The notes under the pieces: model-generated | Databases searched by the model: none | What the model was told of the DNA's origin: nothing | The model's input: the letters and a program-made list of their open reading frames with translations, nothing else | From: Candidatus Cloacimonadales bacterium | GTDB lineage: Bacteria > Cloacimonadota > Cloacimonadia > Cloacimonadales > JAIOQZ01 | Direction: 5' to 3' | Assembly (NCBI GenBank): GCA_963665815.1 | Contig: OY762463.1 | Location: 1,888,001-1,952,000 of the forward strand | Length of the DNA: 64,000 nucleotides | Shown here: one piece after another, positions 1-64,000 of the stretch | How positions within the stretch are numbered: position 1 is the first letter of the stretch | How the letters are laid out: every line of letters begins with the position of its first letter | Made by a program: the position numbers and the translations under genes

Positions 1-959
1 GGAGCCATCATTGCTGCCTGGTAACCGCTTTCCACTGCAGCAAGCATTGCCAGTACGGTAACAATAGTTTTACCGGATCCAACATCACCCTGAATCAACC
101 TGTTCATCTGGAAAGGTTTCTGCATATCATCAAGAATCTCATTCAAGACTTTATTCTGTGCTCCTGTAAGATTAAAGGGTAATGAGTTCTTCAGTCTGTT
201 TACTCTTTCGAATGTCAACTTGTGAGTAATTCCGGCAGGCTTCATTTTACGCTCAAGATTGTTACGAGCAAACATCAGTTGATGATAGAACAGTTCTTCA
301 TATTTCAAACGCTTTGTGACCTGCTCTATGTTTGTTTTCTCCGTTGGGAAATGCAGTTTCTCCAGAGTAGCCTTTCTACTGAAAAACCTGTACTTACTGA
401 TAATCCCCTGTGACAGATTATCTTCGATTTCCTTGTGATAGAGAAAAAAAGCATTGTATATCATTTTACGGATATGCCCGGAGGTTAATCCTTCTGTGAG
501 ATGGTATACGGGAAGCACAGATCTCTTTTTCCAGAACTCTCCCATTTCACTAAAATTCTCAAGAAGTTCGAACTCAGGATGAATAATCTGTTTTCCACCT
601 TTGTAATCCTTAACAAGACCACTAATCCAGATCTGATTCCCGGCTCTCATCTTCTCCGTTATCCATTTTCCATACCTGAACCAGGTAAGAGTCATGTTAT
701 TTGTGCCATCAGATACTGTTACTGAAAGTTGTTTTTTGCTGCGATTGAGAAATTTCTCTTTCATCTCAACAATTATACAGGTTATGGAGCAGAATGTCTC
801 CGGTTGTAAATCATTGATTTGAGCACTCAGATTTCTGTATATGTAGCTTCTGGGGATATGCTCCATCAAATCCATAATTGTATGAATTCCAAGCTTCTCC
901 AGAAGTTTTGCTCTCTGCGATCCTACGCCTTTAAGGTACTGTACAGGTTCATATATCAT
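1..959 (-). CDS. recG: ATP-dependent DNA helicase RecG (5' part; runs off the window edge)
   Basis: Hand translation of minus strand from ATG at 959: MIYEPVQYLKGVGSQRAKLLEKLGI... and later QMNRLIQGDVGSGKTIV, the RecG Walker A region. Absent from the ORF track because it is truncated. Confidence 0.95.
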   Translation of the reverse strand, partial: MIYEPVQYLKGVGSQRAKLLEKLGIHTIMDLMEHIPRSYIYRNLSAQINDLQPETFCSITCIIVEMKEKFLNRSKKQLSVTVSDGTNNMTLTWFRYGKWITEKMRAGNQIWISGLVKDYKGGKQIIHPEFELLENFSEMGEFWKKRSVLPVYHLTEGLTSGHIRKMIYNAFFLYHKEIEDNLSQGIISKYRFFSRKATLEKLHFPTEKTNIEQVTKRLKYEELFYHQLMFARNNLERKMKPAGITHKLTFERVNRLKNSLPFNLTGAQNKVLNEILDDMQKPFQMNRLIQGDVGSGKTIVTVLAMLAAVESGYQAAMMA

Positions 960-1014
960 GAAAGAAAAATGAAATTGTAGAAGCATAGTGTCAATAGATA
1001 TTAATTTTGATACG

Positions 1015-1044
1015 AAAAAAAGGCTGCTCGAAAAGAACAGCCTT
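1015..1044 (-). terminator. Rho-independent terminator of the kor/mmd operon
   Basis: Stem AAGGCTG...CAGCCTT with an A-run on the + strand left side (U-tract on the minus transcript), just past the stop at 1069. Confidence 0.75.
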
Positions 1045-1068
1045 AATGTATTTTAAATAATTTACTTC

Positions 1069-2190
1069 TTAGTTACCAAGAATTCCGAGAAGAACCCCGG
1101 CTGCAACAGCAGAACCAATCACACCGGCAACGTTTGGTGCCATAGCGTGCATGAGCAGGAAGTTATTCTTGTCGTATTGTCTACCGACGCTGTGAACAAC
1201 TCGAGCACTATCTGGTACTGCAGATACTCCTGAAGCCCCAATCATCGGATTGAGTTTTTCTTTCAGGAAGAGGTTCATGAATTTAGCAAACAGAACTCCT
1301 GAGGCTGTAGCGATACAGAATGATAATGCACCAAGTCCAAAAATTTTGATGGAGATAGGTCCAACAAAAACATCTGCCTGTGTAGAAGCACCCACACAGA
1401 GACCGAGGACAATTGTTACAATATCAATCAGTGCATTACTGGCAGTTTTCTGAAGCCTGTCTGTCACTCCACATTCTTTAAGCAGGTTTCCAAAGAAAAG
1501 CATTCCGAGAAGTACAGATGCACCCGGAGCAATAAATATTGTCACGAGAGCACCAACGATGGGGAATAATATTTTCTCACGTTTGGAAACCACGCGAGGA
1601 GTTTTCATTTTGATTAATCTTTCTTTTCTGGTTGTAAGTAATTTTATAATTGGCGGTTGAATAACCGGAACCAGTGCCATGTACGAGTATGCTGCAATAG
1701 CAATTGGCCCAATAAGCTTAGGAGCAAGCTTTGTTGAAAGGAAGATTGATGTAGGACCATCTGCCCCACCAATAATTCCAATCGCTCCCGCTTCAGCCAT
1801 ATTGAAACCAAGCATTCTTGCACCTATAAATGTAGCAAAAATACCGAGCTGTGCAGCAGCTCCAAGCAGAATCAGCTTCGGATTCGCTATCAGCGTTGAG
1901 AAATCGGTCATTGCACCAATTCCAAGAAAAATAAGTGGAGGGTACACACCGTATTTCACACCGAAATAAAGCTGATTAAGTACAGAGCCATCATAGTAAA
2001 CACCATAGTTGGCTGTTCCCGGAATATTACCAAGAATAATACCAAATCCGATAGGAACAAGAAGAAGCGGTTCGTAATCTTTGGCAATACCAAGCCATAC
2101 AAACAACAGACCTATGCCTATCATTACCATGTATTCCCATTGAACCTGGGCAAAGCCTGTAGTTGAAACGAAATTCAGTATTTCCTGCAT
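1069..2190 (-). CDS. mmdB: Na+-translocating decarboxylase beta subunit (MmdB/OadB family)
   Basis: Hydrophobic 373 aa; motifs [45 protein letters not shown]. Confidence 0.93.
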
Positions 2191-2918
2191 TAATCCCCCA
2201 GTCTGATCAGTGCCTGACCTTCCTGAACAGATTCACCTTTACTGACAAGAATTTCAGTCACTTTACCATGAGCATTAGCATTAATATCAGATTCCATTTT
2301 CATGGCTTCCAGGACTGCTACTACCGAATCAGGATTCACAGTATCACCAACTTTAACTTTGATATCGAGAATAGTTCCCGGTATAGGAGAAGTAACATCT
2401 CCACCTGCAGCTTGTACAGGGGCAGCTTGAGGTTGTGCAACAGGAGCTGCCTGCTGAGGAGCAGGTTTAGCAACCGGTTGAGGTGCAGGTTGTTCATTAT
2501 TCTGAAGCATGATTATATCATCTCCTTCCTGAACTGAAGCACCTTTACTGATGTTCACTTTTGTAACTATTCCTGAATATGGTGCAGCAATCTCAGATTC
2601 CATTTTCATAGCTTCGAGAGTGCATACTACGTCTCCTGCGTTAACAGAATCACCTTCTTTTACCATTATATCAATGATAACTCCGGGGATAGGAGCTTTT
2701 ACGCCACTTGTTGATCCGCCGGATTTCTGAGAAAGAGCAGGTAATCCCGGAGCAGATTTTTCTGATCGTACTAATTTAGGAGCACTTGGTAATTCTTCTG
2801 CATCAATTTCAACTCTGAATTCAACGCCGTTTACCATTACAACTGCTCTTGCACCATTATATTTAACTACTTTTGTTGTATATTTTTCACCGTTGATTCT
2901 CATATGATAGTTTTTCAC
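2190..2918 (-). CDS. mmdC: Biotin carboxyl carrier protein (gamma subunit) with two biotinyl domains
   Basis: Two EAMKM motifs separated by a Pro/Ala/Gln linker; likely GTG start at 2918 after AAGGAG. Confidence 0.88.
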
Positions 2919-2919
2919 A

Positions 2920-3546
2920 TTATCTCCTTTTATTAAAAGCACGATTTGGCATGTCTGTAATATTATAAGCTTTCCATAAAGATGACGGCATACGCTTCCA
3001 GGTCAGAAGCATTTTTTGCTGTCTTTCAGCATCAGAGACATGCATGTGCAATGTTGCAATTACGGCCGCAATAGCGTTCATGGAAGTCTGAGGCATATCG
3101 GTTGAAATTGTTCCGATATCAGTCTTAACGGAAACCGATGTAGCTTTCTGTGCTTTTGCTTCCTTTTTCTTTTCCTTCCATTTCTCGTAATTTGCCAGAT
3201 GCTCAAGCTGGGCAATAATGATTCCGATAATAAGCAAACTTGAAAAAACAACAAGCATTCCAATCAAAGTAATTGTTCCATACATTGATTTCTCAATTTT
3301 GTTGAATTCATCAATAGCTTTTTCGACATCAGCTTTTCCGAGATTAAGAGCACTCAGTTTAGTGCTGATGTTTACAGAATCAGAGACATTCATATAAGAA
3401 ATTAGTTTCTTGTATGGGATCCCGGTTTTCTGAGCAGTTTCCATCAGAGACATATCTGAAGTAATATTCAAATCTTCCGGATTCTCAGCCTGAATCATGG
3501 AAAAAAGGATCAGGAATAATATGCTTAAAACAAGTGTTTTTTTCAT
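2920..3546 (-). CDS. Decarboxylase delta subunit (OadG/MmdD-like) with N-terminal extension
   Basis: TM segment ITLIGMLVVFSSLLIIGIII, then IAAVIATL and a C-terminal SLWK motif; lies between the alpha and biotin-carrier genes. Confidence 0.72.
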   Translation of the reverse strand: MKKTLVLSILFLILFSMIQAENPEDLNITSDMSLMETAQKTGIPYKKLISYMNVSDSVNISTKLSALNLGKADVEKAIDEFNKIEKSMYGTITLIGMLVVFSSLLIIGIIIAQLEHLANYEKWKEKKKEAKAQKATSVSVKTDIGTISTDMPQTSMNAIAAVIATLHMHVSDAERQQKMLLTWKRMPSSLWKAYNITDMPNRAFNKRR

Positions 3547-3555
3547 ACTAAATCC

Positions 3556-5106
3556 TTATAAAGGGATGTTTCCATGCTTTCTAGGTCTGTTAACTTCTCT
3601 CTTCGATGCAAGCATTTCAAGAGATCTGATAATTCTGAATCTGGTTTGTGACGGTTCAATAATATCGTTTATATATCCTTTTTCTGCAGCAGCATAAGGA
3701 TTAGCGAATTTCTCTCTGTATTCGTTTTCTTTATTTTTGAGAACTTTTGCAGGATCTTTCGCATCTTTTGCATCTTTACGGAAGATAATCTCCACGGCAC
3801 CTGCAGGTCCCATTACAGCAATCTCTGCTGAAGGCCATGCATATACTACGTCAGCACGCATATGGATACTGTTCATCACGCAGTACGCTCCACCATAAGC
3901 TTTTCTCAGAACTACTGTCATTTTTGGAACTGTAGCTTCAGCAAAAGCATAAAGCAGTTTAGCACCGTTTCTGATGATTCCGTTATGTTCCTGATTAGAT
4001 CCCGGAAGGAATCCGGGTACGTCTTCAAGAACAAGAAGAGGAATATTAAAAGCATCACAGAATCTTACGAATCTTGCAGCTTTATTTGATGCATTATTGT
4101 CAAGACATCCAGCGAGGAATTTAGGCTGATTAGCTACAATACCTACACTATAACCGTTAAATCTTGAGAATCCGACAACAACGTTCTGAGCAAAGTTACG
4201 AGCAACTTCCAGGAACTCTCCGTCATCTGCAATAGATGCTATTACATCAAGCACATTATAAGGCTTGTTCGGATTATCAGGGATAATTGTGTTAAGCTCA
4301 TCACATGATCTGTCTATCGGATCAGATGGTGTTACGTAAGGTGGTTCTTCCATATTGTTGTTAGGAATATAGCTCATGATTTTGCGGATAAGAAGAATTG
4401 TTTCTTCTTCATTTTCTGTAACAAACTGTGTTACACCGCTTTTTGAGCCGTGAACCATCGCACCACCAAGTTCTTCGGTTGTAACGGTTTCGTTAAGTAC
4501 AGTTTTTACTACTTTAGGACCTGTAACAAACATATAACTGTTCTTCTTGTCCATGATAATAAAGTCTGTAATAGCAGGTGAGTATACCGCTCCACCGGCG
4601 CATGGTCCGAGGATTGCAGATATTTGTGGAATAACTCCGGATGCCTGTACATTTCTCCAGAATATTTCAGCGTAACCTGCAAGAGCATCTACACCTTCCT
4701 GAATTCTGGCACCGCCTGAGTCATTGAGCCCTATAACAGGAGCTCCGACTTTAAGTGCCATATCCATTATTTTACATATTTTGTCAGCATAGGTTTTAGA
4801 AAGAGATCCACCGAAAACTGTGAAATCCTGAGCAAAAACAAATACCATTCTGCCATTGATTGTACCACAGCCGGTTATTACACCGTCACCGAGAATCTTA
4901 TTCTTTTCCATACCGAAGTTTGTACATTGATGCTGAACAAACATGTCTATTTCTTCAAAACTATCGGGGTCCAAGAGATTGTTAACTCTTTCTCTTGCTG
5001 TCAACTTACCTTTGTTATGTTGCGCATCGATTCTTTTCTGTCCACCACCAAGAAGAGCTTTTTCTCTCTTCTCCTGCAGTTCTACGATGCTCTTTTTAAT
5101 TTCCAT
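3556..5106 (-). CDS. mmdA: Methylmalonyl-CoA decarboxylase alpha / acyl-CoA carboxyltransferase subunit
   Basis: [49 protein letters not shown] carboxyltransferase motifs. Confidence 0.92.
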
Positions 5107-5127
5107 TTATCCTCCGGAAATAAGAAA

Positions 5128-5532
5128 TTAATGATCTTTTTCCTTACAGAGTTCTACGAGAACACCATAAGATGATTTTGGATGCAGGAATGCAATATCA
5201 GCACCATGTGCACCCGGTCGAGGTTCTTTGTCTATTAATCGTATATTGTTTTCTTCAGATAACTTAAGTGCTTCAGGAAGATTGTCAACTGCAAAAGCAA
5301 GATGCTGAATTCCTTCACCTTTCTTTTCAATATATTTTGCAATTGGTCCGTCAGGAGCTGTTGATTCAAGAAGCTCTATACGAGTATCTCCAACAGGAAT
5401 AAAAGCAACTTTTACTTTCTGAGATTCAACAACTTCAGTAGATTCAACCTCAAGTCCAAGTTTTTTATAAAACTCAATTGCATCATCAAGATTTTTTACT
5501 GCAATTCCTATATGACTTATGTATTTTACCAT
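5128..5532 (-). CDS. mce: Methylmalonyl-CoA epimerase
   Basis: VOC-fold motifs HIGIAV, IELLE, GEGIQHLAF, GAHG, FLHPKS, LVELCE-like; start adjusted to ATG at 5532. Confidence 0.93.
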   Translation of the reverse strand: MVKYISHIGIAVKNLDDAIEFYKKLGLEVESTEVVESQKVKVAFIPVGDTRIELLESTAPDGPIAKYIEKKGEGIQHLAFAVDNLPEALKLSEENNIRLIDKEPRPGAHGADIAFLHPKSSYGVLVELCKEKDH

Positions 5533-5542
5533 AACTATCTCA

Positions 5543-6088
5543 CTATTGTTCTTCTTTAGCCAGTTTGAATCCAAGTTTCATTGCTTTGATATTGAGATCA
5601 ACAAAAGCAGGTTTTACCGTATTGCGAATTGCCTGTTCGAGACTCTTAACAGTAACAACTTTGGTTAACTGAACAAGGAAAGATAAAGTAAGAATATTAG
5701 TAGGTAAAGCACTTCCGAGTTCTTCCATAGCAATTTCAGTGAAGTTCCTTTCGTATACAGATGAATCTATCATTGAAATATTTTTTACGTATGTAGAATC
5801 AGCAATCAGGATACCATCTTCTCTAAGGTCAAAGATGTATTTATCACAAGCTTCCTGAGTAAGTGCAAGAAGAACATTAAATTGAGTCGCTTCAGGATAA
5901 TAAATCGCATCATTACTGATAAGCACGTCAGCTCTACTTGCTCCACCTCTGGATTCAGGTCCGTAACTTTGAGTCTGAGTAACATTCTTTTTATCAAGAA
6001 CAGCTGCGTTAGCAAGAATAATACCTGCAAGAATCAGACCTTGTCCACCGCTTCCACTTAATCTGGTTTCAGTTCTGGTACTTTTCAT
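5543..6088 (-). CDS. 2-oxoacid:ferredoxin oxidoreductase gamma subunit
   Basis: SGSGGQG and QSYGPESRGG motifs. Confidence 0.93.
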   Translation of the reverse strand: MKSTRTETRLSGSGGQGLILAGIILANAAVLDKKNVTQTQSYGPESRGGASRADVLISNDAIYYPEATQFNVLLALTQEACDKYIFDLREDGILIADSTYVKNISMIDSSVYERNFTEIAMEELGSALPTNILTLSFLVQLTKVVTVKSLEQAIRNTVKPAFVDLNIKAMKLGFKLAKEEQ

Positions 6089-6927
6089 TTTGACTCCTTA
6101 CCTTTTTTTAAGCTATCTACTAATCCTTTGTAAGCTTGAGTATACTCACGTTTTTCTTCCTGACGGAAGATACCGCGGATAATCTTTCCTTCTTTCTCTT
6201 CAGGTTTAAGTTTTTCAGCAGCAGCGATAGTGATAGAGTTTTCTTTCATCTGCATCATCATTTCCGGAGCTGCACCTTTTTTATTAAGTCTTCCGTAAAT
6301 AACAGGACAAGCACAGATAACTTCTACAACTGAAAGTCCTTTATGCTGAATAGCTTTTTTTATCATGTTTTCTGCTTCAACCGCATGATATGCTGTAGTT
6401 CTACCCACAAATGTAGCTCCTGCACCCATGGCAAGTTCACAGATATCAAATACAGGATCAATATTACCATAAGGCATTGTTGTTGCGCGATGTCCTGTAG
6501 GAGTTGTAGGTGAATATTGTCCACCTGTCATTCCGTAGATATTGTTATTAAGAACAATTATGTTTATATCAATATTTCTTCTTGCTGCGTGGATAAAGTG
6601 ATTACCACCAATTGCTGTTGCATCACCATCACCGGTAACAACAAAAACATTCATATCAGGTTTGTACATTTTAAGACCGGTAGCAAATGGAATTGCTCTT
6701 CCATGAAGAGTATGCAGTGTATTGAAGTCTGCATAAACAGGCATTCTGCTGGAACAACCGATACCTGATACCATTGCGATATCATCTTTTTTGATTTCAA
6801 GAGAATGGATAGCTCTGATGATATCACCAAGAACAATACCATTACTGCAACCCTGACACCAAACGTGTGGGAATTTCTTGTTATGTCTTAAATATTTATG
6901 TATTGTTTTTAATGCTATAGTTGCCAT
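6085..6927 (-). CDS. korB: 2-oxoacid:ferredoxin oxidoreductase beta subunit (TPP-binding, KorB-like)
   Basis: WCQGCS, SGIGCSSR, GDGDATAIGGNH, NNNIYGMTGGQYSPT motifs. Confidence 0.88.
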   Translation of the reverse strand: MATIALKTIHKYLRHNKKFPHVWCQGCSNGIVLGDIIRAIHSLEIKKDDIAMVSGIGCSSRMPVYADFNTLHTLHGRAIPFATGLKMYKPDMNVFVVTGDGDATAIGGNHFIHAARRNIDINIIVLNNNIYGMTGGQYSPTTPTGHRATTMPYGNIDPVFDICELAMGAGATFVGRTTAYHAVEAENMIKKAIQHKGLSVVEVICACPVIYGRLNKKGAAPEMMMQMKENSITIAAAEKLKPEEKEGKIIRGIFRQEEKREYTQAYKGLVDSLKKGKESK

Positions 6928-8088
6928 CTATTGTTCCTCCTTGATCTTCTTCAGGATTTCTCTCGGAGTAATCAGTTCTCCATCAACTCTCTGAATTGGT
7001 ATGATCTTTCCGTCTTCCTTATCTTTTGCAAGTCTCTCAATTTCATGAATAAACTGACCCTGATTCAACTCAGGAACAATTACTGATTCAACATTCTTGA
7101 GCATTTTCTTAACTGCATCATCCGGGAATGGCCATATTGTCAATGGTCTGAGAAGTCCCACTTTCAAGCCTTCACTTCTTGCCATCATTACTGCAGCTTT
7201 TGCTGAACGTGCTGTAATACCTGCAGCAAATACAGCAATTTTCGCATCATCCATTTTGAAGCTTTCGATTTGAACAAGGTCTCTGATGTTTGTTGTGATT
7301 TTCTTTTTGAGACGTTTCATCATCACATCAACTTCATTAGCCTTGTTCGTTGGAAAACCGTATTGATCGTGAGCAAGTCCGGTTACGTGGAATCTGTAAC
7401 CTTCGCCAAAACTTGCAACAGGAGAAAGATATTTCTGAGTTTCTTCGTAATGTTTATACCATTCAGGTGGAACAGTAGGTTTAATTCTGTTGATGATTCT
7501 GATTTTTGATACATCTGGAACCTCAACAGCTTCTCTCATGTGTCCAAGTACTTCGTCAAGAAGAAGAACAACACATGTTCTGTATTTTTCAGCAAGGTTT
7601 ACCGCACGAATTGTTAATTCATAACTTTCTTTTACTGAGTCCGGATAAAGGACTATTGCCGGAGCATCACCGTGAGAACCCCAACGAGCCTGCATAATGT
7701 CACCTTGAGACGGTTTTGTAGGTAAACCTGTAGATGGACCACCTCTCTGAACATTAACTATAAGTGATGGAGTTTCAGTAATTTTTGCAAAACCAATTGC
7801 TTCCTGCATAAGAGAAAAACCAGGTCCACTGGTTGCAGTCATTGATTTTGCTCCTGCAAGTGATGCACCTATTACAGCTGCGATACTTGCAATTTCGTCT
7901 TCCATTTGAATAAATGTTTTTCCTGCAGCAGGCAGTTTCTGAGAGAGAATCTCAGCAACTTCAGTTGAAGGGGTAATTGGATAGCCTGCAAAAAAATCTA
8001 CACCGGCATCCATTGCTGCTAATGCTATTGCTTCATTACCTTGCATCAGCTTTATGGTTTTCTTTTCTTGTTCATTCTTTTTTGGCAT
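6928..8088 (-). CDS. korA: 2-oxoacid:ferredoxin oxidoreductase alpha subunit (KorA-like)
   Basis: AGYPITPSTE, QMEDEIAS, TATSGPGFSLM, QRGGPSTGLPT motifs. Confidence 0.88.
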   Translation of the reverse strand: MPKKNEQEKKTIKLMQGNEAIALAAMDAGVDFFAGYPITPSTEVAEILSQKLPAAGKTFIQMEDEIASIAAVIGASLAGAKSMTATSGPGFSLMQEAIGFAKITETPSLIVNVQRGGPSTGLPTKPSQGDIMQARWGSHGDAPAIVLYPDSVKESYELTIRAVNLAEKYRTCVVLLLDEVLGHMREAVEVPDVSKIRIINRIKPTVPPEWYKHYEETQKYLSPVASFGEGYRFHVTGLAHDQYGFPTNKANEVDVMMKRLKKKITTNIRDLVQIESFKMDDAKIAVFAAGITARSAKAAVMMARSEGLKVGLLRPLTIWPFPDDAVKKMLKNVESVIVPELNQGQFIHEIERLAKDKEDGKIIPIQRVDGELITPREILKKIKEEQ

Positions 8089-8097
8089 ATCAACTCC

Positions 8098-8397
8098 TTA
8101 TCTTTTAGCACCTGTTATTGCGAAATCAGGGCACAATCTGTCACATGTACCACAGTGGATACATTTTTCCGGATTTTTAACGTATGGAGCGCCATCTGCT
8201 TTTCTGGCAAGCACTTTTGTCGGACAAAATGTTGCACAGATTCCGCATTTTTTACACCACTCATAATAAATAAACACCGGAGATTCTTTATAATCACCGG
8301 ACGTATTAATCTCAGTATCTTCAACTTCCATTTTTGCTGGATCACTATCGTCAAGAATGATCGACCCTTCTCGGTGTTTCTCAATCTTTTCAAACAT
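8098..8397 (-). CDS. 2x[4Fe-4S] ferredoxin, oxidoreductase delta subunit
   Basis: CKKCGICATFCP and CIHCGTCDRLCPDFAI; first gene of the operon. Confidence 0.9.
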   Translation of the reverse strand: MFEKIEKHREGSIILDDSDPAKMEVEDTEINTSGDYKESPVFIYYEWCKKCGICATFCPTKVLARKADGAPYVKNPEKCIHCGTCDRLCPDFAITGAKR

Positions 8398-8523
8398 TTT
8401 TTACTCCTTGAGTTATGAATTGTGCCAAAGACTAAAAAGTGCCCTTTTTCTTACAAGTTTTTTTAAGAAAAATAATACACCTTAAATTCTTTTGAACAAT
8501 TTCTATATTATTTTAACTTTAAA

Positions 8524-10059
8524 TTACTTAATTAATACAGCTTTGGAACTGAGAGAATAATTACCAGTTTTCAAAACCATAAGATATACTCCACTTGAGA
8601 CATTAATCCCATTTTCATTAATTCCATTCCACTTAAGAATATTAGTTCCTTTCCGGAATGTTCCTTCTTTGATTGTCCTTATTTTCTGGCCTTTAACATT
8701 ATAAACACAGAATTCACCTTCTGCGGCTTCAGTCAGGTCAAATTTTATTGTTGTCTCCGGATTAAACGGATTCGGATAAATATCCATTGAATTGTCATAT
8801 TGTACAACATCCTCAGATATTCCCACTGTTAAACTCAGCAGATCATCTCTGTTAAGTTCTGTAGATGGTGACTGATATGCCGGTGCAACACCTGCTACAG
8901 CCCATCGAATATACCCCGAAGAAGGTACATACTGAATAACATGAAGATTATGCATTACACCACAGGCATGATACATTAATGACAGACTTTTCTGTAGTGT
9001 TACATTTGTTGTATCTTCTATTGAACTTGAAAGAGCTGAATATCTGGAGCATGCTGAAGGAGATATCAATTCTCTGAAATGGTTTGTTGCAGCAAGATTA
9101 TCACCTGCAATAGCCGTATTGTCTGTCACATTTCTGCTGGTTAACCCAAGATTATCATTTATTTCAAATACTGTTGCAAACTCATACTCAGCCATATGTG
9201 TTACAGACTGCACAATAGCACCAAAAGCACAATTATCATCGGTCAGTGCTTGTCTTACATCATCAATGTTTGATACATTATCATCATTACAGTCTCTGCT
9301 TTCTACAGCTTTTCTGAGAGTTAATAATATTGGACTATATGTGTGTCCGGGAACTCTCGTATTATCATTTCCCATATTCTGGAAAACTGCCACGCCACTC
9401 TCATTTATTGCAGAAAGCGCTCCAAACATACCCGGGAATCCAAAGGAAAACCATGGTTGCTCATCGACTTCAGATGGTTCATGCACAATAATCATTGAGT
9501 TTGAACTGAGATGAGAGCTTACTGACCAGTCAAGATATCTTGTAATAACCAGTTCACCATTTAAATTATCATTTTGAGTAGCATTACCCCAGCTTGTCAG
9601 ACTTGAACATCCACCTGTATGTTCCGGATCACAATATCTATTGAAAGTCGTAGAAAGATCCGGTATTGTGTTGCATATAAGAACATCTATATAATCAATA
9701 TCCCTGTTTAAATAAGTAGAATGAACTGATGCTCCTGCGTCCTGAATACCTGTAACAATTGCCATTGCCTCTGTAACATATAAAGAATCACATACGAAAT
9801 TTGCTTCAAAATATGATCTCATTCCATTGTAATATTGAGATTGCCCCATAAGCATAGTTCCTATGACATAGTTATCGAATACCTGAAGAAATTTTTCGGC
9901 AACAAGATAACCGTGAGCATAACCTCTTTCCTGATGCGTTCCCCATAATTTCATTACGGTTTTACCATTAACATCAGTTATAAAACCATTGACTTGTCCA
10001 AAAATTGATATAACAATTGTTAATAAGAGAATTAGCATTATTTTCTTTTTCATACTCAT
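8524..10059 (-). CDS. Secreted peptidase C45/NAAA-like Ntn hydrolase with FlgD-Ig/T9SS-like C-terminal domain
   Basis: Signal peptide; GTHQERGYAHG, GCSS (candidate nucleophile Cys), RYLDW, INESG, ATNHF; C-terminal YPNPFNP...WNG...SSGVY. Confidence 0.75.
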   Translation of the reverse strand: MSMKKKIMLILLLTIVISIFGQVNGFITDVNGKTVMKLWGTHQERGYAHGYLVAEKFLQVFDNYVIGTMLMGQSQYYNGMRSYFEANFVCDSLYVTEAMAIVTGIQDAGASVHSTYLNRDIDYIDVLICNTIPDLSTTFNRYCDPEHTGGCSSLTSWGNATQNDNLNGELVITRYLDWSVSSHLSSNSMIIVHEPSEVDEQPWFSFGFPGMFGALSAINESGVAVFQNMGNDNTRVPGHTYSPILLTLRKAVESRDCNDDNVSNIDDVRQALTDDNCAFGAIVQSVTHMAEYEFATVFEINDNLGLTSRNVTDNTAIAGDNLAATNHFRELISPSACSRYSALSSSIEDTTNVTLQKSLSLMYHACGVMHNLHVIQYVPSSGYIRWAVAGVAPAYQSPSTELNRDDLLSLTVGISEDVVQYDNSMDIYPNPFNPETTIKFDLTEAAEGEFCVYNVKGQKIRTIKEGTFRKGTNILKWNGINENGINVSSGVYLMVLKTGNYSLSSKAVLIK

Positions 10060-10447
10060 TCCTGTTTTAAATTTTATCTGCTATATTTGATTATACATTT
10101 TCTGTCAAGGTTTTGAGTCCGATTATTTAAATAAATAATTTCTTCAGCCATTTTGTAATGCAAAAGATCTTTACATAGTTACAACAGCTTTTCTTGATTT
10201 CTCTCGAAAATAAGTGTTGAGTTCTTATCTCATTCAAGTATAATGCTTTCATCTTCTCTGACATCCGGGATATGTTAAAAGATTTCGATAGTATGCAAAG
10301 CTGTCATCCATTATAGTAAAAAATTGGAATCCCCCGTTTTTTCTTGAAAATCTGACTTCAAGAAAATTGGAAGGATTTTTAGCAGACATTTCTTAGAAAA
10401 ATGCATTCTTCATTTTCTTTGGGTTTCGGGGGGATGCATGCTATTGT

Positions 10448-10477
10448 AAAAAAGCCTGCCGGATTAATCAGCAGGCT
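10448..10477 (-). terminator. Rho-independent terminator
   Basis: AGCCTGC...GCAGGCT stem with flanking A-run, downstream of the stop at 10523. Confidence 0.7.
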
Positions 10478-10522
10478 ATAGAAAACGCAATTTTGTATGA
10501 ATTAATTTGATTTAGTTTGTTA

Positions 10523-12820
10523 TTATTTCAGCAATACTGCTTTAGTAATGTCTGTTGCTTCGTTTGTTTTAACTTTAATGAAGTAAACACCGGATGCAGA
10601 GTCTGTATTACTATCTGTTTTTCCATCCCATTTCAATGCTTGCTTACCTGCACCAAATTTCCTGTCAGCTAATTGTCGAACCTTCTGTCCTTTTATGTTG
10701 TATACTGCAACATCAACATTCGATTCCTTCTTCAAATTGAACTGAATATTTGTTTCAGGATTAAAGGGATTTGGATAATTATTTAATTGAAGTCCATTAT
10801 AATCAGATGCAAGTTCTTGATCTTTTATACCTAACCTGTCAAGATCAACATCAATCACTCCATAGTAGACAGCTCCACCCTCATCGTCAACAGTATCATC
10901 TTCATTTTCCTGTACACTTGATCCATATTTGTTATCAGCATAGAATGAAACATGTAATCTGGCAACTTCAGGTGATGGTTTTTCTATTGTATTTCCCATA
11001 GTCCAGTAGACTAGGCTTTCATTAGGAAATTGAGTCCTTAGCTGTTGATCATAGAAGAAGTTCACAGTATCCGGAGGACCTGTCTGATTTTGGTAAATCT
11101 CTGTATCATATACATTGTAAAGTTCTATCGGATCCGACCAGTGATTCCCATTATCTACTGATAATACAATATGACAACCTGGACGTTCAAACATTGGATG
11201 AGTATTCAAACCAGCATCGTGTGTCCTGAAGTTCATAGCACCTTCACCATACATTGCTGCAAGCCATCTTCCGTCCTGTGATCGAGCATATCTGAAATAA
11301 TTTTCATGGAAATCCTGATCAAGGTCATGATGCCAGAGTGGTAGAAAATACTGATTCCAGGTCCAGTGCCTTAATGTATCAAGTGCACCGTCATTATCTA
11401 CATCCCAAGGTGCTCTCGGAAATACATCATCACTTAAATATGAACCATCAGGAGCTTTATTCTCAGGATGTACCGGATTAAATGTTATCATCTCCTCTTC
11501 ACTTGCCGCATCAGGATCAAACACAAATTCAATAACTTTTGTATTCATGTAAAAAGAGGTTATCATAGTGTCTGTTCCGGTATAGTTATAATACTTTGGA
11601 GTCAGTGTACTCATAACATGAAAACGACCATAATTGTCCTGAGTTGCATTCATATGAGAGCCAAAATAAATACTCCAGAAAAGACTGTCTCCAGCTGAAA
11701 TATTACCCGTTGTTGGGAAATATGAGTAAAGAGTATCTGTTTGCGGATCTCTGAACTGAGGATTTTCGAATTCGAAACTTATTCCCTGGTCGTGAGATAC
11801 AAACTCTCCCTCGCCGTAATTATTGTTATAGTATGATCTTATCGTAGGAGTCATCAATCCGAATCGATCAACTACTCCCGTTTTGTAGTAATATCCGAAC
11901 AACACTATTTCCTGACCATTTTCAGATACGCATATTCCTTTCTGAAACCTACCCCATTCATCATTGACATACATGTTCCAGTCATTCAATTCCTGAAATG
12001 TCTTGTATGTCCATCCGTTATCATCAATCTGACCTGTATTATCATTCAGATCTGCATAGGCAAATAGAATATTTTCGGAAGCTGATGCTGTAGTATCAGT
12101 GCCTGTTATCGGATTATGCGATTTATTGTTACTGGCAAACAGAAATATTCTCGAAACATCGTTATCCATTCGTCTGATGAAAATATTTGGCCAAACATAC
12201 TGATCATCTACCTGAGTTCCATAGTTACCGCCGTAATCTGAATTATCAAACACACTGATAGATGTATAACTCAGATCTTCGAGCAGGGAATACTGATCCA
12301 TAACAAGTTTTATTTCAAACTCATTATCACCATCATAATCGCTATGAAATGCAATATAAGTTCTCTGAGTCACAGGATCAATTGCCAGACTTCCATAACC
12401 TTGTCTTTGGGTAGCCGATGCTACACCAGAATTAAAGTTGACAGTTCCGTCATATCCTACCATGTAACTTTTAACATATCTGTCAGTGTTTTGCTGGATC
12501 TGTAATGACATAACCATCTGATCTCCCAGAGTGACACCGGGATTAATCGCTGCAGGGAATGGATCCTGCTTAACAATTGGATTTGTATTATAGCTTGATG
12601 GGAAATAATCATATTTTGAAGTTGTGATCAAGCTGGGAGCAACATGCCAAAAATAAGTAATGTCCTTATCATCGTCTGATGCTCTCTCCTTCAATTTGAA
12701 ATTAGAATTTTTTGCAGGAACATACCTTTTAGAAACTGAATCATCTCTTTTCATGTAATCATCCGCCAAAATCACTACTGAAAAAGAGATAATAATTACA
12801 AATACAAGTAATTTTCTCAT
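10523..12820 (-). CDS. Secreted protein, probable Asp-box beta-propeller, with FlgD-Ig/T9SS-like CTD (paralog 2)
   Basis: Start adjusted to MRKLLV at 12820 (GGAGG upstream); signal peptide; Asp-box SVDNGNHW; CTD NYPNPFNP...WDGK...ASGVYF. Confidence 0.8.
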   Translation of the reverse strand: MRKLLVFVIIISFSVVILADDYMKRDDSVSKRYVPAKNSNFKLKERASDDDKDITYFWHVAPSLITTSKYDYFPSSYNTNPIVKQDPFPAAINPGVTLGDQMVMSLQIQQNTDRYVKSYMVGYDGTVNFNSGVASATQRQGYGSLAIDPVTQRTYIAFHSDYDGDNEFEIKLVMDQYSLLEDLSYTSISVFDNSDYGGNYGTQVDDQYVWPNIFIRRMDNDVSRIFLFASNNKSHNPITGTDTTASASENILFAYADLNDNTGQIDDNGWTYKTFQELNDWNMYVNDEWGRFQKGICVSENGQEIVLFGYYYKTGVVDRFGLMTPTIRSYYNNNYGEGEFVSHDQGISFEFENPQFRDPQTDTLYSYFPTTGNISAGDSLFWSIYFGSHMNATQDNYGRFHVMSTLTPKYYNYTGTDTMITSFYMNTKVIEFVFDPDAASEEEMITFNPVHPENKAPDGSYLSDDVFPRAPWDVDNDGALDTLRHWTWNQYFLPLWHHDLDQDFHENYFRYARSQDGRWLAAMYGEGAMNFRTHDAGLNTHPMFERPGCHIVLSVDNGNHWSDPIELYNVYDTEIYQNQTGPPDTVNFFYDQQLRTQFPNESLVYWTMGNTIEKPSPEVARLHVSFYADNKYGSSVQENEDDTVDDEGGAVYYGVIDVDLDRLGIKDQELASDYNGLQLNNYPNPFNPETNIQFNLKKESNVDVAVYNIKGQKVRQLADRKFGAGKQALKWDGKTDSNTDSASGVYFIKVKTNEATDITKAVLLK

Positions 12821-13064
12821 TTCTTCCTCCATGAGTACTTTACACAATAACCAGGACAAAAATCATTATTGAGGTTCATGAATTTTGGAATTCATTTGGA
12901 AACTCCTTAAAGTTAATTGTCTTGAGGTGACAATGATGATTTTCAAATCCCATCATCGACTCCTATCAGTGCAAAGATATCTCCTTAATTCATACAATTA
13001 AATATGAAGCAAAAAATATTCCTAATCATTAATGAATTGATATTTTTTTATTGATTTATTCAAT

Positions 13065-13099
13065 AAAAAAAAAAGAGAGGAGCAAAATTACTCCTCTCT
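13065..13099 (-). terminator. Rho-independent terminator
   Basis: AGAGAGGAG/CTCCTCTCT 9-bp stem with a long A-run on the + strand, just past the stop at 13121. Confidence 0.85.
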
Positions 13100-13120
13100 C
13101 TAAGCTTTAAAGCATTTATA

Positions 13121-15421
13121 CTATTTCATGAGTACTGCTTTTTTAACATCTGTAGTTTCACCTGATTGTACTTTAATAAAGTATACACCTGATGATACAG
13201 ATTTGCTTGAATTATTGTCACCTTCCCATGTAAGTGTACGTTTTCCAGCCTGCATTTTTTCGTCTGCAAGTGTTTTCACGAGCTGACCTTTTACGTTATA
13301 AACGCTTACGTTAGTGTGAGCATCTTTTTTAAGGTTGAAGCTGATTGTTGTTGTTGGGTTGAATGGGTTAGGATAATTGCTTAATTCAAGTCCATTGTAT
13401 TCCGGAGCTGAAGAATTATTGTTACCAACATGTTCTAATTTAGCGTAATCAATATCAATTACACCGTAGTATATTGTTCCACCTTCTTCATCTACTTCGT
13501 CACCTTCATTATCCTGAATAGATGAACCGTATTTGTTATCGGCATAGAATGCTATAGGAAGACGTGCTTCTCTTGGTCCTATTTTTTCAATTTTGTCACC
13601 CATATACCAGTAAATAAGTGATTCATTAGGGAACTGTGAACGAAGAAGTTGATCGTAGAAGAAGTTTACTGTATCAGGATTGTTTGGATCATCCGGATTG
13701 TCGTAAATTACTGTATCATAGATGTTATAAAGTTCGATAGGATCTGACCAGTGATTACCATCATCACCGGAAATCACGATGTGACATCCTGGTTTTTCAT
13801 ACATAGGGTGTGTATCAAGCTGGTTATCATGAGTTCTTTTATTCATTGCACCTTCGCCATACATGGCAGCAAGTAAGTGTCCATCTTCGCTGCGTGCATA
13901 TCTGAAATAGTTTTCATGGAAAGCTTGATCAAGTTCATGATGCCATAATGGAAGGAAATACTGATTCCATGTCCAGTATCTGAGAGTATCTCTTTCACCG
14001 TCAGCGTCAACATCCCATGAAACTCTTGGGAACACGCTGTCATCTAGATAAGTACCATCAGGCATTTTATCTTCTGGATATACCGGATTGAATGTAATAC
14101 GTTCTTCGTCTGTGGCTGCATCAGGATCAAAGATGAACTCAATAACTTTTGTACTGAAATAGAATACATAACCTAAAGTATCAGCACCATCGTATGAGTA
14201 GTACTGAGGGCAGATAGTATTCATTACGTGGAATCTACCTTGACCATCTTGAGTAGTCATTAAGTGTGATCCGAAATACAGATCCCAGAAAAGGCTGTCA
14301 TTTTCCATGATGTTATCATCTGTTGAGAAGTAGTAATACAGTGTATCTGTATCAGGATCTCTGAACTGAGGATTTTCTTGAGGAAGATTGATATCTTTAT
14401 CAAAAATATCGAAATCACCTTCGCCGTAATTATCGTTATAATAAACTCTCATTATTTGTTTTCTGAAATTGAAACGATTTCTTGTATCATCTTCTGTATA
14501 GTAACCGTAAAGAACAATTTCTTGTCCGTTTTCTGAAACATAAATACCTTTTTGGAAACGTCCCCAATTATCATTGTCATAGTTATTCCATGCATTCATT
14601 GTAGGGAATGTTTTGTATGTCCATGCATCATCAGGGATAACGGCTGATGAACCTGTAATGTCAGCATAAGCAAAAAGAACATTTTCTGAAGCTGCTGCTG
14701 TAGAGTCATCACCAGTAATAGGGTTATGTGACTTATAGTTGTTACCGAAAAGAAAGATCCTAGAAACACCATTAGGCATAGTTCTGATAAACATTGTAGG
14801 CCAGATATATTCATCATCAACCTGTGTTCCGGCTGTTCCACCGTAAACCTCGTTATCAAAAGAACTAACTGCAGTATATGAAAGAGCTCCGGTAATTGAA
14901 TACTGGTCTGTTACTGCTTTCATTTCATATTCACCGTCACCATCAAAATCTGAGTGGAATGCGATGTAAGTTCTTTGAGTATTAGGATCGATTGCAAGAG
15001 TAGGATAACCTTGTCTCTGTGTAGCTGATGCAACACCTGCATCATCAACTTGAGTACCATCGTTGCTTACAAAGTAACCTTTTACATAACGGTCTGTGTT
15101 TTGTTGAACTTGAAATGTCATAACCATCTGGTCACCGAGATCACCGGCAATACCAGAAAATGCTTTTTGATATGTAAGTGGACGATTCTGATATGCTCCA
15201 GGGAAGTAATCATATTTTGAATCGACAACTGGTTGCGGAGCTACATGCCATGAATATTCAATATCCTTTTCATCGTCAGAAGCTCTATCCTTAAGTATAC
15301 TCTGTGGGTTTTCCACAGCAAATTTCTTTGACTGTTTCTTCGGCTGAGATTTCATAAAATCAGCTGCAAATAATCCTAAAGAAACAGAAAGAATAAGAGT
15401 TATTATTAATAACTTTCTCAT
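13121..15421 (-). CDS. Secreted protein, probable Asp-box beta-propeller, with FlgD-Ig/T9SS-like CTD (paralog 1)
   Basis: Signal peptide; Asp-box SGDDGNHW; CTD NYPNPFNP...SSGVYF; shares many identical blocks with 10523..12820. Confidence 0.82.
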   Translation of the reverse strand: MRKLLIITLILSVSLGLFAADFMKSQPKKQSKKFAVENPQSILKDRASDDEKDIEYSWHVAPQPVVDSKYDYFPGAYQNRPLTYQKAFSGIAGDLGDQMVMTFQVQQNTDRYVKGYFVSNDGTQVDDAGVASATQRQGYPTLAIDPNTQRTYIAFHSDFDGDGEYEMKAVTDQYSITGALSYTAVSSFDNEVYGGTAGTQVDDEYIWPTMFIRTMPNGVSRIFLFGNNYKSHNPITGDDSTAAASENVLFAYADITGSSAVIPDDAWTYKTFPTMNAWNNYDNDNWGRFQKGIYVSENGQEIVLYGYYTEDDTRNRFNFRKQIMRVYYNDNYGEGDFDIFDKDINLPQENPQFRDPDTDTLYYYFSTDDNIMENDSLFWDLYFGSHLMTTQDGQGRFHVMNTICPQYYSYDGADTLGYVFYFSTKVIEFIFDPDAATDEERITFNPVYPEDKMPDGTYLDDSVFPRVSWDVDADGERDTLRYWTWNQYFLPLWHHELDQAFHENYFRYARSEDGHLLAAMYGEGAMNKRTHDNQLDTHPMYEKPGCHIVISGDDGNHWSDPIELYNIYDTVIYDNPDDPNNPDTVNFFYDQLLRSQFPNESLIYWYMGDKIEKIGPREARLPIAFYADNKYGSSIQDNEGDEVDEEGGTIYYGVIDIDYAKLEHVGNNNSSAPEYNGLELSNYPNPFNPTTTISFNLKKDAHTNVSVYNVKGQLVKTLADEKMQAGKRTLTWEGDNNSSKSVSSGVYFIKVQSGETTDVKKAVLMK

Positions 15422-15462
15422 TTTTTCCTCCTCAATTCATACAATTTATATTGTTTTAGCAA

Positions 15463-16521
15463 TTAATATTCCATTTTTATTGTTAAACGGTGAGCACTTT
15501 CAATGAATGACTCTTCAAGCCATCCCATTCTTGAATATGAATAATCAACACTGAATATACCTATTGATGACGGTATTTTTAATCCTAAACCATAGTTAGA
15601 AGGCATAACGGCTTCAAAACCATCGTATCTTTCTTCAAGGTCAGTATTAAATTGTTTACCGGTTCTTAAGTATAAAAGACTATATTTGTACTCAAATCCA
15701 AGGTTGAAGGATTCTCTTCTGTCAACACAGTTGTTGATCTGAAAAGCTCCCATAAGGTATGTAAGATCTTCTCTTGTCTGATACAGATCGATAGAAAGCC
15801 CGAATGAAAAATTCATTGGTATTTGAGATGTAAGATTGTCACCATCTTCATCAACTTCACCATCGCCATCATTATCAAGCAAATCGAACGGATCTTCACC
15901 ACTTCTGCCATCACCATCCTCATCAATATCAAACTCAACTTCACCACCGAAATTGCTCAAAGCCATACCAATAGTAAGGTTTCTCCAGTGTGTGTTATAC
16001 TGAGATCCAATATCAAATGCAATAGTATTTACTGCGTATTTATACAATTCTTCTCTGAGATATTTACCTGTAAATCCAAATGAGAACTTATCAGTAAATT
16101 GTCTACTGTATGTAAGACCAGTACTGAGAGCCATACATGTAAACTTTTCACCTGTGAATCCTTCTTCTTCTGTTGTGATTTCCATATCATCCATATGCAT
16201 CATATAAGCATGGAATGCAAATACTCCGAGATCATTGTAAAAGGATGCTGCAAAATAATCAAACATAATGTCTGCAACATAATCAGTATGAGAAAAGAAA
16301 AGCTGATTCTTCTCTTTTAAAGCAAGACCACCTGGATTCCAGTATGTAGATGAAATATCATCTGATACTGCAACATAGGCTTCTCCCATACCAATCGCGC
16401 GTGCATCTGTGGTAATTTTCAGAAACTGCATATCTGCAGTACCTGTTTTTGAGAAAACTTCTGCAAACATGTTTGAGGCAAAAAGAGAAATTACGAATAG
16501 TGTAATAAGTATTTTTTTCAT
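15463..16521 (-). CDS. PorV/PorQ-family outer-membrane beta-barrel
   Basis: QFLKITTDARAIGMGEAYVAVSDDISSTYWNPGGL N-terminal signature; alternating beta-strands; terminal aromatic residue. Confidence 0.85.
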   Translation of the reverse strand: MKKILITLFVISLFASNMFAEVFSKTGTADMQFLKITTDARAIGMGEAYVAVSDDISSTYWNPGGLALKEKNQLFFSHTDYVADIMFDYFAASFYNDLGVFAFHAYMMHMDDMEITTEEEGFTGEKFTCMALSTGLTYSRQFTDKFSFGFTGKYLREELYKYAVNTIAFDIGSQYNTHWRNLTIGMALSNFGGEVEFDIDEDGDGRSGEDPFDLLDNDGDGEVDEDGDNLTSQIPMNFSFGLSIDLYQTREDLTYLMGAFQINNCVDRRESFNLGFEYKYSLLYLRTGKQFNTDLEERYDGFEAVMPSNYGLGLKIPSSIGIFSVDYSYSRMGWLEESFIESAHRLTIKMEY

Positions 16522-16531
16522 TTTTTACCTC

Positions 16532-19500
16532 CTACTTGATTATTACAAATTTGTCGACTTGAATTTCTTTAGTCTTCAAATCTCTTATTGAATAAAGATA
16601 AACACCGGCTGTGATAACCTGATCGTTTTTGGAAAGCATGTCCCAAGGGTGCATACCTGATCCGGCTAAAGCTTCGTTTCCATCTTTACTTACGTTAATT
16701 ATATCGTAGAATGTCTCACCATGATGCTCGAATTCATCAACTAAGTCTCCGGCAAGAGTGTAAACTCTGATTTCGCAATCTTCCGGTAAGTTCATAAACC
16801 ATATTCTCTTACTCTTATCACCCTTTGTATCATTCTCAATTCTTCCGTCAAAAGAAGATTGACCAATATAAGGATTTGGTACGACAAAAATATCGTCCAT
16901 GTTCTTTGAACTTGTTGCTCCCGGGAAATAAGCCATTTTGTTAGCATCTTTTCCACTTTCAAGATATTGAAGATTGTTTGCCGGCATACCGCGGTCGAAT
17001 GCTGTCACAGAAATATAATATTCCACGCCAACAGGTAAATAATCAATTTCAGCCTTGTAGTATCTTGATGCAAGTCTTAAATCTGAATTATCATTGAAAT
17101 ATTGAGCATCCAGAAGGTCGTTTTCACCAAGGTGTTCTTCAATAGGTATTAACTTGTCATCATATAATGCAAGATAAATTTCTGCTGAAACATCAGGATT
17201 CTTCATGATAAGAGCTTCAAGTATAAAAGCTTGATCGTGGTAATCCGGATTATATTTCTTATTGACTGCCGGATTCTTTAAATCTGCAAGATATTCATTG
17301 ATCTTATCGATGTCATTCATTTCCGGATCATAAAGAGGATAACCATATATTTTATCACCAATCTCATAATTTACTAATTCATAGTTTTCATTATAATGTT
17401 TATAAACCATATCATTTTCATCAGCGAATCTGGCGTTAGGTAAGCCTTTGTCTACACCAAGATCTCCACCGAAATCTGTGAAGTTAGCAGCAGGATTGTT
17501 TTTAACGATATCATAATCTATCATATCCTGATATGTATCAACTTTATCCCATCTTCCTGACATTTCCCAGAATTCAGATTCTCCTCTTCCCTTTTTACTC
17601 CAGAGAGAATATCCCTGGAAGTCATGTCTAAGTCTGTTACCTGTTACCGGATCAATAATAGCATTTTCATTTAACTGCTTTGCAGGAATTCCGGTAAGAT
17701 CAGGCAAATAACTTGGAAGTGCAGAGTTCTGATCCTGATATCCCATCTGTTCATCACTTACAGTCATATAATCTACAGTGAACTCGGATCTGTTATCCCA
17801 GTATACATTAAGTCTTTTTCCATCTCTCGATAAAACTGATGTCATTTTAGGGAATTGAGGTGGTTCAGGTGGATTATAATGAGGGAAAGTGTCTGGTTTA
17901 ACAACATTTGTTAAAGATTGAGCTTCACCGTAAATCTGTTTAGCCCAAGCTGATGTTTGTTTAAGTTCTTCAACTGTTTCTCCAGGGAACACAGCGATAA
18001 CAATCTTCATTGTTTTACCGGGTTCAAGATTCCATGACTCCTCTGTTGGATTATCTGATAAACCCTGCATATCACCATAGAATGCAAAAAGATATCTTGT
18101 ATCGTCAGGAGAATCTACTTGCTTTTCAGGAAAATCCCTTAGAGAAGTAAACTTATCTGTGTTAGGGTTTCTATCTGTAAGAAGCCAGTACTTTTCATTA
18201 TTTGTTCTTTGACCTGTCAGTAAATCTTCCTGAGTAGGTTTTGTGTCATTAGGACCATCACCTCTATTCCAGAACCAGCAGGCAAACTCAAGATTATCAG
18301 GGTCAGGAGTACAAACTCTTGATCCAATCATACCGGTTGTAAGACCACCGTCTTTATCTTTGTCGTATGTGTAGGCAAATTCAAACCCTTTACCTCTTAC
18401 ATAACTACTGACATCATCCTTTGATCTTTCATCACCCTGCCAGGACTGAGGTCCAACGTCAGAGTCCATATAAATACCCATAGCACAATCATAGAGAGTC
18501 TCTTCACTATCTAAGTTCATGTTTGTTATATCGAACTCAACATATACAAGGTTTTTGATATAATCATAACTCCATTGATAACTCATCTGTCTTACCTGAA
18601 TATTCAGGGATTTGTGATCTGAAGATACAGCTTGTTGACCAAGATCTCTTTCAGGTCCTGTAGCAAGAATAGGAGAATAATCATAATAGTAACCAATCAA
18701 ATCCTGTTCAGATATTGGAAAACCATCTTCATCAATGATTCCGTCACCATCATCATCAACTAACTCAGTCATTGAGCCTGTTTCCCCGCTGCTTACAAGA
18801 CTATCAGCTATTGATAAATCCTGGAATCCAAGAGGGAACCAGATATTGATATTATCTTCGATTATATCATTTGGATTATTTGCTCCGTAGAAAAATCCTG
18901 GATAATCTTTACCAAAGCTGTCAAATACTTCAGGAAGTTCATTTCCATTTCTAAACGGAACTGCAGTACCTACGGGGTCTTCATCAATTTTACCATCATT
19001 ATCATCATCAACTCCACGTCTGTGTTCACGAATTGTAGCTTCAATGACTTCATCGGTATTGGTATATATATCATATATATTGTTATGCTGTGAGTTAAGC
19101 ATTGGTTTATCAATTCTATTAAACAACGGAAGTAATTCATAAATACTTGCATCACCATCAAATCCAACTGACACGAGTGTATCGATGACAGGATTATTGA
19201 TATAAACAGGATCCCAGCCATCATCACCTTCAGCCATTGTTCTGCGAGTACTATCTACTTTCACAGAATCATCATATTCATACTCATAATAATAGTATAG
19301 TCTCTGGTTTAGACTGTTCAGTCTGTATTTTTTTGCTCCGAACCATAATGCTCCTTGAAAAAGGTAATCTATGGAACTTCCTTTAGGGTACTCCAGAGAA
19401 GGCCAATCCCCATTGGAGCCTGATCCAAAGAATCCATAATTAGAAACTCTCAAGCTTATGTTACCTTTATCGTGATACTTATCAATATCCAATTGCTTTT

Positions 19501-19594
19501 TTGCTCTATGCTGGTCAACCATCTCAGCAGAAGCAAAGCATGTCAGACTGATTAATATCAGAAACATAAACCATTTTGAATTTAATTTGCTCAT
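16532..19594 (-). CDS. Large secreted/surface protein (1020 aa) with acidic DxDxDG motifs and VVPNPY-type C-terminal domain
   Basis: Signal peptide; SLEYPKGS..DYLFQGALWFG; YYISVTAFDRG (FN3-like); IFVVPNPY...IWFMNLP...YTLAGDLV...WD...GVYLY...KFVIIK. Confidence 0.75.
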   Translation of the reverse strand: MSKLNSKWFMFLILISLTCFASAEMVDQHRAKKQLDIDKYHDKGNISLRVSNYGFFGSGSNGDWPSLEYPKGSSIDYLFQGALWFGAKKYRLNSLNQRLYYYYEYEYDDSVKVDSTRRTMAEGDDGWDPVYINNPVIDTLVSVGFDGDASIYELLPLFNRIDKPMLNSQHNNIYDIYTNTDEVIEATIREHRRGVDDDNDGKIDEDPVGTAVPFRNGNELPEVFDSFGKDYPGFFYGANNPNDIIEDNINIWFPLGFQDLSIADSLVSSGETGSMTELVDDDGDGIIDEDGFPISEQDLIGYYYDYSPILATGPERDLGQQAVSSDHKSLNIQVRQMSYQWSYDYIKNLVYVEFDITNMNLDSEETLYDCAMGIYMDSDVGPQSWQGDERSKDDVSSYVRGKGFEFAYTYDKDKDGGLTTGMIGSRVCTPDPDNLEFACWFWNRGDGPNDTKPTQEDLLTGQRTNNEKYWLLTDRNPNTDKFTSLRDFPEKQVDSPDDTRYLFAFYGDMQGLSDNPTEESWNLEPGKTMKIVIAVFPGETVEELKQTSAWAKQIYGEAQSLTNVVKPDTFPHYNPPEPPQFPKMTSVLSRDGKRLNVYWDNRSEFTVDYMTVSDEQMGYQDQNSALPSYLPDLTGIPAKQLNENAIIDPVTGNRLRHDFQGYSLWSKKGRGESEFWEMSGRWDKVDTYQDMIDYDIVKNNPAANFTDFGGDLGVDKGLPNARFADENDMVYKHYNENYELVNYEIGDKIYGYPLYDPEMNDIDKINEYLADLKNPAVNKKYNPDYHDQAFILEALIMKNPDVSAEIYLALYDDKLIPIEEHLGENDLLDAQYFNDNSDLRLASRYYKAEIDYLPVGVEYYISVTAFDRGMPANNLQYLESGKDANKMAYFPGATSSKNMDDIFVVPNPYIGQSSFDGRIENDTKGDKSKRIWFMNLPEDCEIRVYTLAGDLVDEFEHHGETFYDIINVSKDGNEALAGSGMHPWDMLSKNDQVITAGVYLYSIRDLKTKEIQVDKFVIIK

Positions 19595-19621
19595 TAAATT
19601 CCTCCAATTTATTATACTTTT

Positions 19622-20263
19622 TTATTCTAATGTGAAATTCAAGGCAAACTCAAGCCATACAGCTACTGGTTCTCCCTGAAATTTTGCAGGTGTGTATTCA
19701 AATTTTTTCACTGCATTGACAGCTGCTTCATCAAGTCCTCCGGGACCTGGCATCAGCGATCTGACTACAACTACTTCACCTACAGTTCCATCTTCGTAAA
19801 TCTCAACTCTGAGACCAACGTTACCTTCTATCTCAAGTTCCTTAGCAGTTTCCGGGTATTCAGGTTTTACCTGTTTAATTAACACAGGTGGATCCTCAAA
19901 CATTTGGAATATTGGAGTTTTTCCACGAGTTTTAGGTGGAGCTTTTTTCTCTTCAAATTGGCTGATAGCAGTATTCTCAATTGTTTCAATGATTGATAAT
20001 TCATCTTCTTCAGATTCTTCACCAATATCATCAATAACAATTTCAAGATCCTGAACTTTTTGTTCTTCCGGAGGCTTAATTTCATCCGGTATGTCTTGAA
20101 TAACGTCTTGAACAATTACATTATCAGCAACTTGAATGTCTCTTGCTTTCACCTTAATCTCAGGTGTTACCAGAAATGCAAACAGAGCTAGTAAAACTGT
20201 CAGGCTAAGACACTTTTCATAGTAAGTACTCGCTACATCTTTCCAGTCATGATACTTTTTCAT
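19622..20263 (-). CDS. tonB: Energy transducer TonB
   Basis: N-terminal TM helix and C-terminal PEYPETAKELEIEGNV...LDEAAVNAV...PAKFQGEPV domain. Confidence 0.9.
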   Translation of the reverse strand: MKKYHDWKDVASTYYEKCLSLTVLLALFAFLVTPEIKVKARDIQVADNVIVQDVIQDIPDEIKPPEEQKVQDLEIVIDDIGEESEEDELSIIETIENTAISQFEEKKAPPKTRGKTPIFQMFEDPPVLIKQVKPEYPETAKELEIEGNVGLRVEIYEDGTVGEVVVVRSLMPGPGGLDEAAVNAVKKFEYTPAKFQGEPVAVWLEFALNFTLE

Positions 20264-20271
20264 AATTCCTC

Positions 20272-20682
20272 CTAAAGCTTCTTGGCCTCAAACGTAACTG
20301 TAAGAGCTTCTGCTTCTCTCAGCTTGTTCATAATATCAGCCATAACGCCATATTCAGCTTTCGTATCAGTTCTGAATGCAACAATCATATTAAAATTCTG
20401 TGCAAGTTTCCTCTGCATAGTCGGACTAATCATAGGAATTGTAAGAATTCTGTCATCAACTGAGATTTTTCCACTTCTGTTTACATATACCGTAACCGCA
20501 TTCTTTCTTGGAATCTTTTTAATAATTTCTTCATGAGCCTTTGGCATAGTGATCCGCAGACCTCTTTCTTTTACAAAGACTGTTGAGACCATAAAAAATA
20601 TTAATAAAAGAAATGCTATATCCGACATTGACGCAGTGGGAATCAGTGTTTCAGGTTTTGACTGTTTTTTAATATTTGCCAT
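20272..20682 (-). CDS. exbD: Biopolymer transporter ExbD
   Basis: IPTASMSDIAFLLLIFFMV with the conserved TM Asp. Confidence 0.9.
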   Translation of the reverse strand: MANIKKQSKPETLIPTASMSDIAFLLLIFFMVSTVFVKERGLRITMPKAHEEIIKKIPRKNAVTVYVNRSGKISVDDRILTIPMISPTMQRKLAQNFNMIVAFRTDTKAEYGVMADIMNKLREAEALTVTFEAKKL

Positions 20683-20691
20683 TTCCCACTC

Positions 20692-21114
20692 CTAATTTGT
20701 ACCTAAGGATATTTTCTGAGCACCTGCCATACGAAGCCTGTCAAGTACATCAACCATATTCTTATAGTTACTTTTTCTATGAGTTTTTAATGAGATAACC
20801 ATATCAGGATTATCGGATACAATTTTATTTACCATACCTTTAATCTCTGACAATGCAACTTCTTGCGGCTCATTCTTTCCAACTTTAATTTGAATCTTCC
20901 CGTCCTGACCAACCTGGATCTTCGTAACATTTTCTGCCTGAAGTTTGACCTGGTTTTCTGTTGTATCTGATTTAACAGGAAGAGTTAAGCCTATACCTTT
21001 TTTAATATCAAATTTTGTTGTTGTAAGAAAGAAAACAAGAAGAAGAAAAGCAACATCTGAAAGAGATGCTGTGGGGATGCCCCCTAAATTTCTTTTTTTC
21101 TTTCTAATGAACAT
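20692..21114 (-). CDS. exbD: Biopolymer transporter ExbD (second copy)
   Basis: IPTASLSDVAFLLLVFFLTTT. Confidence 0.9.
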   Translation of the reverse strand: MFIRKKKRNLGGIPTASLSDVAFLLLVFFLTTTKFDIKKGIGLTLPVKSDTTENQVKLQAENVTKIQVGQDGKIQIKVGKNEPQEVALSEIKGMVNKIVSDNPDMVISLKTHRKSNYKNMVDVLDRLRMAGAQKISLGTN

Positions 21115-21948
21115 CTATTCCCCCTGATTTTCTACCAGAGTTTCAATAAGTCTTTCTGAACCTTTTTGCATGTCAATAACCATTCCGTCTACCATTGACA
21201 TGAACATGTTGTTAAAGAATTGAACAGGAATAGCAACAGCAAGACCGGCTGCTGTTGTGATAAGAGCTATTTTAATACCGGAAGCAACAATTGTAGGGTC
21301 CACTTCACCGGCAGCAGCGATATCATCAAATGCTGTGATCATACCAATAATTGTACCAAAGAAACCAAACATAGGCGCAAGGTTAATAGTTGTGTTAAGT
21401 GGAACAAATCCTTTTTCAAGGAAAGCCATTTCAAGAACACTTGCAGCTTCGATTGCTTTTTCAACTGCTTCAACGCCTTTGTCAACTTTAAGTAAAGCCA
21501 TTCTTACGATTACTGAAACAGGTCCTCTTGTTTCTTCACAAAGAGTAATTGCTTCGTCGTATCTTTTATCTTTTACTAAAGGTAAAAGCTTATCAAGAAA
21601 ATCTTCTACTTTAATTTTAGCATATTGTAATGATACAAGTTTCCAGATGATTGTTGCAATCGCCCATAAAAGCAGAATAAGGATTGGCCACATTGTGAAT
21701 CCACCCTGGATAAATATATTAACCGCAGTGCTTCCGAATATAGCTTTTGCAAGTTTTTCCATTCCACCAACTTCTGGTGACTCTTCCATTTTATCGTCTG
21801 AAACGGCTGCTTCTGTCTCCTGAACAGCCTCATTTCCAACTGCTGTGCCTTCTTCCATTACTTCAGTTTCCTGGGCAAACAAATTGCCTGCGAAAACTAA
21901 CTGAAATGCGAACAGTACTATCAGTAACATGATACTACTTTTTCTCAT
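21115..21948 (-). CDS. exbB: MotA/TolQ/ExbB proton channel protein
   Basis: APMFGFFGTIIGMITAF and GIKIALITTAAGLAVAIP motifs. Confidence 0.9.
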   Translation of the reverse strand: MRKSSIMLLIVLFAFQLVFAGNLFAQETEVMEEGTAVGNEAVQETEAAVSDDKMEESPEVGGMEKLAKAIFGSTAVNIFIQGGFTMWPILILLLWAIATIIWKLVSLQYAKIKVEDFLDKLLPLVKDKRYDEAITLCEETRGPVSVIVRMALLKVDKGVEAVEKAIEAASVLEMAFLEKGFVPLNTTINLAPMFGFFGTIIGMITAFDDIAAAGEVDPTIVASGIKIALITTAAGLAVAIPVQFFNNMFMSMVDGMVIDMQKGSERLIETLVENQGE

Positions 21949-21985
21949 TCTTGTATCCTCCTTAATATCAATTATTATTTTAAAA

Positions 21986-24900
21986 TTAGAATTTATATGA
22001 AAGTTCTAAACGGAATGTTCTTCCGTCTGTTCTATTATTTGGATTTGCTGATGAAAGATAATGTACATACTTCATATCCTCAGAAACAAAATCAGATACT
22101 CCTGTAGATAAGTCAGCACCATCTTCGTATGGATCACCTGTTTTTGAGTAAACATTGACTACATTTCTTTTATCAAACAAATTATTTATTGTAAATGTAA
22201 CAGCAAACTGTTGTTTTTCTTTGAATTCTATATTTTTTCTGAAGAAGAGGGATGCTTCATCAACATAATCCTGCTCTTTACTATATTTCTCAAGAGCTCT
22301 GTCATCTTCATTAACTGGAGTGTAAGGTCTTCCAGAGCTAAAAGTGTAATTAAATCCTGTATTAAATCCACCTTTCCAGCCAAAAGGAACGTTGAAATCT
22401 GTTCCGGGAATGTAAATCTCATCATCTTTAGCAATGATATAATTCATTCTGAATTTAGCACTGTGTCTGATATCCCATGGAAGCCTGAATTCTCTGAGGC
22501 TTGTACGAGTAATTTCAGGAGTAGCACTGTCATTATTACCTTTAGACCATGAAAGTGAGTATGAGAGCCCCATACTAACATGATTTTCACCATTAATTTT
22601 ATTAAGTTCAATTTCAAGTCCTCTTGAACTACCGTAATCTTCAGATACATATTGGAAATATTTAATATCAGTATCAGTATCAAGAGTATCAAACTTTGTA
22701 CTCACATAGTTATAAATGTTTTTATAATATGCTTGAATTGATATATCATAATCTTTAAAATCATCTGCAAACTGGTGTTGGTAACCAACTTCATATGTCA
22801 CAGTAATCTGTGGTTCAAGTTCTGAGTTACCAATCGGGTCATTACCTACATCATCAACTGCAGGATCTTTTGTTGTAAAAATGTGTTTCATATTAGGTAA
22901 CTGATTCTGATAGTTATAAAGGAATGATACATTATCTCTCTCAGAAATCGGATACAAAATACCAAATCTTGGAGAAATAAGTAATTGAGATGTGTCTCCA
23001 TCAAATTCCATTTTTCTGAACCCACCATCAATTTCCTGAATTTCGTAACTGTCATGTAAATACCACCAGTCAAATCTTAATCCGGCATTAACTTTCATAC
23101 CTTCAAAAGTGAACTGATCCTGAATGTAATAAGCCGCCTGCCATGGAGATGCTTTATAACCTTCTCTTTGACCGGCAGATCGCATTATCATATATCTGTA
23201 AAATTCCGGTTTGTAATAATAAATCCTTGTATCATCACCATTATCACCATGCATTACTAATACTGAGTCGCAAATATCATTTTCAGGATAATATTCCCAA
23301 TCAAGATTATCATCAATTGCTATTGTTCCTGTTGGATTTAAATCTAACTTATCAAATGCAATATAAGCGTTGTTGTTAACTTTACCTTCATCATAGTATG
23401 TCAGATTGTTAGCATCATCTCTTTCAATGAAATGTCTCTGGATCTCCAGACCGGTTTTTATCTGATGACCTAAATCCAATGGGTTATACTGAAAATCAGA
23501 TCTGAATTGAATGTTCTCAGTTGTATTGTCCTTAACTGAAGCAAAATATGATCCCGGAGGTGAGTACCCCTGAATCGCTTTATCAACATCATCTGCCTTT
23601 TCATTCCATTTCCATTGGTTAGCTTTTAAATAACCGAGACTGTCAAGAACACCGTCTGAATCTCTATCAATACTATAAACACCATAATATTCCAGAATTG
23701 GATTATAATTAGCATAGTCAAGTTTCCAGAAGTCACCTTCACTTAATTGACGAGGAGATTCCTTTGTGTTCTTCTTATAATAAGAAGCTTTCACCTTGAG
23801 AATGTTACCACTGAAGGTATAGTCATAATTACCTACAACCTGCATCAGAGAGTTCTCAGTAACTGCAAAGTTTTCAAGTGCATATTTCATTGATTGATTA
23901 TAAGGATAATTCTTGGAATTCTCTCCCCTGACAGCAATTGTCATTTTCTGAGAAGGAGTGAATGCATACTTGAATTTTGAGTTGTAATTATATGAATTAT
24001 AATTTCTTTCATCAATATCAATACCAAGAAAACTGTCTCTGTCTTCATAAGGTCTATTGTCAACATTATAAATCTCATTAGCTAATAAATGTCTACCCCC
24101 AAAAGTATAATCTTCATAAGGATTATTCTCTCTCCACTGACCGTCTCTACCATCTGATCTGGCAAGAGCGGCATTAATAAAGAATGTGAACTTTTTGGCT
24201 AAAACATCATTAAATGGAAGTATAGGTCCTCCAAGCGTGAACGCAACTCTATCATAATTGTATCCATCTACCAGAAAGTGATCTGTAGAATACTTGATAG
24301 TTCCTTCGTATTCTTCTGTACCGCTTTTTGTAATAATATTCATTACACTTGACTGTGAGTTACCATACTCTGCAGGGAAACTGAACATTTGAGAAGTAGT
24401 GTGAACAGCGTCCATATCAACTGAAAGTGCAGCACCACCATCAACAGGGTCACTAACCTGCATACCGTCAATCATAATTGTTGTTTCATTAGCTCTTCCG
24501 CCACGAGCATGAGATACTCCGCCAACTGTCACTGTTCCGGGAGACTGTGCAATAAGATCATTAATACTTTCAATATTCTTTTCTTCAAGATCTCTGGAAG
24601 TATTCTGACGTTTACTTGTACCCGCAGTCGCATTCAGTCTTTTTACTTTCTGTCCCGTTACTACTATAGGACCAGTCTTTATAGCATGAACACCAAGTTT
24701 AACATTCAGAGTTCTGGTTACATCAAGCTGAATCTCAATATCTTCATAAACTGTTTCCTGATAGCCCATTCTCTTGAATTTAACAACATACTTACCGGGG
24801 TACAAACCGACTATCTGATATGCTCCCTTTTCTGATGTCATTCCATTACCTTGCAAATCATCGCCAAGATAAACAAGAACGATCGCTCCCTGCAATGGTT

Positions 24901-25009
24901 CGCCTTGTTCGTTCTTCACCTTCCCGACTAAATTACCCGTCTCTCCGGCATGTAGAGCTATACTTGCTCCAAAGCATATTAACAGAAGCAGCAATTTTAC
25001 TTTCCGCAT
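21986..25009 (-). CDS. TonB-dependent receptor with N-terminal carboxypeptidase-regulatory-like domain
   Basis: Signal peptide; GNLVGKV...GEPLQGA N-domain; plug RGGRANET..IDG; NAGLRFD, GNSELEPQ, NNLFD; C-terminal ELSYKF. Confidence 0.9.
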   Translation of the reverse strand: MRKVKLLLLLICFGASIALHAGETGNLVGKVKNEQGEPLQGAIVLVYLGDDLQGNGMTSEKGAYQIVGLYPGKYVVKFKRMGYQETVYEDIEIQLDVTRTLNVKLGVHAIKTGPIVVTGQKVKRLNATAGTSKRQNTSRDLEEKNIESINDLIAQSPGTVTVGGVSHARGGRANETTIMIDGMQVSDPVDGGAALSVDMDAVHTTSQMFSFPAEYGNSQSSVMNIITKSGTEEYEGTIKYSTDHFLVDGYNYDRVAFTLGGPILPFNDVLAKKFTFFINAALARSDGRDGQWRENNPYEDYTFGGRHLLANEIYNVDNRPYEDRDSFLGIDIDERNYNSYNYNSKFKYAFTPSQKMTIAVRGENSKNYPYNQSMKYALENFAVTENSLMQVVGNYDYTFSGNILKVKASYYKKNTKESPRQLSEGDFWKLDYANYNPILEYYGVYSIDRDSDGVLDSLGYLKANQWKWNEKADDVDKAIQGYSPPGSYFASVKDNTTENIQFRSDFQYNPLDLGHQIKTGLEIQRHFIERDDANNLTYYDEGKVNNNAYIAFDKLDLNPTGTIAIDDNLDWEYYPENDICDSVLVMHGDNGDDTRIYYYKPEFYRYMIMRSAGQREGYKASPWQAAYYIQDQFTFEGMKVNAGLRFDWWYLHDSYEIQEIDGGFRKMEFDGDTSQLLISPRFGILYPISERDNVSFLYNYQNQLPNMKHIFTTKDPAVDDVGNDPIGNSELEPQITVTYEVGYQHQFADDFKDYDISIQAYYKNIYNYVSTKFDTLDTDTDIKYFQYVSEDYGSSRGLEIELNKINGENHVSMGLSYSLSWSKGNNDSATPEITRTSLREFRLPWDIRHSAKFRMNYIIAKDDEIYIPGTDFNVPFGWKGGFNTGFNYTFSSGRPYTPVNEDDRALEKYSKEQDYVDEASLFFRKNIEFKEKQQFAVTFTINNLFDKRNVVNVYSKTGDPYEDGADLSTGVSDFVSEDMKYVHYLSSANPNNRTDGRTFRLELSYKF

Positions 25010-25124
25010 TAATAGGCCTCCCTTTATCTATTTAAAAATATTTTTTTTCATCTGACAAAAACATTCCGAGAATTGTTAGATGTCAATTAATTTTTGTAAT
25101 AATAACTATCAATAATCGTTCCAT

Positions 25125-25955
25125 TTAAAACGATCTGTTTAAATTCCAAGATTCTGAAGCGTATTTTTCTTCCAACAGTTTATTTGTAAAAGCTTGTTCT
25201 GAATCTGTCAAAAGGCTTGAATAAACAAAATTGTCAGTTTCCCAGTTTTTTTCAAATCCTCTGGCAAGAATTTCTGAGACTTCAGTAAATGTATATTGTT
25301 TTATTGTAGTATGTGCGTTAATAAATGTCGTTTTTTTTGTTAACAGTCGGGACAAACGTAAACGTTGTTTACTATCAAGTTTTTTCATTATGAATGCAAC
25401 TTCAGACTGATCATAATCTAACTGAATAGATCCATGCTGTAAAAGATATCCGTCCCTGCGAAGCTGTGCTGAACCGACAATCTTCCTGTTGTCAACCTTG
25501 AGTTCATACCTCGAACTTGATGTAAAACACGGATTACCTGCCATTCTCTGTTCACCGGAACTTAGGAATCCTTTTTCAAACTCCACCGGAACACCAAGGT
25601 CTGACAATCCAACTGCAAGGGCTTGACTTATTTTAGCATATGATTCCGTAACACCTGATCCGCCAAAAACCGATACCGGAGCAGTAATACAGTAAGTTAC
25701 CTCCATTTTATGAAGAACAACTCTACCGCCTGTAGGTCTGCGTACAAAATCCCAGCCATTCTCTTTAAGAGTCAGAAAATCTATCTCTTCTTCTGCATTC
25801 TGATGATAACCGCATGAAATTGTCGGATTATTCCAGTCATAAAATCGAATTGTCGGAATAGAATCTCCGCTTTTTAAACCTTGCATTAAAGCTTCATCGA
25901 CAGCCATATTCTCGGCTGCCGATCTTTTATTATCCAGAATTATTCGCCATTGCAT
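25125..25955 (-). CDS. Lipoate-protein ligase A family (LplA/LipM-like)
   Basis: NMAVDEAL, VRRPTGGR, RKIVGSAQ, LQHGSI motifs. Confidence 0.88.
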   Translation of the reverse strand: MQWRIILDNKRSAAENMAVDEALMQGLKSGDSIPTIRFYDWNNPTISCGYHQNAEEEIDFLTLKENGWDFVRRPTGGRVVLHKMEVTYCITAPVSVFGGSGVTESYAKISQALAVGLSDLGVPVEFEKGFLSSGEQRMAGNPCFTSSSRYELKVDNRKIVGSAQLRRDGYLLQHGSIQLDYDQSEVAFIMKKLDSKQRLRLSRLLTKKTTFINAHTTIKQYTFTEVSEILARGFEKNWETDNFVYSSLLTDSEQAFTNKLLEEKYASESWNLNRSF

Positions 25956-26980
25956 CAGAAACTGAGCCTTACCTTTTCAGCAGTGTCACCCTTGACAATT
26001 TCTCCGACAGGAATCCCATCAGTAGCTGAAATTATTTTATCAGCATTATCTTTATCTGCTACTACCATGAATCCTATTCCCATATTGAAAGCACTGTACA
26101 TTTCAGGCAGTTCCACGTTTCCTGCATTCTGCATGAAATTAAACACTGCAGGAGTCTCCCAGACTTTCGTATCTATCTCTGCTCTGAGTCCATCAGGAAT
26201 AATCCTCTTGAGATTACCAACAATACCGCCACCGGTAATATGAGCCATACCATGTACAAATTCCGGCAATGCCCATTCTTTAAGTTCAGGATAATATGAT
26301 TTATGTATACTGAGCATTACTTCTGCAACAGTCTTACCGCATTCCGGTATTATACTGTCCACAGTCATTTTCTGCTTATCAAAAATTATCTTACGGGCAA
26401 GAGAATATCCATTTGTATGAAGTCCGGTAGATGAATAGCCAATAACAATATCACCTTCGGAGATACTTTGACCGGTAATAATGTTATCTCTTTCAATCAG
26501 ACCAACGATTGTTCCGGCAAGATCAAAATCATCTTCGCTGTATATTCCCGGCATTTCAGCCATTTCTCCGCCAATGAGAGCCATTCCGTTTTCCTGACAA
26601 GCTTTGGAAAAACCGGAAATAATTTTCTCAATCACTTCTGGATGCAGTTTACCAACACCAATATAATCAAGAAAATACTGTGGATGAGCTCCCTGTACGA
26701 AAATATCATCTACACAATGATTAACCAAGTCCTGTCCAACCGTGTCGTAAATACCAGCCATAACAGCTATCATTAATTTAGTACCGACTCCGTCAGCACT
26801 TGAGACAAGCACAGGTTTCTTCCATTTTTCAAGGTCTATATTATAAAGACCTCCAAATCCGCCAATATGACTGAGAACATTCTCATTAAAAGTCTTCTTC
26901 ACAAGTGGTTTAATTCTTGAAACAGCATTTTCTCCGGCATGAATATCTACACCGGCTTCTTCGTAAGTTAGTTTTCCCAT
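25955..26980 (-). CDS. purM: Phosphoribosylformylglycinamidine cyclo-ligase (AIR synthetase)
   Basis: YEEAGVDI, DGVGTK, GGEMAEMPG, GLHTNGYSL, AHITGGG, FNMGIG. Confidence 0.95.
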   Translation of the reverse strand: MGKLTYEEAGVDIHAGENAVSRIKPLVKKTFNENVLSHIGGFGGLYNIDLEKWKKPVLVSSADGVGTKLMIAVMAGIYDTVGQDLVNHCVDDIFVQGAHPQYFLDYIGVGKLHPEVIEKIISGFSKACQENGMALIGGEMAEMPGIYSEDDFDLAGTIVGLIERDNIITGQSISEGDIVIGYSSTGLHTNGYSLARKIIFDKQKMTVDSIIPECGKTVAEVMLSIHKSYYPELKEWALPEFVHGMAHITGGGIVGNLKRIIPDGLRAEIDTKVWETPAVFNFMQNAGNVELPEMYSAFNMGIGFMVVADKDNADKIISATDGIPVGEIVKGDTAEKVRLSF

Positions 26981-26992
26981 AATGTTTCAGTC

Positions 26993-27904
26993 CTATTTTG
27001 CATTTTTGATAATTGACATCGAATCCAGCATATATTTCATACGCTTTTCAATATCTTTGGTTTTAACCTTTTTCAGTTCAGTCATACTGAAATCCTGAAT
27101 ATTGAATGAAGCCATTACAGATCCATGTATCATAGCAAGTTTAACTGCATGTTGAGAAAAATCGTTCTTTCCTGCAATATATCCCATGAAACCACCTGCA
27201 AAACTGTCACCAGCCCCTGTCGGATCAACAACATTTCTAACCGGATAAACAGGAGCAAAGAATGTAAAAGCTTCTGAAATTGCAAAAGCTCCGTATTCTC
27301 CCTGCTTGATAACAACAAGTTTTACACCGTATTCAAGAGCAGCATCTGCCGCCTGGAATACATTTTTCTTACCTGTAAGCTGTTTTACTTCATCTTCATT
27401 GATGAAGAGAATATCAACATCCTTTATTACATCAAGAAGATCATCTTTACATGATTCAATCCAATAGTTCATTGTATCAATAGCAATTATTTTTGCATGA
27501 TCAAGCTGATCCAGCACTTTCCTCTGAAGTTTTGGATGAATATTACCAAGGAACAGACACTCTGTTGATTTATAACTTTCAGGTATTATCGGATCAAAAT
27601 CTGCAAATACGTTAAGTTGAGTATCAAGAGTTATTGCCTGATTCAGATTATCATATTTTCCAACCCATCTGAAAGTTTTACCTTCGGCTATTTCAAGACC
27701 TTCAGTATCAATATTGAATCCATTCAGCATATCAATATATTCCTGCGGGAAGTCCTGACCAACTACTCCTACGATTCCGGTCTTACAGAAATTACGGCTT
27801 ACAAGTGAAGCATAATATGCAGAACCTCCGAGCACTTCGTTAACCTTTCCACTGGGTGTTTGAATTGTATCAAGTGCGACAGAACCAACTATTGTCAGTT
27901 TCAT
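26993..27904 (-). CDS. PfkB-family carbohydrate/nucleoside kinase
   Basis: LGGSA N-terminal motif and DPTGAGDSFAGG signature. Confidence 0.9.
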   Translation of the reverse strand: MKLTIVGSVALDTIQTPSGKVNEVLGGSAYYASLVSRNFCKTGIVGVVGQDFPQEYIDMLNGFNIDTEGLEIAEGKTFRWVGKYDNLNQAITLDTQLNVFADFDPIIPESYKSTECLFLGNIHPKLQRKVLDQLDHAKIIAIDTMNYWIESCKDDLLDVIKDVDILFINEDEVKQLTGKKNVFQAADAALEYGVKLVVIKQGEYGAFAISEAFTFFAPVYPVRNVVDPTGAGDSFAGGFMGYIAGKNDFSQHAVKLAMIHGSVMASFNIQDFSMTELKKVKTKDIEKRMKYMLDSMSIIKNAK

Positions 27905-27928
27905 GTGATCTCCTCATTTTTTTGCTTT

Positions 27929-28126
27929 TTATTCAATTTCTATTGTTTGTTCCTGTTTATGGAAAAAGGATTTCATTTTCTTTATATCTTCTGAAGAAAA
28001 GTTCTTTATAACTATAATCAACAGAGCAACAGCCAGAATCCTTATAATAAGGTTCGACCATTTATTGGATTTGACTGATTTACGTTCGTCGTATCTTCTT
28101 CTGATCAGTTCATGAAATAGTTTCAT
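27929..28126 (-). CDS. Small single-pass membrane protein, hypothetical
   Basis: 65 aa with one hydrophobic segment; start overlaps the aminotransferase stop (TAATG). Confidence 0.6.
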   Translation of the reverse strand: MKLFHELIRRRYDERKSVKSNKWSNLIIRILAVALLIIVIKNFSSEDIKKMKSFFHKQEQTIEIE

Positions 28127-29334
28127 TATAAAAGACTTTCAAGACCTGCTTTGAATCTGCTGATACCCTCTTTAATGTTTTCCATACTGTTTGCATATGA
28201 GAATCTGACATAGCTCAGAGCTCCAAATGCCTGTCCGGGAACCAGAGCCACATGGTATTTTTCAAGCCAGTAATTGCAAAGATCTACTGTGCTGTTCAGG
28301 TTTTTCTTGTTATTAAACAGATAGTATGAAATATTAGGCATTGCATAGAATGCACCTTTAGGCATGTAGCAGGAAATGTTAGGAAGCTTATTCAACTCTT
28401 CCACAAGATATCTTCTTCTTTTATCAAATTCCTTTCTCATCATTTCTACAGATCCGTCATCCTGAGTTAAAGCTGCAATTGTTGCCATCTGAGCAATACT
28501 GCATACATTAGATGTCAAGTGGCTCTGAATTCTGCTTGCTCTTTTAATGACTTCAGCAGGTCCGGCACAGTAACCGACTCTCCAACCAGTCATGGAGTGA
28601 CTTTTGGAAACACCATTAATCACGATAGTGTTTGCCTGCATTTCAGGAGAAAGAGAAGCGATTGAAACATGTTCTCTTCCGTCATAGACCAACTTTTCAT
28701 AAATTTCGTCAGAAATAACAAATATATTGTATTTAAGGCAGACTTCTGCAATTTCTTCAAGCTGTTTACGTCTATATACTGTACCTGTAGGATTATTAGG
28801 GCTGTTAAGCATCAGCACTTTGGGAGTAGTATGAGAATTGATTGCATCTTCAAGCTGTTTTCCGCTTATTTTAAAACTGGATGCATCATTAGTCTGCCTG
28901 GTCGGCAGTAAGATTGGAAATGCATCAACCATTTCAACCTGAGAAGTATAACTTACCCAGTATGGTGAAGGAATCAGCACCTGATCTCTCGGATCACATA
29001 AAGTCATAAGAACCTGAAAAATTGAAGCTTTTGCACCTGGAGAAACAAGAATATTTTCCGGATCATAATCAAGATTGTTATCCTTCTTGAGTTTATGACA
29101 TATTGCTTCTCTGAGCTCAACCACACCCTGTGTATTTGTATATCGGGTATGATTATTGTTTATTGCATCAATTCCAGCCTGCTTAATGTAATCTGGGGTG
29201 AAATAATCAGGTTCTCCCACACCGAAATTTATAACATCAATTCCCTGTGCTCTCATGCTTTTAGCTTTTGCAGATACAGAGAGAGTCGGTGAAGGAAGAA
29301 TAGCTTTTGCTCTGTTAGCAATCTTTACGCTCAT
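28126..29334 (-). CDS. PLP-dependent class I/II aminotransferase (aspartate aminotransferase-like)
   Basis: GEPD, NSPNNPTG, SDEIYE, SKSHSMTGWRVGY. Confidence 0.92.
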   Translation of the reverse strand: MSVKIANRAKAILPSPTLSVSAKAKSMRAQGIDVINFGVGEPDYFTPDYIKQAGIDAINNNHTRYTNTQGVVELREAICHKLKKDNNLDYDPENILVSPGAKASIFQVLMTLCDPRDQVLIPSPYWVSYTSQVEMVDAFPILLPTRQTNDASSFKISGKQLEDAINSHTTPKVLMLNSPNNPTGTVYRRKQLEEIAEVCLKYNIFVISDEIYEKLVYDGREHVSIASLSPEMQANTIVINGVSKSHSMTGWRVGYCAGPAEVIKRASRIQSHLTSNVCSIAQMATIAALTQDDGSVEMMRKEFDKRRRYLVEELNKLPNISCYMPKGAFYAMPNISYYLFNNKKNLNSTVDLCNYWLEKYHVALVPGQAFGALSYVRFSYANSMENIKEGISRFKAGLESLL

Positions 29335-29369
29335 AACTACCTCTTAATTTAATATATTTTTTTACTTAA

Positions 29370-30359
29370 TTATACAGACATTAATAGAACAAGGATTGAA
29401 GTATTGACTATATCATCTACAGAGCATCCTCTGGAAAGATCACATATTGGTGCAGCGAGTCCCTGAATAACCGGACCAATTGCTTCTGCACATGCAAATC
29501 TTTGAACTAACTTGTAACCGATGTTTCCTGCCTGAAGGTCAGGGAATACAAGTACATTAGCTTTACCGGCAACATTACTGTTCGGAGCTTTTGAAGCAGC
29601 AACTTTTGGAACGATGGCAGCATCAAGCTGAAGCTCACCGTCAAAATCGAAATCGACTTTTCTATCTTTAAGTATTTCTACTGTATTTCTCACTTTCTGT
29701 ACAAGTTCGTGATCCGCAGATCCTTTTGTTGAGAATGAAAGAAGTGCAACTTTCGGATCATCACCAATAAGTTTCTGTCTTACTTCTGCTGTTGAAACAG
29801 CTATATCTGCAAGCTGATTTTCATCTGGCTGAGGTACAACAGCACAGTCAGCAAAAAGGAATACTCTATCTGATCCCATGAAATCTTTTGCAACCATAAT
29901 GAATGAACTTGATACGGTTTTTAGTCCTGCTTTTACACCGACAACCTGCAAAGCTGATCTCAGAACATCTGCAGTAGTGTTAGCTGCTCCGGCAACCATC
30001 CCTGAAGCATGTTTGAACTGAACAAGTAATGCTCCGAAATACAGAGGATTCTTTACAGCAGCTTCAGCCTGTTCTCTGGTTATCCCTTTTTTCTCTCTTT
30101 TCTTGAAGAAGAAATCTATGAATTCAGGAAGCAGTTCTGATTCATCAGGATTCATAATTTCGGCACCTGAAACATCAACGCCAAGTTCATTGCATTTTTC
30201 TTTTATCTTTGCTTCATTTCCAACAAGAATTACTTCACAGATTTCTTCCTGTAAAATAATTTCTGTAGCTTTGAGCATTCTATCATCACCTGATTCCGGC
30301 AGTACAACTTTACCTTTAAGCTGTTTTGCTTTTTCTTTAAGATTATTTATAATATCCAT
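29370..30359 (-). CDS. pta: Phosphate acetyltransferase (phosphotransacylase)
   Basis: VLPE, FADCAV, LSFSTKGS, DGELQLDAA, GNIGYKL, DLSRG; start adjusted to ATG at 30359. Confidence 0.93.
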   Translation of the reverse strand: MDIINNLKEKAKQLKGKVVLPESGDDRMLKATEIILQEEICEVILVGNEAKIKEKCNELGVDVSGAEIMNPDESELLPEFIDFFFKKREKKGITREQAEAAVKNPLYFGALLVQFKHASGMVAGAANTTADVLRSALQVVGVKAGLKTVSSSFIMVAKDFMGSDRVFLFADCAVVPQPDENQLADIAVSTAEVRQKLIGDDPKVALLSFSTKGSADHELVQKVRNTVEILKDRKVDFDFDGELQLDAAIVPKVAASKAPNSNVAGKANVLVFPDLQAGNIGYKLVQRFACAEAIGPVIQGLAAPICDLSRGCSVDDIVNTSILVLLMSV

Positions 30360-30360
30360 T

Positions 30361-32448
30361 CTATTCTCCTTCAATTACAATTTTTGTTATATCTGCAAAG
30401 TTCATAAATAAATCTACTATAAATTTCAGAAGAACATATCTATTATTCCTGAGTTTAACATCTTCAGCATTAACCAGAACTTCATCAAAAAATCTATGTA
30501 TAAAACTGTTCAATGTAATCAGAGTCTGGATAACAAGCTCATAATCTCTTTGTTCCAGCTGTTCACAAACAAGTTTTTCAACTTTCTGATACTCAGAAAA
30601 TAATAAAGTTTCAGCTTCTTCTAAAAATAAATCTCTGTCAACCTTTTCAAATACTTTTACTTTAGAAATAATATTTGCTGCTCGCTTATAACCGGAAACA
30701 AGACTATCAAACTCATCCGTTCCCTTAATATTCTGCAATACTTCAGATTTAAGAATTATTTCGTAAATATTGAAAGTATCACCTATCAATACACTATCTA
30801 CTACATCATAATCATAGTTAACTGATTTCAGATACCATTCTATTCTCTGTTTAAAATACTTAACAACAAAATCAAAGTGTTCTGTATTAAACTTATCTCC
30901 AAGTGCAGAAATGGAGTTTTTCACAAATTCTATCAGATTTAAATCGAATTTTCTGTCTGCAATGATTCTTACAACACCATTTGCGGCTCTTCTCAATGCA
31001 AAGGGATCTTTTGATCCGGTTGGAAGCATGCCAACTCCGATAATACCGCAAATCGTATCCATCTTATCAGCAAGAGCAACAATTGCACCGGCAGGTGTTA
31101 CAGGCAGTTCACTTTTCTCACCTATCGGCTTATAATGATCATTGATTGCTTCAGCAGTTGTTTTATTCTCTCCTGTTTCAAGAGCATAAACATGTCCCAT
31201 ATATCCCTGAAGCTTTGTGAAAGCTTTTTCACTGAGCATCTCCGTCACAAGATCTGCTTTACATAATAATGCTGCTCTTACCGCAGATTCTCCCTCAGCT
31301 TTCTCAACACCCAGTTTCTGTACTAAAAATTCAGCATTCTTTTTTATTCTCTCAGCCTTCTCACTCAGAGTTCCAAGATCTTTCTGGAAGACTACTTCAT
31401 TGAGTCGCTCTGCATGTTGTGAAAGAGGTTTTTTAATATCTTCCTGATAGTAGAATAATGCATCTTCAAGACGAGCATCAACAACCTTTTCATTTCCTCT
31501 GCGAATAACTTCAGAAAAATCAGGATTACCATTGGAAACAAAAATAAACTGGTCTGTAAGATTTCCTTCCTCATCAACTACTGTGAAATATTTCTGATGA
31601 TATGATAATGTGAGTCTGATAATCTCCTGAGGTAAACCTGTATATTTACTGTCATATCTGGCGAGTATTGCCGTAGGAAATTCAACAAGATCCGTAACTG
31701 TATCAAGTAAAGCCTGATCATCAATTATCTTTATTGAATTTTGGGAGCATATTGCATCTATCTGATTTTTTATTATCTGTTTTCTTTCATTCCTGTACAC
31801 AATAACTTCGACGGTCTTTAAATCATCGACATAGCTGTTTGCAGATTTTATTATAACAGGATTAGGGATTTTGCGGAATCTTGTACCAAATGATTCTCTA
31901 GCGGACTTAAGACCGTTGTACTCAAAATCAACAACTTCATCATCGAGCAGCATAACAATCCATCTGACAGGTCTGGCAAAATAGAATTTCTCAGAATTCC
32001 ACTTCATTGATTTTGGGAACTGGATGCTATTAAGCATATCTGTTACAGCGCTATTGATTATTTCTTCAGCAGATAATCCACCTGATTCAACTGTAACGCT
32101 AAGGTATTCACCTTTTTCGGTTTTTTTAATTGTAATATTGTCTTCGGAAGCACCGGCAGATCTCAGAAACCCCTGTCCGGCTTTTGTCAAATTTCCCTCA
32201 GAGTCATATGCTGCTTTTACCGCAGGTCCGACTCTTTCTTTGACGATTTTTTCCTGCACCATTTGAAGTTGTCTGAAAAGGACAGAGAACCTTCTTGGCG
32301 ATGAGAATACTTCTACTTTATCAAATTTAAGTTTGCTTTTATTAAAGCTGTTTTCCAGTGTTTTTCTAACATGATTCACTGCTGCAGATATAAATCCTGC
32401 AGGAATCTCTTCTACTCCAAGTTCAAGCAAGAAATCCTTGTAATTCAA
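30361..32448 (-). CDS. glyS: Glycine--tRNA ligase beta subunit
   Basis: LLELGVEEIP, FPKSMKW, FARPVRW, KADL, PTGSKDPFALRR; TTG start after GGAGG. Confidence 0.95.
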   Translation of the reverse strand: MNYKDFLLELGVEEIPAGFISAAVNHVRKTLENSFNKSKLKFDKVEVFSSPRRFSVLFRQLQMVQEKIVKERVGPAVKAAYDSEGNLTKAGQGFLRSAGASEDNITIKKTEKGEYLSVTVESGGLSAEEIINSAVTDMLNSIQFPKSMKWNSEKFYFARPVRWIVMLLDDEVVDFEYNGLKSARESFGTRFRKIPNPVIIKSANSYVDDLKTVEVIVYRNERKQIIKNQIDAICSQNSIKIIDDQALLDTVTDLVEFPTAILARYDSKYTGLPQEIIRLTLSYHQKYFTVVDEEGNLTDQFIFVSNGNPDFSEVIRRGNEKVVDARLEDALFYYQEDIKKPLSQHAERLNEVVFQKDLGTLSEKAERIKKNAEFLVQKLGVEKAEGESAVRAALLCKADLVTEMLSEKAFTKLQGYMGHVYALETGENKTTAEAINDHYKPIGEKSELPVTPAGAIVALADKMDTICGIIGVGMLPTGSKDPFALRRAANGVVRIIADRKFDLNLIEFVKNSISALGDKFNTEHFDFVVKYFKQRIEWYLKSVNYDYDVVDSVLIGDTFNIYEIILKSEVLQNIKGTDEFDSLVSGYKRAANIISKVKVFEKVDRDLFLEEAETLLFSEYQKVEKLVCEQLEQRDYELVIQTLITLNSFIHRFFDEVLVNAEDVKLRNNRYVLLKFIVDLFMNFADITKIVIEGE

Positions 32449-32573
32449 AATTCCTCCGGAATCGCTAATTTTTTAATAATTTACTTAGATTATCACTTCT
32501 GATTTGTCAAAGACGCTATTTGCAGTTTTTATGTCCATATTTTTCTGACAATAAACTAAATAAATTTTCATGC

Positions 32574-32605
32574 AAAAAGAAAAAGCCCGTATAAATTACA
32601 GGCTT
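32574..32605 (-). terminator. Probable Rho-independent terminator
   Basis: AAGCC.GTA...TAC.GGCTT stem with A-run, after the stop at 32638. Confidence 0.55.
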
Positions 32606-32637
32606 GAAGTTTAAATTTTCTATGATAAAAAACGGTA

Positions 32638-33579
32638 TCAGAAATAATAGACAATACCTATCTGATTCCTTACACCCAGATCTCCCTGAGAAACAAAGGA
32701 ATAATCAAATCTGTATTTTTTCCAGTTAACACCAAATCCTGTTGAAAAACCACTGAGAACACCATCTCCGCCTGTCTCCCAGTCACTGGCTCTGCTGTCA
32801 TAACCTGCACGGAGCATTAATCGGTTTCTGTAATTTCCTTCAAGTCCGATATTAAGATATATGTCACTATTTTCCGGCTTATTAATATCTGCATTCAAAA
32901 GCAGAAACTCTCTTGCTTTAATAGATACTCCGGCAGTTATTGTTGTCGGTAGACCTTCATCATATTCAGATTCTGTAAAATATGTCAATTGTTTACCAAG
33001 ATTCTTTACGGCAATCCCTATTTTGATGTTTTCATTTGTTGTCTGATGAAGCAACCCTAAATCCAATGCAATTGCACTTGCAGATTTATCATCTATTGTT
33101 TCGTTTAAAAACTTACCGCTGAAACCAATTCTGATTGCATCACTAACTTTGAAACCCAGACCAAAACCAACAAGTATATCAGATGAACCAAATGTACCAT
33201 GAGTTCCCGTATAAACTCCATTTTCATCTTCAGTTGTTTTGTCAATATCTCCGATTGTGAGAAATTGAGAGAATATGGCAGCAGTAATCTTTTCTTTTAC
33301 AGGTCTGACATAAACAATAGTTCCACCATGATCACTCATCAGGTAATTACAATATGCAGTAGAAACAACTTCCTTTTCAATCTGAGAAATACCGGCAATA
33401 TTAAAAAAAACTGCATCGGCATCGTCTGCAGCACCGGTAAGAGCATTACCCATGGCAGATGAGCGTGTAGCAAAATTTATTTTATAAAAGTTAAAACCGT
33501 TAGTCCCTGCATCATCATGCACTGAAAACAGTGATGAAAAAAGCAATATCATTACAAATGTCAAAATGGCATTCTTCAT
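32638..33579 (-). CDS. PorV/PorQ-family outer-membrane protein (second copy)
   Basis: FYKINFATRSSAMGNA...AVFFNIAGI signature; DLG, LRAGY, FDYSF strands; terminal YYF. Confidence 0.8.
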   Translation of the reverse strand: MKNAILTFVMILLFSSLFSVHDDAGTNGFNFYKINFATRSSAMGNALTGAADDADAVFFNIAGISQIEKEVVSTAYCNYLMSDHGGTIVYVRPVKEKITAAIFSQFLTIGDIDKTTEDENGVYTGTHGTFGSSDILVGFGLGFKVSDAIRIGFSGKFLNETIDDKSASAIALDLGLLHQTTNENIKIGIAVKNLGKQLTYFTESEYDEGLPTTITAGVSIKAREFLLLNADINKPENSDIYLNIGLEGNYRNRLMLRAGYDSRASDWETGGDGVLSGFSTGFGVNWKKYRFDYSFVSQGDLGVRNQIGIVYYF

Positions 33580-34019
33580 ATTTTTACTTCCTTTAATAGG
33601 TCAAATATAGCTTCTACAGTATTACACTGTTTGAGCCTGTCATGATTTTCCTTATTCGCTACAAATCCGGAAACAGCTCCAAGAGCTCTCATATATTCTT
33701 TTTTATTTTCCTCCGGTATAGCAAACATGAAAACTAAGTCAACACCTTCTTCGTCAAGAGAATCAAAGTCAATCATATTGTCAAGAATATATACGGCACA
33801 CTTCAGTTCATCTATAGAACGTGATCTTGCATGTGGTATTCCAATATTTCTGCCTAATCCTGTTGACATTGTGTTTTCTCTATCCATTATCAACTCAAGA
33901 AAATGGTCAAAGTCACTAATAAAACCCTTATCTGCAAACATGGATGCCATTGATTCAAGACATTCAATTTTATTATCCATTGCCGCAATTTTTATGAGTT
34001 CAATATCAAAAACTGACAT
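33576..34019 (-). CDS. PTS EIIA domain protein (fructose/Ntr-like)
   Basis: RENTMSTGLGRNIGIPHAR with the phospho-His; IDFDSLD. Confidence 0.9.
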   Translation of the reverse strand: MSVFDIELIKIAAMDNKIECLESMASMFADKGFISDFDHFLELIMDRENTMSTGLGRNIGIPHARSRSIDELKCAVYILDNMIDFDSLDEEGVDLVFMFAIPEENKKEYMRALGAVSGFVANKENHDRLKQCNTVEAIFDLLKEVKI

Positions 34020-34169
34020 TATTCTCCTCTAATTCGATTTACAGCTTTTCTATGTTCATCCGTAAAAAATGTAAAGTTTTTTTCAGGATATTTTGTAGTA
34101 CACAAGGCAGAAAGAAATTGTATACCTATTTAAGTTTGACAGATTTACTATCCTGTGTAAATTTTCTTT

Positions 34170-34796
34170 ATGAAAAAGATTTTAGTGTTTATTATGATTT
34201 CTCTTGTATCAGGCATCCTTGCTTATAATGATTCTGATTTCATTAGAGAACAGGCTGAAGCTGCAGCTGAAAAAATCAGCAGTAAAATTAAGCATGATAC
34301 AGTTATTGCTCTTAAAATAGACGATAATACTGATAACAGGCTTTTCACAGCATCTCTGACAGAAAATCTTTTAAGTAAAACCAATATACGTGTTACCGAT
34401 ATTGATAACAGAAAAGAGCTATTCCGGGAAGCAGTTAAACAACATGGTAGATTTCAGGAAGAAAATAAGAATGAGATACGTTTCAGAAATCCGGAGCTTA
34501 TGGTTATTGGTTCTGTTGAATACAGTATTCGATCAAGAATGTTCAAGAAAAAACAAATTCTTAATCTGAATTTAAACATTGACGAAATACACACTAATGT
34601 AACACTATATAAAATTGCTGAGACATATTACAAAAAGAAACCAATTCCTGTTATGCTTTTAATAACAGCTTTGTTTCTGCTTACGGTAATATTGATTATA
34701 ATTAATTCAATGACAAAAGGTTATTTCAGTAAAATACTGACAGTTCTGTATATTTTATTTGTTATTACCGCTGCTTCATGGTATTTTCTGATTTAG
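34170..34796 (+). CDS. Hypothetical membrane protein (signal peptide, two C-terminal TM helices)
   Basis: 208-aa ORF with hydrophobic N-terminus and two C-terminal hydrophobic segments. Confidence 0.65.
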   Translation: MKKILVFIMISLVSGILAYNDSDFIREQAEAAAEKISSKIKHDTVIALKIDDNTDNRLFTASLTENLLSKTNIRVTDIDNRKELFREAVKQHGRFQEENKNEIRFRNPELMVIGSVEYSIRSRMFKKKQILNLNLNIDEIHTNVTLYKIAETYYKKKPIPVMLLITALFLLTVILIIINSMTKGYFSKILTVLYILFVITAASWYFLI

Positions 34797-34806
34797 AGGA
34801 GTCATT

Positions 34807-36975
34807 ATGCAGAAATTATTTCTGAAATTATCTGAGCTTAAAAGTATTGCCAGAAAAGAAGTGAATAATCACGTTAAAAACTGGGATTCTTCACAGAAGG
34901 TTATTAACAAGCTTATTGGAACATCGGCCACAAACAAAGACTGGTTCCAGGAGGCTTCCCAGCAATATTCGCTGTCGAGAAAAGCCATAGGTACAAAAAA
35001 AATAGATTATCTTGTTAATGCTCTCTTCAATGCTTACAAATGTTATTATCGAATGGAATACAGCAGATTCAATGACAGCAGGGTAACAGATCTTAAGTCC
35101 AAACTTGAAAAAACCTACCTTAATTCTGCTTTAAACTATATTGATGATATCATTAAGGCAGAAACAGACATATCTGAAAACATCCGTTTTCTTAATGAGT
35201 CAATAGCACTTATCTCTGAAGAAAATCCTTCCATGGGAGCTTCCTATAAAAAAATTCTTCGTAGATTCAGAACAGTTTCAGAGGTTACACAGAGTATTTC
35301 CAAGTTGTGTTCCGAACCAATTGAAGACTTCGATGAAGAAAAATCTGTTAAGATCAGAAACTCATATCTTATGATCGAAGATAATTTAAAGAATTCTCAG
35401 GACAGCCGAAATGATCTGATGGTGATTCTGAGAAACAAAATGGAGGATCTCTACAACTATTACAATGAGCTTATCGAGTTTGAAAAAGCAAAGAATAATC
35501 CCTCAATAGAAAAACTGACAAAACTGTACCAACAGTTTGAAAAGTACTTCTTCAATTGGAAACCTTTTATATATTCTAAGAAATATAAAAAACTGGCAGA
35601 TTCTAAAAAGCAGTTTTCTCAATACCTTCATTTTATCAATAAGCAATACCCGGAACTGAAAAAAGCTTATGATTACTGTTCTTATCCAAGATCAACCTAT
35701 GACGAGAACAGAATACTTAACAGCTTTAATATTGCCGTACAGAACAAGGATATAAGCAGTCTGAATTTCAAAGAAATAGTTGATTTGAAACCGGATATAA
35801 ATGATATGCTGGCAATATTCAGAAAAGTGCTGAACAACATCTATAAAAATGATCTCCTTCAGTATTATGATCTTTTTAACAACATCATCAATTCACCTGT
35901 TTCAAGTGTTAAAATCAAAGAGCTGATAAGATTTGAGAAACATCTCGAAGAAACAATAACCAATAAAAGCAATGCAGAATACTTCACCTCCAGATTAACA
36001 AACATGAAGCAGCAGGTTCACGAGGATTTATATGAGCTTCTCAATTCCCTCGTGCATAATACGTTGGAAAAAGCAGATAATCATAATGAGATAAAGAAGA
36101 ATCTGGATGATATCATCCAGTATTACATGGAGATCGGAGATATTGATAAAATCGAAGAGGTACAGCGGATTAAGAAAAATGTAATTGCAGCAATTCATGA
36201 TATGCAGATTATCCTTCAGCAACTGGAATCAACGGAATCTGAACCGGGGAATGCACTTTTGAAAAAACTTCAGAAAAGCTATTATTCCGCATTGGATAAA
36301 TCTAAGGATGTTTATTGTACAATCATTGAAAATCTATCTAACAGAATTAGCAAGTACATCAAAAAAGACTCCGTTTCTGCTATTGAAAAAAGTCATACTC
36401 GGTTAGTTATAATGGATAAATTCAGTTTAAAGAACTATGTTATTTTTATTCAGAATGATGTTACTTTCGGAAGACACGAAGACAATGATATTATTCTGAA
36501 ATGTGACTGGGTTTCCGAAAAGCATATGAAAATAGCACAAAGAGAACAGAAAATATGTGATCTTAACAGTACTAACGGAACTTTTGCCGATGGTAGCAAA
36601 ATTAACGGTTGTATTCCCGTTAACTCAGTGAAAACCTTCGATATTTCCGGAGTTTTTCATTTTTCAGTCCAATCTTTGAACTCTGTTTGTAACTTTAAAC
36701 TTCAACATATTGACAGTACTCAATACCTTTCCGATGAGGATAATAAGGATTTTATCAGTTCTCTGCTGAATACGGAGTTTATTCTGCTTGGAAATAACGG
36801 ACAATGCAGTATTAACACGGTTACGGGGAATATTGAGAATTCACCGGGAAATCAAACATTTAACATTCAGGCACTAAATGGAAAATTCCATTACAGCACT
36901 TCCATTAACGATACTCCGGAATTGATAACAGACAGTAAAAATCTCTCTGAAAGGTATACATTTAATCTGACATGA
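34807..36975 (+). CDS. FHA-domain protein with long helical N-terminal region
   Basis: TFGRHEDNDIIL..VSEKH...DLNSTNGTF carries the FHA G-R, S-x-x-H and N-G-T motifs. Confidence 0.8.
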   Translation: MQKLFLKLSELKSIARKEVNNHVKNWDSSQKVINKLIGTSATNKDWFQEASQQYSLSRKAIGTKKIDYLVNALFNAYKCYYRMEYSRFNDSRVTDLKSKLEKTYLNSALNYIDDIIKAETDISENIRFLNESIALISEENPSMGASYKKILRRFRTVSEVTQSISKLCSEPIEDFDEEKSVKIRNSYLMIEDNLKNSQDSRNDLMVILRNKMEDLYNYYNELIEFEKAKNNPSIEKLTKLYQQFEKYFFNWKPFIYSKKYKKLADSKKQFSQYLHFINKQYPELKKAYDYCSYPRSTYDENRILNSFNIAVQNKDISSLNFKEIVDLKPDINDMLAIFRKVLNNIYKNDLLQYYDLFNNIINSPVSSVKIKELIRFEKHLEETITNKSNAEYFTSRLTNMKQQVHEDLYELLNSLVHNTLEKADNHNEIKKNLDDIIQYYMEIGDIDKIEEVQRIKKNVIAAIHDMQIILQQLESTESEPGNALLKKLQKSYYSALDKSKDVYCTIIENLSNRISKYIKKDSVSAIEKSHTRLVIMDKFSLKNYVIFIQNDVTFGRHEDNDIILKCDWVSEKHMKIAQREQKICDLNSTNGTFADGSKINGCIPVNSVKTFDISGVFHFSVQSLNSVCNFKLQHIDSTQYLSDEDNKDFISSLLNTEFILLGNNGQCSINTVTGNIENSPGNQTFNIQALNGKFHYSTSINDTPELITDSKNLSERYTFNLT

Positions 36976-38159
36976 TGAGATTTATTTTTTTTCTCCTGAT
37001 ATGTCTTCTTGCTTCTATCGGCTTAGTTGCTGATGAGTCGTTAACAGCTATATCCACCAATCCTGAAAGAGCAAAGCAAAAGCTATCTGAAACTGCTGTA
37101 AAAAGATTTACGGATGAAAGAATAGATGATTTATCTCAAATACTCCCACTTGGTAAAAAAAGTTTGAACTATTTGTTTGTCTATAAATCAGAGATACCTG
37201 ACAGCATGATTTCGCTTAATAAAGCAGAGGATAAAGAAATATATACAGCGGTAACTTCACCATCGTATTTTTTAAAGGTCAATATTCAGGAAAAATCGGG
37301 ACAATTCTTCAATATGGCAAAAGAGAATGTTAAGACAGCAGATAAATTTATTACTGATAAAGCATATTACAATGGATTAAAGCATTACATCCTTGCGCTG
37401 GATCAGGCATTATGCTCCTTTCATAGTTCTGCTGACAGTATTGTTATCATTACACTGAAAAATATCAGCAACATTATGGAAAAGCAGAGTATTCACGCAC
37501 CTGCAGCCAAGTTAATTTTTACTGGACCCGAGCAGAAAATCAACTTCAGGATATATTTTGATACACAACCGGAATTCTCAGTAGCAGGAATACCATTTGA
37601 GATTTCATACAATGATAAGAAGATAAGAAGATATACAGACAAGAACGGTTATATTGAAGTAACTCCTGCTATTCCTAATGGAGAAACAAAATTCTTCTTT
37701 AAGGCATATCTCTCCTGGAAAATCATTTCCGATATGAAGCTTCAGCAGAAAAGCATGATAACTCATATACTTGATAAGTACTGTAACTCTGCCGCGAATA
37801 CATTTGATGTAGTACTGCTCGGAGAACGTAAGATTTTCATCAGAAACAATATGTATTCCGAATTCTCCGGTATGTTAACAGATATGGGTTATACAATTGT
37901 AAGAGGAGAAAATCAGGCAGATTACTTTTTTGATATGAAATTCGTCACTATTGAAAAGGGAGAAGGACAGTACGACAGCTTTTATGCTCTTGTCTTCGCA
38001 GAAGCATCCATAGTAGATAAACAGGGAAAAGTCATTTCGGAGTGGCATTCCAGGAAGTACGAACGTTACTCGGAAGTTTCAGAAGATGATGCAGTTGAAA
38101 GAACTCACCAACCGGCAATAAAGAGCCTTAAATACAACATATCCGGTCAAACTGACTGA
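36972..38159 (+). CDS. Hypothetical exported protein
   Basis: 395-aa ORF with signal peptide; ATGA overlap with the FHA gene. Confidence 0.65.
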   Translation: MMRFIFFLLICLLASIGLVADESLTAISTNPERAKQKLSETAVKRFTDERIDDLSQILPLGKKSLNYLFVYKSEIPDSMISLNKAEDKEIYTAVTSPSYFLKVNIQEKSGQFFNMAKENVKTADKFITDKAYYNGLKHYILALDQALCSFHSSADSIVIITLKNISNIMEKQSIHAPAAKLIFTGPEQKINFRIYFDTQPEFSVAGIPFEISYNDKKIRRYTDKNGYIEVTPAIPNGETKFFFKAYLSWKIISDMKLQQKSMITHILDKYCNSAANTFDVVLLGERKIFIRNNMYSEFSGMLTDMGYTIVRGENQADYFFDMKFVTIEKGEGQYDSFYALVFAEASIVDKQGKVISEWHSRKYERYSEVSEDDAVERTHQPAIKSLKYNISGQTD

Positions 38160-38165
38160 CAATTT

Positions 38166-38638
38166 CAGATTTCATCAGCAAAATTACTGACTGAGAACTC
38201 ATTTTTTTATTTAGAATAGAATAAATCTGAAATATCATCTAAAATTCAGTGTAAAAATGTGTATTAAAAAGGACCGCTATGAGGCAGTCCTTAAAATTCT
38301 TTTTTGTAGTGCTAGTATTATCTTATAGCAAACAATTCCAATCTTTTTTCATACTTAGATTTAATCCTGAACAGTTCAGTATCACTCAAAAAATGCAAGT
38401 TGATGATATTACAGATTTCATCAGCAAAATTACTGACTGAGAACTCATTTTTTTATTTAGAATAGAATAAATCTGAAATATCATCTATAATTCAGTGTAA
38501 AAATGTGTATTAAAAAATGGACCGCTATGAGGCAGTCCTTAAAATTCTTTTTTGTAGTGCTAGTGTTATCTTATTGCAAACAATTCCAATCTTTTTTCAT
38601 ACTTAGATTTAATCCTGAACAGTTCAGTATCACTCAAA
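38166..38638. repeat. Tandem direct repeat (~225 bp; copies 38166-38390 and 38412-38638) including the nrdG 3' end
   Basis: Both copies run CAGATTTCATCAGC...GTATCACTCAAA; I count three substitutions and a 2-nt indel; 21-nt spacer. Confidence 0.95.
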
Positions 38639-39252
38639 CTTGTTTTTTTCCTATATTCAGGATCAAGTGTATTGCTTGATTTAAACTTCTGGACATAGTA
38701 CGTTTCCTTGCCCTGGATCAATCCGGTAATTTCACCAATATCTTCACCATCAATAAGATCGTCCACAACAGTTGTACGGAATTCGTGTTTTACATTTGAT
38801 TTCAAAATAATATCTATACTCCTGAATGCATTATCAATATCGTCCGCATTTGAAGTAAACATTTTGTACTTTTTGAAACTGGATTTAATATCCATAGCTA
38901 TATAATCCAGCAGGCCTTTTTCAATCAGACTTCGGATTACTTCCGGTCTTGTCCCGTTAGTATCAAGTTTAACGAGATAGCCCATTGCTTTGATTTCCTC
39001 AATGAATTCTTCTAAGTCCGGCTGCAGGGTTGGTTCTCCACCGGTTATAGTAACAGCATCAAGAAAATGCTTTCTCTGACTTAGACTATTTATCACTTCT
39101 GCCTGAGAAAATCTGTTTTCACACTTTCCTACCAGTTGAGCATTATGACAGTAAGGGCAATTCATATTGCATCCGGCAGTAAACACTATCGCTGTCAGTT
39201 TTCCATCCGGATAATCCAGCATGGAAAACTTTTCGAAACCACCAATTATCAT
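38566..39252 (-). CDS. nrdG: Anaerobic ribonucleotide reductase activating protein (radical SAM)
   Basis: GCNMNCPYCHN, TGGEPTL, KLDTNG; directly downstream of nrdD. Confidence 0.92.
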   Translation of the reverse strand: MIIGGFEKFSMLDYPDGKLTAIVFTAGCNMNCPYCHNAQLVGKCENRFSQAEVINSLSQRKHFLDAVTITGGEPTLQPDLEEFIEEIKAMGYLVKLDTNGTRPEVIRSLIEKGLLDYIAMDIKSSFKKYKMFTSNADDIDNAFRSIDIILKSNVKHEFRTTVVDDLIDGEDIGEITGLIQGKETYYVQKFKSSNTLDPEYRKKTSLSDTELFRIKSKYEKRLELFAIR

Positions 39253-41354
39253 GATGTAGCCTTTGTCTGTGGAATTGAGAATGTTTTTCTCATCTTGAAT
39301 TCTGCTTTTTTACCATCATTCCATTGAGACACTGGTCTCAGATAGCCAGTAACACGTGAATAGACTTCGCAGATTTCCCCACATCTCGGGCATGTCTCGT
39401 TTTCCCCGTTAATATAACCATGATTTGGGCAGATACTGAATGTCGGAGTAAACGTAAAATAAGGTAGACGATAGCCATTGCAGATTTTTCTGACCAGATT
39501 CTTCACAGAATTATAGTTATTTATCTGTTCCCCCCCAAATATATGGAGCACTGTACCACCAGTGTATTTCGTTTGAAGTTCATCCTGAGATTCCAGAACT
39601 TCGAATACGTCTGTAGTATAGTTAACAGGAAGCTGAGATGAGTTTGTATAGAAAGGATCACTGTTATTATCAACATGTTCGTTTGCAACAACAATATCTC
39701 TGTACCTTTTCTTATCAATTCTGGCAAGTCTGTAACTGGTTCCTTCAGCAGGAGTTGCCTCGAGGTTGTAATTATTTCCTGTGTTTTCCTGATAGCTTAT
39801 CAGTCTGTCTCTCATGAAGTCCATCACTTCTATGGCAAACTTGTTTCCTTCAGGATTATCAATTCCACAACCAAGAAGGTTTTGAGAAGCTTCGTTCATA
39901 CCAACAAGACCGATTGTGGAAAAGTGATTCTTCCAGAACTGTCCAAATCTTTCATAAACATTCTTAAGGTAGAATTTTGTATATGGATACAGACATCTTT
40001 CTGTAAATTTTTCTAGCACTTTTCTTTTGATTTCCAGACTGTCTCTTGCCTGATCCATCAGTTCACCGAGTCTTGCATAAAAATCTTCTTTATCTTCTGC
40101 AAGATAACCAATTCTTGGCAGGTTCATTGTAACAACACCAATTGATCCGGTTAAAGGATTAGCACCAAATAGTCCGCCACCTCTTGCTTCCAGCTTTCTT
40201 GTGTCCAGTCTCAGACGACAGCACATGGAACGTGCGTCATTGGGATCCATATCGGAATTTACAAAATTAGAGAAATATGGTATTCCGTACTTAGCAGTAA
40301 CTTCCCAGATTCTTGTCGCAACTTCAGATTCCCAGTTGAAATCCTTAGTGATATTGTATGTCGGGATCGGGAATGTAAATACTCTGCCTTTAGCATCTCC
40401 TTCTGTCATTACTTCGAGGAAAGCAAGATTGATCATATCTATTTCTTTCTGATAATCACTATATGTAGTTTCTTGAGGTTCTCCACCGATAATTACAGGG
40501 GTATCCTTATAAGTATCTGGAACAACAAGATCTAATGTTATATTAGTGAAAGGAGTCTGAAATCCTACTCTGGTCGGAACATTTATATTGAAAATAAACT
40601 CCTGCATGGCCTGTTTAACCTGATCATAATCAAGATTATCTTTTCTGATAAACGGAGCAAGAAGTGTATCAAAGTTTGAGAATGCCTGAGCACCTGCTGC
40701 TTCTCCCTGAAGAGTATAGAAGAAGTTAACAATCTGACCGAGAATAGAGCGGAAATGCTTTGCCGGTTTTGATTCTATCTTACCTGAAGCACCCTTGAAG
40801 CCTATAACCAGCAAATCCATCAAATCCCAGCCTACACAATAAACTGAGATCTGTCCCAGATCGTGAATATGGATGTTACCATTCAGATGAGAGTTTTTGA
40901 TTTCCGGAGGATAAATTTTATTAAGCCAGTATACTTTACTGATTTCTGAAGCGATGTAGTTATTGAGTCCCTGAAGAGAATATGCCATATTGGAGTTTTC
41001 TTTAATCTGCCAGTCGAGTTTTTCAATATACTGATCAATGAGATTCACATTGGATTTGGAGATAATCTCTCTGATTTTTGCGTGCTGATCTCTGTATAAG
41101 ATATATGATTTTGCTGTCTTCTTGTATGGTGAAGCAAGCAGAACATCTTCTACGAGATCCTGAATCTGTTCAACTGATGGAATCGGATCCTTTATTACTT
41201 CAAGTGCAAGATTCAAAACTCTGATTGTCAGTTTCTCAGCAATTTCTTCATTGAACTCCTGAGTTACAGAACCAGCTCTAAGAATGGCATTAATTATTTT
41301 CTGTGAATCGAATGGAACAGTTTCCTGATTTCTCTTCATTATGTATTGAAACAT
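39249..41354 (-). CDS. nrdD: Class III ribonucleoside-triphosphate reductase with ATP cone
   Basis: N-terminal ATP cone (KR...PFD..KI), HIHDL, RSMCCRL, CPNHG..CPRC, glycyl-radical YSRVTGYLRP; start adjusted to ATG at 41354 after GGAGG. Confidence 0.95.
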   Translation of the reverse strand: MFQYIMKRNQETVPFDSQKIINAILRAGSVTQEFNEEIAEKLTIRVLNLALEVIKDPIPSVEQIQDLVEDVLLASPYKKTAKSYILYRDQHAKIREIISKSNVNLIDQYIEKLDWQIKENSNMAYSLQGLNNYIASEISKVYWLNKIYPPEIKNSHLNGNIHIHDLGQISVYCVGWDLMDLLVIGFKGASGKIESKPAKHFRSILGQIVNFFYTLQGEAAGAQAFSNFDTLLAPFIRKDNLDYDQVKQAMQEFIFNINVPTRVGFQTPFTNITLDLVVPDTYKDTPVIIGGEPQETTYSDYQKEIDMINLAFLEVMTEGDAKGRVFTFPIPTYNITKDFNWESEVATRIWEVTAKYGIPYFSNFVNSDMDPNDARSMCCRLRLDTRKLEARGGGLFGANPLTGSIGVVTMNLPRIGYLAEDKEDFYARLGELMDQARDSLEIKRKVLEKFTERCLYPYTKFYLKNVYERFGQFWKNHFSTIGLVGMNEASQNLLGCGIDNPEGNKFAIEVMDFMRDRLISYQENTGNNYNLEATPAEGTSYRLARIDKKRYRDIVVANEHVDNNSDPFYTNSSQLPVNYTTDVFEVLESQDELQTKYTGGTVLHIFGGEQINNYNSVKNLVRKICNGYRLPYFTFTPTFSICPNHGYINGENETCPRCGEICEVYSRVTGYLRPVSQWNDGKKAEFKMRKTFSIPQTKATS

Positions 41355-41437
41355 CTCTCCTCCAGGCTTCTCTATATTTATCTCATTAATTTTCAACCAG
41401 TTAAGCATACGATGACGCATTTGTATAAATTTAATAG

Positions 41438-41453
41438 TAACAAGATTTAGTTG
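41438..41453. promoter_or_regulatory. Candidate NrdR box upstream of nrdD
   Basis: Minus-strand CAACTAAATCTTGTTA resembles acaCwAtATaTwGtgt and lies just downstream of a TTGACA-anchored promoter (41479-41484). Confidence 0.5.
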
Positions 41454-41564
41454 TTATTTGAGAAGTAGATAAGCAATCTGTCAATAATATTTTTTTTTCG
41501 AAAAGTATAGAAATTTGTGAGCTCTTTATACGAGTAGACTTACGGAAAAATATTTTTTTTACAC

Positions 41565-41594
41565 AAAAAAAGACCGAAAAAAATTCGGTCTTTT
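41565..41594 (-). terminator. Rho-independent terminator
   Basis: AAAAGACCGAA/TTCGGTCTTTT perfect stem after the stop at 41618. Confidence 0.8.
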
Positions 41595-41617
41595 ATCTAA
41601 AATTGTACCGGTTCTTG

Positions 41618-43390
41618 CTATTCGAATGAACCCTTAGTACCATCAATATATTTATTCATTGTTTTGATTTCTTCTCTTGCTTCATTTTTCTCGCCGGTCA
41701 TACCAACTGATACAGCCTTTTGAAGAATTTTTTTACACTGATTGAATTTTGAGTTAGACTGTTTTCTCAGATTATCTCTTTTCTCGATTTCACTGTTAAG
41801 CTCATCGCCATACATGTTTCCTTCATCGATTTTATTCTTAACCTGATTATATTTGTTGTAATAGCCCAATCCAATTTTATATTGAATCTTGTAATCAAAC
41901 ATATATGCTGAAAAAGCGTCTGCTTCAACCTGTTGTGCTTTTTTAACATAATCTGTTGCATTATTAAATTGATTGATATTGTAATATAATCTTGATATTT
42001 TCATGTATATATCGAATTTTTCATCACTGTCACTCTCAAGGGTTTTATATATATTGATAGCTGAAACAGCATTTTCTTTCTGTTTTGCAGTATTACCTTT
42101 TTCCTTGAAGATCTTACTGTTATAAGCATATAATTCAGCTGTTTTCTCTCTGATATCCACATGATTTCCAAATTTATCTTTCACATCATCAAGAGTAGCA
42201 ATACCTTTATTATTTGCTTCTATTGCAGAATCATACATTCCTTCATTGAAATCAGTTCTGGCAAGATTCATATATGCTGAAGCAAGCTTAATATAGTTAG
42301 ACATCACATCAGGTTTGCCTGAAATTATTTCTTTAAGGTTGTCGATAGCAGCCTCTGTCTGTCCACTTTGCTGGTAGGATTTTGCCAGTTTTGAAGCTAT
42401 ATCATTATCATCAGGAAACTCTGCACTTACCATTTCAAGATATGGGATTGCTTCTTCGAATTCAGCTTCATTGTACTTCAGCAAACCAAGCTGATAAGCT
42501 GCTCTCATATAGTTTTCATCAATCTCAAGAGCTTTTTCATAGCAATCAGCAGCTTCCATGGAATCAAAAAGCTTTTCATTAATCTGACCAAGTCTGAACC
42601 AGTACTCTTTATTATCCGTAGATTCAGCAATCGGAGCTAAAGCTTCCTTAGCTTCGTCAAATTTACCGGCTGCAAAATATGAATCAACAAGCCCTGAAAC
42701 AAGAAATTCGTCATTGCCGTTTTCACTGATTCCTGATTCGTATGTGTTTATCGCATCATTTACTTTTTGCTGTTGAAGATAGCTAAATCCAAGCAGAGAA
42801 TAAACATCTGTATTTTTCTTATCCATTGTAAGATATTCATTAAGTTTGGCAATTGCATCATTGTAGTTTTCACTATCGATAAACTGCTGTGCAAGGTTAA
42901 GCAATCTTGCCAACTTTTCAGTTGAAGCCTCAGCTACCTTATCAAAGAGCTCCTTCTTAAGAGCTTCAATCCTTTCGCTGGATTTTCTTGTTACGGTAAA
43001 ACGATACTGCTTTAAATCTCCTGATTGTACAATAAGCATAAAGGCTGTAACATCAAAAGCACCTTTATCCGCTGAGGATCCAACCTGTCCCCAGATCAGA
43101 CTTTCACATCCAAGCTCTTTACAGATTTCCATTTTTTTATCCATACCAAGAGAAAGTGATGACTTTACACCATACTTCTTCAGTATTTTTTTTGCTTCTT
43201 TATAATCATTTATTTTGTAATCAGGATAAGCTTCAGATACTTTCTTCATGTCTCGACCATTCATTGATTTTACCAGAGCACCGGAAGAAGAATCTGTTTT
43301 CTCGAATCCAAGGAATCCGATATTTGTTTCTGCTACAGCCAGTTGACATAGAAGCAGAATTATGACAAAGATTATGCTGAATTTCGACAT
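41618..43390 (-). CDS. Exported tetratricopeptide-repeat protein
   Basis: Signal peptide; repeated TPR patterns (YSLLGFSY, WFRLGQI, AYQLGLL, YEKALEID). Confidence 0.85.
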   Translation of the reverse strand: MSKFSIIFVIILLLCQLAVAETNIGFLGFEKTDSSSGALVKSMNGRDMKKVSEAYPDYKINDYKEAKKILKKYGVKSSLSLGMDKKMEICKELGCESLIWGQVGSSADKGAFDVTAFMLIVQSGDLKQYRFTVTRKSSERIEALKKELFDKVAEASTEKLARLLNLAQQFIDSENYNDAIAKLNEYLTMDKKNTDVYSLLGFSYLQQQKVNDAINTYESGISENGNDEFLVSGLVDSYFAAGKFDEAKEALAPIAESTDNKEYWFRLGQINEKLFDSMEAADCYEKALEIDENYMRAAYQLGLLKYNEAEFEEAIPYLEMVSAEFPDDNDIASKLAKSYQQSGQTEAAIDNLKEIISGKPDVMSNYIKLASAYMNLARTDFNEGMYDSAIEANNKGIATLDDVKDKFGNHVDIREKTAELYAYNSKIFKEKGNTAKQKENAVSAINIYKTLESDSDEKFDIYMKISRLYYNINQFNNATDYVKKAQQVEADAFSAYMFDYKIQYKIGLGYYNKYNQVKNKIDEGNMYGDELNSEIEKRDNLRKQSNSKFNQCKKILQKAVSVGMTGEKNEAREEIKTMNKYIDGTKGSFE

Positions 43391-43546
43391 AATACCTCCA
43401 AATTAATATTTTTCAGTGTGAATTTCTAAAAGACCCGATAATTAGGCAAGGAATTTTTCTATGCAGTCATATAAACTCGGTTCTTCATATTTTGCTTGAC
43501 ATTAATAGCATCGTATTTTTTTCTGCGATTCACATTAACTTTAAGC

Positions 43547-43623
43547 GCGCCTGTGGCTCAATTGGATAGAGCATCGCACTACGGATGCGAAGGTTTGGGG
43601 TTCGAATCCCTACAGGCGTGCCA
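43547..43623 (+). tRNA. tRNA-Arg(ACG)
   Basis: Cloverleaf: acceptor GCGCCTG/CAGGCGT, anticodon arm TCGCA-CTACGGA-TGCGA, T-loop GTTCGAATC, encoded CCA. Confidence 0.97.
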
Positions 43624-43812
43624 TTTTTTTATCACTTCTATTTACTTTTCATTTATCATTAATGCAAATTCCATACCATTTACTGAAACCCTATTCAGTT
43701 TACTCTTGTATTATGCGTTCAGAGAACAAAATATTCTCTATTTAAAAACTTCTTCTGGTTTAGTAACGTAAAAAGTATTATAATAGTTTCATAATAATCA
43801 AGAGGAGTATTT

Positions 43813-44166
43813 ATGCAAAACACTGTTGAAGTGCTTAATTCAATAATTATTCAGATATGCCATATACTGGCAATGTTTACTATTTTTACCGGTGTAGTTA
43901 AAGGAACATACATCTATATTAAAGATGCAATCCTCAAAAAAGCCGCAGCTTCAGCTATTCAGGAAAGCAGAAATGAACTTGGTCATGCCTTTTCGCTTGG
44001 ACTTGGCTTCCTCATCGGTGCGAGTATACTCAAAACCTCCCTGGCACCCCAATGGAACGATATTGGTCAGCTCTCAGCAATCATTGCCATAAGAACAATA
44101 TTAACTCATTTCCTGCTTAAAGATATCAAGAAAAAGAATAGAGAATGTGAGGATAAGACAGATTGA
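43813..44166 (+). CDS. DUF1622-like membrane protein
   Basis: R.ELG...SLGL.FLIGASILKT...P.W...GQL.AI.AIRT.L pattern. Confidence 0.8.
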   Translation: MQNTVEVLNSIIIQICHILAMFTIFTGVVKGTYIYIKDAILKKAAASAIQESRNELGHAFSLGLGFLIGASILKTSLAPQWNDIGQLSAIIAIRTILTHFLLKDIKKKNRECEDKTD

Positions 44167-44273
44167 GAATACTAAAGCCATCTTCCTGTGAAGCTTCTCT
44201 CAATTGCAGAAAGAGATATCTGAGATGGAATTATCTTTGTTCAGGAGGATTTTTCAATGAAGTTGAGGAGGTT

Positions 44274-45563
44274 TTAAAGAGCAGTATTTACAACCTTCAG
44301 TGAATCCCATGGAAAACTTTTAACTATGTTTTTAGTCTCCGGATCTAATATTGCAAAATAACACCCATCTCTTCCCTCCATCAAACCCAACAAGAGATTT
44401 CTATTGGGTATGTATTGCAGATTAAAGATTGTATTTCTTTTTTCACTGTAATTTTTCCCATTAATCTTATCTGTTAAGTCTGTTATAGTTTTTTTCTGAA
44501 AATTGATTTTATAAAGACCGGCGTGATTTGAAGAAACAATGTATTTACGTGCATCTGTTAATTTTTTTGGAGAAATTCCCATAAACATACCGAAGTGCAA
44601 TCTTGCATCTTTTCTCCTCATATCTATCTTGCAATACAATGTATCAGCATCATTTTTCTCAAAGAACAGCAACTTGAATGGTTCATTATAAACATCTAAA
44701 CCGAGAATTAAAGTTTTAAAATCTTTACAAATACCCAAACCAAACTTATACAGGCCGGACCAAATCTTCTTCAGTACTGTTTTTTTCTCTCCTGGTTCTT
44801 TAAAAGTTGGTGTCAATTGAAAAGGCCAGCTATCCAGCAGGTTGCCTTTATAGCTCATGTTTATCCGCGAAATACTCCTGTCTGTTATCGAGAACTCATA
44901 AAAACCTGATGGAAAACTCTTTCTGTTGAAAGGGTATCCATAACTTTCCTCAATATCAATCCTGTATTGCTTGTCCCCAATTATCCTGAAATATATTTTT
45001 TGGTTCTCTTCATCATACACACAATCACCCACTCCACCTAATCCATATTCAGTCAGCCGGGTAACTTTCTTCGACTTTATGTCAACTTCGAAGTAATCTG
45101 AGTTATGGATTATTGGAATTCTTCCTCCACGATCAAAAAAAATTCTCCTTGAACCCAGAAGATATATTTTTGAGTCATCGGAGTTTATGAAATAGTTATA
45201 AAATAACAAACTGTCATTTTGGAAAATCCTCTCTTTATTCGAACCATCACTGTTCATTCTGTATATTGATGGATATCCAGAAACGAAGTGGTGTTCAGGA
45301 TATGGAGCAAAGTAAATCTGTTTTCCATCATTAGAAGGCTGTATTCTAGTTAAGTGGTCATTAGATGTATAAGTATGCAACACTCTTTCATCGATGTTTA
45401 ATTTACAATATGTTAATGTTCCATTAACATCCATTGAAAAGTATGCACAGTTATCTACAATCTCAAATACACGATGATGTGTTAAAGAAAATTCAGCCTG
45501 CAGGTGTATTCTCAAAAAGATCAAAATAAGAATAGTTATTAATACTCTTAGATTCAAATTCAT
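44274..45563 (-). CDS. Hypothetical exported protein, TolB-like beta-propeller
   Basis: Signal peptide; PSNDGKQIYF, SIYRMNSDGS, TRLT repeats. Confidence 0.55.
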   Translation of the reverse strand: MNLNLRVLITILILIFLRIHLQAEFSLTHHRVFEIVDNCAYFSMDVNGTLTYCKLNIDERVLHTYTSNDHLTRIQPSNDGKQIYFAPYPEHHFVSGYPSIYRMNSDGSNKERIFQNDSLLFYNYFINSDDSKIYLLGSRRIFFDRGGRIPIIHNSDYFEVDIKSKKVTRLTEYGLGGVGDCVYDEENQKIYFRIIGDKQYRIDIEESYGYPFNRKSFPSGFYEFSITDRSISRINMSYKGNLLDSWPFQLTPTFKEPGEKKTVLKKIWSGLYKFGLGICKDFKTLILGLDVYNEPFKLLFFEKNDADTLYCKIDMRRKDARLHFGMFMGISPKKLTDARKYIVSSNHAGLYKINFQKKTITDLTDKINGKNYSEKRNTIFNLQYIPNRNLLLGLMEGRDGCYFAILDPETKNIVKSFPWDSLKVVNTAL

Positions 45564-45652
45564 AACAGCTCCTTTAAAATGATACCTCTATTCCATTACT
45601 TCTAGTTATCTGCATTTAAAGCAATTGTAAATGATAAAAAACCATTGTGAAT

Positions 45653-46060
45653 TTACTTTATTACAACTTTATCAATCTTATAAACAAATAATCGATCTTT
45701 CACATACGTTTTAGCATGCTTGTATCCCCCGAAATAATAATCAAGATGCTTATTATAGGAAAGTCTATTATAATGCATTTCCTTCAGCTTTCGATTAAAG
45801 GTAATTAACAAGTTATGTTTACTGGAATCAACTTCCGGAAGTTCTATTGAGTACTTCTCACTATAAAATAGCCTGTACCTATCCTCAGTAATAAATAGCG
45901 GAGGATGATAAATATGCTCCAACGAACCATCAATAGCAGAGCTATTACTCCTGTACTCATATTCACTCATAAATTCAGGATTTACACATACTCGAAAAAC
46001 TGTTATTGTTAATATATAAATAAGGATAATAATTGTTATCGTAATAACATGAACTTTCAT
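45653..46060 (-). CDS. Hypothetical protein with N-terminal membrane anchor
   Basis: 135-aa ORF with hydrophobic N-terminus; GGAG upstream. Confidence 0.5.
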   Translation of the reverse strand: MKVHVITITIIILIYILTITVFRVCVNPEFMSEYEYRSNSSAIDGSLEHIYHPPLFITEDRYRLFYSEKYSIELPEVDSSKHNLLITFNRKLKEMHYNRLSYNKHLDYYFGGYKHAKTYVKDRLFVYKIDKVVIK

Positions 46061-46564
46061 TTATTGATCTCCGCGACATAAATCGCAGTATTTACTGCCA
46101 AAAAAGTTTCTACCTGTCACAATCCAATCTCCTTATGCCTTTGATTTTACAATATTGGATTTACTGTCAAGGAAAGGTCAAGAAAATTGTTCACATGATT
46201 TCAGTATTATCAGGATAAAACCACGAAATACACTAAATGACACGAAAACAAGACTGAAAACAAAATTACTTGAATAATCATTTAACCCTTCTCATCATGA
46301 TCTAGTATCTTATTTGAGCAGCTAAAGTAGTACCCCCACATATAGTCCTATTCGCAATGGAACTGTCCTTGCGAAAGGTAGTATTGTTGTGTCAATCCGA
46401 AATTAACGTGGTCGACATGACCCTATATTAGACAATCGTCCGATTTTCTCTGCGCTTACAGCAGTACGGTACAAGCTCGTACAGACAAATTCCTCCCTAT
46501 TAAGGAGAGAGATTCAACTGTGTTGAATCAGAGAATCTTAATTACGAAACGATGATTATTGGAC

Positions 46565-47578
46565 CTACAATATCCTGAATCCTTTTGTAGAAAATGCATT
46601 CAAATCAAGATCTGAAAATTCCTTTCTATGTAGTTTTTCAACGGCTGCCGCCCCAATCATAGCTGCATTATCTGTGCAATACTTCAAAGACGGATATATC
46701 AGCTTCACCCTCCGTTTTGCAGCTTCCTTTTCCAGACGGTTTCTAAGTTCGCTGTTTGCGGAAACTCCACCGGCAAGTACAAGTTTCTTGATTCTGTGTT
46801 TATCGAGATAGTTTAGTGTCTTATATAGAAGATTGTCCACAATACCTTTCTGTACAGATGCAGCAATATCATATTTATGCTTTTCCAGCTCTTCCTGAGA
46901 ATGGCTTTCAATGAAGTTCCTGATTGCTGTTTTCAATCCGCTGAAACTGAAGTTATAGTTATCTTTCTTCTTCATTCCGATTGTGAATGACTGATATGAT
47001 GAATCACCTTGTTTAGCCAGTTTGTCAATAATCGGACCTCCCGGATAGCCCAGTCGAAGCAGTTTTGCACTTTTATCAAAAGCTTCACCGGCTGCATCAT
47101 CAATAGTTCTGCCGACAATCTCAAATTCACGTTCGGCAGTGAAATGAGCAAGTTCGGTATGTCCACCTGAAACAACCAATACCAGATAAGGTGCAACCAT
47201 TTCATCTTTATGCTCAATCATATTTACAGCTACGTGCCCCACCATGTGATTCACAGCAATAAGAGGTAATCCCAGCCCGTACGCCAGAGATTTAGCATAG
47301 GAAACACCTACGAGTAACGCACCGATAAGTCCCGGATTTACTGATACTGCTATAGCATCAATATCATCAAAAGTAACCTGAGCTTTTTTTAGTGCAGCTT
47401 CTGTAAGGTGAACAATATTTTTCAGGTGAACCCGGGATGCAAGTTCCGGGACAACTCCTCCGAACAGTTCATGTTCCGGTTGAGAGGATATCAGATTAGC
47501 ATGCACATTATATTCTGTATCTATCACAGCAACAGAGGTATCATCACAAGATGATTCGATTGCGAGTATTTTCTTCAT
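46565..47578 (-). CDS. tsaD: tRNA N6-threonylcarbamoyltransferase
   Basis: ILAIESSCDDT, GGVVPELASR, HMVGH, VSGGHT, DDAAGEAFDK, FSFSGLKT, TDNAAMI. Confidence 0.96.
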   Translation of the reverse strand: MKKILAIESSCDDTSVAVIDTEYNVHANLISSQPEHELFGGVVPELASRVHLKNIVHLTEAALKKAQVTFDDIDAIAVSVNPGLIGALLVGVSYAKSLAYGLGLPLIAVNHMVGHVAVNMIEHKDEMVAPYLVLVVSGGHTELAHFTAEREFEIVGRTIDDAAGEAFDKSAKLLRLGYPGGPIIDKLAKQGDSSYQSFTIGMKKKDNYNFSFSGLKTAIRNFIESHSQEELEKHKYDIAASVQKGIVDNLLYKTLNYLDKHRIKKLVLAGGVSANSELRNRLEKEAAKRRVKLIYPSLKYCTDNAAMIGAAAVEKLHRKEFSDLDLNAFSTKGFRIL

Positions 47579-47580
47579 AT

Positions 47581-48480
47581 CTATTCAGTTTCCTTTTTTA
47601 TCACTTGAACTTTTTGAGGTGTGTAATCAAGAATTTTAATTTCCGAACCAACACTAAATTTTACAGCCAGCATTTTTTTATCTTTTAGCTCATCATCATC
47701 TACATAAGCCTGAATATTCAGATTTGCTGTATTCTCCAGCAGTTCACTTCTCCCCTCTATTCTCACCATAGTTTTCTGGGGAACAAGAGAGAACTCTTTT
47801 TTATTTTTAAATCGGATTGGTACAAACAAGGATGCTTTTTTGATAACAATCTCTGAGCTTGTTTTCAGTTTAATAATGTCAGTTTCCAGAACAACTTCAG
47901 TATCAGGCTTTATCAGGTTTATTTCTTTTTTTCTGTCAGACATCATCTTTTCACTAAGCTTTATCGTATAAACTGCATCGAATTTATTGAGAGTGGTTTT
48001 AGGTCCTCTTATTTTTACATATTCAGGTTTGGGAATAAGTTTCTTGCTGATAAAGAAATTTCTGGCTTCATCGGTAACAAAATCCACATGTACTTTAACA
48101 GTCTTTTCGGAAATTCTGTCTGCCAAAATCTCAATAGAATTTTTAGAACCGATCAATGAGTAAGTAATATCCAAATTCTCAGGAAATTCAGGAATAAGCT
48201 GACCTGTCTCAAACTCATTTAATCCTGGTTTAAGATTTTTCACACTCAGTTTTAATTTCGGATCAGACATTCTCAGCATAAGAAGGTCCATACCTCTTCC
48301 TTCAAAAGCAACAACAACATCTGCCGGTCGGGTATCAACAATATAAATTTCTTTATTCAAATCTACAGCAGTGACCGGTATGTTCCATTGAACCCTGTGT
48401 TTACTAAGCACTACCATCATCATCCAGATTGCTATAGCAATTGCTACAGACAGTATTTTTAGAGTAATTCCTTTATTCAT
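47581..48480 (-). CDS. YbbR/CdaR-like protein
   Basis: KILSVAIAIAIW anchor and P..V.I.GP repeats characteristic of YbbR domains. Confidence 0.6.
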   Translation of the reverse strand: MNKGITLKILSVAIAIAIWMMMVVLSKHRVQWNIPVTAVDLNKEIYIVDTRPADVVVAFEGRGMDLLMLRMSDPKLKLSVKNLKPGLNEFETGQLIPEFPENLDITYSLIGSKNSIEILADRISEKTVKVHVDFVTDEARNFFISKKLIPKPEYVKIRGPKTTLNKFDAVYTIKLSEKMMSDRKKEINLIKPDTEVVLETDIIKLKTSSEIVIKKASLFVPIRFKNKKEFSLVPQKTMVRIEGRSELLENTANLNIQAYVDDDELKDKKMLAVKFSVGSEIKILDYTPQKVQVIKKETE

Positions 48481-48646
48481 AATTCTCCTGAAAATTCATT
48501 AAATAACAACTTGTAGACAATTTATTTAAACACTGATAAAATATTCAATATTTTTTTATTGCACAAAAAATAAACAGTGCAAAAAATGTCTTTTTAGATT
48601 ATATATGAAAAAAAATTAAATTAATGATACAGGAATCAGGAGGAAA

Positions 48647-50440
48647 GTGATGCTTCAAAGCATGAGAAACAAACAAAAATCAATAATCTTCGTAACTGCA
48701 GTACTGTTCATACTTGGTATGGCGCTGATGGGAGTGGTAGACACATTCCAGAAAAAACATTATGTTGGTAAAGTCGGATCACACAAGATCAAACTGAAAG
48801 AATATGATGCCTTACTCAAAAATGATATATCTAACTGGTATCAGGAAAATAAAGACAAAGAGATTGATACAAAAACTATGAAAAGCCTGAACGATCAGTT
48901 ATGGAGCAGGTACATTAACAACTTTATTTATGAAAAAGAAGTTAAGAAAAGACATATAAAAGTAACCGATGAAGATGTACAAAACAAATTCGTCAATGAT
49001 CCACCGGAATATATTAAAAATGCTCCAGTTTTCATGACAGATGGTAAGTTCGACAATGAAAAGTATCAGGAAGCACTTATTTCAGGTCAACCGGATCTCA
49101 GTTTTCTTGAACCTCACATCAGAGAACAACTTCCAAAAGAGCTTGTTTATGAAGACATCAAATCAGATACAACTGTTACAGATGAAGATGTACTTGCAAA
49201 ATATAAAGAAGATAATGATAAAGCAGATGCTGATATTATATTCTTTGGAACAGACAAAATTACTGATGTAAAAGTTACAGATGAACAAATTTCTGCCTAT
49301 TATGATGAAAACAAGGATAAATATAAAAAAGGTCCCGTAAGACAGCTTAAATTTGTTAAAATTGAGCTGAAGCCAAGTGAAAAAGACGAGCAGGAAGTTC
49401 TTGAAAGAATCAAAGAAGTTAGAGAAGAAGCAGTAAATGGTACTGACTTTGCAGAGCTTGCAAAAGAATACTCAGAAGGTCCTTCAAAAGATAATGGTGG
49501 AGACCTTAACTATTTCACAAGAGACCGTATGGTAACTCCTTTCAGTGATGCCGCATTTGCTCTTAAAGTTGGAGAAATCAGTGAACCTGTTCTTACAAAA
49601 TTCGGCTGGCACGTGATTAAACTTGAAGACAGAAGAAAAAACAAGGACGGAAAAGAAGAAGTAAGAGCACGACATATTCTTATGGAAGTACATGCATCAC
49701 AGGAAACAGCAGATATGATGGAAGAAAAAGCAAATCAGTTCTTCGCTGATGCAGGAAAGCTTGGGCTTGAAAAAGCTGCTGACAATGCAAAACTTGAAGT
49801 TGGTGAAACAGCTGAATTCCAGGAAAATGCACGTTATGTAAGAGAAATTAACAATAACTATAATTTAATCCAGTTTGCTTATGCAGGTAAAGAAGGGGAT
49901 CTTTCCGAACTGGAAAAAGATTCTGACGGGAACTATTATGTTGCTGAAATTTCTATGGTTAAAGGTGATCACTTCAGTCCGCTTGATAAAGTGAAAGACC
50001 AAATTAAAATGACACTCGAAAGAGATGAAAAGCTTGAGCAGGTTAAAGCCAAAGCTGAAGAGTTTGCTAAAAAATACAAAAAAGAAGAATACTTCGCTGC
50101 TGCAGAAAAAGAAGGTTGGGAAATCCTTAACCAGAAAGATATTACGTCAGTAAAATATATCAGTAAAGTTGGTAAAGACGAAGAATTCAATAAAGCTGTT
50201 CTCGCCCTTGAAAAAGATGGAATTACTGATTTAGTTAAAGGTGATAACGGTGCATATATTGCAAAAGTTACCAAACGCACAAAACCTGATATGGATAAAT
50301 TCGAAAAAGAAAAAGATCAACTTAAGGAAGCTGCTTTAACAAGAGCTCAGAACCAGTATGTTAATAACTGGTATAACAAAACTAAGAATGATCTTAAAGT
50401 TGTTGATAACAGAAGAAAATACTACCAATACCTGAATTGA
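48647..50440 (+). CDS. PpiD/SurA-like peptidyl-prolyl isomerase
   Basis: MLQSMR N-terminal anchor; parvulin FAELAKEYSEGPSKDNGGDL...FSDAAF...SEPVLTKFGWHVIK; ARHIL. Confidence 0.9.
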   Translation: MMLQSMRNKQKSIIFVTAVLFILGMALMGVVDTFQKKHYVGKVGSHKIKLKEYDALLKNDISNWYQENKDKEIDTKTMKSLNDQLWSRYINNFIYEKEVKKRHIKVTDEDVQNKFVNDPPEYIKNAPVFMTDGKFDNEKYQEALISGQPDLSFLEPHIREQLPKELVYEDIKSDTTVTDEDVLAKYKEDNDKADADIIFFGTDKITDVKVTDEQISAYYDENKDKYKKGPVRQLKFVKIELKPSEKDEQEVLERIKEVREEAVNGTDFAELAKEYSEGPSKDNGGDLNYFTRDRMVTPFSDAAFALKVGEISEPVLTKFGWHVIKLEDRRKNKDGKEEVRARHILMEVHASQETADMMEEKANQFFADAGKLGLEKAADNAKLEVGETAEFQENARYVREINNNYNLIQFAYAGKEGDLSELEKDSDGNYYVAEISMVKGDHFSPLDKVKDQIKMTLERDEKLEQVKAKAEEFAKKYKKEEYFAAAEKEGWEILNQKDITSVKYISKVGKDEEFNKAVLALEKDGITDLVKGDNGAYIAKVTKRTKPDMDKFEKEKDQLKEAALTRAQNQYVNNWYNKTKNDLKVVDNRRKYYQYLN

Positions 50441-50447
50441 TAAAGCT

Positions 50448-52163
50448 ATGAGAAAAATATTAGTACTCCTTATAATTGCAGCCGTTTTCTGTGGCTGTGT
50501 TTCCAAGCCGGACAAGACAGTTGGAAAAATAAACGGTAAATACATATCACTGACTGCATATAATTCAGCTGTTAAGCAACAGTTTGAGTTATTCAAAACA
50601 AAGTATGACAGAAGCCCTAATCCTGAAGAAATGGAAGGTCTTAAAGAAAAAGCCTGGGATCGTTTGATAACTTCTGTCGTTCTTGATGAGCAATTTGAGA
50701 AGTACAATATCAAAGTCACGAGAAGTGAAGCTATCGATTCTCTGATAACACATATTCCTGATGATGTCTCCAAAATGAAGATATTCATGAAAGATGGAGA
50801 ATTAGACAGGGAAATGTATGTCAATTCTGTCAAATTCGATGACCCGGTACCAATGAACTGGGCAAGAGAACACTATTTCTTTACATACTTACCTTATCTG
50901 AAATTGAAGAATATTGTTCACAAGAATAGAAAAATTGATGAAGACATGATAAAAAAAGAATACGAAATCATTGAAGGCAGAGCTAACATAGAAGTAATTG
51001 AAGTTGATCCCGAAAATTTCAAAAAAGAAGCATATGTCTCTCAACCGGACATTATGAATTATTATGAAGAAAATAAGAAGGATTATTTCATTCCTGCATC
51101 TTGCGATCTTGTTGTTTATGAGTTTCCGCTTCAGCCATCAAAAGCTGATGTGAAAAAAGCTAAAGTTGTTGCTGACTCAATATATTATGAGATTAAGAGA
51201 GGGAAAAACTACGCTTACTTCTATGATTATCTTGCCTATCATAAAATACGCTGGACAAAACTGGATTCTCTTCCTTCAACTGTTGTGAAAGATCTTAACC
51301 AAAGCAATTTCAAGAACCCTACAAAACCATACAAAAGAGGTAACCAATGGGTTATACTTGTTCCGGACACTAAGAAACGAAATCTTCTCAAAATGCGGGA
51401 ACTGGTTATTGAACCGGAACTATCAAGAGAGACAAAGAAAAACGTTGAAGAAGAAGTTAACTCTTTTAAAGAAATCATTAAAGATATTGGTCTTAAAAAT
51501 GCCATTGATGAATTTAATATTAAAGTCCATTATGCGGATAATCTTACTTTCAAGAACACAAAAATACCAGTTATAGGCGAAAGTATGAGTCTCGTCCGTA
51601 AAGCAGTCAACCAGTTTGAAGGCACTTTTTTCAATCCGATATGGGATAATAAAGCGAGTAAATATATTATTGTGCAAGTCAGAAGAGCTCAGAAAGAAGA
51701 ATATGAATCTTTAATGAATAAAGCTGAAGAAATCAGAACTCTTCTTGTTGATAAGAAATCAAAAAAACTTGCTGAAGCTAAGGCAAATGAATTAATCAAC
51801 AATTTTTCCGAAGAGACCCTTAGTTCTAAATCAGACAAGTATAGTACTGAACAGCAATTCAGGTTTACACCAGATACTAAAATTTTTGGAAATTTTGATA
51901 GCAAAATGAATAGACAAATATTATCATATGGTAAAGAAGGTCTAATCAAGAAACCTTTTGAGTTAAATGAGAAATTTTATATAGTCTATATCAATAATTA
52001 TTATCCTATTAATTATGATTCATTAAAGGATAAACGCTTTGAGATCATTGCAAAACTGAAATCTCATGGAAAAGATGAGTACTTCGATAAATGGTTTGAA
52101 AGTCTCAAAGCTAATGCAAAAATCAAAGACTGGAGAAATGCTAATCAGATGATCCAGCAATAG
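50448..52163 (+). CDS. SurA/PpiD-like chaperone paralog, probable lipoprotein
   Basis: Signal ending FCGC; SurA N-terminal-like region parallel to the upstream gene; parvulin core not recognisable. Confidence 0.65.
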   Translation: MRKILVLLIIAAVFCGCVSKPDKTVGKINGKYISLTAYNSAVKQQFELFKTKYDRSPNPEEMEGLKEKAWDRLITSVVLDEQFEKYNIKVTRSEAIDSLITHIPDDVSKMKIFMKDGELDREMYVNSVKFDDPVPMNWAREHYFFTYLPYLKLKNIVHKNRKIDEDMIKKEYEIIEGRANIEVIEVDPENFKKEAYVSQPDIMNYYEENKKDYFIPASCDLVVYEFPLQPSKADVKKAKVVADSIYYEIKRGKNYAYFYDYLAYHKIRWTKLDSLPSTVVKDLNQSNFKNPTKPYKRGNQWVILVPDTKKRNLLKMRELVIEPELSRETKKNVEEEVNSFKEIIKDIGLKNAIDEFNIKVHYADNLTFKNTKIPVIGESMSLVRKAVNQFEGTFFNPIWDNKASKYIIVQVRRAQKEEYESLMNKAEEIRTLLVDKKSKKLAEAKANELINNFSEETLSSKSDKYSTEQQFRFTPDTKIFGNFDSKMNRQILSYGKEGLIKKPFELNEKFYIVYINNYYPINYDSLKDKRFEIIAKLKSHGKDEYFDKWFESLKANAKIKDWRNANQMIQQ

Positions 52164-52171
52164 CTGTCAAA

Positions 52172-53911
52172 ATGGAGGTTGATATCCTTCAACGAAAATT
52201 TCAATACTTGTCAGAAGATGTTAAGAAACTACGTGATTCTCGAAGAAAGAAAGAGAATCTCCTGTCTAACTATTATTCAATAGCACATAAACTATTCGTA
52301 AAAGGCGAATACTTAAAATGTATTAAGTATGCTGACAAGGCTATCCAATATGGTGACATTGATAATCCCAGGAAACAACTGATTCAATGCTATCAATTTT
52401 TGTCTATAAGTAACAAGCATTTTGGTAGAATTCTTGATGCAATTCAATATTCATTTCTTTCACTGAAACTCGCTGAACAAATTAATGATAAACGACTGAT
52501 TTCATTTATTCTTAACAACCTCAGTGTGATTTACAAGACAATGAATGATTTTGATAAATCTCTTGAGTATGCATTATTGTCTCTGGAGCTAAAGGATAAA
52601 GAAAAAGATCCACTAAGCTATGCAAAATCCTGCGGGAATGCAGCTCTGATATACAAATCAATGAAAGACTATGAAAAAGCAATCAGCCTTACAGAACAGT
52701 CAGTCGAAATTTTCAAGACCAATAATGAATTTGAAAATACAGCGTCTGCTTTGTGTAATTTATCTGTGTGCTACTCAGAAATGGGAGAAATTCCAAAAGC
52801 TATTGAAACTGTAAATAAATCTCTGGAGATTTTCAAAGAAATAGATTCTGAAATAGGTGTTATCAATGACTATCTGAATTTGTGTAAATTCAATATTGAG
52901 TTAGAAAACTATGATGAAGCTGAAACCTTTTTACAGAAAGCTGATAGCGACTACGAAATGAATGATTTAATGCGAGCAGAATATCTTTCTTTGCGGCATC
53001 TTCTTGATTTCAGAACAGGTGATTTTGAGTCTGCATACCGAAATATTGTTAAATATAACGAACTTAATGCAAAAATTGATGCAAAGACTAACCGTAAGGA
53101 GGTTGCAGATATTGAATTAGGCTATCAATTAAAAAAGAAAACCAGAGAAGCAGAATCCTATAAAAGAAAGAACGATGAACTTGATAGACTCAATAAAGAG
53201 CTTAACAGAATATCATCAATAAAAAACAAGTTGATCTCAGTTATTGGTCATGATTTGAAAATTCCACTTACATCCATTACCAGTGCATCTGAGATGCTTA
53301 TTGAATATTATAATGAACTTGAACAGGAACAGAGAACCAGTTTCCTCAAAGTTGTTTATGATTCGGCAGACAACCTGAACAGTATGCTTAACAATCTTCT
53401 TCAATGGTCACGATATCTTGATAATACAGACCAGATAAGGACTTCTGACATCAAAATTTCCGATCAGATTAGTGATATAAAGAAATACCTCAAAAGAGAC
53501 CTGGATAAGAAAAATATAGTTATTGTACTCAATGATAATGAGATTAACAGTATTAATACTGACTCGAATATTTTACAGATTGTTCTGAGAAACATTATTT
53601 TCAATTCCGTGAAATTTTCTATGCCCGGAAGTCATATCAGAATCAATCTCACAAGAAAGGAAAAGTCCATTAACCTCAGTATTACTGACTTTGGCGTGGG
53701 AATGTCTGATAATCAGATAAAATGTATTTTAAACAAAAATAATTGCTTTTCAACTTCAGGGACAATGAATGAGAAAGGAAGTGGAATTGGTTTAAGAATT
53801 TGCCTTGATCTCCTGGAAATGATGAATTGCAGATTAGAGATCGAAAGTAAAGAAAAACAGGGAAGCACATTTACTATAGTCTTCCCTGCTGAAAAAATTA
53901 GAAATCTATAA
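52172..53911 (+). CDS. TPR-containing sensor histidine kinase
   Basis: N-terminal TPRs; H-box GHDLKIPL, N-box RNIIFNSVKFS, DFGVGM, GSGIGL, GSTF. Confidence 0.9.
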   Translation: MEVDILQRKFQYLSEDVKKLRDSRRKKENLLSNYYSIAHKLFVKGEYLKCIKYADKAIQYGDIDNPRKQLIQCYQFLSISNKHFGRILDAIQYSFLSLKLAEQINDKRLISFILNNLSVIYKTMNDFDKSLEYALLSLELKDKEKDPLSYAKSCGNAALIYKSMKDYEKAISLTEQSVEIFKTNNEFENTASALCNLSVCYSEMGEIPKAIETVNKSLEIFKEIDSEIGVINDYLNLCKFNIELENYDEAETFLQKADSDYEMNDLMRAEYLSLRHLLDFRTGDFESAYRNIVKYNELNAKIDAKTNRKEVADIELGYQLKKKTREAESYKRKNDELDRLNKELNRISSIKNKLISVIGHDLKIPLTSITSASEMLIEYYNELEQEQRTSFLKVVYDSADNLNSMLNNLLQWSRYLDNTDQIRTSDIKISDQISDIKKYLKRDLDKKNIVIVLNDNEINSINTDSNILQIVLRNIIFNSVKFSMPGSHIRINLTRKEKSINLSITDFGVGMSDNQIKCILNKNNCFSTSGTMNEKGSGIGLRICLDLLEMMNCRLEIESKEKQGSTFTIVFPAEKIRNL

Positions 53912-54695
53912 ACGATTTCTCCATATCATGATTCAGAATAAGCCTGCCTGATTTCTCTTTCAAATCCTTTAATATCCATTCTTTCGCTGCAGCAGTATCT
54001 CTTCTGCAAACATCATAAGAAAAGCAAAGTGGAATTCTCAAATTAAGTTCTCTTGATAGAACATCAGCAGTATAATACACAGGTTTATCCTCAGTTATCT
54101 TAACAATCTGGAAGCCATTTGTATGACCTCCTGTGAAATGAACACTCACTTCATCAGTTAAATTATAATCACCATCAACCAGCTTAAGATTCTTATCATT
54201 ATCAATCAGATGCAAATGATCCTCATAATTGTACGCAGCTTTATTAAGAGTATCAGGATCCAGAGCGATATCCCATTCTTTTTGCTGAATAACATGCTCA
54301 GCATTGGGAAAAGTGACAACATCATCACCATTGATATTGCTTATCAGTCCACCGGCATGATCGAAATGCAGATGAGTAAGAATAACATAATCAATATCAA
54401 GTCTGTTTATGTTGTTTTCTTCAAGTGCAGTAAGGATATTCTCATCTGAAGGAGAATAAATCTTCCTGATCTTGCTGTCGACTCTGTTTCCAAGCCCTGT
54501 ATCAACGATAATTCTTTTACCTTCTGATTCTATGTACAATAGATTTATAGAAGCCTGAACACGGTTTTTAGAGTCTACAGGGATATTCTTTGGCCATAAG
54601 GGTCTTGGAAGTACTCCCATTGCAGCCCCTGCATCAGACCAGAATGAACCGGCATTAAGAATCTTGAGTATTGCTTTCCTGTTTCTTCGATTCAT
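53898..54695 (-). CDS. MBL-fold metallo-hydrolase (YtnP-like)
   Basis: VDTG, THLHFDHAGG, GGHT motifs; likely start ATG at 54695. Confidence 0.85.
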   Translation of the reverse strand: MNRRNRKAILKILNAGSFWSDAGAAMGVLPRPLWPKNIPVDSKNRVQASINLLYIESEGKRIIVDTGLGNRVDSKIRKIYSPSDENILTALEENNINRLDIDYVILTHLHFDHAGGLISNINGDDVVTFPNAEHVIQQKEWDIALDPDTLNKAAYNYEDHLHLIDNDKNLKLVDGDYNLTDEVSVHFTGGHTNGFQIVKITEDKPVYYTADVLSRELNLRIPLCFSYDVCRRDTAAAKEWILKDLKEKSGRLILNHDMEKSFIDF

Positions 54696-55416
54696 GTCTG
54701 TTATTTCGGCTGTGGTTATTGTTTCTGTTGTTTCTGTAGTTTCTGAACTTTTTGCGATTATTATTGTGGTGTCTTGGTTTTGTCTGAGCTGAATCAGGAT
54801 CATATATTATCTGAACCTTTTTCTTATCTCCATCACCAATTGTCTTTGTTCTTAACTCTTTGTCACTCTCAACAAATTTATGAATCATTCGTCTTTGACC
54901 GGGTTTCATTGGATCAAAGGTGTAGGTTTTTTTGGTCTTTTTGACCTGCTCAGCTACAGCTTCAATCTTTGTATTGATATTCTTGTCATTATTCTTTCTG
55001 AAATCATCAATATCAAACATGATTCTGGTTTCATCGATCCCTGATTGAAGCAGATAACGATGAGTAATATGCTGCAGACTATCCAGAACTCTTCCGTTTT
55101 TACCAATAAGATAACCTTTATTCTGAACACCATTAAGCTTGATTATAAACTGTTTGTTTTTCTTGATAACTTCGAGTGTATTGAACTCGACATTCATCAT
55201 CTTGAGTAAATTTTCGATAAAATCTTTAACACTATCCGTGTTTTCAGGTAAAAAGAATTTAATAACAGTTGGTTTTCCCCCAAACAGATTAAAAAAACCA
55301 TTTGAGCCTTTATCAACAACTTCATATTTTAACTTATCTTTAGTAATCTTAAATTCTTTTAATACATTAGTAACAATATCAAATTCAGATTTACCTGTTC
55401 TTTGAATTACTTTCAT
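54655..55416 (-). CDS. jag: Jag/EloR (KhpB) RNA-binding protein
   Basis: Jag_N, KH (LIGKNG..LDSLQ) and R3H (RRMIH) domains; follows yidC. Confidence 0.88.
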   Translation of the reverse strand: MKVIQRTGKSEFDIVTNVLKEFKITKDKLKYEVVDKGSNGFFNLFGGKPTVIKFFLPENTDSVKDFIENLLKMMNVEFNTLEVIKKNKQFIIKLNGVQNKGYLIGKNGRVLDSLQHITHRYLLQSGIDETRIMFDIDDFRKNNDKNINTKIEAVAEQVKKTKKTYTFDPMKPGQRRMIHKFVESDKELRTKTIGDGDKKKVQIIYDPDSAQTKPRHHNNNRKKFRNYRNNRNNNHSRNNRHESKKQESNTQDS

Positions 55417-55449
55417 AGAAGCACCCTAATTCCTTTTTCATAACTTTTG

Positions 55450-57072
55450 CTATTGAAATTTTTTCTTAATATAGTACTGCTGGATTATTCCCAGAATCTG
55501 GAAAACTGTCCAGTACAATACAAGTCCTGACGGCATGTTACGGAAAATCCAGAACATCAGTATAGGCATAGCATAACCCATAATTTTCTGATTCTGCATC
55601 ATTGCCTGCTGTTTTTCATCCATTTTACTCTTGTCCTGCTGTTTAGGCTGCATCAGCCTTTGCTGGAAGAACATGGAAATTGCCATAATTATTGGTAGAA
55701 TCATAAGTGGATCCGGCTCTGATAAATCAGTTATCCATGTAAGGAACGGAGTCTGTCTCAACTCAATAGATGATCTCAGCATTGGATAAAGGGACATAAA
55801 TATAGGCATTTGCAGCAGTAAAGGAAGGCATCCGCTTAATGGATTCGCTCCATTTTCCTTGTATATCCTGCTTAACTCTGCATTCATCTTCTTAGGATCA
55901 CTTTTATATTTCTGTTGTACTTCCTTAATTAATGGTTGAATCTTCTGCATTCTGTGTGTTGATTCAAAACTCTTGTGTGACAGAGGGTACAAAATAACCT
56001 TAAGCAATAATGCAAATACAATAATTACCAATCCGTAATTTGGTATAGCCTTGTGAATAAGTTGGAAAATCTTCATGAAAAATTTACTGAGAATCCTGAA
56101 TGGTTTAAATCCTAAATCTACAATATTTCCTGCACCAGGACCATACATTTCATCTAACAAATCATTCTGGAGGTGACCAAAATAAAGATCATACGATTCA
56201 TCCCAATAAAGTTTCTCATTAACTTCTTCAATATAAATTTTCATAGCTGGGCTGTTATTAGTTCTATAGACTTTCACATTCCTGATATTGACTTTAGGAT
56301 CAGGAAATGCTGCAATTGTGAAATATTTAGATCTAACAGCAAGCCAGTCAAACTGTCCTTCGTAAGATTGAACTTTATCAATTTTCTGTAATGGCAGTTT
56401 TTCCAGTTTATTATCAACTTGAGCCTTAAACTGGTATTCCCTTTTCTTATATTTTTCTTTTTTCTTATAAAACTTTTCTGTATCCCTGATTCCGCTGCCG
56501 AAATCAAGAGTATAACCCAAAATTCCCGGAAATTCATTTATCTTCATATTGAACTTCAGATTTCCGTTATCTTCCAGTGTAAATGTTTTTTCTACTAATA
56601 CATTTCCCATACTATCAGGCAGAAAGAATGATAAATGCTGTCCGCTATGAGAAAACTGGAACATTTTGCGAGTCAGGCGTTTTTTGAATCCATCCCCGAG
56701 TAAGTCCACTCTGGCGACTGTAAAGCTATCCGGAATCAGTTCAACGATATTCTGTTCGTCATCTTCAAAGTTCTTGATAAAGGCCTGTTTAATTTCAGCA
56801 CCTTTATTAGAGAACACAAATTTGACAATATCGTTTTCAAGAATGATTTCTGATTCTTCAGAAGCTTCATATAAACCGTCAGACGGTTCGCTAATATCCT
56901 TTTGTATTGCATCATCTGCATTGGTTTCTTCGGCTGTGTGCTTTACTTCAGCAGATGCCTGTTTCACGGAATTCTGTTGCTGTGTTTCAGCAGGTTTTTT
57001 CCAGAAAACCTGTGTCATTACAAGATACAGTGCAACTATTATTCCGATTGCAATAAAATTTCTTTTTTCCAA
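55450..57072 (-). CDS. yidC: Membrane protein insertase YidC
   Basis: NYGLVII..., NPLSGCLPLLLQMPIF, WITDLS.PDP, PSGLVLYW. Confidence 0.96.
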   Translation of the reverse strand: MEKRNFIAIGIIVALYLVMTQVFWKKPAETQQQNSVKQASAEVKHTAEETNADDAIQKDISEPSDGLYEASEESEIILENDIVKFVFSNKGAEIKQAFIKNFEDDEQNIVELIPDSFTVARVDLLGDGFKKRLTRKMFQFSHSGQHLSFFLPDSMGNVLVEKTFTLEDNGNLKFNMKINEFPGILGYTLDFGSGIRDTEKFYKKKEKYKKREYQFKAQVDNKLEKLPLQKIDKVQSYEGQFDWLAVRSKYFTIAAFPDPKVNIRNVKVYRTNNSPAMKIYIEEVNEKLYWDESYDLYFGHLQNDLLDEMYGPGAGNIVDLGFKPFRILSKFFMKIFQLIHKAIPNYGLVIIVFALLLKVILYPLSHKSFESTHRMQKIQPLIKEVQQKYKSDPKKMNAELSRIYKENGANPLSGCLPLLLQMPIFMSLYPMLRSSIELRQTPFLTWITDLSEPDPLMILPIIMAISMFFQQRLMQPKQQDKSKMDEKQQAMMQNQKIMGYAMPILMFWIFRNMPSGLVLYWTVFQILGIIQQYYIKKKFQ

Positions 57073-57089
57073 TTTACCTCCGGGGAAAA

Positions 57090-57308
57090 CTATGGGAGCG
57101 GATCATATCCTCCTGGATTGAAAGGATTGCATCTGAGTATACGGTGAATTGTAAGATACATTGCCTTGAAAGCATTGTACTTTTTAAACGCCTGATATGC
57201 ATATTCACTGCACGTAGGCGTGAATCTGCAGCTTGGCGGCAGCATAGGTGACAAATACCTGGAGTACAGTCTGATTAATATTAAAAAGAATGAGTTTATA
57301 ATTCTCAT
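57090..57308 (-). CDS. yidD: Membrane protein insertion efficiency factor YidD
   Basis: [10 protein letters not shown] and [13 protein letters not shown]. Confidence 0.95.
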
Positions 57309-57640
57309 ATATAATTCATTATTTTATCAAAAACGCTATCTAAGTCTTCAGTTAAATCCTGCCAGGTCTCAGCAGGATTCGCAGTTTTCGCAATGATAAC
57401 AATTCTTCTTCTGATATTTTGAATGGATTCTTCACGAGCTTTCAAATATGCCCTGATCCTTCTTTTAATTTTATTTCTGACTACAGCTTTCCCAACTTTT
57501 TTACCGGTAATTATACCGATACGGGTACTTTCAAGTTCAGTATCTTCATTCATCAAGACAGTAAAAAAATTCCCGGAAAACCTTTTGTTACTTCTGAACA
57601 ACAATTGATATTCCGGGTTTTTTTTTATAATTTCATACAT
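57305..57640 (-). CDS. rnpA: Ribonuclease P protein component
   Basis: [24 protein letters not shown] motif; canonical position. Confidence 0.93.
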
Positions 57641-57774
57641 TAAACTGTGAGTCTTTTACGACCTTTTGCTCTTCTGTTGGATAATATCTTGCGTCCGGCT
57701 TTAGTTGCCATGCGAGAACGAAATCCATGAACTCTTTTTCTTCGAGTATTATGTGGTTGATAAGTCCTTTTCAT
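57640..57774 (-). CDS. rpmH: 50S ribosomal protein L34
   Basis: Hand translation: [44 protein letters not shown] (44 aa; too short for the ORF track). Confidence 0.97.
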
Positions 57775-57946
57775 TTTTTCTCCTATCCATTATCAATATT
57801 CACTTAAATCGGACCCATATTTTCCGAATTAACAACTTTATATTAGTATAGTCTGAAAAAATAAATCAGACAGTATGTCAAGCAGAATTTCGCTTAACAT
57901 GAATAAATACATTATAGAGTAAGAAAATTGTCCTTTGCAAAGACGC

Positions 57947-58219
57947 CTATTCAGATGTCCCGAAGGTCTCAAGCTTTGAACCGTCTACATAAAGCATCTT
58001 AGGACGCAGCGGCATGCCTGTTTTCTTAATCTTGTCATTGTCGTTTTCTTCTACGTGTCTCCAGATCTCCCATTGATCACCTTCACCGTCAACACAGAAT
58101 GTGACAGTTTTCTTTACAAAGTCATCAATTATAAATTGAATAGATTCAAGTGGTTCCGCTTTTGTTACCGGAATACAGAAATTTTTCTTGTCATATAAAA
58201 ACTGATTATCTTTATCCAT
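57947..58219 (-). CDS. Hypothetical protein
   Basis: Likely ATG at 58219 after GGGAG; 90 aa, hydrophilic. Confidence 0.6.
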   Translation of the reverse strand: MDKDNQFLYDKKNFCIPVTKAEPLESIQFIIDDFVKKTVTFCVDGEGDQWEIWRHVEENDNDKIKKTGMPLRPKMLYVDGSKLETFGTSE

Positions 58220-58229
58220 CCAAACTCCC

Positions 58230-58826
58230 TTATTTTGTGGTAAATTGGTAAACATTAAACGAGCCGACATCATCGACCCAAATCTTTCTTTTGCCTTTTA
58301 CATCGAAATTAATTACTATTCTTGCATACTTAGCTTCTTTCTTAAAGAAACCTGTACTAAATTCTAATTTTGACCATTCAGTTTGTAAAGATGTTTTTTG
58401 ACTAATTTCATTTCTGATTTTTCCCTTATCATCAAAAGTAACAAAATAACAGGTAATTCCATCACCTATCCACTTGTCAGACTTCATGAATAATCGGTTA
58501 TAGTAAGCATATTGGAAATTTATGTCAAAAGCCTCGGAAATCAGGCTAACTTCGCTGTTATCAACAGTTATACAGGCAGATTTTTCTCCGCTGTAAGCAA
58601 CGTTATTATCCCAGGTGATCACTGCCTCCGGTTTAGTTTTATGTAGAATCATCCAACCAAGAGGGACTTCATCATATTTAAAATCCCCTCCTTCAAAATC
58701 AGCATTGAAGACAAGATTTTCCTTACCTTCTGCATCCTTTTCAGAAAATTCCAGTGTCGATCCAAAAAAACAACCTGTTAAAACAACAAATAGTAATACC
58801 GATATCCAAATAATTAATTTTCTCAT
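58230..58826 (-). CDS. Lipoprotein with carbohydrate-binding-module-like (CBM4/9-type) domain
   Basis: Lipobox LTGC; NLVFNADFE..P.GW...AYSGEKS...W...IWVDDV jelly-roll pattern. Confidence 0.65.
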   Translation of the reverse strand: MRKLIIWISVLLFVVLTGCFFGSTLEFSEKDAEGKENLVFNADFEGGDFKYDEVPLGWMILHKTKPEAVITWDNNVAYSGEKSACITVDNSEVSLISEAFDINFQYAYYNRLFMKSDKWIGDGITCYFVTFDDKGKIRNEISQKTSLQTEWSKLEFSTGFFKKEAKYARIVINFDVKGKRKIWVDDVGSFNVYQFTTK

Positions 58827-58834
58827 TAACGATC

Positions 58835-60049
58835 CTAAAGTAAAGATTTCCTTTCAAGATAAAACTTCAATATCATTGCCACAGCAATAGAGTTTATCAG
58901 CAAATTTGATCCTCCATAACTTATAAAAGGTAATGGAAGACCAGTAGTTGGAAACAAGCTGATATTCATTCCAATGTTTATTACAATCTGAAATGCAAGA
59001 TAGGCAAGTATTCCCGATGCAGCAATCTGAAACTCCCGCACTCTTAATCCCGGTATAATTCTCGCAATTCGTATCAATAAAACCGCATATAACAGTATTA
59101 ATACAAAAGATCCGACAAAACCGAATTCTTCCCCTATAACCGAGAATATAAAATCAGTATGCTTCTCAGGCAGGAAGTTCAGGCTTTTCTGAGTTCCGGC
59201 AAGAAATCCCTTTCCGAGAACACCTCCGGAACCTACAGCAATCTTTGCTTGAATTATCTGATAACCTGACCCAAGAGGATCTCGTGCAGGATTAAGAAAA
59301 GTCAATATCCGTTCCTGCTGATAACCCTTTAAACTATTCCAGGCTACCGGAACAATAAGATAAACAAATACATTAACAATAACAATGATCGAAGTAAGGA
59401 ATATTGAATACTTATTCCTTATATATATAATAATTAAAAAAACAATCCATATAATAAAAAAAGTCAAATTAAAAATCAATAAAATGCTCATTATGGGACT
59501 TACGAGCATGAGAATATACAAAACAGGGAACTCTGACACTACCAAAATTGTTATCATTGAGACCAGAAATACCAGAGAAGTTCCAAGATCCGGTTCCAGC
59601 AAAACCAGCAGGAATGGAAAGGCAAAAGCCCCTGCTGCTCTTGTAAATTTCTGAAAATTCGTCAGTTCTTTTTTTGCCAGCAGCTTAGCGCAGAACATAA
59701 TTGAAACCAGTTTTGCCAACTCTGACGGCTGAATTCTTAATCCCGGTAACCGTATCCACCTGTGAGCTCCATTGATTTCCCTGAAAAAGAAAACAGCAAT
59801 AAGCATTACAAGTACAGTAATATATCCGGGAACAATTGCAACTTCAATAATTCTCCATGGTACACGCAGAATAAGAAACAGCATTCCAGCACTGAGAGCA
59901 AGCCATACTATCTGCCTAATATAGAAATTCTGAACATGATACTCATCACCAATACGTGTAGAGGAGGCAGTGTATATAGCTATTACTCCGAACACAACCA
60001 GAACCAGCCAGACCGTAAGAATTATCCTGTCAATCTGCCGGTTCATCAC
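58835..60049 (-). CDS. rodA: Rod shape-determining protein RodA
   Basis: GAHRWI, QPSELAK, EPDLGT, GYQIIQAKIAVGSGG, PEKHTDFIF, LPFISYGGS. Confidence 0.95.
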   Translation of the reverse strand: MMNRQIDRIILTVWLVLVVFGVIAIYTASSTRIGDEYHVQNFYIRQIVWLALSAGMLFLILRVPWRIIEVAIVPGYITVLVMLIAVFFFREINGAHRWIRLPGLRIQPSELAKLVSIMFCAKLLAKKELTNFQKFTRAAGAFAFPFLLVLLEPDLGTSLVFLVSMITILVVSEFPVLYILMLVSPIMSILLIFNLTFFIIWIVFLIIIYIRNKYSIFLTSIIVIVNVFVYLIVPVAWNSLKGYQQERILTFLNPARDPLGSGYQIIQAKIAVGSGGVLGKGFLAGTQKSLNFLPEKHTDFIFSVIGEEFGFVGSFVLILLYAVLLIRIARIIPGLRVREFQIAASGILAYLAFQIVINIGMNISLFPTTGLPLPFISYGGSNLLINSIAVAMILKFYLERKSLL

Positions 60050-61815
60050 TCACCTGAAACCTTTTTATAATTATCATAAAATTTAACTATCTCACCCATA
60101 ATCGGAGCTGCAACATTACCACCATGACCGGCATTCTCAAGAAATACAGCCACAGCAATCTTTTCATCTTCCCATTCGGCATATCCGCCAAACCATGCAT
60201 GAGTCACATCATTAATATGATTCTCTGCTGATCCTGTTTTCCCGGATACTTTGACAACGGGGTGCCCTGCCAGATGTCCTGTCCCGCCCTTTCTGTTTAC
60301 AGTTTCATAAAGTGCTTTCTTAATCAGTGCCAGTGTCTCTCCGGTCATTGGCAGCTTTTTCTGATTGTATTTTATTCTGGAATTGACTTCTTCTGCACCC
60401 TTACCAATAGCTTTAGAAAAGATATGCGGTTGATTCCAAACTCCATCATTCCCCAGAGCAGCGTAATACGCACAAATCTGTAATGGAGTACAAAGAATCT
60501 CCCCCTGCCCAATTGCTATATTCACTGTGTGACCGATAATAGAAGCATGAGGTCCATATGTATCCTTATACCATTTTCTTGTCGGAAAAAATCCATTGCG
60601 TTCCTGAGGTAAATCAATACCTGTCTTCACAGTTATAAAATTCCTTTGAGTGAAGTCACCAATATCCTCTAATCTGAGTCTGGTTGACAAGTCATAAAAA
60701 AACACATCACAGGAATGTCTGATTGCCTCGGAAACATTCTGAAGTCCATGACCTGCCGAATTCCAGCATCTGAAGTACCGTCCACCGATCTCCATACCTC
60801 CGGTACAAGGTTCAAGTTCAGTATACTCATCAATTACATGAGTATCAAGTGCCAAAGAAGCAACAACAGGTTTATATACAGATCCAGGAGGATAAGTTGC
60901 GTGAATAGTCCGATCAAGCATTGGCTTGTCTTTGTTGTTTATCAGCTCAGACCAATCCTTCTGAGATATTCTTCCCATAAATATGTTAGGATCATACACT
61001 GGATTGTTCACATAAGCAATAACTTCTCCGGTTTCAGCATTCATCACTATCACCGAAGCATTATAGTCTTTTACAATTCCCTGAATGTAATTCTGTACAT
61101 AATTATCTATAGTCAATATAATCTGGTATCCATGCTCAACAGGTCTTGACAGGTTGTGTTTCAATAAGCCCAGCGATCTCCCCTTGGCATCTACCTGAAT
61201 AATGTTATATCCGGAAGTTCCTCTTAGTAGCTCTTCATATTGTTTTTCTATACCATTTTTGCCAATTACATCATTAATTGTATACTCTTTTTTATCAATG
61301 TTCTCATATTGTGTATCAGAGATTCTGCCAACATAACCGGTAAAATGAGAGCCATAAAGATAATTTCTCTTATATTCTGTTTTGAAAACAAGAGATGGAT
61401 AAAAGTTCATGTTTTCTGATACATAAATAAAATCTTCATATTCCATATTGACTACAAGAGGAATTTCCTGATATGACCTGAATCTGTTTTTATAAATGAT
61501 ATCGAGAACCTCATCCGTTGTCATATCGAATCTGCCTGAAATAAATTCTGACAGTTTCTTTTTATTCTTCAATTTCCCCGGCACAAAGTAAAGATTTTTA
61601 GATGATTCGTTTAATACTACAGGAGTATACTGCCTGTCAAAGATTTCACCACGAACAGGTGGGATACGTTTGATTCTGACAAAATTTTTCTCAGCAATAG
61701 TCTTGTAATAATCCCGATCAAAGAATTGCATACGAAACAGAACAATAAGAAGAGAAAGAAATACTATGCAAAGTACAAGAGTAGCACTGTTTGAAAATAG
61801 TTTAATATATTTCAT
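60046..61815 (-). CDS. mrdA: Penicillin-binding protein 2
   Basis: RGEIFDR, YPPGSVYK (SxxK), SCD, AIGQG, KTGSA motifs. Confidence 0.94.
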   Translation of the reverse strand: MKYIKLFSNSATLVLCIVFLSLLIVLFRMQFFDRDYYKTIAEKNFVRIKRIPPVRGEIFDRQYTPVVLNESSKNLYFVPGKLKNKKKLSEFISGRFDMTTDEVLDIIYKNRFRSYQEIPLVVNMEYEDFIYVSENMNFYPSLVFKTEYKRNYLYGSHFTGYVGRISDTQYENIDKKEYTINDVIGKNGIEKQYEELLRGTSGYNIIQVDAKGRSLGLLKHNLSRPVEHGYQIILTIDNYVQNYIQGIVKDYNASVIVMNAETGEVIAYVNNPVYDPNIFMGRISQKDWSELINNKDKPMLDRTIHATYPPGSVYKPVVASLALDTHVIDEYTELEPCTGGMEIGGRYFRCWNSAGHGLQNVSEAIRHSCDVFFYDLSTRLRLEDIGDFTQRNFITVKTGIDLPQERNGFFPTRKWYKDTYGPHASIIGHTVNIAIGQGEILCTPLQICAYYAALGNDGVWNQPHIFSKAIGKGAEEVNSRIKYNQKKLPMTGETLALIKKALYETVNRKGGTGHLAGHPVVKVSGKTGSAENHINDVTHAWFGGYAEWEDEKIAVAVFLENAGHGGNVAAPIMGEIVKFYDNYKKVSGE

Positions 61816-62290
61816 TAAAGGAAATCTTCATTCTTGATGAAAAATAAAGTACATAAATACCAATAAAGCTGACAAAGGTATTATATATAAAACTGAGAAA
61901 AGCCATAAGTGTAACTTCTCCATTTACCCAGAAAGCTTTGGATGTAATGTTATAGAATACGAAGAAGATAAAGTTAAGAAACAAAATACTGAGAAAAACC
62001 ACAATCATTCTGTTCTTACTGATTGAATTGTGCAATACATAAACCAGAAATGCAATAACAACAAATGCGAATGTTCCTACTCCGAATAACTGCGGATATA
62101 GAACATCAAATGCAAGTCCGGCAATAAATGAACTGCTCATATTAAGATAATAATTATCTGATAAATTCCAGAATATAATGAAACCGGTAATCAAATTGGG
62201 AATTACTCCGGCAATAATAAGCTCATCTGCCAGAAAAAACTGGAGAGAAATCGCAAAAATTAAACTTAATATTCTGGAAAAATATACCAA
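61802..62290 (-). CDS. mreD: Rod shape-determining protein MreD
   Basis: Highly hydrophobic 162 aa with GVIPNL and GLAFDV; directly upstream of pbp2. Confidence 0.85.
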   Translation of the reverse strand: MVYFSRILSLIFAISLQFFLADELIIAGVIPNLITGFIIFWNLSDNYYLNMSSSFIAGLAFDVLYPQLFGVGTFAFVVIAFLVYVLHNSISKNRMIVVFLSILFLNFIFFVFYNITSKAFWVNGEVTLMAFLSFIYNTFVSFIGIYVLYFSSRMKISFNEIY

Positions 62291-62298
62291 GGCTTACC

Positions 62299-62970
62299 TC
62301 ATGCTTTTCTTACAATACATAAAGGGGTTTGTTCATCACCCTGTCCCTGAGGATTGTCTTTCATTACTTTTTCCATGAAGTTCTTGTCTACACCATCACT
62401 ACCGCCTATCATCCAGCATCCCCCAATATCGTTGATATCCATAACTGCAGCTTCAATACCCAACTTCTCCTTGATCCCTTCACACACACCGGATGGATCT
62501 TTCGGACCTTTTATAACGCATTCATCATATGGAGGTATTGGGGATGTAGTTGCGGCATCAATCAATGCAGCCTGCATTCCGGCAACTCTGTAAAAATCAC
62601 CTTTTCTACCCACCAGTTTTCCCAGGGCTCCACATAATGCTGCAAACAGGATTCTCGGTGCACCTACTTCATCTACAGCACACTGCATACTTGTAGGAGC
62701 TCTCAAGCCTATTCCATAACTTACATTAGAAACAAATCTCCAGAGAAAATTAGCAACAAAACCTATTTTAATGTCTTTAACAGGAATTGCCCTTCCCTGG
62801 GTTATTGCAAGAGGACTTTCACTTATTGTTACTATATCTCCAGGTTTCATTTTATCTAATGCGTATTCACTTATGATTTCTACAATATCATCTCCCGGCT
62901 TAAATACATCTGTTTTTATAGGGATTCGAATATACTTTATTCCATAAACTTCAATTTCCGGATTCTTCAT
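62299..62970 (-). CDS. CofE-like (coenzyme F420-0:gamma-glutamyl ligase family) protein
   Basis: PGDDIV, GDIVTISESPLAITQGR, AAVMDIND and GQGDEQTPLCIVR match CofE-family motifs; likely ATG at 62970 after GGAG. Confidence 0.8.
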   Translation of the reverse strand: MKNPEIEVYGIKYIRIPIKTDVFKPGDDIVEIISEYALDKMKPGDIVTISESPLAITQGRAIPVKDIKIGFVANFLWRFVSNVSYGIGLRAPTSMQCAVDEVGAPRILFAALCGALGKLVGRKGDFYRVAGMQAALIDAATTSPIPPYDECVIKGPKDPSGVCEGIKEKLGIEAAVMDINDIGGCWMIGGSDGVDKNFMEKVMKDNPQGQGDEQTPLCIVRKA

Positions 62971-63748
62971 TGAATTCTCCATTATCAATTATTTCCAGTG
63001 TCTGGTGTTTTAAAATTACAACATGCTCAATGTTTTCTACTTTTACAAATGGTTTGATTATTGCGGATATATATAAGTTATCAGACGTGTTTTGTACTTT
63101 ATTGACTATGCCAACAGGATAGCCTTTGGGAAAAATTGATGATATATTTGATGTAATGACTGTATCAGCAACATTTATATTAGAACCAAGCTGGATCATA
63201 TTCATTTTCATTTCACCATATTCATTATTCTCAAGCAATCCCTGAACACGAGTATTCTTTGTTAACACTCCCGTCTTGAATTGAGTATTATCAAATGGCA
63301 GAACTATGCTTATTCTTCCTGAAACAGAGATTATCTTTCCGATGATACTTTTTTTGCCTATCACAGCATCATTTATTTCAACACCGTGCATGCTGCCTTT
63401 ATTAATAATCAGGTTTCTGGATTTGTACGTTCCTGACACTGCAACAACATCAGCATAGATTATTCCTTCGGAAGTATCAGACAGGTCTATATTCTGCTCC
63501 TGAAGCGAGCGCATACACTCTTCCAGAAAGTTAACTTTTTTCTGTAACTCAGCATTATATGTGTACAATTCTTCGTTCTCTCTGTGAAGCTGTTTCCTTG
63601 CTGCTTTATTCTCAAAAGCTTTGATCCAGAACGCAAAAACAGTTTTGGAAAAATAACCTGATTTTCGAATTCTGTCTTTTGAATTACCTGAAAACAGTAA
63701 AAAGGAAATTAACAGTAATATTCCAAAAAAAAATGATTTCTTAAGCAA
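62951..63748 (-). CDS. mreC: Rod shape-determining protein MreC
   Basis: N-terminal TM, coiled coil, IINKGSMHGV, VITS..SSIFPKGYPVGIV. Confidence 0.92.
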   Translation of the reverse strand: MLKKSFFFGILLLISFLLFSGNSKDRIRKSGYFSKTVFAFWIKAFENKAARKQLHRENEELYTYNAELQKKVNFLEECMRSLQEQNIDLSDTSEGIIYADVVAVSGTYKSRNLIINKGSMHGVEINDAVIGKKSIIGKIISVSGRISIVLPFDNTQFKTGVLTKNTRVQGLLENNEYGEMKMNMIQLGSNINVADTVITSNISSIFPKGYPVGIVNKVQNTSDNLYISAIIKPFVKVENIEHVVILKHQTLEIIDNGEFNEESGN

Positions 63749-63749
63749 T

Positions 63750-64000
63750 TTAATCTTCTATTTTCTTAATCAGAACTTCCCTGTATTTATCAACGTTATC
63801 CAATATCATTCCGGAGCCTTTTACAACACAGGTCAGTGATTCAGGATAAACATGAACAGGAAGATCTATTACATCCTGTATTCTTTTATCAAGTCCCTTA
63901 AGGTATGCTCCACCACCTGTAAGTACAATACCTCTGTCAGCAATGTCTGCTGCGAGCTCCGGAGCTGTTTTCTCAAATAAACGTTTTACAGCATCAATCA
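63750..64000 (-). CDS. mreB: Rod shape-determining protein MreB (3' end only)
   Basis: Hand translation: IDAVKRLFEKTAPELAADIADRGIVLTGGGAYL...; TAA at 63750-63752. Confidence 0.95.
   Translation of the reverse strand, partial: IDAVKRLFEKTAPELAADIADRGIVLTGGGAYLKGLDKRIQDVIDLPVHVYPESLTCVVKGSGMILDNVDKYREVLIKKIED

Follow-up and report, generated by a model that had tools for sequence, protein, structure and literature searches.

[quoted passage not shown] This system includes an essential TonB-receptor-like protein of unknown role, PorF/PG0534 (PMC5445135, PMC12704123). In the account of PorF given in PMC12704123, the mutant in porF falls into one group with those in porQ and porZ, the interaction partners of this TonB-receptor-like barrel are described as unknown, and the authors suggest that it imports glycan for A-LPS or for the linking of A-LPS to cargo. 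At the cell surface, the C-terminal sorting domains (CTDs) of PorU and PorZ are described as being retained on PorV and PorQ, and the genes for type B CTD cargo as clustering with those for their cognate PorP/SprF barrels (PMC10202324). In a survey of genomes, a complete T9SS was reported for 60 of 97 Bacteroidetes and for no other clade surveyed (PMC4793230).

We analyzed 64,000 nucleotides of a Cloacimonadota genome (the window). On its minus strand, eight genes run in the order TonB-dependent transporter, ExbB, ExbD, ExbD, TonB, a 1020-aa protein (P1020), a PorV/PorQ-family barrel, and a 766-aa protein (P766), and these eight genes, from 25009 to 13121, are a single operon (Table 1). The original prediction, which was made from the sequence alone, had placed ten minus-strand genes here: these eight, a paralog of P766, and a C45 hydrolase. 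All ten are present with the coordinates and domains that it gave them, and the terminator that it placed after the P766 gene was found as a hairpin. The putative promoter before the transporter gene was read by eye; a consensus promoter scan found no excess above shuffled sequence.

Table 1. Features of the locus, in the order of transcription.
Feature	Position	Strand	Description
Putative promoter	25010..25124	-	Intergenic; TTGACA hexamer and ribosome-binding site before transporter gene
TonB-dependent transporter, 1007 aa	21986..25009	-	Signal peptide, CarboxypepD_reg, TonB-box-like stretch, plug, putative large barrel
ExbB, 277 aa	21115..21948	-	MotA/TolQ/ExbB proton channel; PF01618, 93.6 bits
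ExbD, 140 aa	20692..21114	-	PF02472, 78.6 bits
Second ExbD, 136 aa	20272..20682	-	PF02472, 72.9 bits
TonB, 213 aa	19622..20263	-	One membrane helix, acidic linker, TonB_C; PF03544, 66.5 bits
P1020, 1020 aa	16532..19594	-	Signal peptide, beta-supersandwich, FN3 domains, divergent PorZ/PorU-like C-terminal domain
PorV/PorQ-family outer-membrane barrel, 352 aa	15463..16521	-	NF033709; acidic Ca-binding-type loop insert
P766, 766 aa	13121..15421	-	Predicted beta-propeller with Asp-box; standard type A CTD
Terminator-like hairpin closing the eight-gene unit	13072..13101	-	13-pair stem, then T run
P766 paralog with CTD	10523..12859	-	64% identical to P766
Terminator-like hairpin after paralog	10453..10477	-	9-pair stem with 6 GC pairs
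C45-like Ntn hydrolase with type A CTD	8524..10059	-	NF040521, TIGR04183

To count synteny, we retained 80 loci, all of them from Cloacimonadota; the gene-order counts that follow are given out of the loci with enough flanking sequence. The original prediction depended on the gene order being conserved in relatives, and it is. The transporter, ExbB, and TonB genes are all present in 53 of the 54 loci with at least 6 kb of upstream sequence, and TonB lies immediately upstream of P1020 in 71 of the 77 loci with room for it. P1020 is followed by a gene for a PorV/PorQ-family barrel in 65 of 69 loci, and the barrel and a P766-like gene are both found in 51 of 57. Within the eight-gene unit, the median intergenic gaps range from 9 to 32.5 nt. 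For example, the median gap is 9 nt between ExbB and the next gene (n = 66 loci) and 19 nt between TonB and P1020, and the latter gap is at most 60 nt in 63 of 72 loci. The regions flanking the eight genes vary from locus to locus. Housekeeping genes upstream of the unit are likewise syntenic for the most part, and some of the conservation in gene order therefore reflects phylum-wide synteny.

The proteins of the operon differ in how fast they change. Median identity to the window's proteins is 49.6% for P1020, 51.8% for the barrel, 37.7% for the transporter, and 27.6% for P766, as compared to 53.4%, 54.7%, and 47.6% for the housekeeping neighbors PfkB, AIRS, and LplA. The slow evolution of P1020 and the barrel matches that of housekeeping enzymes and sets the two apart from nutrient-specific binding proteins; P766 is fast-evolving and is probably cargo. 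The operon encodes an outer-membrane module within the core equipment of Cloacimonadota.

The transporter of the operon is a true TonB-dependent one, and its ExbB-ExbD-ExbD-TonB motor is complete. ExbB, both ExbD proteins, and the TonB_C domain all exceed their Pfam cut-offs. The transporter has a match to CarboxypepD_reg in Pfam (E = 1.9e-13) and, at about residues 112-119, a TonB-box-like stretch that was picked out by eye and in which V117 is nearly invariant. By itself, the window's transporter gave a weak match to Pfam's Plug model (E = 0.024, below the cut-off) and no match in a scan with barrel models. Similarly, nothing useful came from comparing the transporter, P1020, or P766 to PDB chains as single sequences, whereas ortholog profiles did match. 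The profile of 24 transporter orthologs matched the plugs of CirA (E = 2.3e-8) and PfeA/FepA (about 7e-6), as well as those of YncD and PqqU. Among these 24 orthologs, Plug was found in 23, and some also matched barrel models (TonB_dep_Rec_b-barrel in 4, OMP_b-brl_4 (PF25183) in 5, and OMP_b-brl_3 in 3). The SusC/RagA model TIGR04056 does not match the window's transporter; it does match 8 of the 24 orthologs (best E = 9e-15), by a count in which the members were not compared one by one with the model's cut-off of 368 bits.

P1020 did not match any Pfam family, and a protein atlas search did not name a family for either P1020 or P766. In the AF2 model of P1020 (pLDDT 87.4, pTM 0.87), the body of the protein is a beta-supersandwich with two Ca-binding-type loops, plus FN3 domains. 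The best PDB matches from Foldseek are PorZ (5m11; E = 1.5e-4, probability 1.0) and PorU (6za2; probability 1.0), and this likeness is confined to the C-terminal part of P1020. The body instead resembles, over about 280-290 columns, the N-domains found in GH116, GH94, and cyclic glucan synthase (probabilities of 0.98-1.0). P1020 ends in a divergent CTD, which the original prediction overlooked. It has no match to the CTD model TIGR04183 and reaches E = 7.4e-4 against a CTD profile that we built, and its likeness to CTDs, as judged from the model, is at the level of the fold.

We considered two other identities for P1020. The body is not a homolog of PorZ or PorU. With the PorZ model NF052228, P1020 reaches 14.5 bits (cut-off 260), its predicted structure lacks beta-propellers (PorZ has two), and it contains neither a match to the PorU model NF033707 nor a C25 peptidase; the Cys/His dyad of PorU has no counterpart in an invariant cysteine, as none is present across 125 aligned relatives. 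We also rejected the idea that P1020 is a lipoprotein, as aligned relatives do not conserve the cysteine of the signal peptide. Relatives of P1020 form at least 1500 representative clusters. They occur in Cloacimonadota and Ignavibacteria, and the atlas gives leads in Eiseniibacteriota, Krumholzibacteriota, and WOR-3. The relatives from Ignavibacteria are about 700 aa long and, in one homolog search, were 63-83% identical to the query P0155.

The barrel next to P1020 scores 180 bits against NF033709 (cut-off 90; residues 29-351 of 352), so it belongs to the PorV/PorQ family. It falls below the equivalog cut-offs for PorQ (85.8 versus 220 bits), PorV (75.1 versus 250), and PorV2 (60 versus 325). 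The acidic loop motif is present in 39 of 40 orthologs. The window also contains a second barrel of this family, at 32638-33579, which the first reading of the sequence had missed.

P1020 is predicted to dock on this neighboring barrel. The predicted complex of the barrel with residues 840-1020 of P1020 has a score of 0.88, while the best of three controls scored 0.00; runs shared at least 89% of contacts, and the partner's pLDDT was at least 66. Of 80 solved complexes, 58 attain such a score, as do 2 of 110 mismatched pairs, although these calibration counts apply only approximately here, since custom alignments were used for the complex prediction. Among 11 invariant or nearly invariant residues in the C-terminal part of P1020, seven sit in the predicted interface. 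PorV-CTD complexes have reportedly been solved in work on the F. johnsoniae translocon, so the high score may reflect likeness to those complexes and not real binding. The PorV-CTD interface that had been proposed is borne out, as a prediction, for one pair, the barrel and the CTD of P1020.

P766 and the two genes beyond the operon carry CTDs of the standard type, as had been claimed. TIGR04183 (cut-off 23 bits) gives 42.5 bits for P766, 42.1 for the paralog, and 35.2 for the C45-like protein, and Por_Secre_tail (PF18962) is above its cut-off in all three. In Foldseek, the AF2 model of P766 (pLDDT 74.3) matches PL24 and PL42 lyases and sialidases (E of about 2e-8; target-normalised TM-scores of up to 0.57). 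There are also weak matches to BNR/Asp-box profiles (E = 5e-4) and propeller matches with low TM-scores. Neither in P1020 nor in P766 did domain and profile scans recognize a catalytic domain, and the analysis of the operon's proteins did not identify residues for glycan binding or catalysis. Some loci have one to three tandem copies of P766, and the atlas cluster for its family has 1775 members, with Cloacimonadota the most frequent.

The paralog of P766 likely starts at the ATG at 12820 (which gives 765 aa), with a GGAGG ribosome-binding site in front. The C45-like protein matches NF040521 below the cut-off (71 versus 85 bits; E = 1.1e-19; profile positions 2-266 of 313), and by sequence it is likely a distant member of Peptidase C45. 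These two genes are syntenic in just one of 80 loci (L001), which is also the only locus with a strong ortholog of the paralog, and they are recent lineage-specific additions that lie outside the conserved unit. The original prediction had suggested that the locus takes up peptides. Because the C45 gene is outside the conserved unit, we rejected this; furthermore, the conserved accessory proteins have carbohydrate-type folds.

We also searched for the rest of the T9SS and for partners of SusC-type receptors. No match to a SusD-like protein, SprA, PorK/L/M/N, or PorU was found in 44 of the window's 47 open reading frames of at least 150 aa (the other three are opposite-strand shadows of larger genes and were left out), which agrees with the original statement that the window lacks a SusD-like lipoprotein, SprA, and PorKLMN. 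A scan of 10 unannotated open reading frames in the window found no SprA, PorU, or PorKLMN, and neither did a scan of 35 of the 49 non-redundant unlabelled open reading frames of at least 450 aa in the fetched flanks. Near some loci there are TPR proteins with weak similarity to PorW/SprE (74-88 bits in L008 and L006, as compared to a cut-off of 250, and E = 1.7e-07 in L034).

How does the operon compare to the described systems? As in the attachment complex of P. gingivalis, it encodes a large protein, probably at the surface, whose C-terminal part resembles PorZ and PorU in fold. As with PorU-PorV and PorZ-PorQ, this protein is predicted to dock on a barrel through conserved CTD residues, and its gene adjoins the barrel's gene; the clustering of a cargo gene with its cognate barrel is also described for type B CTD proteins and PorP/SprF (PMC10202324). 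The idea that a PorV-like barrel serves as an anchor fits the operon and the predicted docking, and it is not new, given the precedents of PorU-PorV, PorZ-PorQ, and type B cargo with PorP/SprF that are described in the same source. Unlike PorU and PorZ, P1020 has no C25 sortase domain and no beta-propellers, and the barrel is unlike PorV, PorQ, and PorV2 in that it falls below their cut-offs. The P1020-barrel pair is also inside a TonB operon and in another phylum, Cloacimonadota.

The transporter can be likened, going by published descriptions, to PorF (PG0534/PGN_1437), as both would be barrels of the TonB-receptor type that are tied to the display of CTD proteins. The original prediction missed PorF as a precedent for a tie between a TonB receptor and the T9SS. 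Unlike PorF, the operon's transporter is physically linked to a TonB motor; by the locus tags in PMC5445135, porF of P. gingivalis does not lie beside porQ, porZ, or tonB. Another comparison is with Oar of Myxococcus, which is also a long transporter with a CarboxypepD_reg N-terminus, and PF25183, which matches some of the orthologs, is presumably a model for Oar-like barrels. In contrast to Oar and PopC, nothing at the operon gives evidence of export, and the window's transporter matches no barrel model.

Tentatively, and with somewhat less than even confidence, we favor the reading that the operon is a counterpart of the late, surface-attachment parts of the T9SS (PorF, PorZ, and PorQ) with a TonB motor of its own. 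On this reading, the operon would represent a late T9SS stage and not a nutrient-specific uptake locus. P1020 would cross the outer membrane as a CTD protein without losing its CTD and, like PorZ on PorQ and PorU on PorV, would remain attached to the cognate barrel. At the cell surface, the body of P1020 would bind a glycan. TonB would open the transporter, and the glycan or a fragment of it would be moved inward. P766 would be variable cargo, or a subunit of a surface coat, that is handled at the site of P1020 and the barrel. Several observations count against this reading: as described above, the body of P1020 is not a homolog of PorZ or PorU, the barrel fails all three equivalog cut-offs, the predicted complex may owe its score to the solved ones, and the synteny of upstream genes explains part of the conserved order. 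Also, no residues for glycan binding or catalysis came to light in the operon's proteins, porF, porQ, and porZ of P. gingivalis are, by their locus tags, unlinked to each other, and TonB-dependent transporters with carbohydrate-related partners are textbook nutrient uptake.

That last point leads to the idea of the original prediction, an analogue of a polysaccharide utilisation locus (PUL) that is built from T9SS parts, which we retain as a rival with glycans in place of peptides. Here, P1020, seated on the barrel, would serve the transporter as a surface binding protein or as a lid, P766 would cut or bind a polysaccharide, and the fragments would be imported as food with power from TonB. The transporter and its motor are real, SusC-type receptors also bear an N-terminal CarboxypepD_reg domain, and in SusC/SusD PULs, too, such a transporter is co-transcribed with surface proteins with carbohydrate folds. 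The likeness of P1020's body to the N-domains of carbohydrate enzymes and of P766 to lyases and sialidases would fit, and tandem copies of P766 are expected of substrate-facing parts. This reading nevertheless fits less well, and we think it somewhat unlikely, because the arrangement is fixed across the phylum and because P1020 and the barrel are conserved like housekeeping enzymes. Unlike SusC/SusD PULs, the operon has its own ExbBD-TonB, its accessory proteins are CTD proteins and not lipoproteins, there is no SusD-like gene, and the window's transporter lies outside TIGR04056 (even if a third of the orthologs examined match it). The lack of a recognizable catalytic domain in P1020 or P766 also speaks against it, and a domain scan of the eight-gene unit found no regulator or sugar-metabolism genes.

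The operon might instead join two unrelated modules that are merely co-transcribed: a general TonB system with one receptor, and a T9SS anchor pair with its cargo, with a canonical T9SS elsewhere in the genome. Other TonB-dependent transporters do occur in the phylum (a BtuB-like one in L048 and another in L079), so the motor probably serves several receptors. Some loci (L016, L041, L057, and L058) have second copies of P1020 that stand apart from any TonB or barrel genes, and the synteny of upstream housekeeping genes in many loci would be expected as well. However, terminator-free gaps of 10-30 nt persist across lineages in which protein identity has fallen to about 50%, conservation ends exactly around the eight genes, and the two halves are together in all but one of the loci with sufficient upstream sequence, which makes this account rather improbable. 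We consider it very unlikely that the operon is a TonB-powered, SprA-independent route for exporting CTD proteins, with the transporter as the conduit, the barrel as a shuttle, and P1020 as the receiving station at the surface. In Myxococcus, the TonB-dependent transporter Oar has reportedly been found to be the outer-membrane conduit for PopC. CTD proteins are abundant in Cloacimonadota, as the size of the P766 cluster indicates, neither the window nor the large flanking reading frames that we scanned showed a core T9SS gene, and the survey cited above found the complete T9SS, among the clades that it covered, only in Bacteroidetes (PMC4793230). But folded proteins of 700-1000 aa are far too large to fit through a plugged barrel of 22 strands, and the TPR proteins near some loci, with their weak similarity to PorW/SprE, hint at further T9SS parts.

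A broader proposal is that, in Cloacimonadota and related phyla of the FCB group (Fibrobacteres-Chlorobi-Bacteroidetes), CTD proteins are handled at the outer membrane with power from a dedicated TonB-ExbBD motor that acts via a TonB-dependent barrel. We regard this as a long shot. In its boldest form, the operon may be a compact alternative to the SprA/PorKLMN machine, in which the barrel would be the shuttle or anchor and P1020 the surface station. In a weaker form, the operon may show what PorF does in the classical T9SS.

We did not find a description of this operon in the literature that we searched, where T9SS parts in Cloacimonadota receive only general mentions, and as far as that search goes, the link between TonB machinery and T9SS parts within one operon is new. 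Several essential outer-membrane proteins of the T9SS, including PorF, have no known role. Here, a transporter that may be of the PorF type shares one operon with a full TonB motor, a member of the PorV/PorQ family of barrels, and a protein whose tail resembles those of PorZ and PorU. As it is found throughout a phylum, the operon is independent genomic evidence that ties TonB-energised transport to the display of CTD proteins. It raises the questions of whether PorF is TonB-dependent and whether PorF is in contact with PorQ or PorZ. It also gives a name, P1020, to a large family of uncharacterised proteins, apparently a conserved part of the envelope in little-studied anaerobes that matter in digesters and sediments.

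All ten minus-strand genes of the original prediction were found, with coordinates exactly as claimed. Judged by its profile, the first gene is a real but divergent TonB-dependent transporter: the profile of 24 orthologs matched the plugs of CirA (E = 2.3e-8), PfeA (about 7e-6), YncD, and PqqU, and Pfam places a Plug domain in 23 of the 24. The transporter lies outside the SusC/RagA subfamily. In order 3' of the transporter are ExbB, two ExbD, TonB with a TonB_C domain, the 1020-aa protein P1020, a 352-aa barrel, and the 766-aa protein P766, followed by a terminator-like hairpin of 13 pairs.

We searched with the window proteins as queries against all ORFs of 80 related loci from species-representative genomes, every one of them from Cloacimonadota. 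TonB was immediately 5' of P1020 in 71 of the 77 loci with room, and transporter, ExbB, and TonB were all found in 53 of the 54 loci whose upstream stretch spans 6 kb or more. The barrel was 3' of P1020 in 65 of 69 loci, and barrel plus a P766-like gene in 51 of 57. These counts bear out the claim of a conserved operon within Cloacimonadota. Estimated intergenic gaps within the unit were consistently short across loci (TonB–P1020, median 19 nt, at most 60 nt in 63 of 72; P1020–barrel, median 10.5 nt, at most 60 nt in 70 of 72). Gene content varies beyond the eight genes, and the upstream housekeeping set is frequently syntenic too, so the conserved order should be read with some caution. The exceptions were L016, L040, L041, L057, L058, and L075; L063 was too short for judgement. 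These seven are second P1020 copies, and for four of them the same assembly also gave a canonical locus. The extra P1020 genes are full-length, stand without TonB or barrel genes, and often have other proteins with the C-terminal sorting domain (CTD) of type IX secretion (T9SS) as neighbors.

Features of the window and of related loci (prefix L), with median identity between each window protein and its counterparts across loci (near-identical L001 excluded)
Feature	Position	Strand	Median identity	Remarks
TonB-dependent transporter, 1007 aa	21986-25009	-	37.7%	CarboxypepD_reg; Plug below threshold with single sequence
ExbB		-	58.5%	
TonB		-	38.9%	
P1020	16532-19594	-	49.6%	
Barrel	15463-16521	-	51.8%	
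P766	13121-15421	-	27.6%	
P766 paralog, CTD	10523-12859	-		64% identical to P766
Neighboring cytoplasmic enzymes			47.6-57.5%	
Solitary barrel, 313 aa	32638-33579	-		NF033709 145 bits; PorQ model 144.9 bits (cut-off 220); Pfam PorP_SprF passed, 24.5 bits
Metabolic genes	1069-8088	-		sodium-pumping methylmalonyl-CoA decarboxylase (alpha, biotin carrier, gamma-like, beta); 2-oxoacid:ferredoxin oxidoreductase, three subunits
Three genes	34170-38159	+		unannotated 208 aa; FHA-domain 722 aa; unannotated 395 aa
TPR protein	L006:8577-10994	-		
TPR protein	L008:18235-21018	-		
TPR protein	L034:18124-20832	+		
Additional transporter, 658 aa	L048:11276-13252	+		TonB-dependent, BtuB-like
Additional transporter, 777 aa	L079:16693-19026	+		TonB-dependent

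P1020 matched no Pfam family. An AF2 model based on an alignment of 125 relatives has high confidence (pLDDT 87.4, pTM 0.87), and the best PDB matches were PorZ (5m11) and PorU (6za2), each with probability 1.0 over 157–189 columns. Over about 280–290 columns, the body resembles the beta-supersandwich N-domains of GH116, cellobiose phosphorylase, cyclic glucan synthase, and dextran dextrinase, with FN3 domains between it and the PorZ/PorU-like part. Because no catalytic domain was recognized in P1020 and there is no invariant cysteine among the aligned relatives, we rejected its membership in the PorZ or PorU family. P1020 has a large family, with no fewer than 1500 representative clusters matching at E ≤ 0.001 and 82 at E ≤ 1e-30. 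P1020 and transporter homologs that bear organism names are from Candidatus Cloacimonadota, and a clade of about 700 aa is from Ignavibacteria (63–83% identity to the query P0155); atlas labels of Eiseniibacteriota, Krumholzibacteriota, WOR-3, and Fidelibacterota are leads only. Among 20 distant relatives scanned, ten had a standard type A CTD, three had only a weak match to the PorZ C-terminus, and seven had nothing.

The barrel belongs to the PorV/PorQ family (NF033709, 180 bits versus a cut-off of 90), and the C-terminal part of P1020 is predicted to dock on it. With barrel residues 21–352 and P1020 residues 840–1020 as input, the complex scored 0.88, and the best of three controls scored 0.00. 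For calibration, 58 of 80 solved complexes attained this mark, as did 2 of 110 mismatched pairs; these counts are only roughly valid here because we used our own alignments. Docking runs share at least 89% of contacts, with partner pLDDT of at least 66. Of the 11 residues in this part of P1020 that are invariant or nearly so, 7 fall in the predicted interface, which on the barrel side involves a conserved N-terminal segment. PorV-CTD complexes have already been solved, so the score indicates likeness to that binding mode rather than proof. An interface of barrel and CTD, as proposed, is predicted for this pair, and the idea of the barrel as an anchor agrees with the evidence. With the solitary barrel that the window also encodes, this genome has two or more members of the barrel family within 17 kb. 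An acidic loop (D-x-D-x-D-G-x-x-D, thrombospondin-type-3-like) occurs in each of the operon's four outer-membrane or surface proteins (transporter residue 448; P1020, 196 and 280; barrel, 216; P766, 470), and in 5 of the 51 window ORFs of at least 150 aa. It is present in 39 of 40 barrels, 13 of 13 Cloacimonadota P1020 proteins (two copies each), 7 of 24 transporters, and 12 of 32 P766-family proteins. These shared loops may point to a calcium-bridged assembly.

P766 has a standard type A CTD. Its model (pLDDT 74.3, moderate confidence) is a beta-propeller closest to PL24/PL42 polysaccharide lyases and sialidases; Asp-box profile matches were weak. The family is large and paralogous in the phylum (atlas cluster of 1775 members). 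By their rates of change, P1020 and the barrel, which keep the pace of housekeeping enzymes, look like machine parts, and P766 resembles an exposed and variable subunit or a cargo protein. Within the 64-kb window, the CTD profile that we built matched P766, its paralog, and a C45-like hydrolase farther downstream (71 bits with the peptidase C45 model versus a cut-off of 85), P1020 weakly, and no further protein. The listed TTG is probably not the true start of the paralog; begun at ATG 12820, which has a GGAGG site just 5' of it, the protein has 765 aa, like P766. Paralog and C45 gene are syntenic in 1 of 80 loci, the closest relative only, and are outside the conserved unit, which leaves the suggestion that the system serves peptides unsupported.

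Large TPR proteins (805–927 aa) lie a few genes 3' of the operon at three loci and weakly match the PorW/SprE model (74–88 bits for L008 and L006, E = 1.7e-07 for L034; cut-off 250); the matches may signal additional T9SS-type parts or reflect mere TPR similarity. A 2016 survey (PMC4793230) reports a complete T9SS in 60 of 97 Bacteroidetes genomes and in no other group. Given the additional transporters near two loci, the operon's motor is unlikely to serve a single receptor. Cloacimonadota are reported to be fermentative or syntrophic, and the metabolic genes in the window fit this life style.

Our literature search found no description of this operon. The interpretation in the original prediction, which had suggested a self-contained analogue of a polysaccharide utilization locus, is borne out in part; the conservation of P1020 and the barrel, like that of housekeeping enzymes, lends the analogy no support. 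Because the operon has the parts and folds of a glycan-uptake system, we still consider such a locus a reasonable reading, though a less likely one than the reading set out below. That two modules are merely co-transcribed seems to us less probable still, and an export route powered by TonB very improbable.

The reading to which we tentatively lean draws on known T9SS parts. PorU and PorZ have uncleaved CTDs that hold them on PorV and PorQ, and genes for type B cargo are found clustered with those for the cognate PorP/SprF barrels (PMC10202324). In a 2025 study (PMC12704123), a porF mutant groups with porQ and porZ mutants, the partners of PorF are given as unknown, and the authors propose that PorF takes up glycans used in A-LPS or in attaching A-LPS to cargo. 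The operon joins the same three kinds of part as PorF, PorQ, and PorZ and adds a TonB motor. By this analogy it would possibly be a late-stage module of the surface-attachment type that carries its own energy supply.

Follow-up and report, generated by a model that had tools for sequence, protein, structure and literature searches.

We report that a gene for a protein folded like the F420 ligase CofE, here called X, is inserted between mreC and mreD in the Rod operon of Cloacimonadota, where its position is conserved across the phylum, and that relatives of X in other phyla recur beside, or fused to, proteins of cell-wall metabolism. We tentatively propose that X acts in peptidoglycan-precursor metabolism as a cytoplasmic enzyme close to the membrane, and that it is probably a nucleotide-dependent carboxylate-amine ligase; we hold this proposal to be quite possible, if a little short of probable.

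Position of X in the Rod operon

The window, i.e. the whole stretch of 64,000 nucleotides analysed here, carries on its minus strand the gene order mreB-mreC-X-mreD-pbp2-rodA. The 3' end of mreB (63750..63998), assigned from its ORF and from MreB matches in related loci, is included while the remainder of the gene lies beyond the window. It is followed by mreC (62951..63748; PF04085, 113.5 bits; TIGR00219, 93.9 bits at a cut-off of 92.75), X (62299..62970), mreD (61802..62290; PF04093, 42.2 bits; TIGR03426, 47.2 bits), pbp2 (mrdA; 60046..61815; Transpeptidase, 202.9 bits; PBP_dimer, 127.9 bits), which overlaps the end of mreD, and rodA (mrdB; 58835..60049; FTSW_RODA_SPOVE, 304 bits).

The longest ORF for X spans 62299-62988 on the minus strand and begins at a TTG. 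An internal ATG at 62970, which gives a protein of 223 amino acids, is the most plausible start because it is preceded, at a spacing of 6 nt, by the Shine-Dalgarno sequence GGAG (62980-62977, minus strand) within the 3' end of mreC. The TGA stop codon of mreC lies at 62953-62951, and mreC therefore shares its last 20 nt with the start of X. At the other end, the stop codon of X (62301-62299) is separated by 8 nt from the TTG start codon of mreD at 62290, and a GAGG upstream of this start (62300-62297) overlaps the stop codon of X. The ORF coordinates thus bear out the 20-nt overlap and the 8-nt gap noted in the sequence-only reading of this DNA. No terminator-like sites were found on the minus strand between mreC, X and mreD, and promoter-like matches were not enriched over shuffled sequences (28 vs 26.3). 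A complex prediction for MreD and X returned no answer (score 0.00; mark 0.32).

The position of X is not unique to this genome; its insertion in the Rod operon is phylum-wide and tightly coupled. In one scan of the phylum, the order mreB-mreC-X-mreD-pbp2 was kept in 30 of 30 loci. In a second, independent scan, for which an 11-sequence alignment served as query and 80 of at least 587 family loci were examined, the same order was present in 17 of the 80 loci, including all 15 labelled Cloacimonadota. The placement between mreC and mreD spans two orders of the phylum (f14 and f15 represent the second), and the mreC-X-mreD arrangement is far beyond chance. The spacing between X and mreD is mostly -25 to +20 nt, with a 4-nt overlap in nine of 36 loci. 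X thus has the conserved placement and the coupled reading frames of a Rod operon component, and its translational coupling to mreC and mreD in Cloacimonadota suggests that its synthesis keeps pace with that of the Rod (elongation) machinery.

X is also more conserved in sequence than most of the proteins encoded around it. In 28 loci outside its own genus, X is 68-74% identical, while MreC is 31-43%, MreD 23-40% and PBP2 43-52% identical; in these loci X is about as conserved as the C terminus of MreB (71-88%). Overall, X was detected in 167 of 201 genomes of the phylum and was not found in the other 34 (27 of the 151 high-quality genomes). The genomes without X include sister genera with an otherwise identical Rod operon, and in five Cloacimonadota genomes without X mreC directly abuts mreD. 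These five genomes support that X is an accessory, and not a core, part of the elongation machinery. A correlation between X and PgsB was considered and rejected: PgsB was over its cut-off in 183 of the 201 genomes, those without X included.

Relation of X to CofE and to F420 and folate synthesis

X matches the Pfam family PF01996 (F420_ligase) at 39.3 bits (cut-off 25), over profile positions 2-139 of 218 only. This is its sole Pfam match; Mur_ligase_M, Mur_ligase_C and Asn-synthase domains are absent from X, and no other gene in its own genome matches PF01996. With the CofE equivalog models TIGR01916 and NF009809, X scored 17.5 and 18.7 bits, far under the cut-offs of 180.65 and 274. A single-sequence search of solved structures gave only chance matches to cytidine deaminases (E 0.26-0.49), and a search of the ESM Atlas matched only clusters of the X family itself. 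The AlphaFold2 model of X (pLDDT 94.8) aligned to CofE (2phn) in VIA-align with a Z of 15.0 and an rmsd of 3.1 Å over 181 residues, the next chain having a Z of 4.9; Foldseek matched X to CofE with an E of 3e-9, a TM of ~0.6 and a probability of 1.00. Moreover, the X-family profile matched CofE structures at an E of ~3e-6, and hhalign of the X family against actinobacterial CofE gave a probability of 96.7%.

[quoted passage not shown] D45, D138, D178, N180, D181 and N206 of X are near-invariant across phyla, and D45 and the D178-x-N180 cluster align to invariant aspartates of CofE. By contrast, X is only ~20% identical to CofE, and the motif H-K-x-x-S-K-A-E-G, which was invariant in seven of seven aligned actinobacterial CofE sequences, reads S-E-S-P-L-A-I-T-Q-G in X and S-E-S/K-x-x-A-I-T-Q-G in the X family. 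Thus, K44, S47, K48 and E50 of CofE correspond to S52, A55, I56 and Q58 of X, with a K at position 52 in most other members. The replacement of K..SK.E by S/K..AI.Q suggests that the chemistry or the ligand of X may differ from that of CofE, and since the sequence-level alignment to CofE ends at residue 180 of X, ligase chemistry is not assured. The X family has an invariant C-terminal motif of its own, D-N-P-x-G-Q-x-x-E-Q-T-P. In the structural alignment, the last residue of X falls opposite CofE residue 221, where the alignment stops, and X therefore has no segment that can match R234 of CofE. As described for CofE, the F420 chromophore is contacted by F92, G153-C155 and R234 of the dimer partner, and R234 stacks on the F420 ring (PMC10861534).

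The two families are also distinct in their scores and descent. In an actinobacterial sample, PF01996 scores fell into two separate classes, 150-250 bits for CofE-type and 25-39 bits for X-type proteins, and one actinobacterial genome carries genes of both types. In a quick tree, a long branch with an SH-aLRT of 100 parts the X family from CofE. The X family comprises 976 clusters at 50% identity, with carriers among gut Oscillospiraceae, Microbacterium, Sumerlaeota, Armatimonadota and Saccharibacteria. Literature searches on CofE-like and F420_ligase proteins found no paper on the X subfamily or on any gene between mreC and mreD.

The sequence-only reading had stated that the window holds no F420 or folate gene, and this is true of those 22 of the 40 other ORFs scanned that could be named (NCBIfam, E<=1e-25; 18 are unnamed). 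At the level of whole genomes, CofD (PF01933) had no match in the genome that carries the window (98.66% complete), and CofH was not over its cut-off in five of five X-bearing genomes, including a Saccharibacteria genome of 0.8 Mb; these observations disfavour a role of X in F420 synthesis. Canonical FolC is encoded in the same genome (TIGR01499, 374.5 bits, over the cut-off), where folP lies elsewhere than the X locus, and FolC was over its cut-off in five of five other genomes tested, i.e. four X-bearing genomes and one relative that lacks X. The presence of canonical FolC in five of five X-bearing genomes disfavours a folate role of the FolC2 type. The genome also encodes a complete MurC, MurD, MurE/F, MraY, MurG and MurB set, and its Mur_ligase_M domains belong to MurC, MurD, MurE/F, FolC and PgsB; the full set of MurC-F ligases, on which the sequence-only reading had called for a check, is thus present.

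The chlamydial folylglutamate synthase CT611 (FolC2) is described as a CofE-family protein whose host has no F420 synthesis (PMC1971073, PMC4161248), and is therefore similar to X in being a member of this family outside F420 synthesis. When the two are compared by context, FolC2 lies in a folate gene cluster of genomes without FolC, whereas X lies in the Rod operon of a genome with FolC, neither replacing a missing FolC nor clustering with folate genes.

Neighbours and fusion partners in other phyla

Outside Cloacimonadota, genes of the X family are not set among mre genes. In four Clostridia-type loci (L076, L098, L077 and L109), X lies directly upstream of murB-PHP-rapZ, which in L076 is followed by a CofD-family YvcK-like gene (382 bits) and whiA. 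In L071, a gene for an X-GNAT fusion overlaps murJ; in L093, a YkuD (L,D-transpeptidase) gene adjoins an AsnB-X fusion; and in L099, an LCP gene is located directly upstream of X. Other genes near X encode a GH3/beta-lactamase-fold protein (L111), a GH25-SLH protein (L118) and a DD-carboxypeptidase (L086), and Microbacterium loci contain ATP-grasp and alanine-racemase-family genes. Saccharibacteria, with genomes of 0.7-0.8 Mb, have kept X, and here it adjoins murJ. By our count, a clearly peptidoglycan-specific gene lies at most three genes from X in 13 of 44 Pfam-scanned loci, several of the 13 being related genomes with the same arrangement. Further neighbours are unrelated to the wall and include MiaB-like, PP-loop ATPase, ArgD/OTCase and sigma-70 genes.

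Among 91 representatives scanned, X is fused to Amidase_3 (6), AsnB/GATase (10) and TPR (12) domains and, in one case each, to MurF, a polysaccharide deacetylase, PlsY and a PgsA-like protein; the MurF-X fusion, represented by one sequence from a contig of 2.9 kb, carries little weight. Among 42 long homologues, 31 are AsnB/GATase-X and three are Amidase_3-X proteins. AsnB-X was present in six of six further actinobacterial genomes, where the neighbouring genes are unnamed or encode ABC-2 transporters, and none is a wall gene. A single cluster of Amidase_3-X proteins comprises 25 members, and its full-length form of 539 aa is listed from many contigs. Additional partners are adenylate kinase, a RelA/SpoT HD domain, a PepV-like dipeptidase and GNAT; these fusions are as compatible with a ligand-binding module as with an enzyme. 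Finally, many X forms of ~400 aa carry a membrane helix at the N terminus and, behind it, basic residues, which places the X domain on the cytoplasmic face.

In total, the adjacency to MurB, MurJ, YkuD and LCP genes and the fusions to Amidase_3 and AsnB lend the cell-wall link, which the sequence-only reading had drawn from the operon of one genome, independent support from other phyla.

Possible functions of X

An alternative that deserves attention, although we consider it rather unlikely, is that X is a ligand-sensing regulator that binds a nucleotide or nucleotide-sugar, e.g. GTP, (p)ppGpp, UDP-GlcNAc or UDP-MurNAc-peptide, and tunes a fused or co-encoded partner, which in Cloacimonadota would be the Rod complex. 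The CofD-like protein YvcK/GlmR of Firmicutes, which acts in cell-wall precursor supply and binds UDP-GlcNAc, provides a precedent. As X may be, YvcK/GlmR is an F420-pathway-like (CofD-family) protein recruited to envelope metabolism; it differs from X in fold and family. A regulatory function would be in line with the loss from X of the invariant S-K and E residues of CofE, with the very diverse fusion partners at either end of X, which are typical of a regulatory module, with the L076 cluster, in which X, the YvcK-like gene, murB, rapZ and whiA are joined, and with the dispensability of X in some lineages. However, X is very strongly conserved, with 68-74% identity across families of the phylum, and its near-invariant Asp/Asn residues at the positions of the CofE aspartates look like a metal-dependent active site. 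Moreover, YvcK-like genes are not required alongside X: a dependence of X on YvcK was rejected, as no CofD-family gene was found in the genome that carries the window, nor in two of the five others with X (Saccharibacteria and Sumerlaeota).

It is unlikely that X is a housekeeping enzyme unrelated to the wall, acting for instance in amino-acid amide or nucleotide metabolism, whose fixation in the Rod operon of one phylum was incidental. Outside Cloacimonadota, the genes around X indeed mostly have no relation to the wall, the dominant fusion (31 of the 42 long forms) is to an asparagine-synthase-type enzyme, and the flanks of the AsnB-X genes are uninformative. Against mere fixation speak the strict retention of mreC-X-mreD, with overlapping or near-abutting frames, in two orders, the repeated, independent juxtaposition to MurB, MurJ, YkuD, LCP and Amidase_3 in other phyla, and the retention of X beside murJ in the small Saccharibacteria genomes.

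A role of X as a ligase in cofactor tailing, as played by CofE for F420 and by chlamydial FolC2 for folate, is highly improbable: X belongs to Pfam F420_ligase and has the CofE fold, and CT611 is reported to complement an Escherichia coli folC mutant (PMC1971073), but the equivalog scores of X, the results for CofD and CofH, the presence of FolC, the separate score classes in actinobacteria, the long branch in the quick tree and the end of X near CofE residue 221, before R234, all argue against it.

We favour the proposal that X is an enzyme of peptidoglycan-precursor metabolism. Against it weigh the replaced CofE motif, the many neighbourhoods outside Cloacimonadota that have nothing to do with the wall, the fusion partners that would suit a ligand-binding module equally, the complete Mur set of the genome, which leaves no gap for X to fill, and the lineages that do without X. 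The X family would be a large bacterial sister family of CofE without a role in F420 or folate tailing, and X itself would be a soluble, cytoplasmic protein that works in peptidoglycan-precursor or envelope metabolism at the inner membrane face. The likeliest mechanism, judged from homology to CofE, would be that X uses an NTP and a divalent metal to convert a carboxylate of the substrate into an activated acyl-phosphate, to which it joins an amine. Candidate carboxylates in MurNAc-peptide precursors are those of the D-lactyl group made by MurB, of D-iso-Glu and of meso-DAP. The amidotransferases MurT/GatD and AsnB/LtsA and the ligase Mpl are modifiers or recyclers of stem-peptide carboxylates. 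X has no homology to these proteins; by analogy, it may nevertheless act alike, i.e. by cytoplasmic, nucleotide-dependent activation of a MurNAc-peptide carboxylate, and AsnB-type amidotransferases are fused to X in many lineages.

In a more specific form, which we regard as unlikely, the X family would be an unrecognised and widespread peptidoglycan-precursor enzyme, a bacterial sister lineage of CofE, that ligates an amino acid, an amine or a peptide to a carboxylate group on (UDP-)MurNAc or on the stem peptide. In the F420 pathway, reduction of an enolpyruvyl group yields a lactyl group, and CofE/FbiB aminoacylates the carboxylate of the latter. The lactyl group of UDP-MurNAc is formed by MurA and MurB during peptidoglycan synthesis, and Amidase_3, to which X is fused repeatedly, cleaves exactly the lactyl-L-Ala amide bond. 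By analogy, the chemical parallel between F420 tailing and an aminoacylation of the MurNAc lactyl group would be close.

Databases name thousands of X-family proteins "coenzyme F420-0:L-glutamate ligase". For the X subfamily this annotation is almost certainly wrong, because neither of the two F420 genes searched for (CofD and CofH) was found in the organisms tested. The fixation of X in the Rod operon and the recurrent fusions to wall enzymes point to a missing step or a control point in cell-wall growth. If confirmed, X would represent an enzyme class new to peptidoglycan biology and would inform the question of how CofE arose, a matter described as unclear in a 2021 review (PMC8498797). The ligation of a substrate to MurNAc by X, if true, would bear on this origin; taken with YvcK, a CofD-like protein whose gene shares a murB cluster with X in some Clostridia, it would imply a common ancestry of F420 tail synthesis and wall precursor metabolism.

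X in the Rod operon

X, which encodes a 223-aa protein with the CofE (F420-0:gamma-glutamyl ligase) fold and matches Pfam F420_ligase, lies at 62299-62970 on the minus strand of the window, as do the 3' end of mreB (63750-63998), mreC (62951-63748), mreD (61802-62290), pbp2 (60046-61815) and rodA (58835-60049). ORF coordinates together with Pfam and NCBIfam matches of the neighbours confirmed the sequence-only reading that X splits mreC and mreD, overlapping the mreC stop by 20 nt and ending 8 nt before the mreD start. The ATG at 62970, from which that reading began X, has a GGAG 6 nt ahead of it and is, thus, the likely start; the database gene call P0001 begins at another ATG, four codons further upstream, and is 227 aa long. 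A GAGG ahead of mreD overlaps the X stop codon, and no terminator-like site was found on the minus strand between mreC, X and mreD. Directly after rodA, a 198-aa ORF (58230-58826, minus strand) with a lipoprotein-signal-like N-terminus (a hydrophobic stretch leading to a Cys) and then a 108-aa ORF (57947-58273, minus strand), neither matched by Pfam, may belong to the same operon as rodA.

X was present in 167 of 201 sampled Cloacimonadota genomes, and in 124 of the 151 high-quality genomes. All 30 best-matching phylum loci, which come from one order, have mreB-mreC-X-mreD, followed by pbp2 in all 29 that extend far enough. A separate, independent scan of species genomes, from which 80 loci were kept, gave 17 with the mreC-X-mreD context: every one of the 15 with a Cloacimonadota label, plus two whose label says just "bacterium". 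Thus, the position is not unique to one genome. In 28 loci outside the genus of the window, identity was 68-74% for X, 31-43% for MreC, 23-40% for MreD, 43-52% for PBP2 and 71-88% for the MreB C-terminus; in two divergent loci of the 15 labelled Cloacimonadota, X was 61% identical. X and mreD are spaced by -25 to +20 nt in 30 loci out of 36, with starts taken from the longest ORF. X was found nowhere in five genomes, four of which belong to the same family as the window; in these five, mreC and mreD abut or overlap within mreB-mreC-mreD-pbp2. Based on the conserved position, the high identity and the X-less relatives with an intact operon, we conclude that X is an old, strongly constrained yet dispensable insertion in the Rod operon.

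Several other genes were observed. Outside the window, the same genome has a poly-gamma-glutamate synthase pair at G000:C1:3151440-3153070 (locus L006 1126-2755), with PgsB (410 bits vs a cut-off of 222.7) followed by CapC; because PgsB exceeded its cut-off in 183 of 201 phylum genomes, the capacity to make poly-gamma-glutamate appears to extend across the phylum. X and PgsB are both absent from six genomes of family f13 in the phylum sample (G002, G005, G008, G017, G022 and G064), each a single contig of 1.5-1.6 Mb, 97-99% complete; these six appear to form a reduced lineage of the class. The window also contains two type IX secretion system genes of the PorV/PorQ family (15463-16521, 180 bits, and 32638-33579, 145 bits, both on the minus strand) amid several large unnamed ORFs of 766-1020 aa, and a sodium-pumping methylmalonyl-CoA decarboxylase cluster (1069-5574, minus strand; beta subunit, biotin carrier, alpha subunit, epimerase), after which comes a 2-oxoacid:ferredoxin oxidoreductase (5543-8088).

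Relationship of X to CofE

The Pfam F420_ligase profile (218 positions) matched X with 39.3 bits against a cut-off of 25, though only over its first 139 positions, and X scored far under both NCBIfam CofE equivalog cut-offs (17.5 vs 180.65 and 18.7 vs 274). With an AlphaFold2 model of X (pLDDT 94.8, from a 66-sequence alignment), Foldseek returned only CofE structures (E 3e-9 to 4e-8, TM ~0.6). In a separate scan of 48,161 chains, CofE 2phn ranked first (Z 15.0, rmsd 3.1 A, 181 residues, 20% identity) and the runner-up reached a Z of only 4.9. Moreover, the X family profile matched CofE chains at E ~3e-6, and when that profile was compared with one built from seven actinobacterial CofE sequences, the probability reached 96.7% over X 21-180. 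In total, the Pfam match, the fold scans and the profile comparisons demonstrate that X is a true, though distant, homologue of CofE.

X is nevertheless not CofE. PF01996 matches in 61 Actinomycetota genomes, a tally that takes in three unpublished genomes (G205, G222, G252) on which no other claim depends, fall into a CofE/FbiB-type class (150-250 bits, profile positions 4-218) and an X-type class (25-39 bits, positions 2-145), and both occur together in genome G229. In a quick maximum-likelihood tree, a long branch (SH-aLRT 100) divides 7 CofE rows from 66 X rows. CofE-invariant K44 aligns with S52 of X, although most other X-family members have K, and CofE-invariant S47, K48 and E50 align with A55, I56 and Q58. 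Invariant CofE aspartates are matched in X by D45 and the Asp/Asn cluster D178-x-N180-D181, with an exact register that differs by two residues between two alignments. Nocek and colleagues reportedly found in 2007 that these CofE aspartates bind metals. X carries its own invariant C-terminal motif (N206, P207, G209, T215, P216) and terminates at the position aligned to CofE residue 221, short of R234, which stacks on the F420 ring (PMC10861534).

Relatives, gene neighbourhoods and fusions

An exhaustive search (E<=0.001) gave 976 X-family clusters at 50% identity. At least 587 species-genome loci encode a relative, and the 80 kept are from Bacillota (34, mostly Oscillospiraceae), Cloacimonadota (15), Microbacterium (11), Sumerlaeota/BRC1 (6), Saccharibacteria (3), Armatimonadota (2), other Actinomycetota, Calditrichales and Gammaproteobacteria (1 each) or are unlabelled (6). 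No Mre genes were detectable with the window's proteins in the 63 kept loci without the Cloacimonadota context. Among 44 of these 63 loci, scanned for up to three genes per side with crude ORF calls, the majority of neighbours had no wall connection; by our count, a peptidoglycan-specific gene was close to X in 13, which amount to ~8 independent contexts because several are from related genomes. An X-GNAT fusion gene overlaps murJ by 4 nt (L071), an AsnB-X fusion adjoins YkuD (L093), and an LCP gene lies immediately upstream of X (L099). A GH3/beta-lactamase-fold fusion (L111), GH25-SLH (L118), a DD-carboxypeptidase (L086), alanine-racemase-family genes in Microbacterium (L104, L114, L117) and ATP-grasp genes (L049, L096, L114, L051) are close to X.

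In four Clostridia-type loci (L076, 4944-10632; L098, L077 and L109), murB-PHP-rapZ lies directly downstream of X, and in L076 the full order is SBP-X-murB-PHP-rapZ-yvcK-signal peptidase-whiA. The CofD-family gene between rapZ and the signal peptidase gene in L076 (382 bits) is YvcK-like; thus, two F420-pathway look-alikes, one CofE-like and one CofD-like, share a cell-wall cluster. In Microbacterium (L049, L096, L104, L114, L117, L051), X follows the principal sigma-70-type gene, and its neighbours include a gene of the alanine-racemase family and one named 'sugar-transfer associated ATP-grasp'. Microbacterium is known for B-type peptidoglycan, and we know of no identified ligases that form its bridge.

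The fusion scan covered 91 of the 150 representatives listed (the longer ones and the best hits). Asn_synthase and/or GATase domains were found in 10 of the 91, Amidase_3 in 6 and TPR repeats in 12, while MurF-type Mur ligase, polysaccharide deacetylase, PlsY, CDP-alcohol phosphatidyltransferase, GNAT, M20 dipeptidase, HD_4 and adenylate kinase occurred once each. NCBIfam named partners as MurF (321.6 vs 288.6), asparagine synthase (436 vs 267), PlsY and PepV/Sapep-like. MurF-X, a single sequence from a 2.9-kb contig, deserves little weight. About 55 of the 91 had PF01996 alone or no Pfam match, many being 400-aa forms in which an uncharacterised N-terminal part opens with a membrane helix and continues with basic residues. 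A search for long proteins (n=42) gave 31 AsnB/GATase-X, 3 Amidase_3-X, 3 TPR-X and 5 proteins with an uncharacterised N-terminus. AsnB-X was a single open frame with all domains in 6/6 further genomes of one actinobacterial class, where 7 of 9 X genes sit in frames of 897-1037 aa, flanked by ABC-2 transporters or unnamed genes. Finally, 25 members make up one Amidase_3-X cluster, in which the 539-aa form comes from many contigs.

Possible role of X

The sequence-only reading had suggested that X may be a cell-wall amide ligase, and called for a check of folC, F420 genes and the Mur ligases; FolC, CofD, CofH and the Mur ligases were looked for in the genome (a single contig, 3.96 Mb, 98.66% complete). 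This genome has one PF01996 gene, a canonical FolC (374.5 bits), folP and no CofD-family gene, and all its CofH matches are under cut-off. CofH exceeded the cut-off in none of five X-bearing genomes (this one, Microbacterium, Oscillospiraceae, Saccharibacteria (0.8 Mb) and Sumerlaeota); FolC did so in all of five further genomes, four with X and one an X-lacking relative. The dcw cluster encodes FtsI, a MurE-MurF fusion, MraY, MurD, FtsW, MurG, MurC and MurB, i.e. the full Mur ligase set, all over an NCBIfam cut-off save FtsW (257.5 vs 337.5) and FtsI, which are family-level matches; no Mpl was found over cut-off. With FolC, the full dcw set and no CofD or CofH over cut-off, X plugs no gap in the folate, F420 or Mur pathways. 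The MurE-MurF fusion is one 928-aa protein (L137 7354-10140, minus strand), and its MurE half scores 572 bits on the meso-DAP-type model NF001126 and only 353 (cut-off 536) on the L-lysine-type model.

Three strands bear on the role of the family. Gene order and spacing indicate that X is probably a translationally coupled part of the Rod operon across the phylum; membrane tethering, predicted to be on the cytoplasmic side, recurs; and so does juxtaposition or fusion with enzymes for the synthesis, amidation, flipping, cross-linking or cleavage of MurNAc-peptides. From these strands, we infer that the X family sits in peptidoglycan-precursor or envelope metabolism. By homology, the default expectation is that X would activate a carboxylate in a nucleotide- and metal-dependent manner and then form an amide; MurNAc-peptide precursors, with their lactyl, iso-Glu or DAP carboxylates, are the natural candidate substrates.

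The replaced CofE motif, the varied fusion partners and the dispensability of X would also fit a ligand-sensing regulator, which we regard as a less likely but serious alternative, and a metabolic role unrelated to the wall, which is slightly less likely again. A cofactor-tailing enzyme is highly improbable given the FolC of this genome, the lack of a CofD-family gene and CofH matches under cut-off.

Full-text searches found no paper on the X subfamily or on any gene between mreC and mreD. Chlamydial FolC2, a folylglutamate synthase, is the sole published non-F420 role for the CofE family (PMC1971073, PMC4161248), and where CofE came from is described as unclear in a 2021 review (PMC8498797). 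The fold and superfamily of X were already known; its biological setting is new and can be tested.
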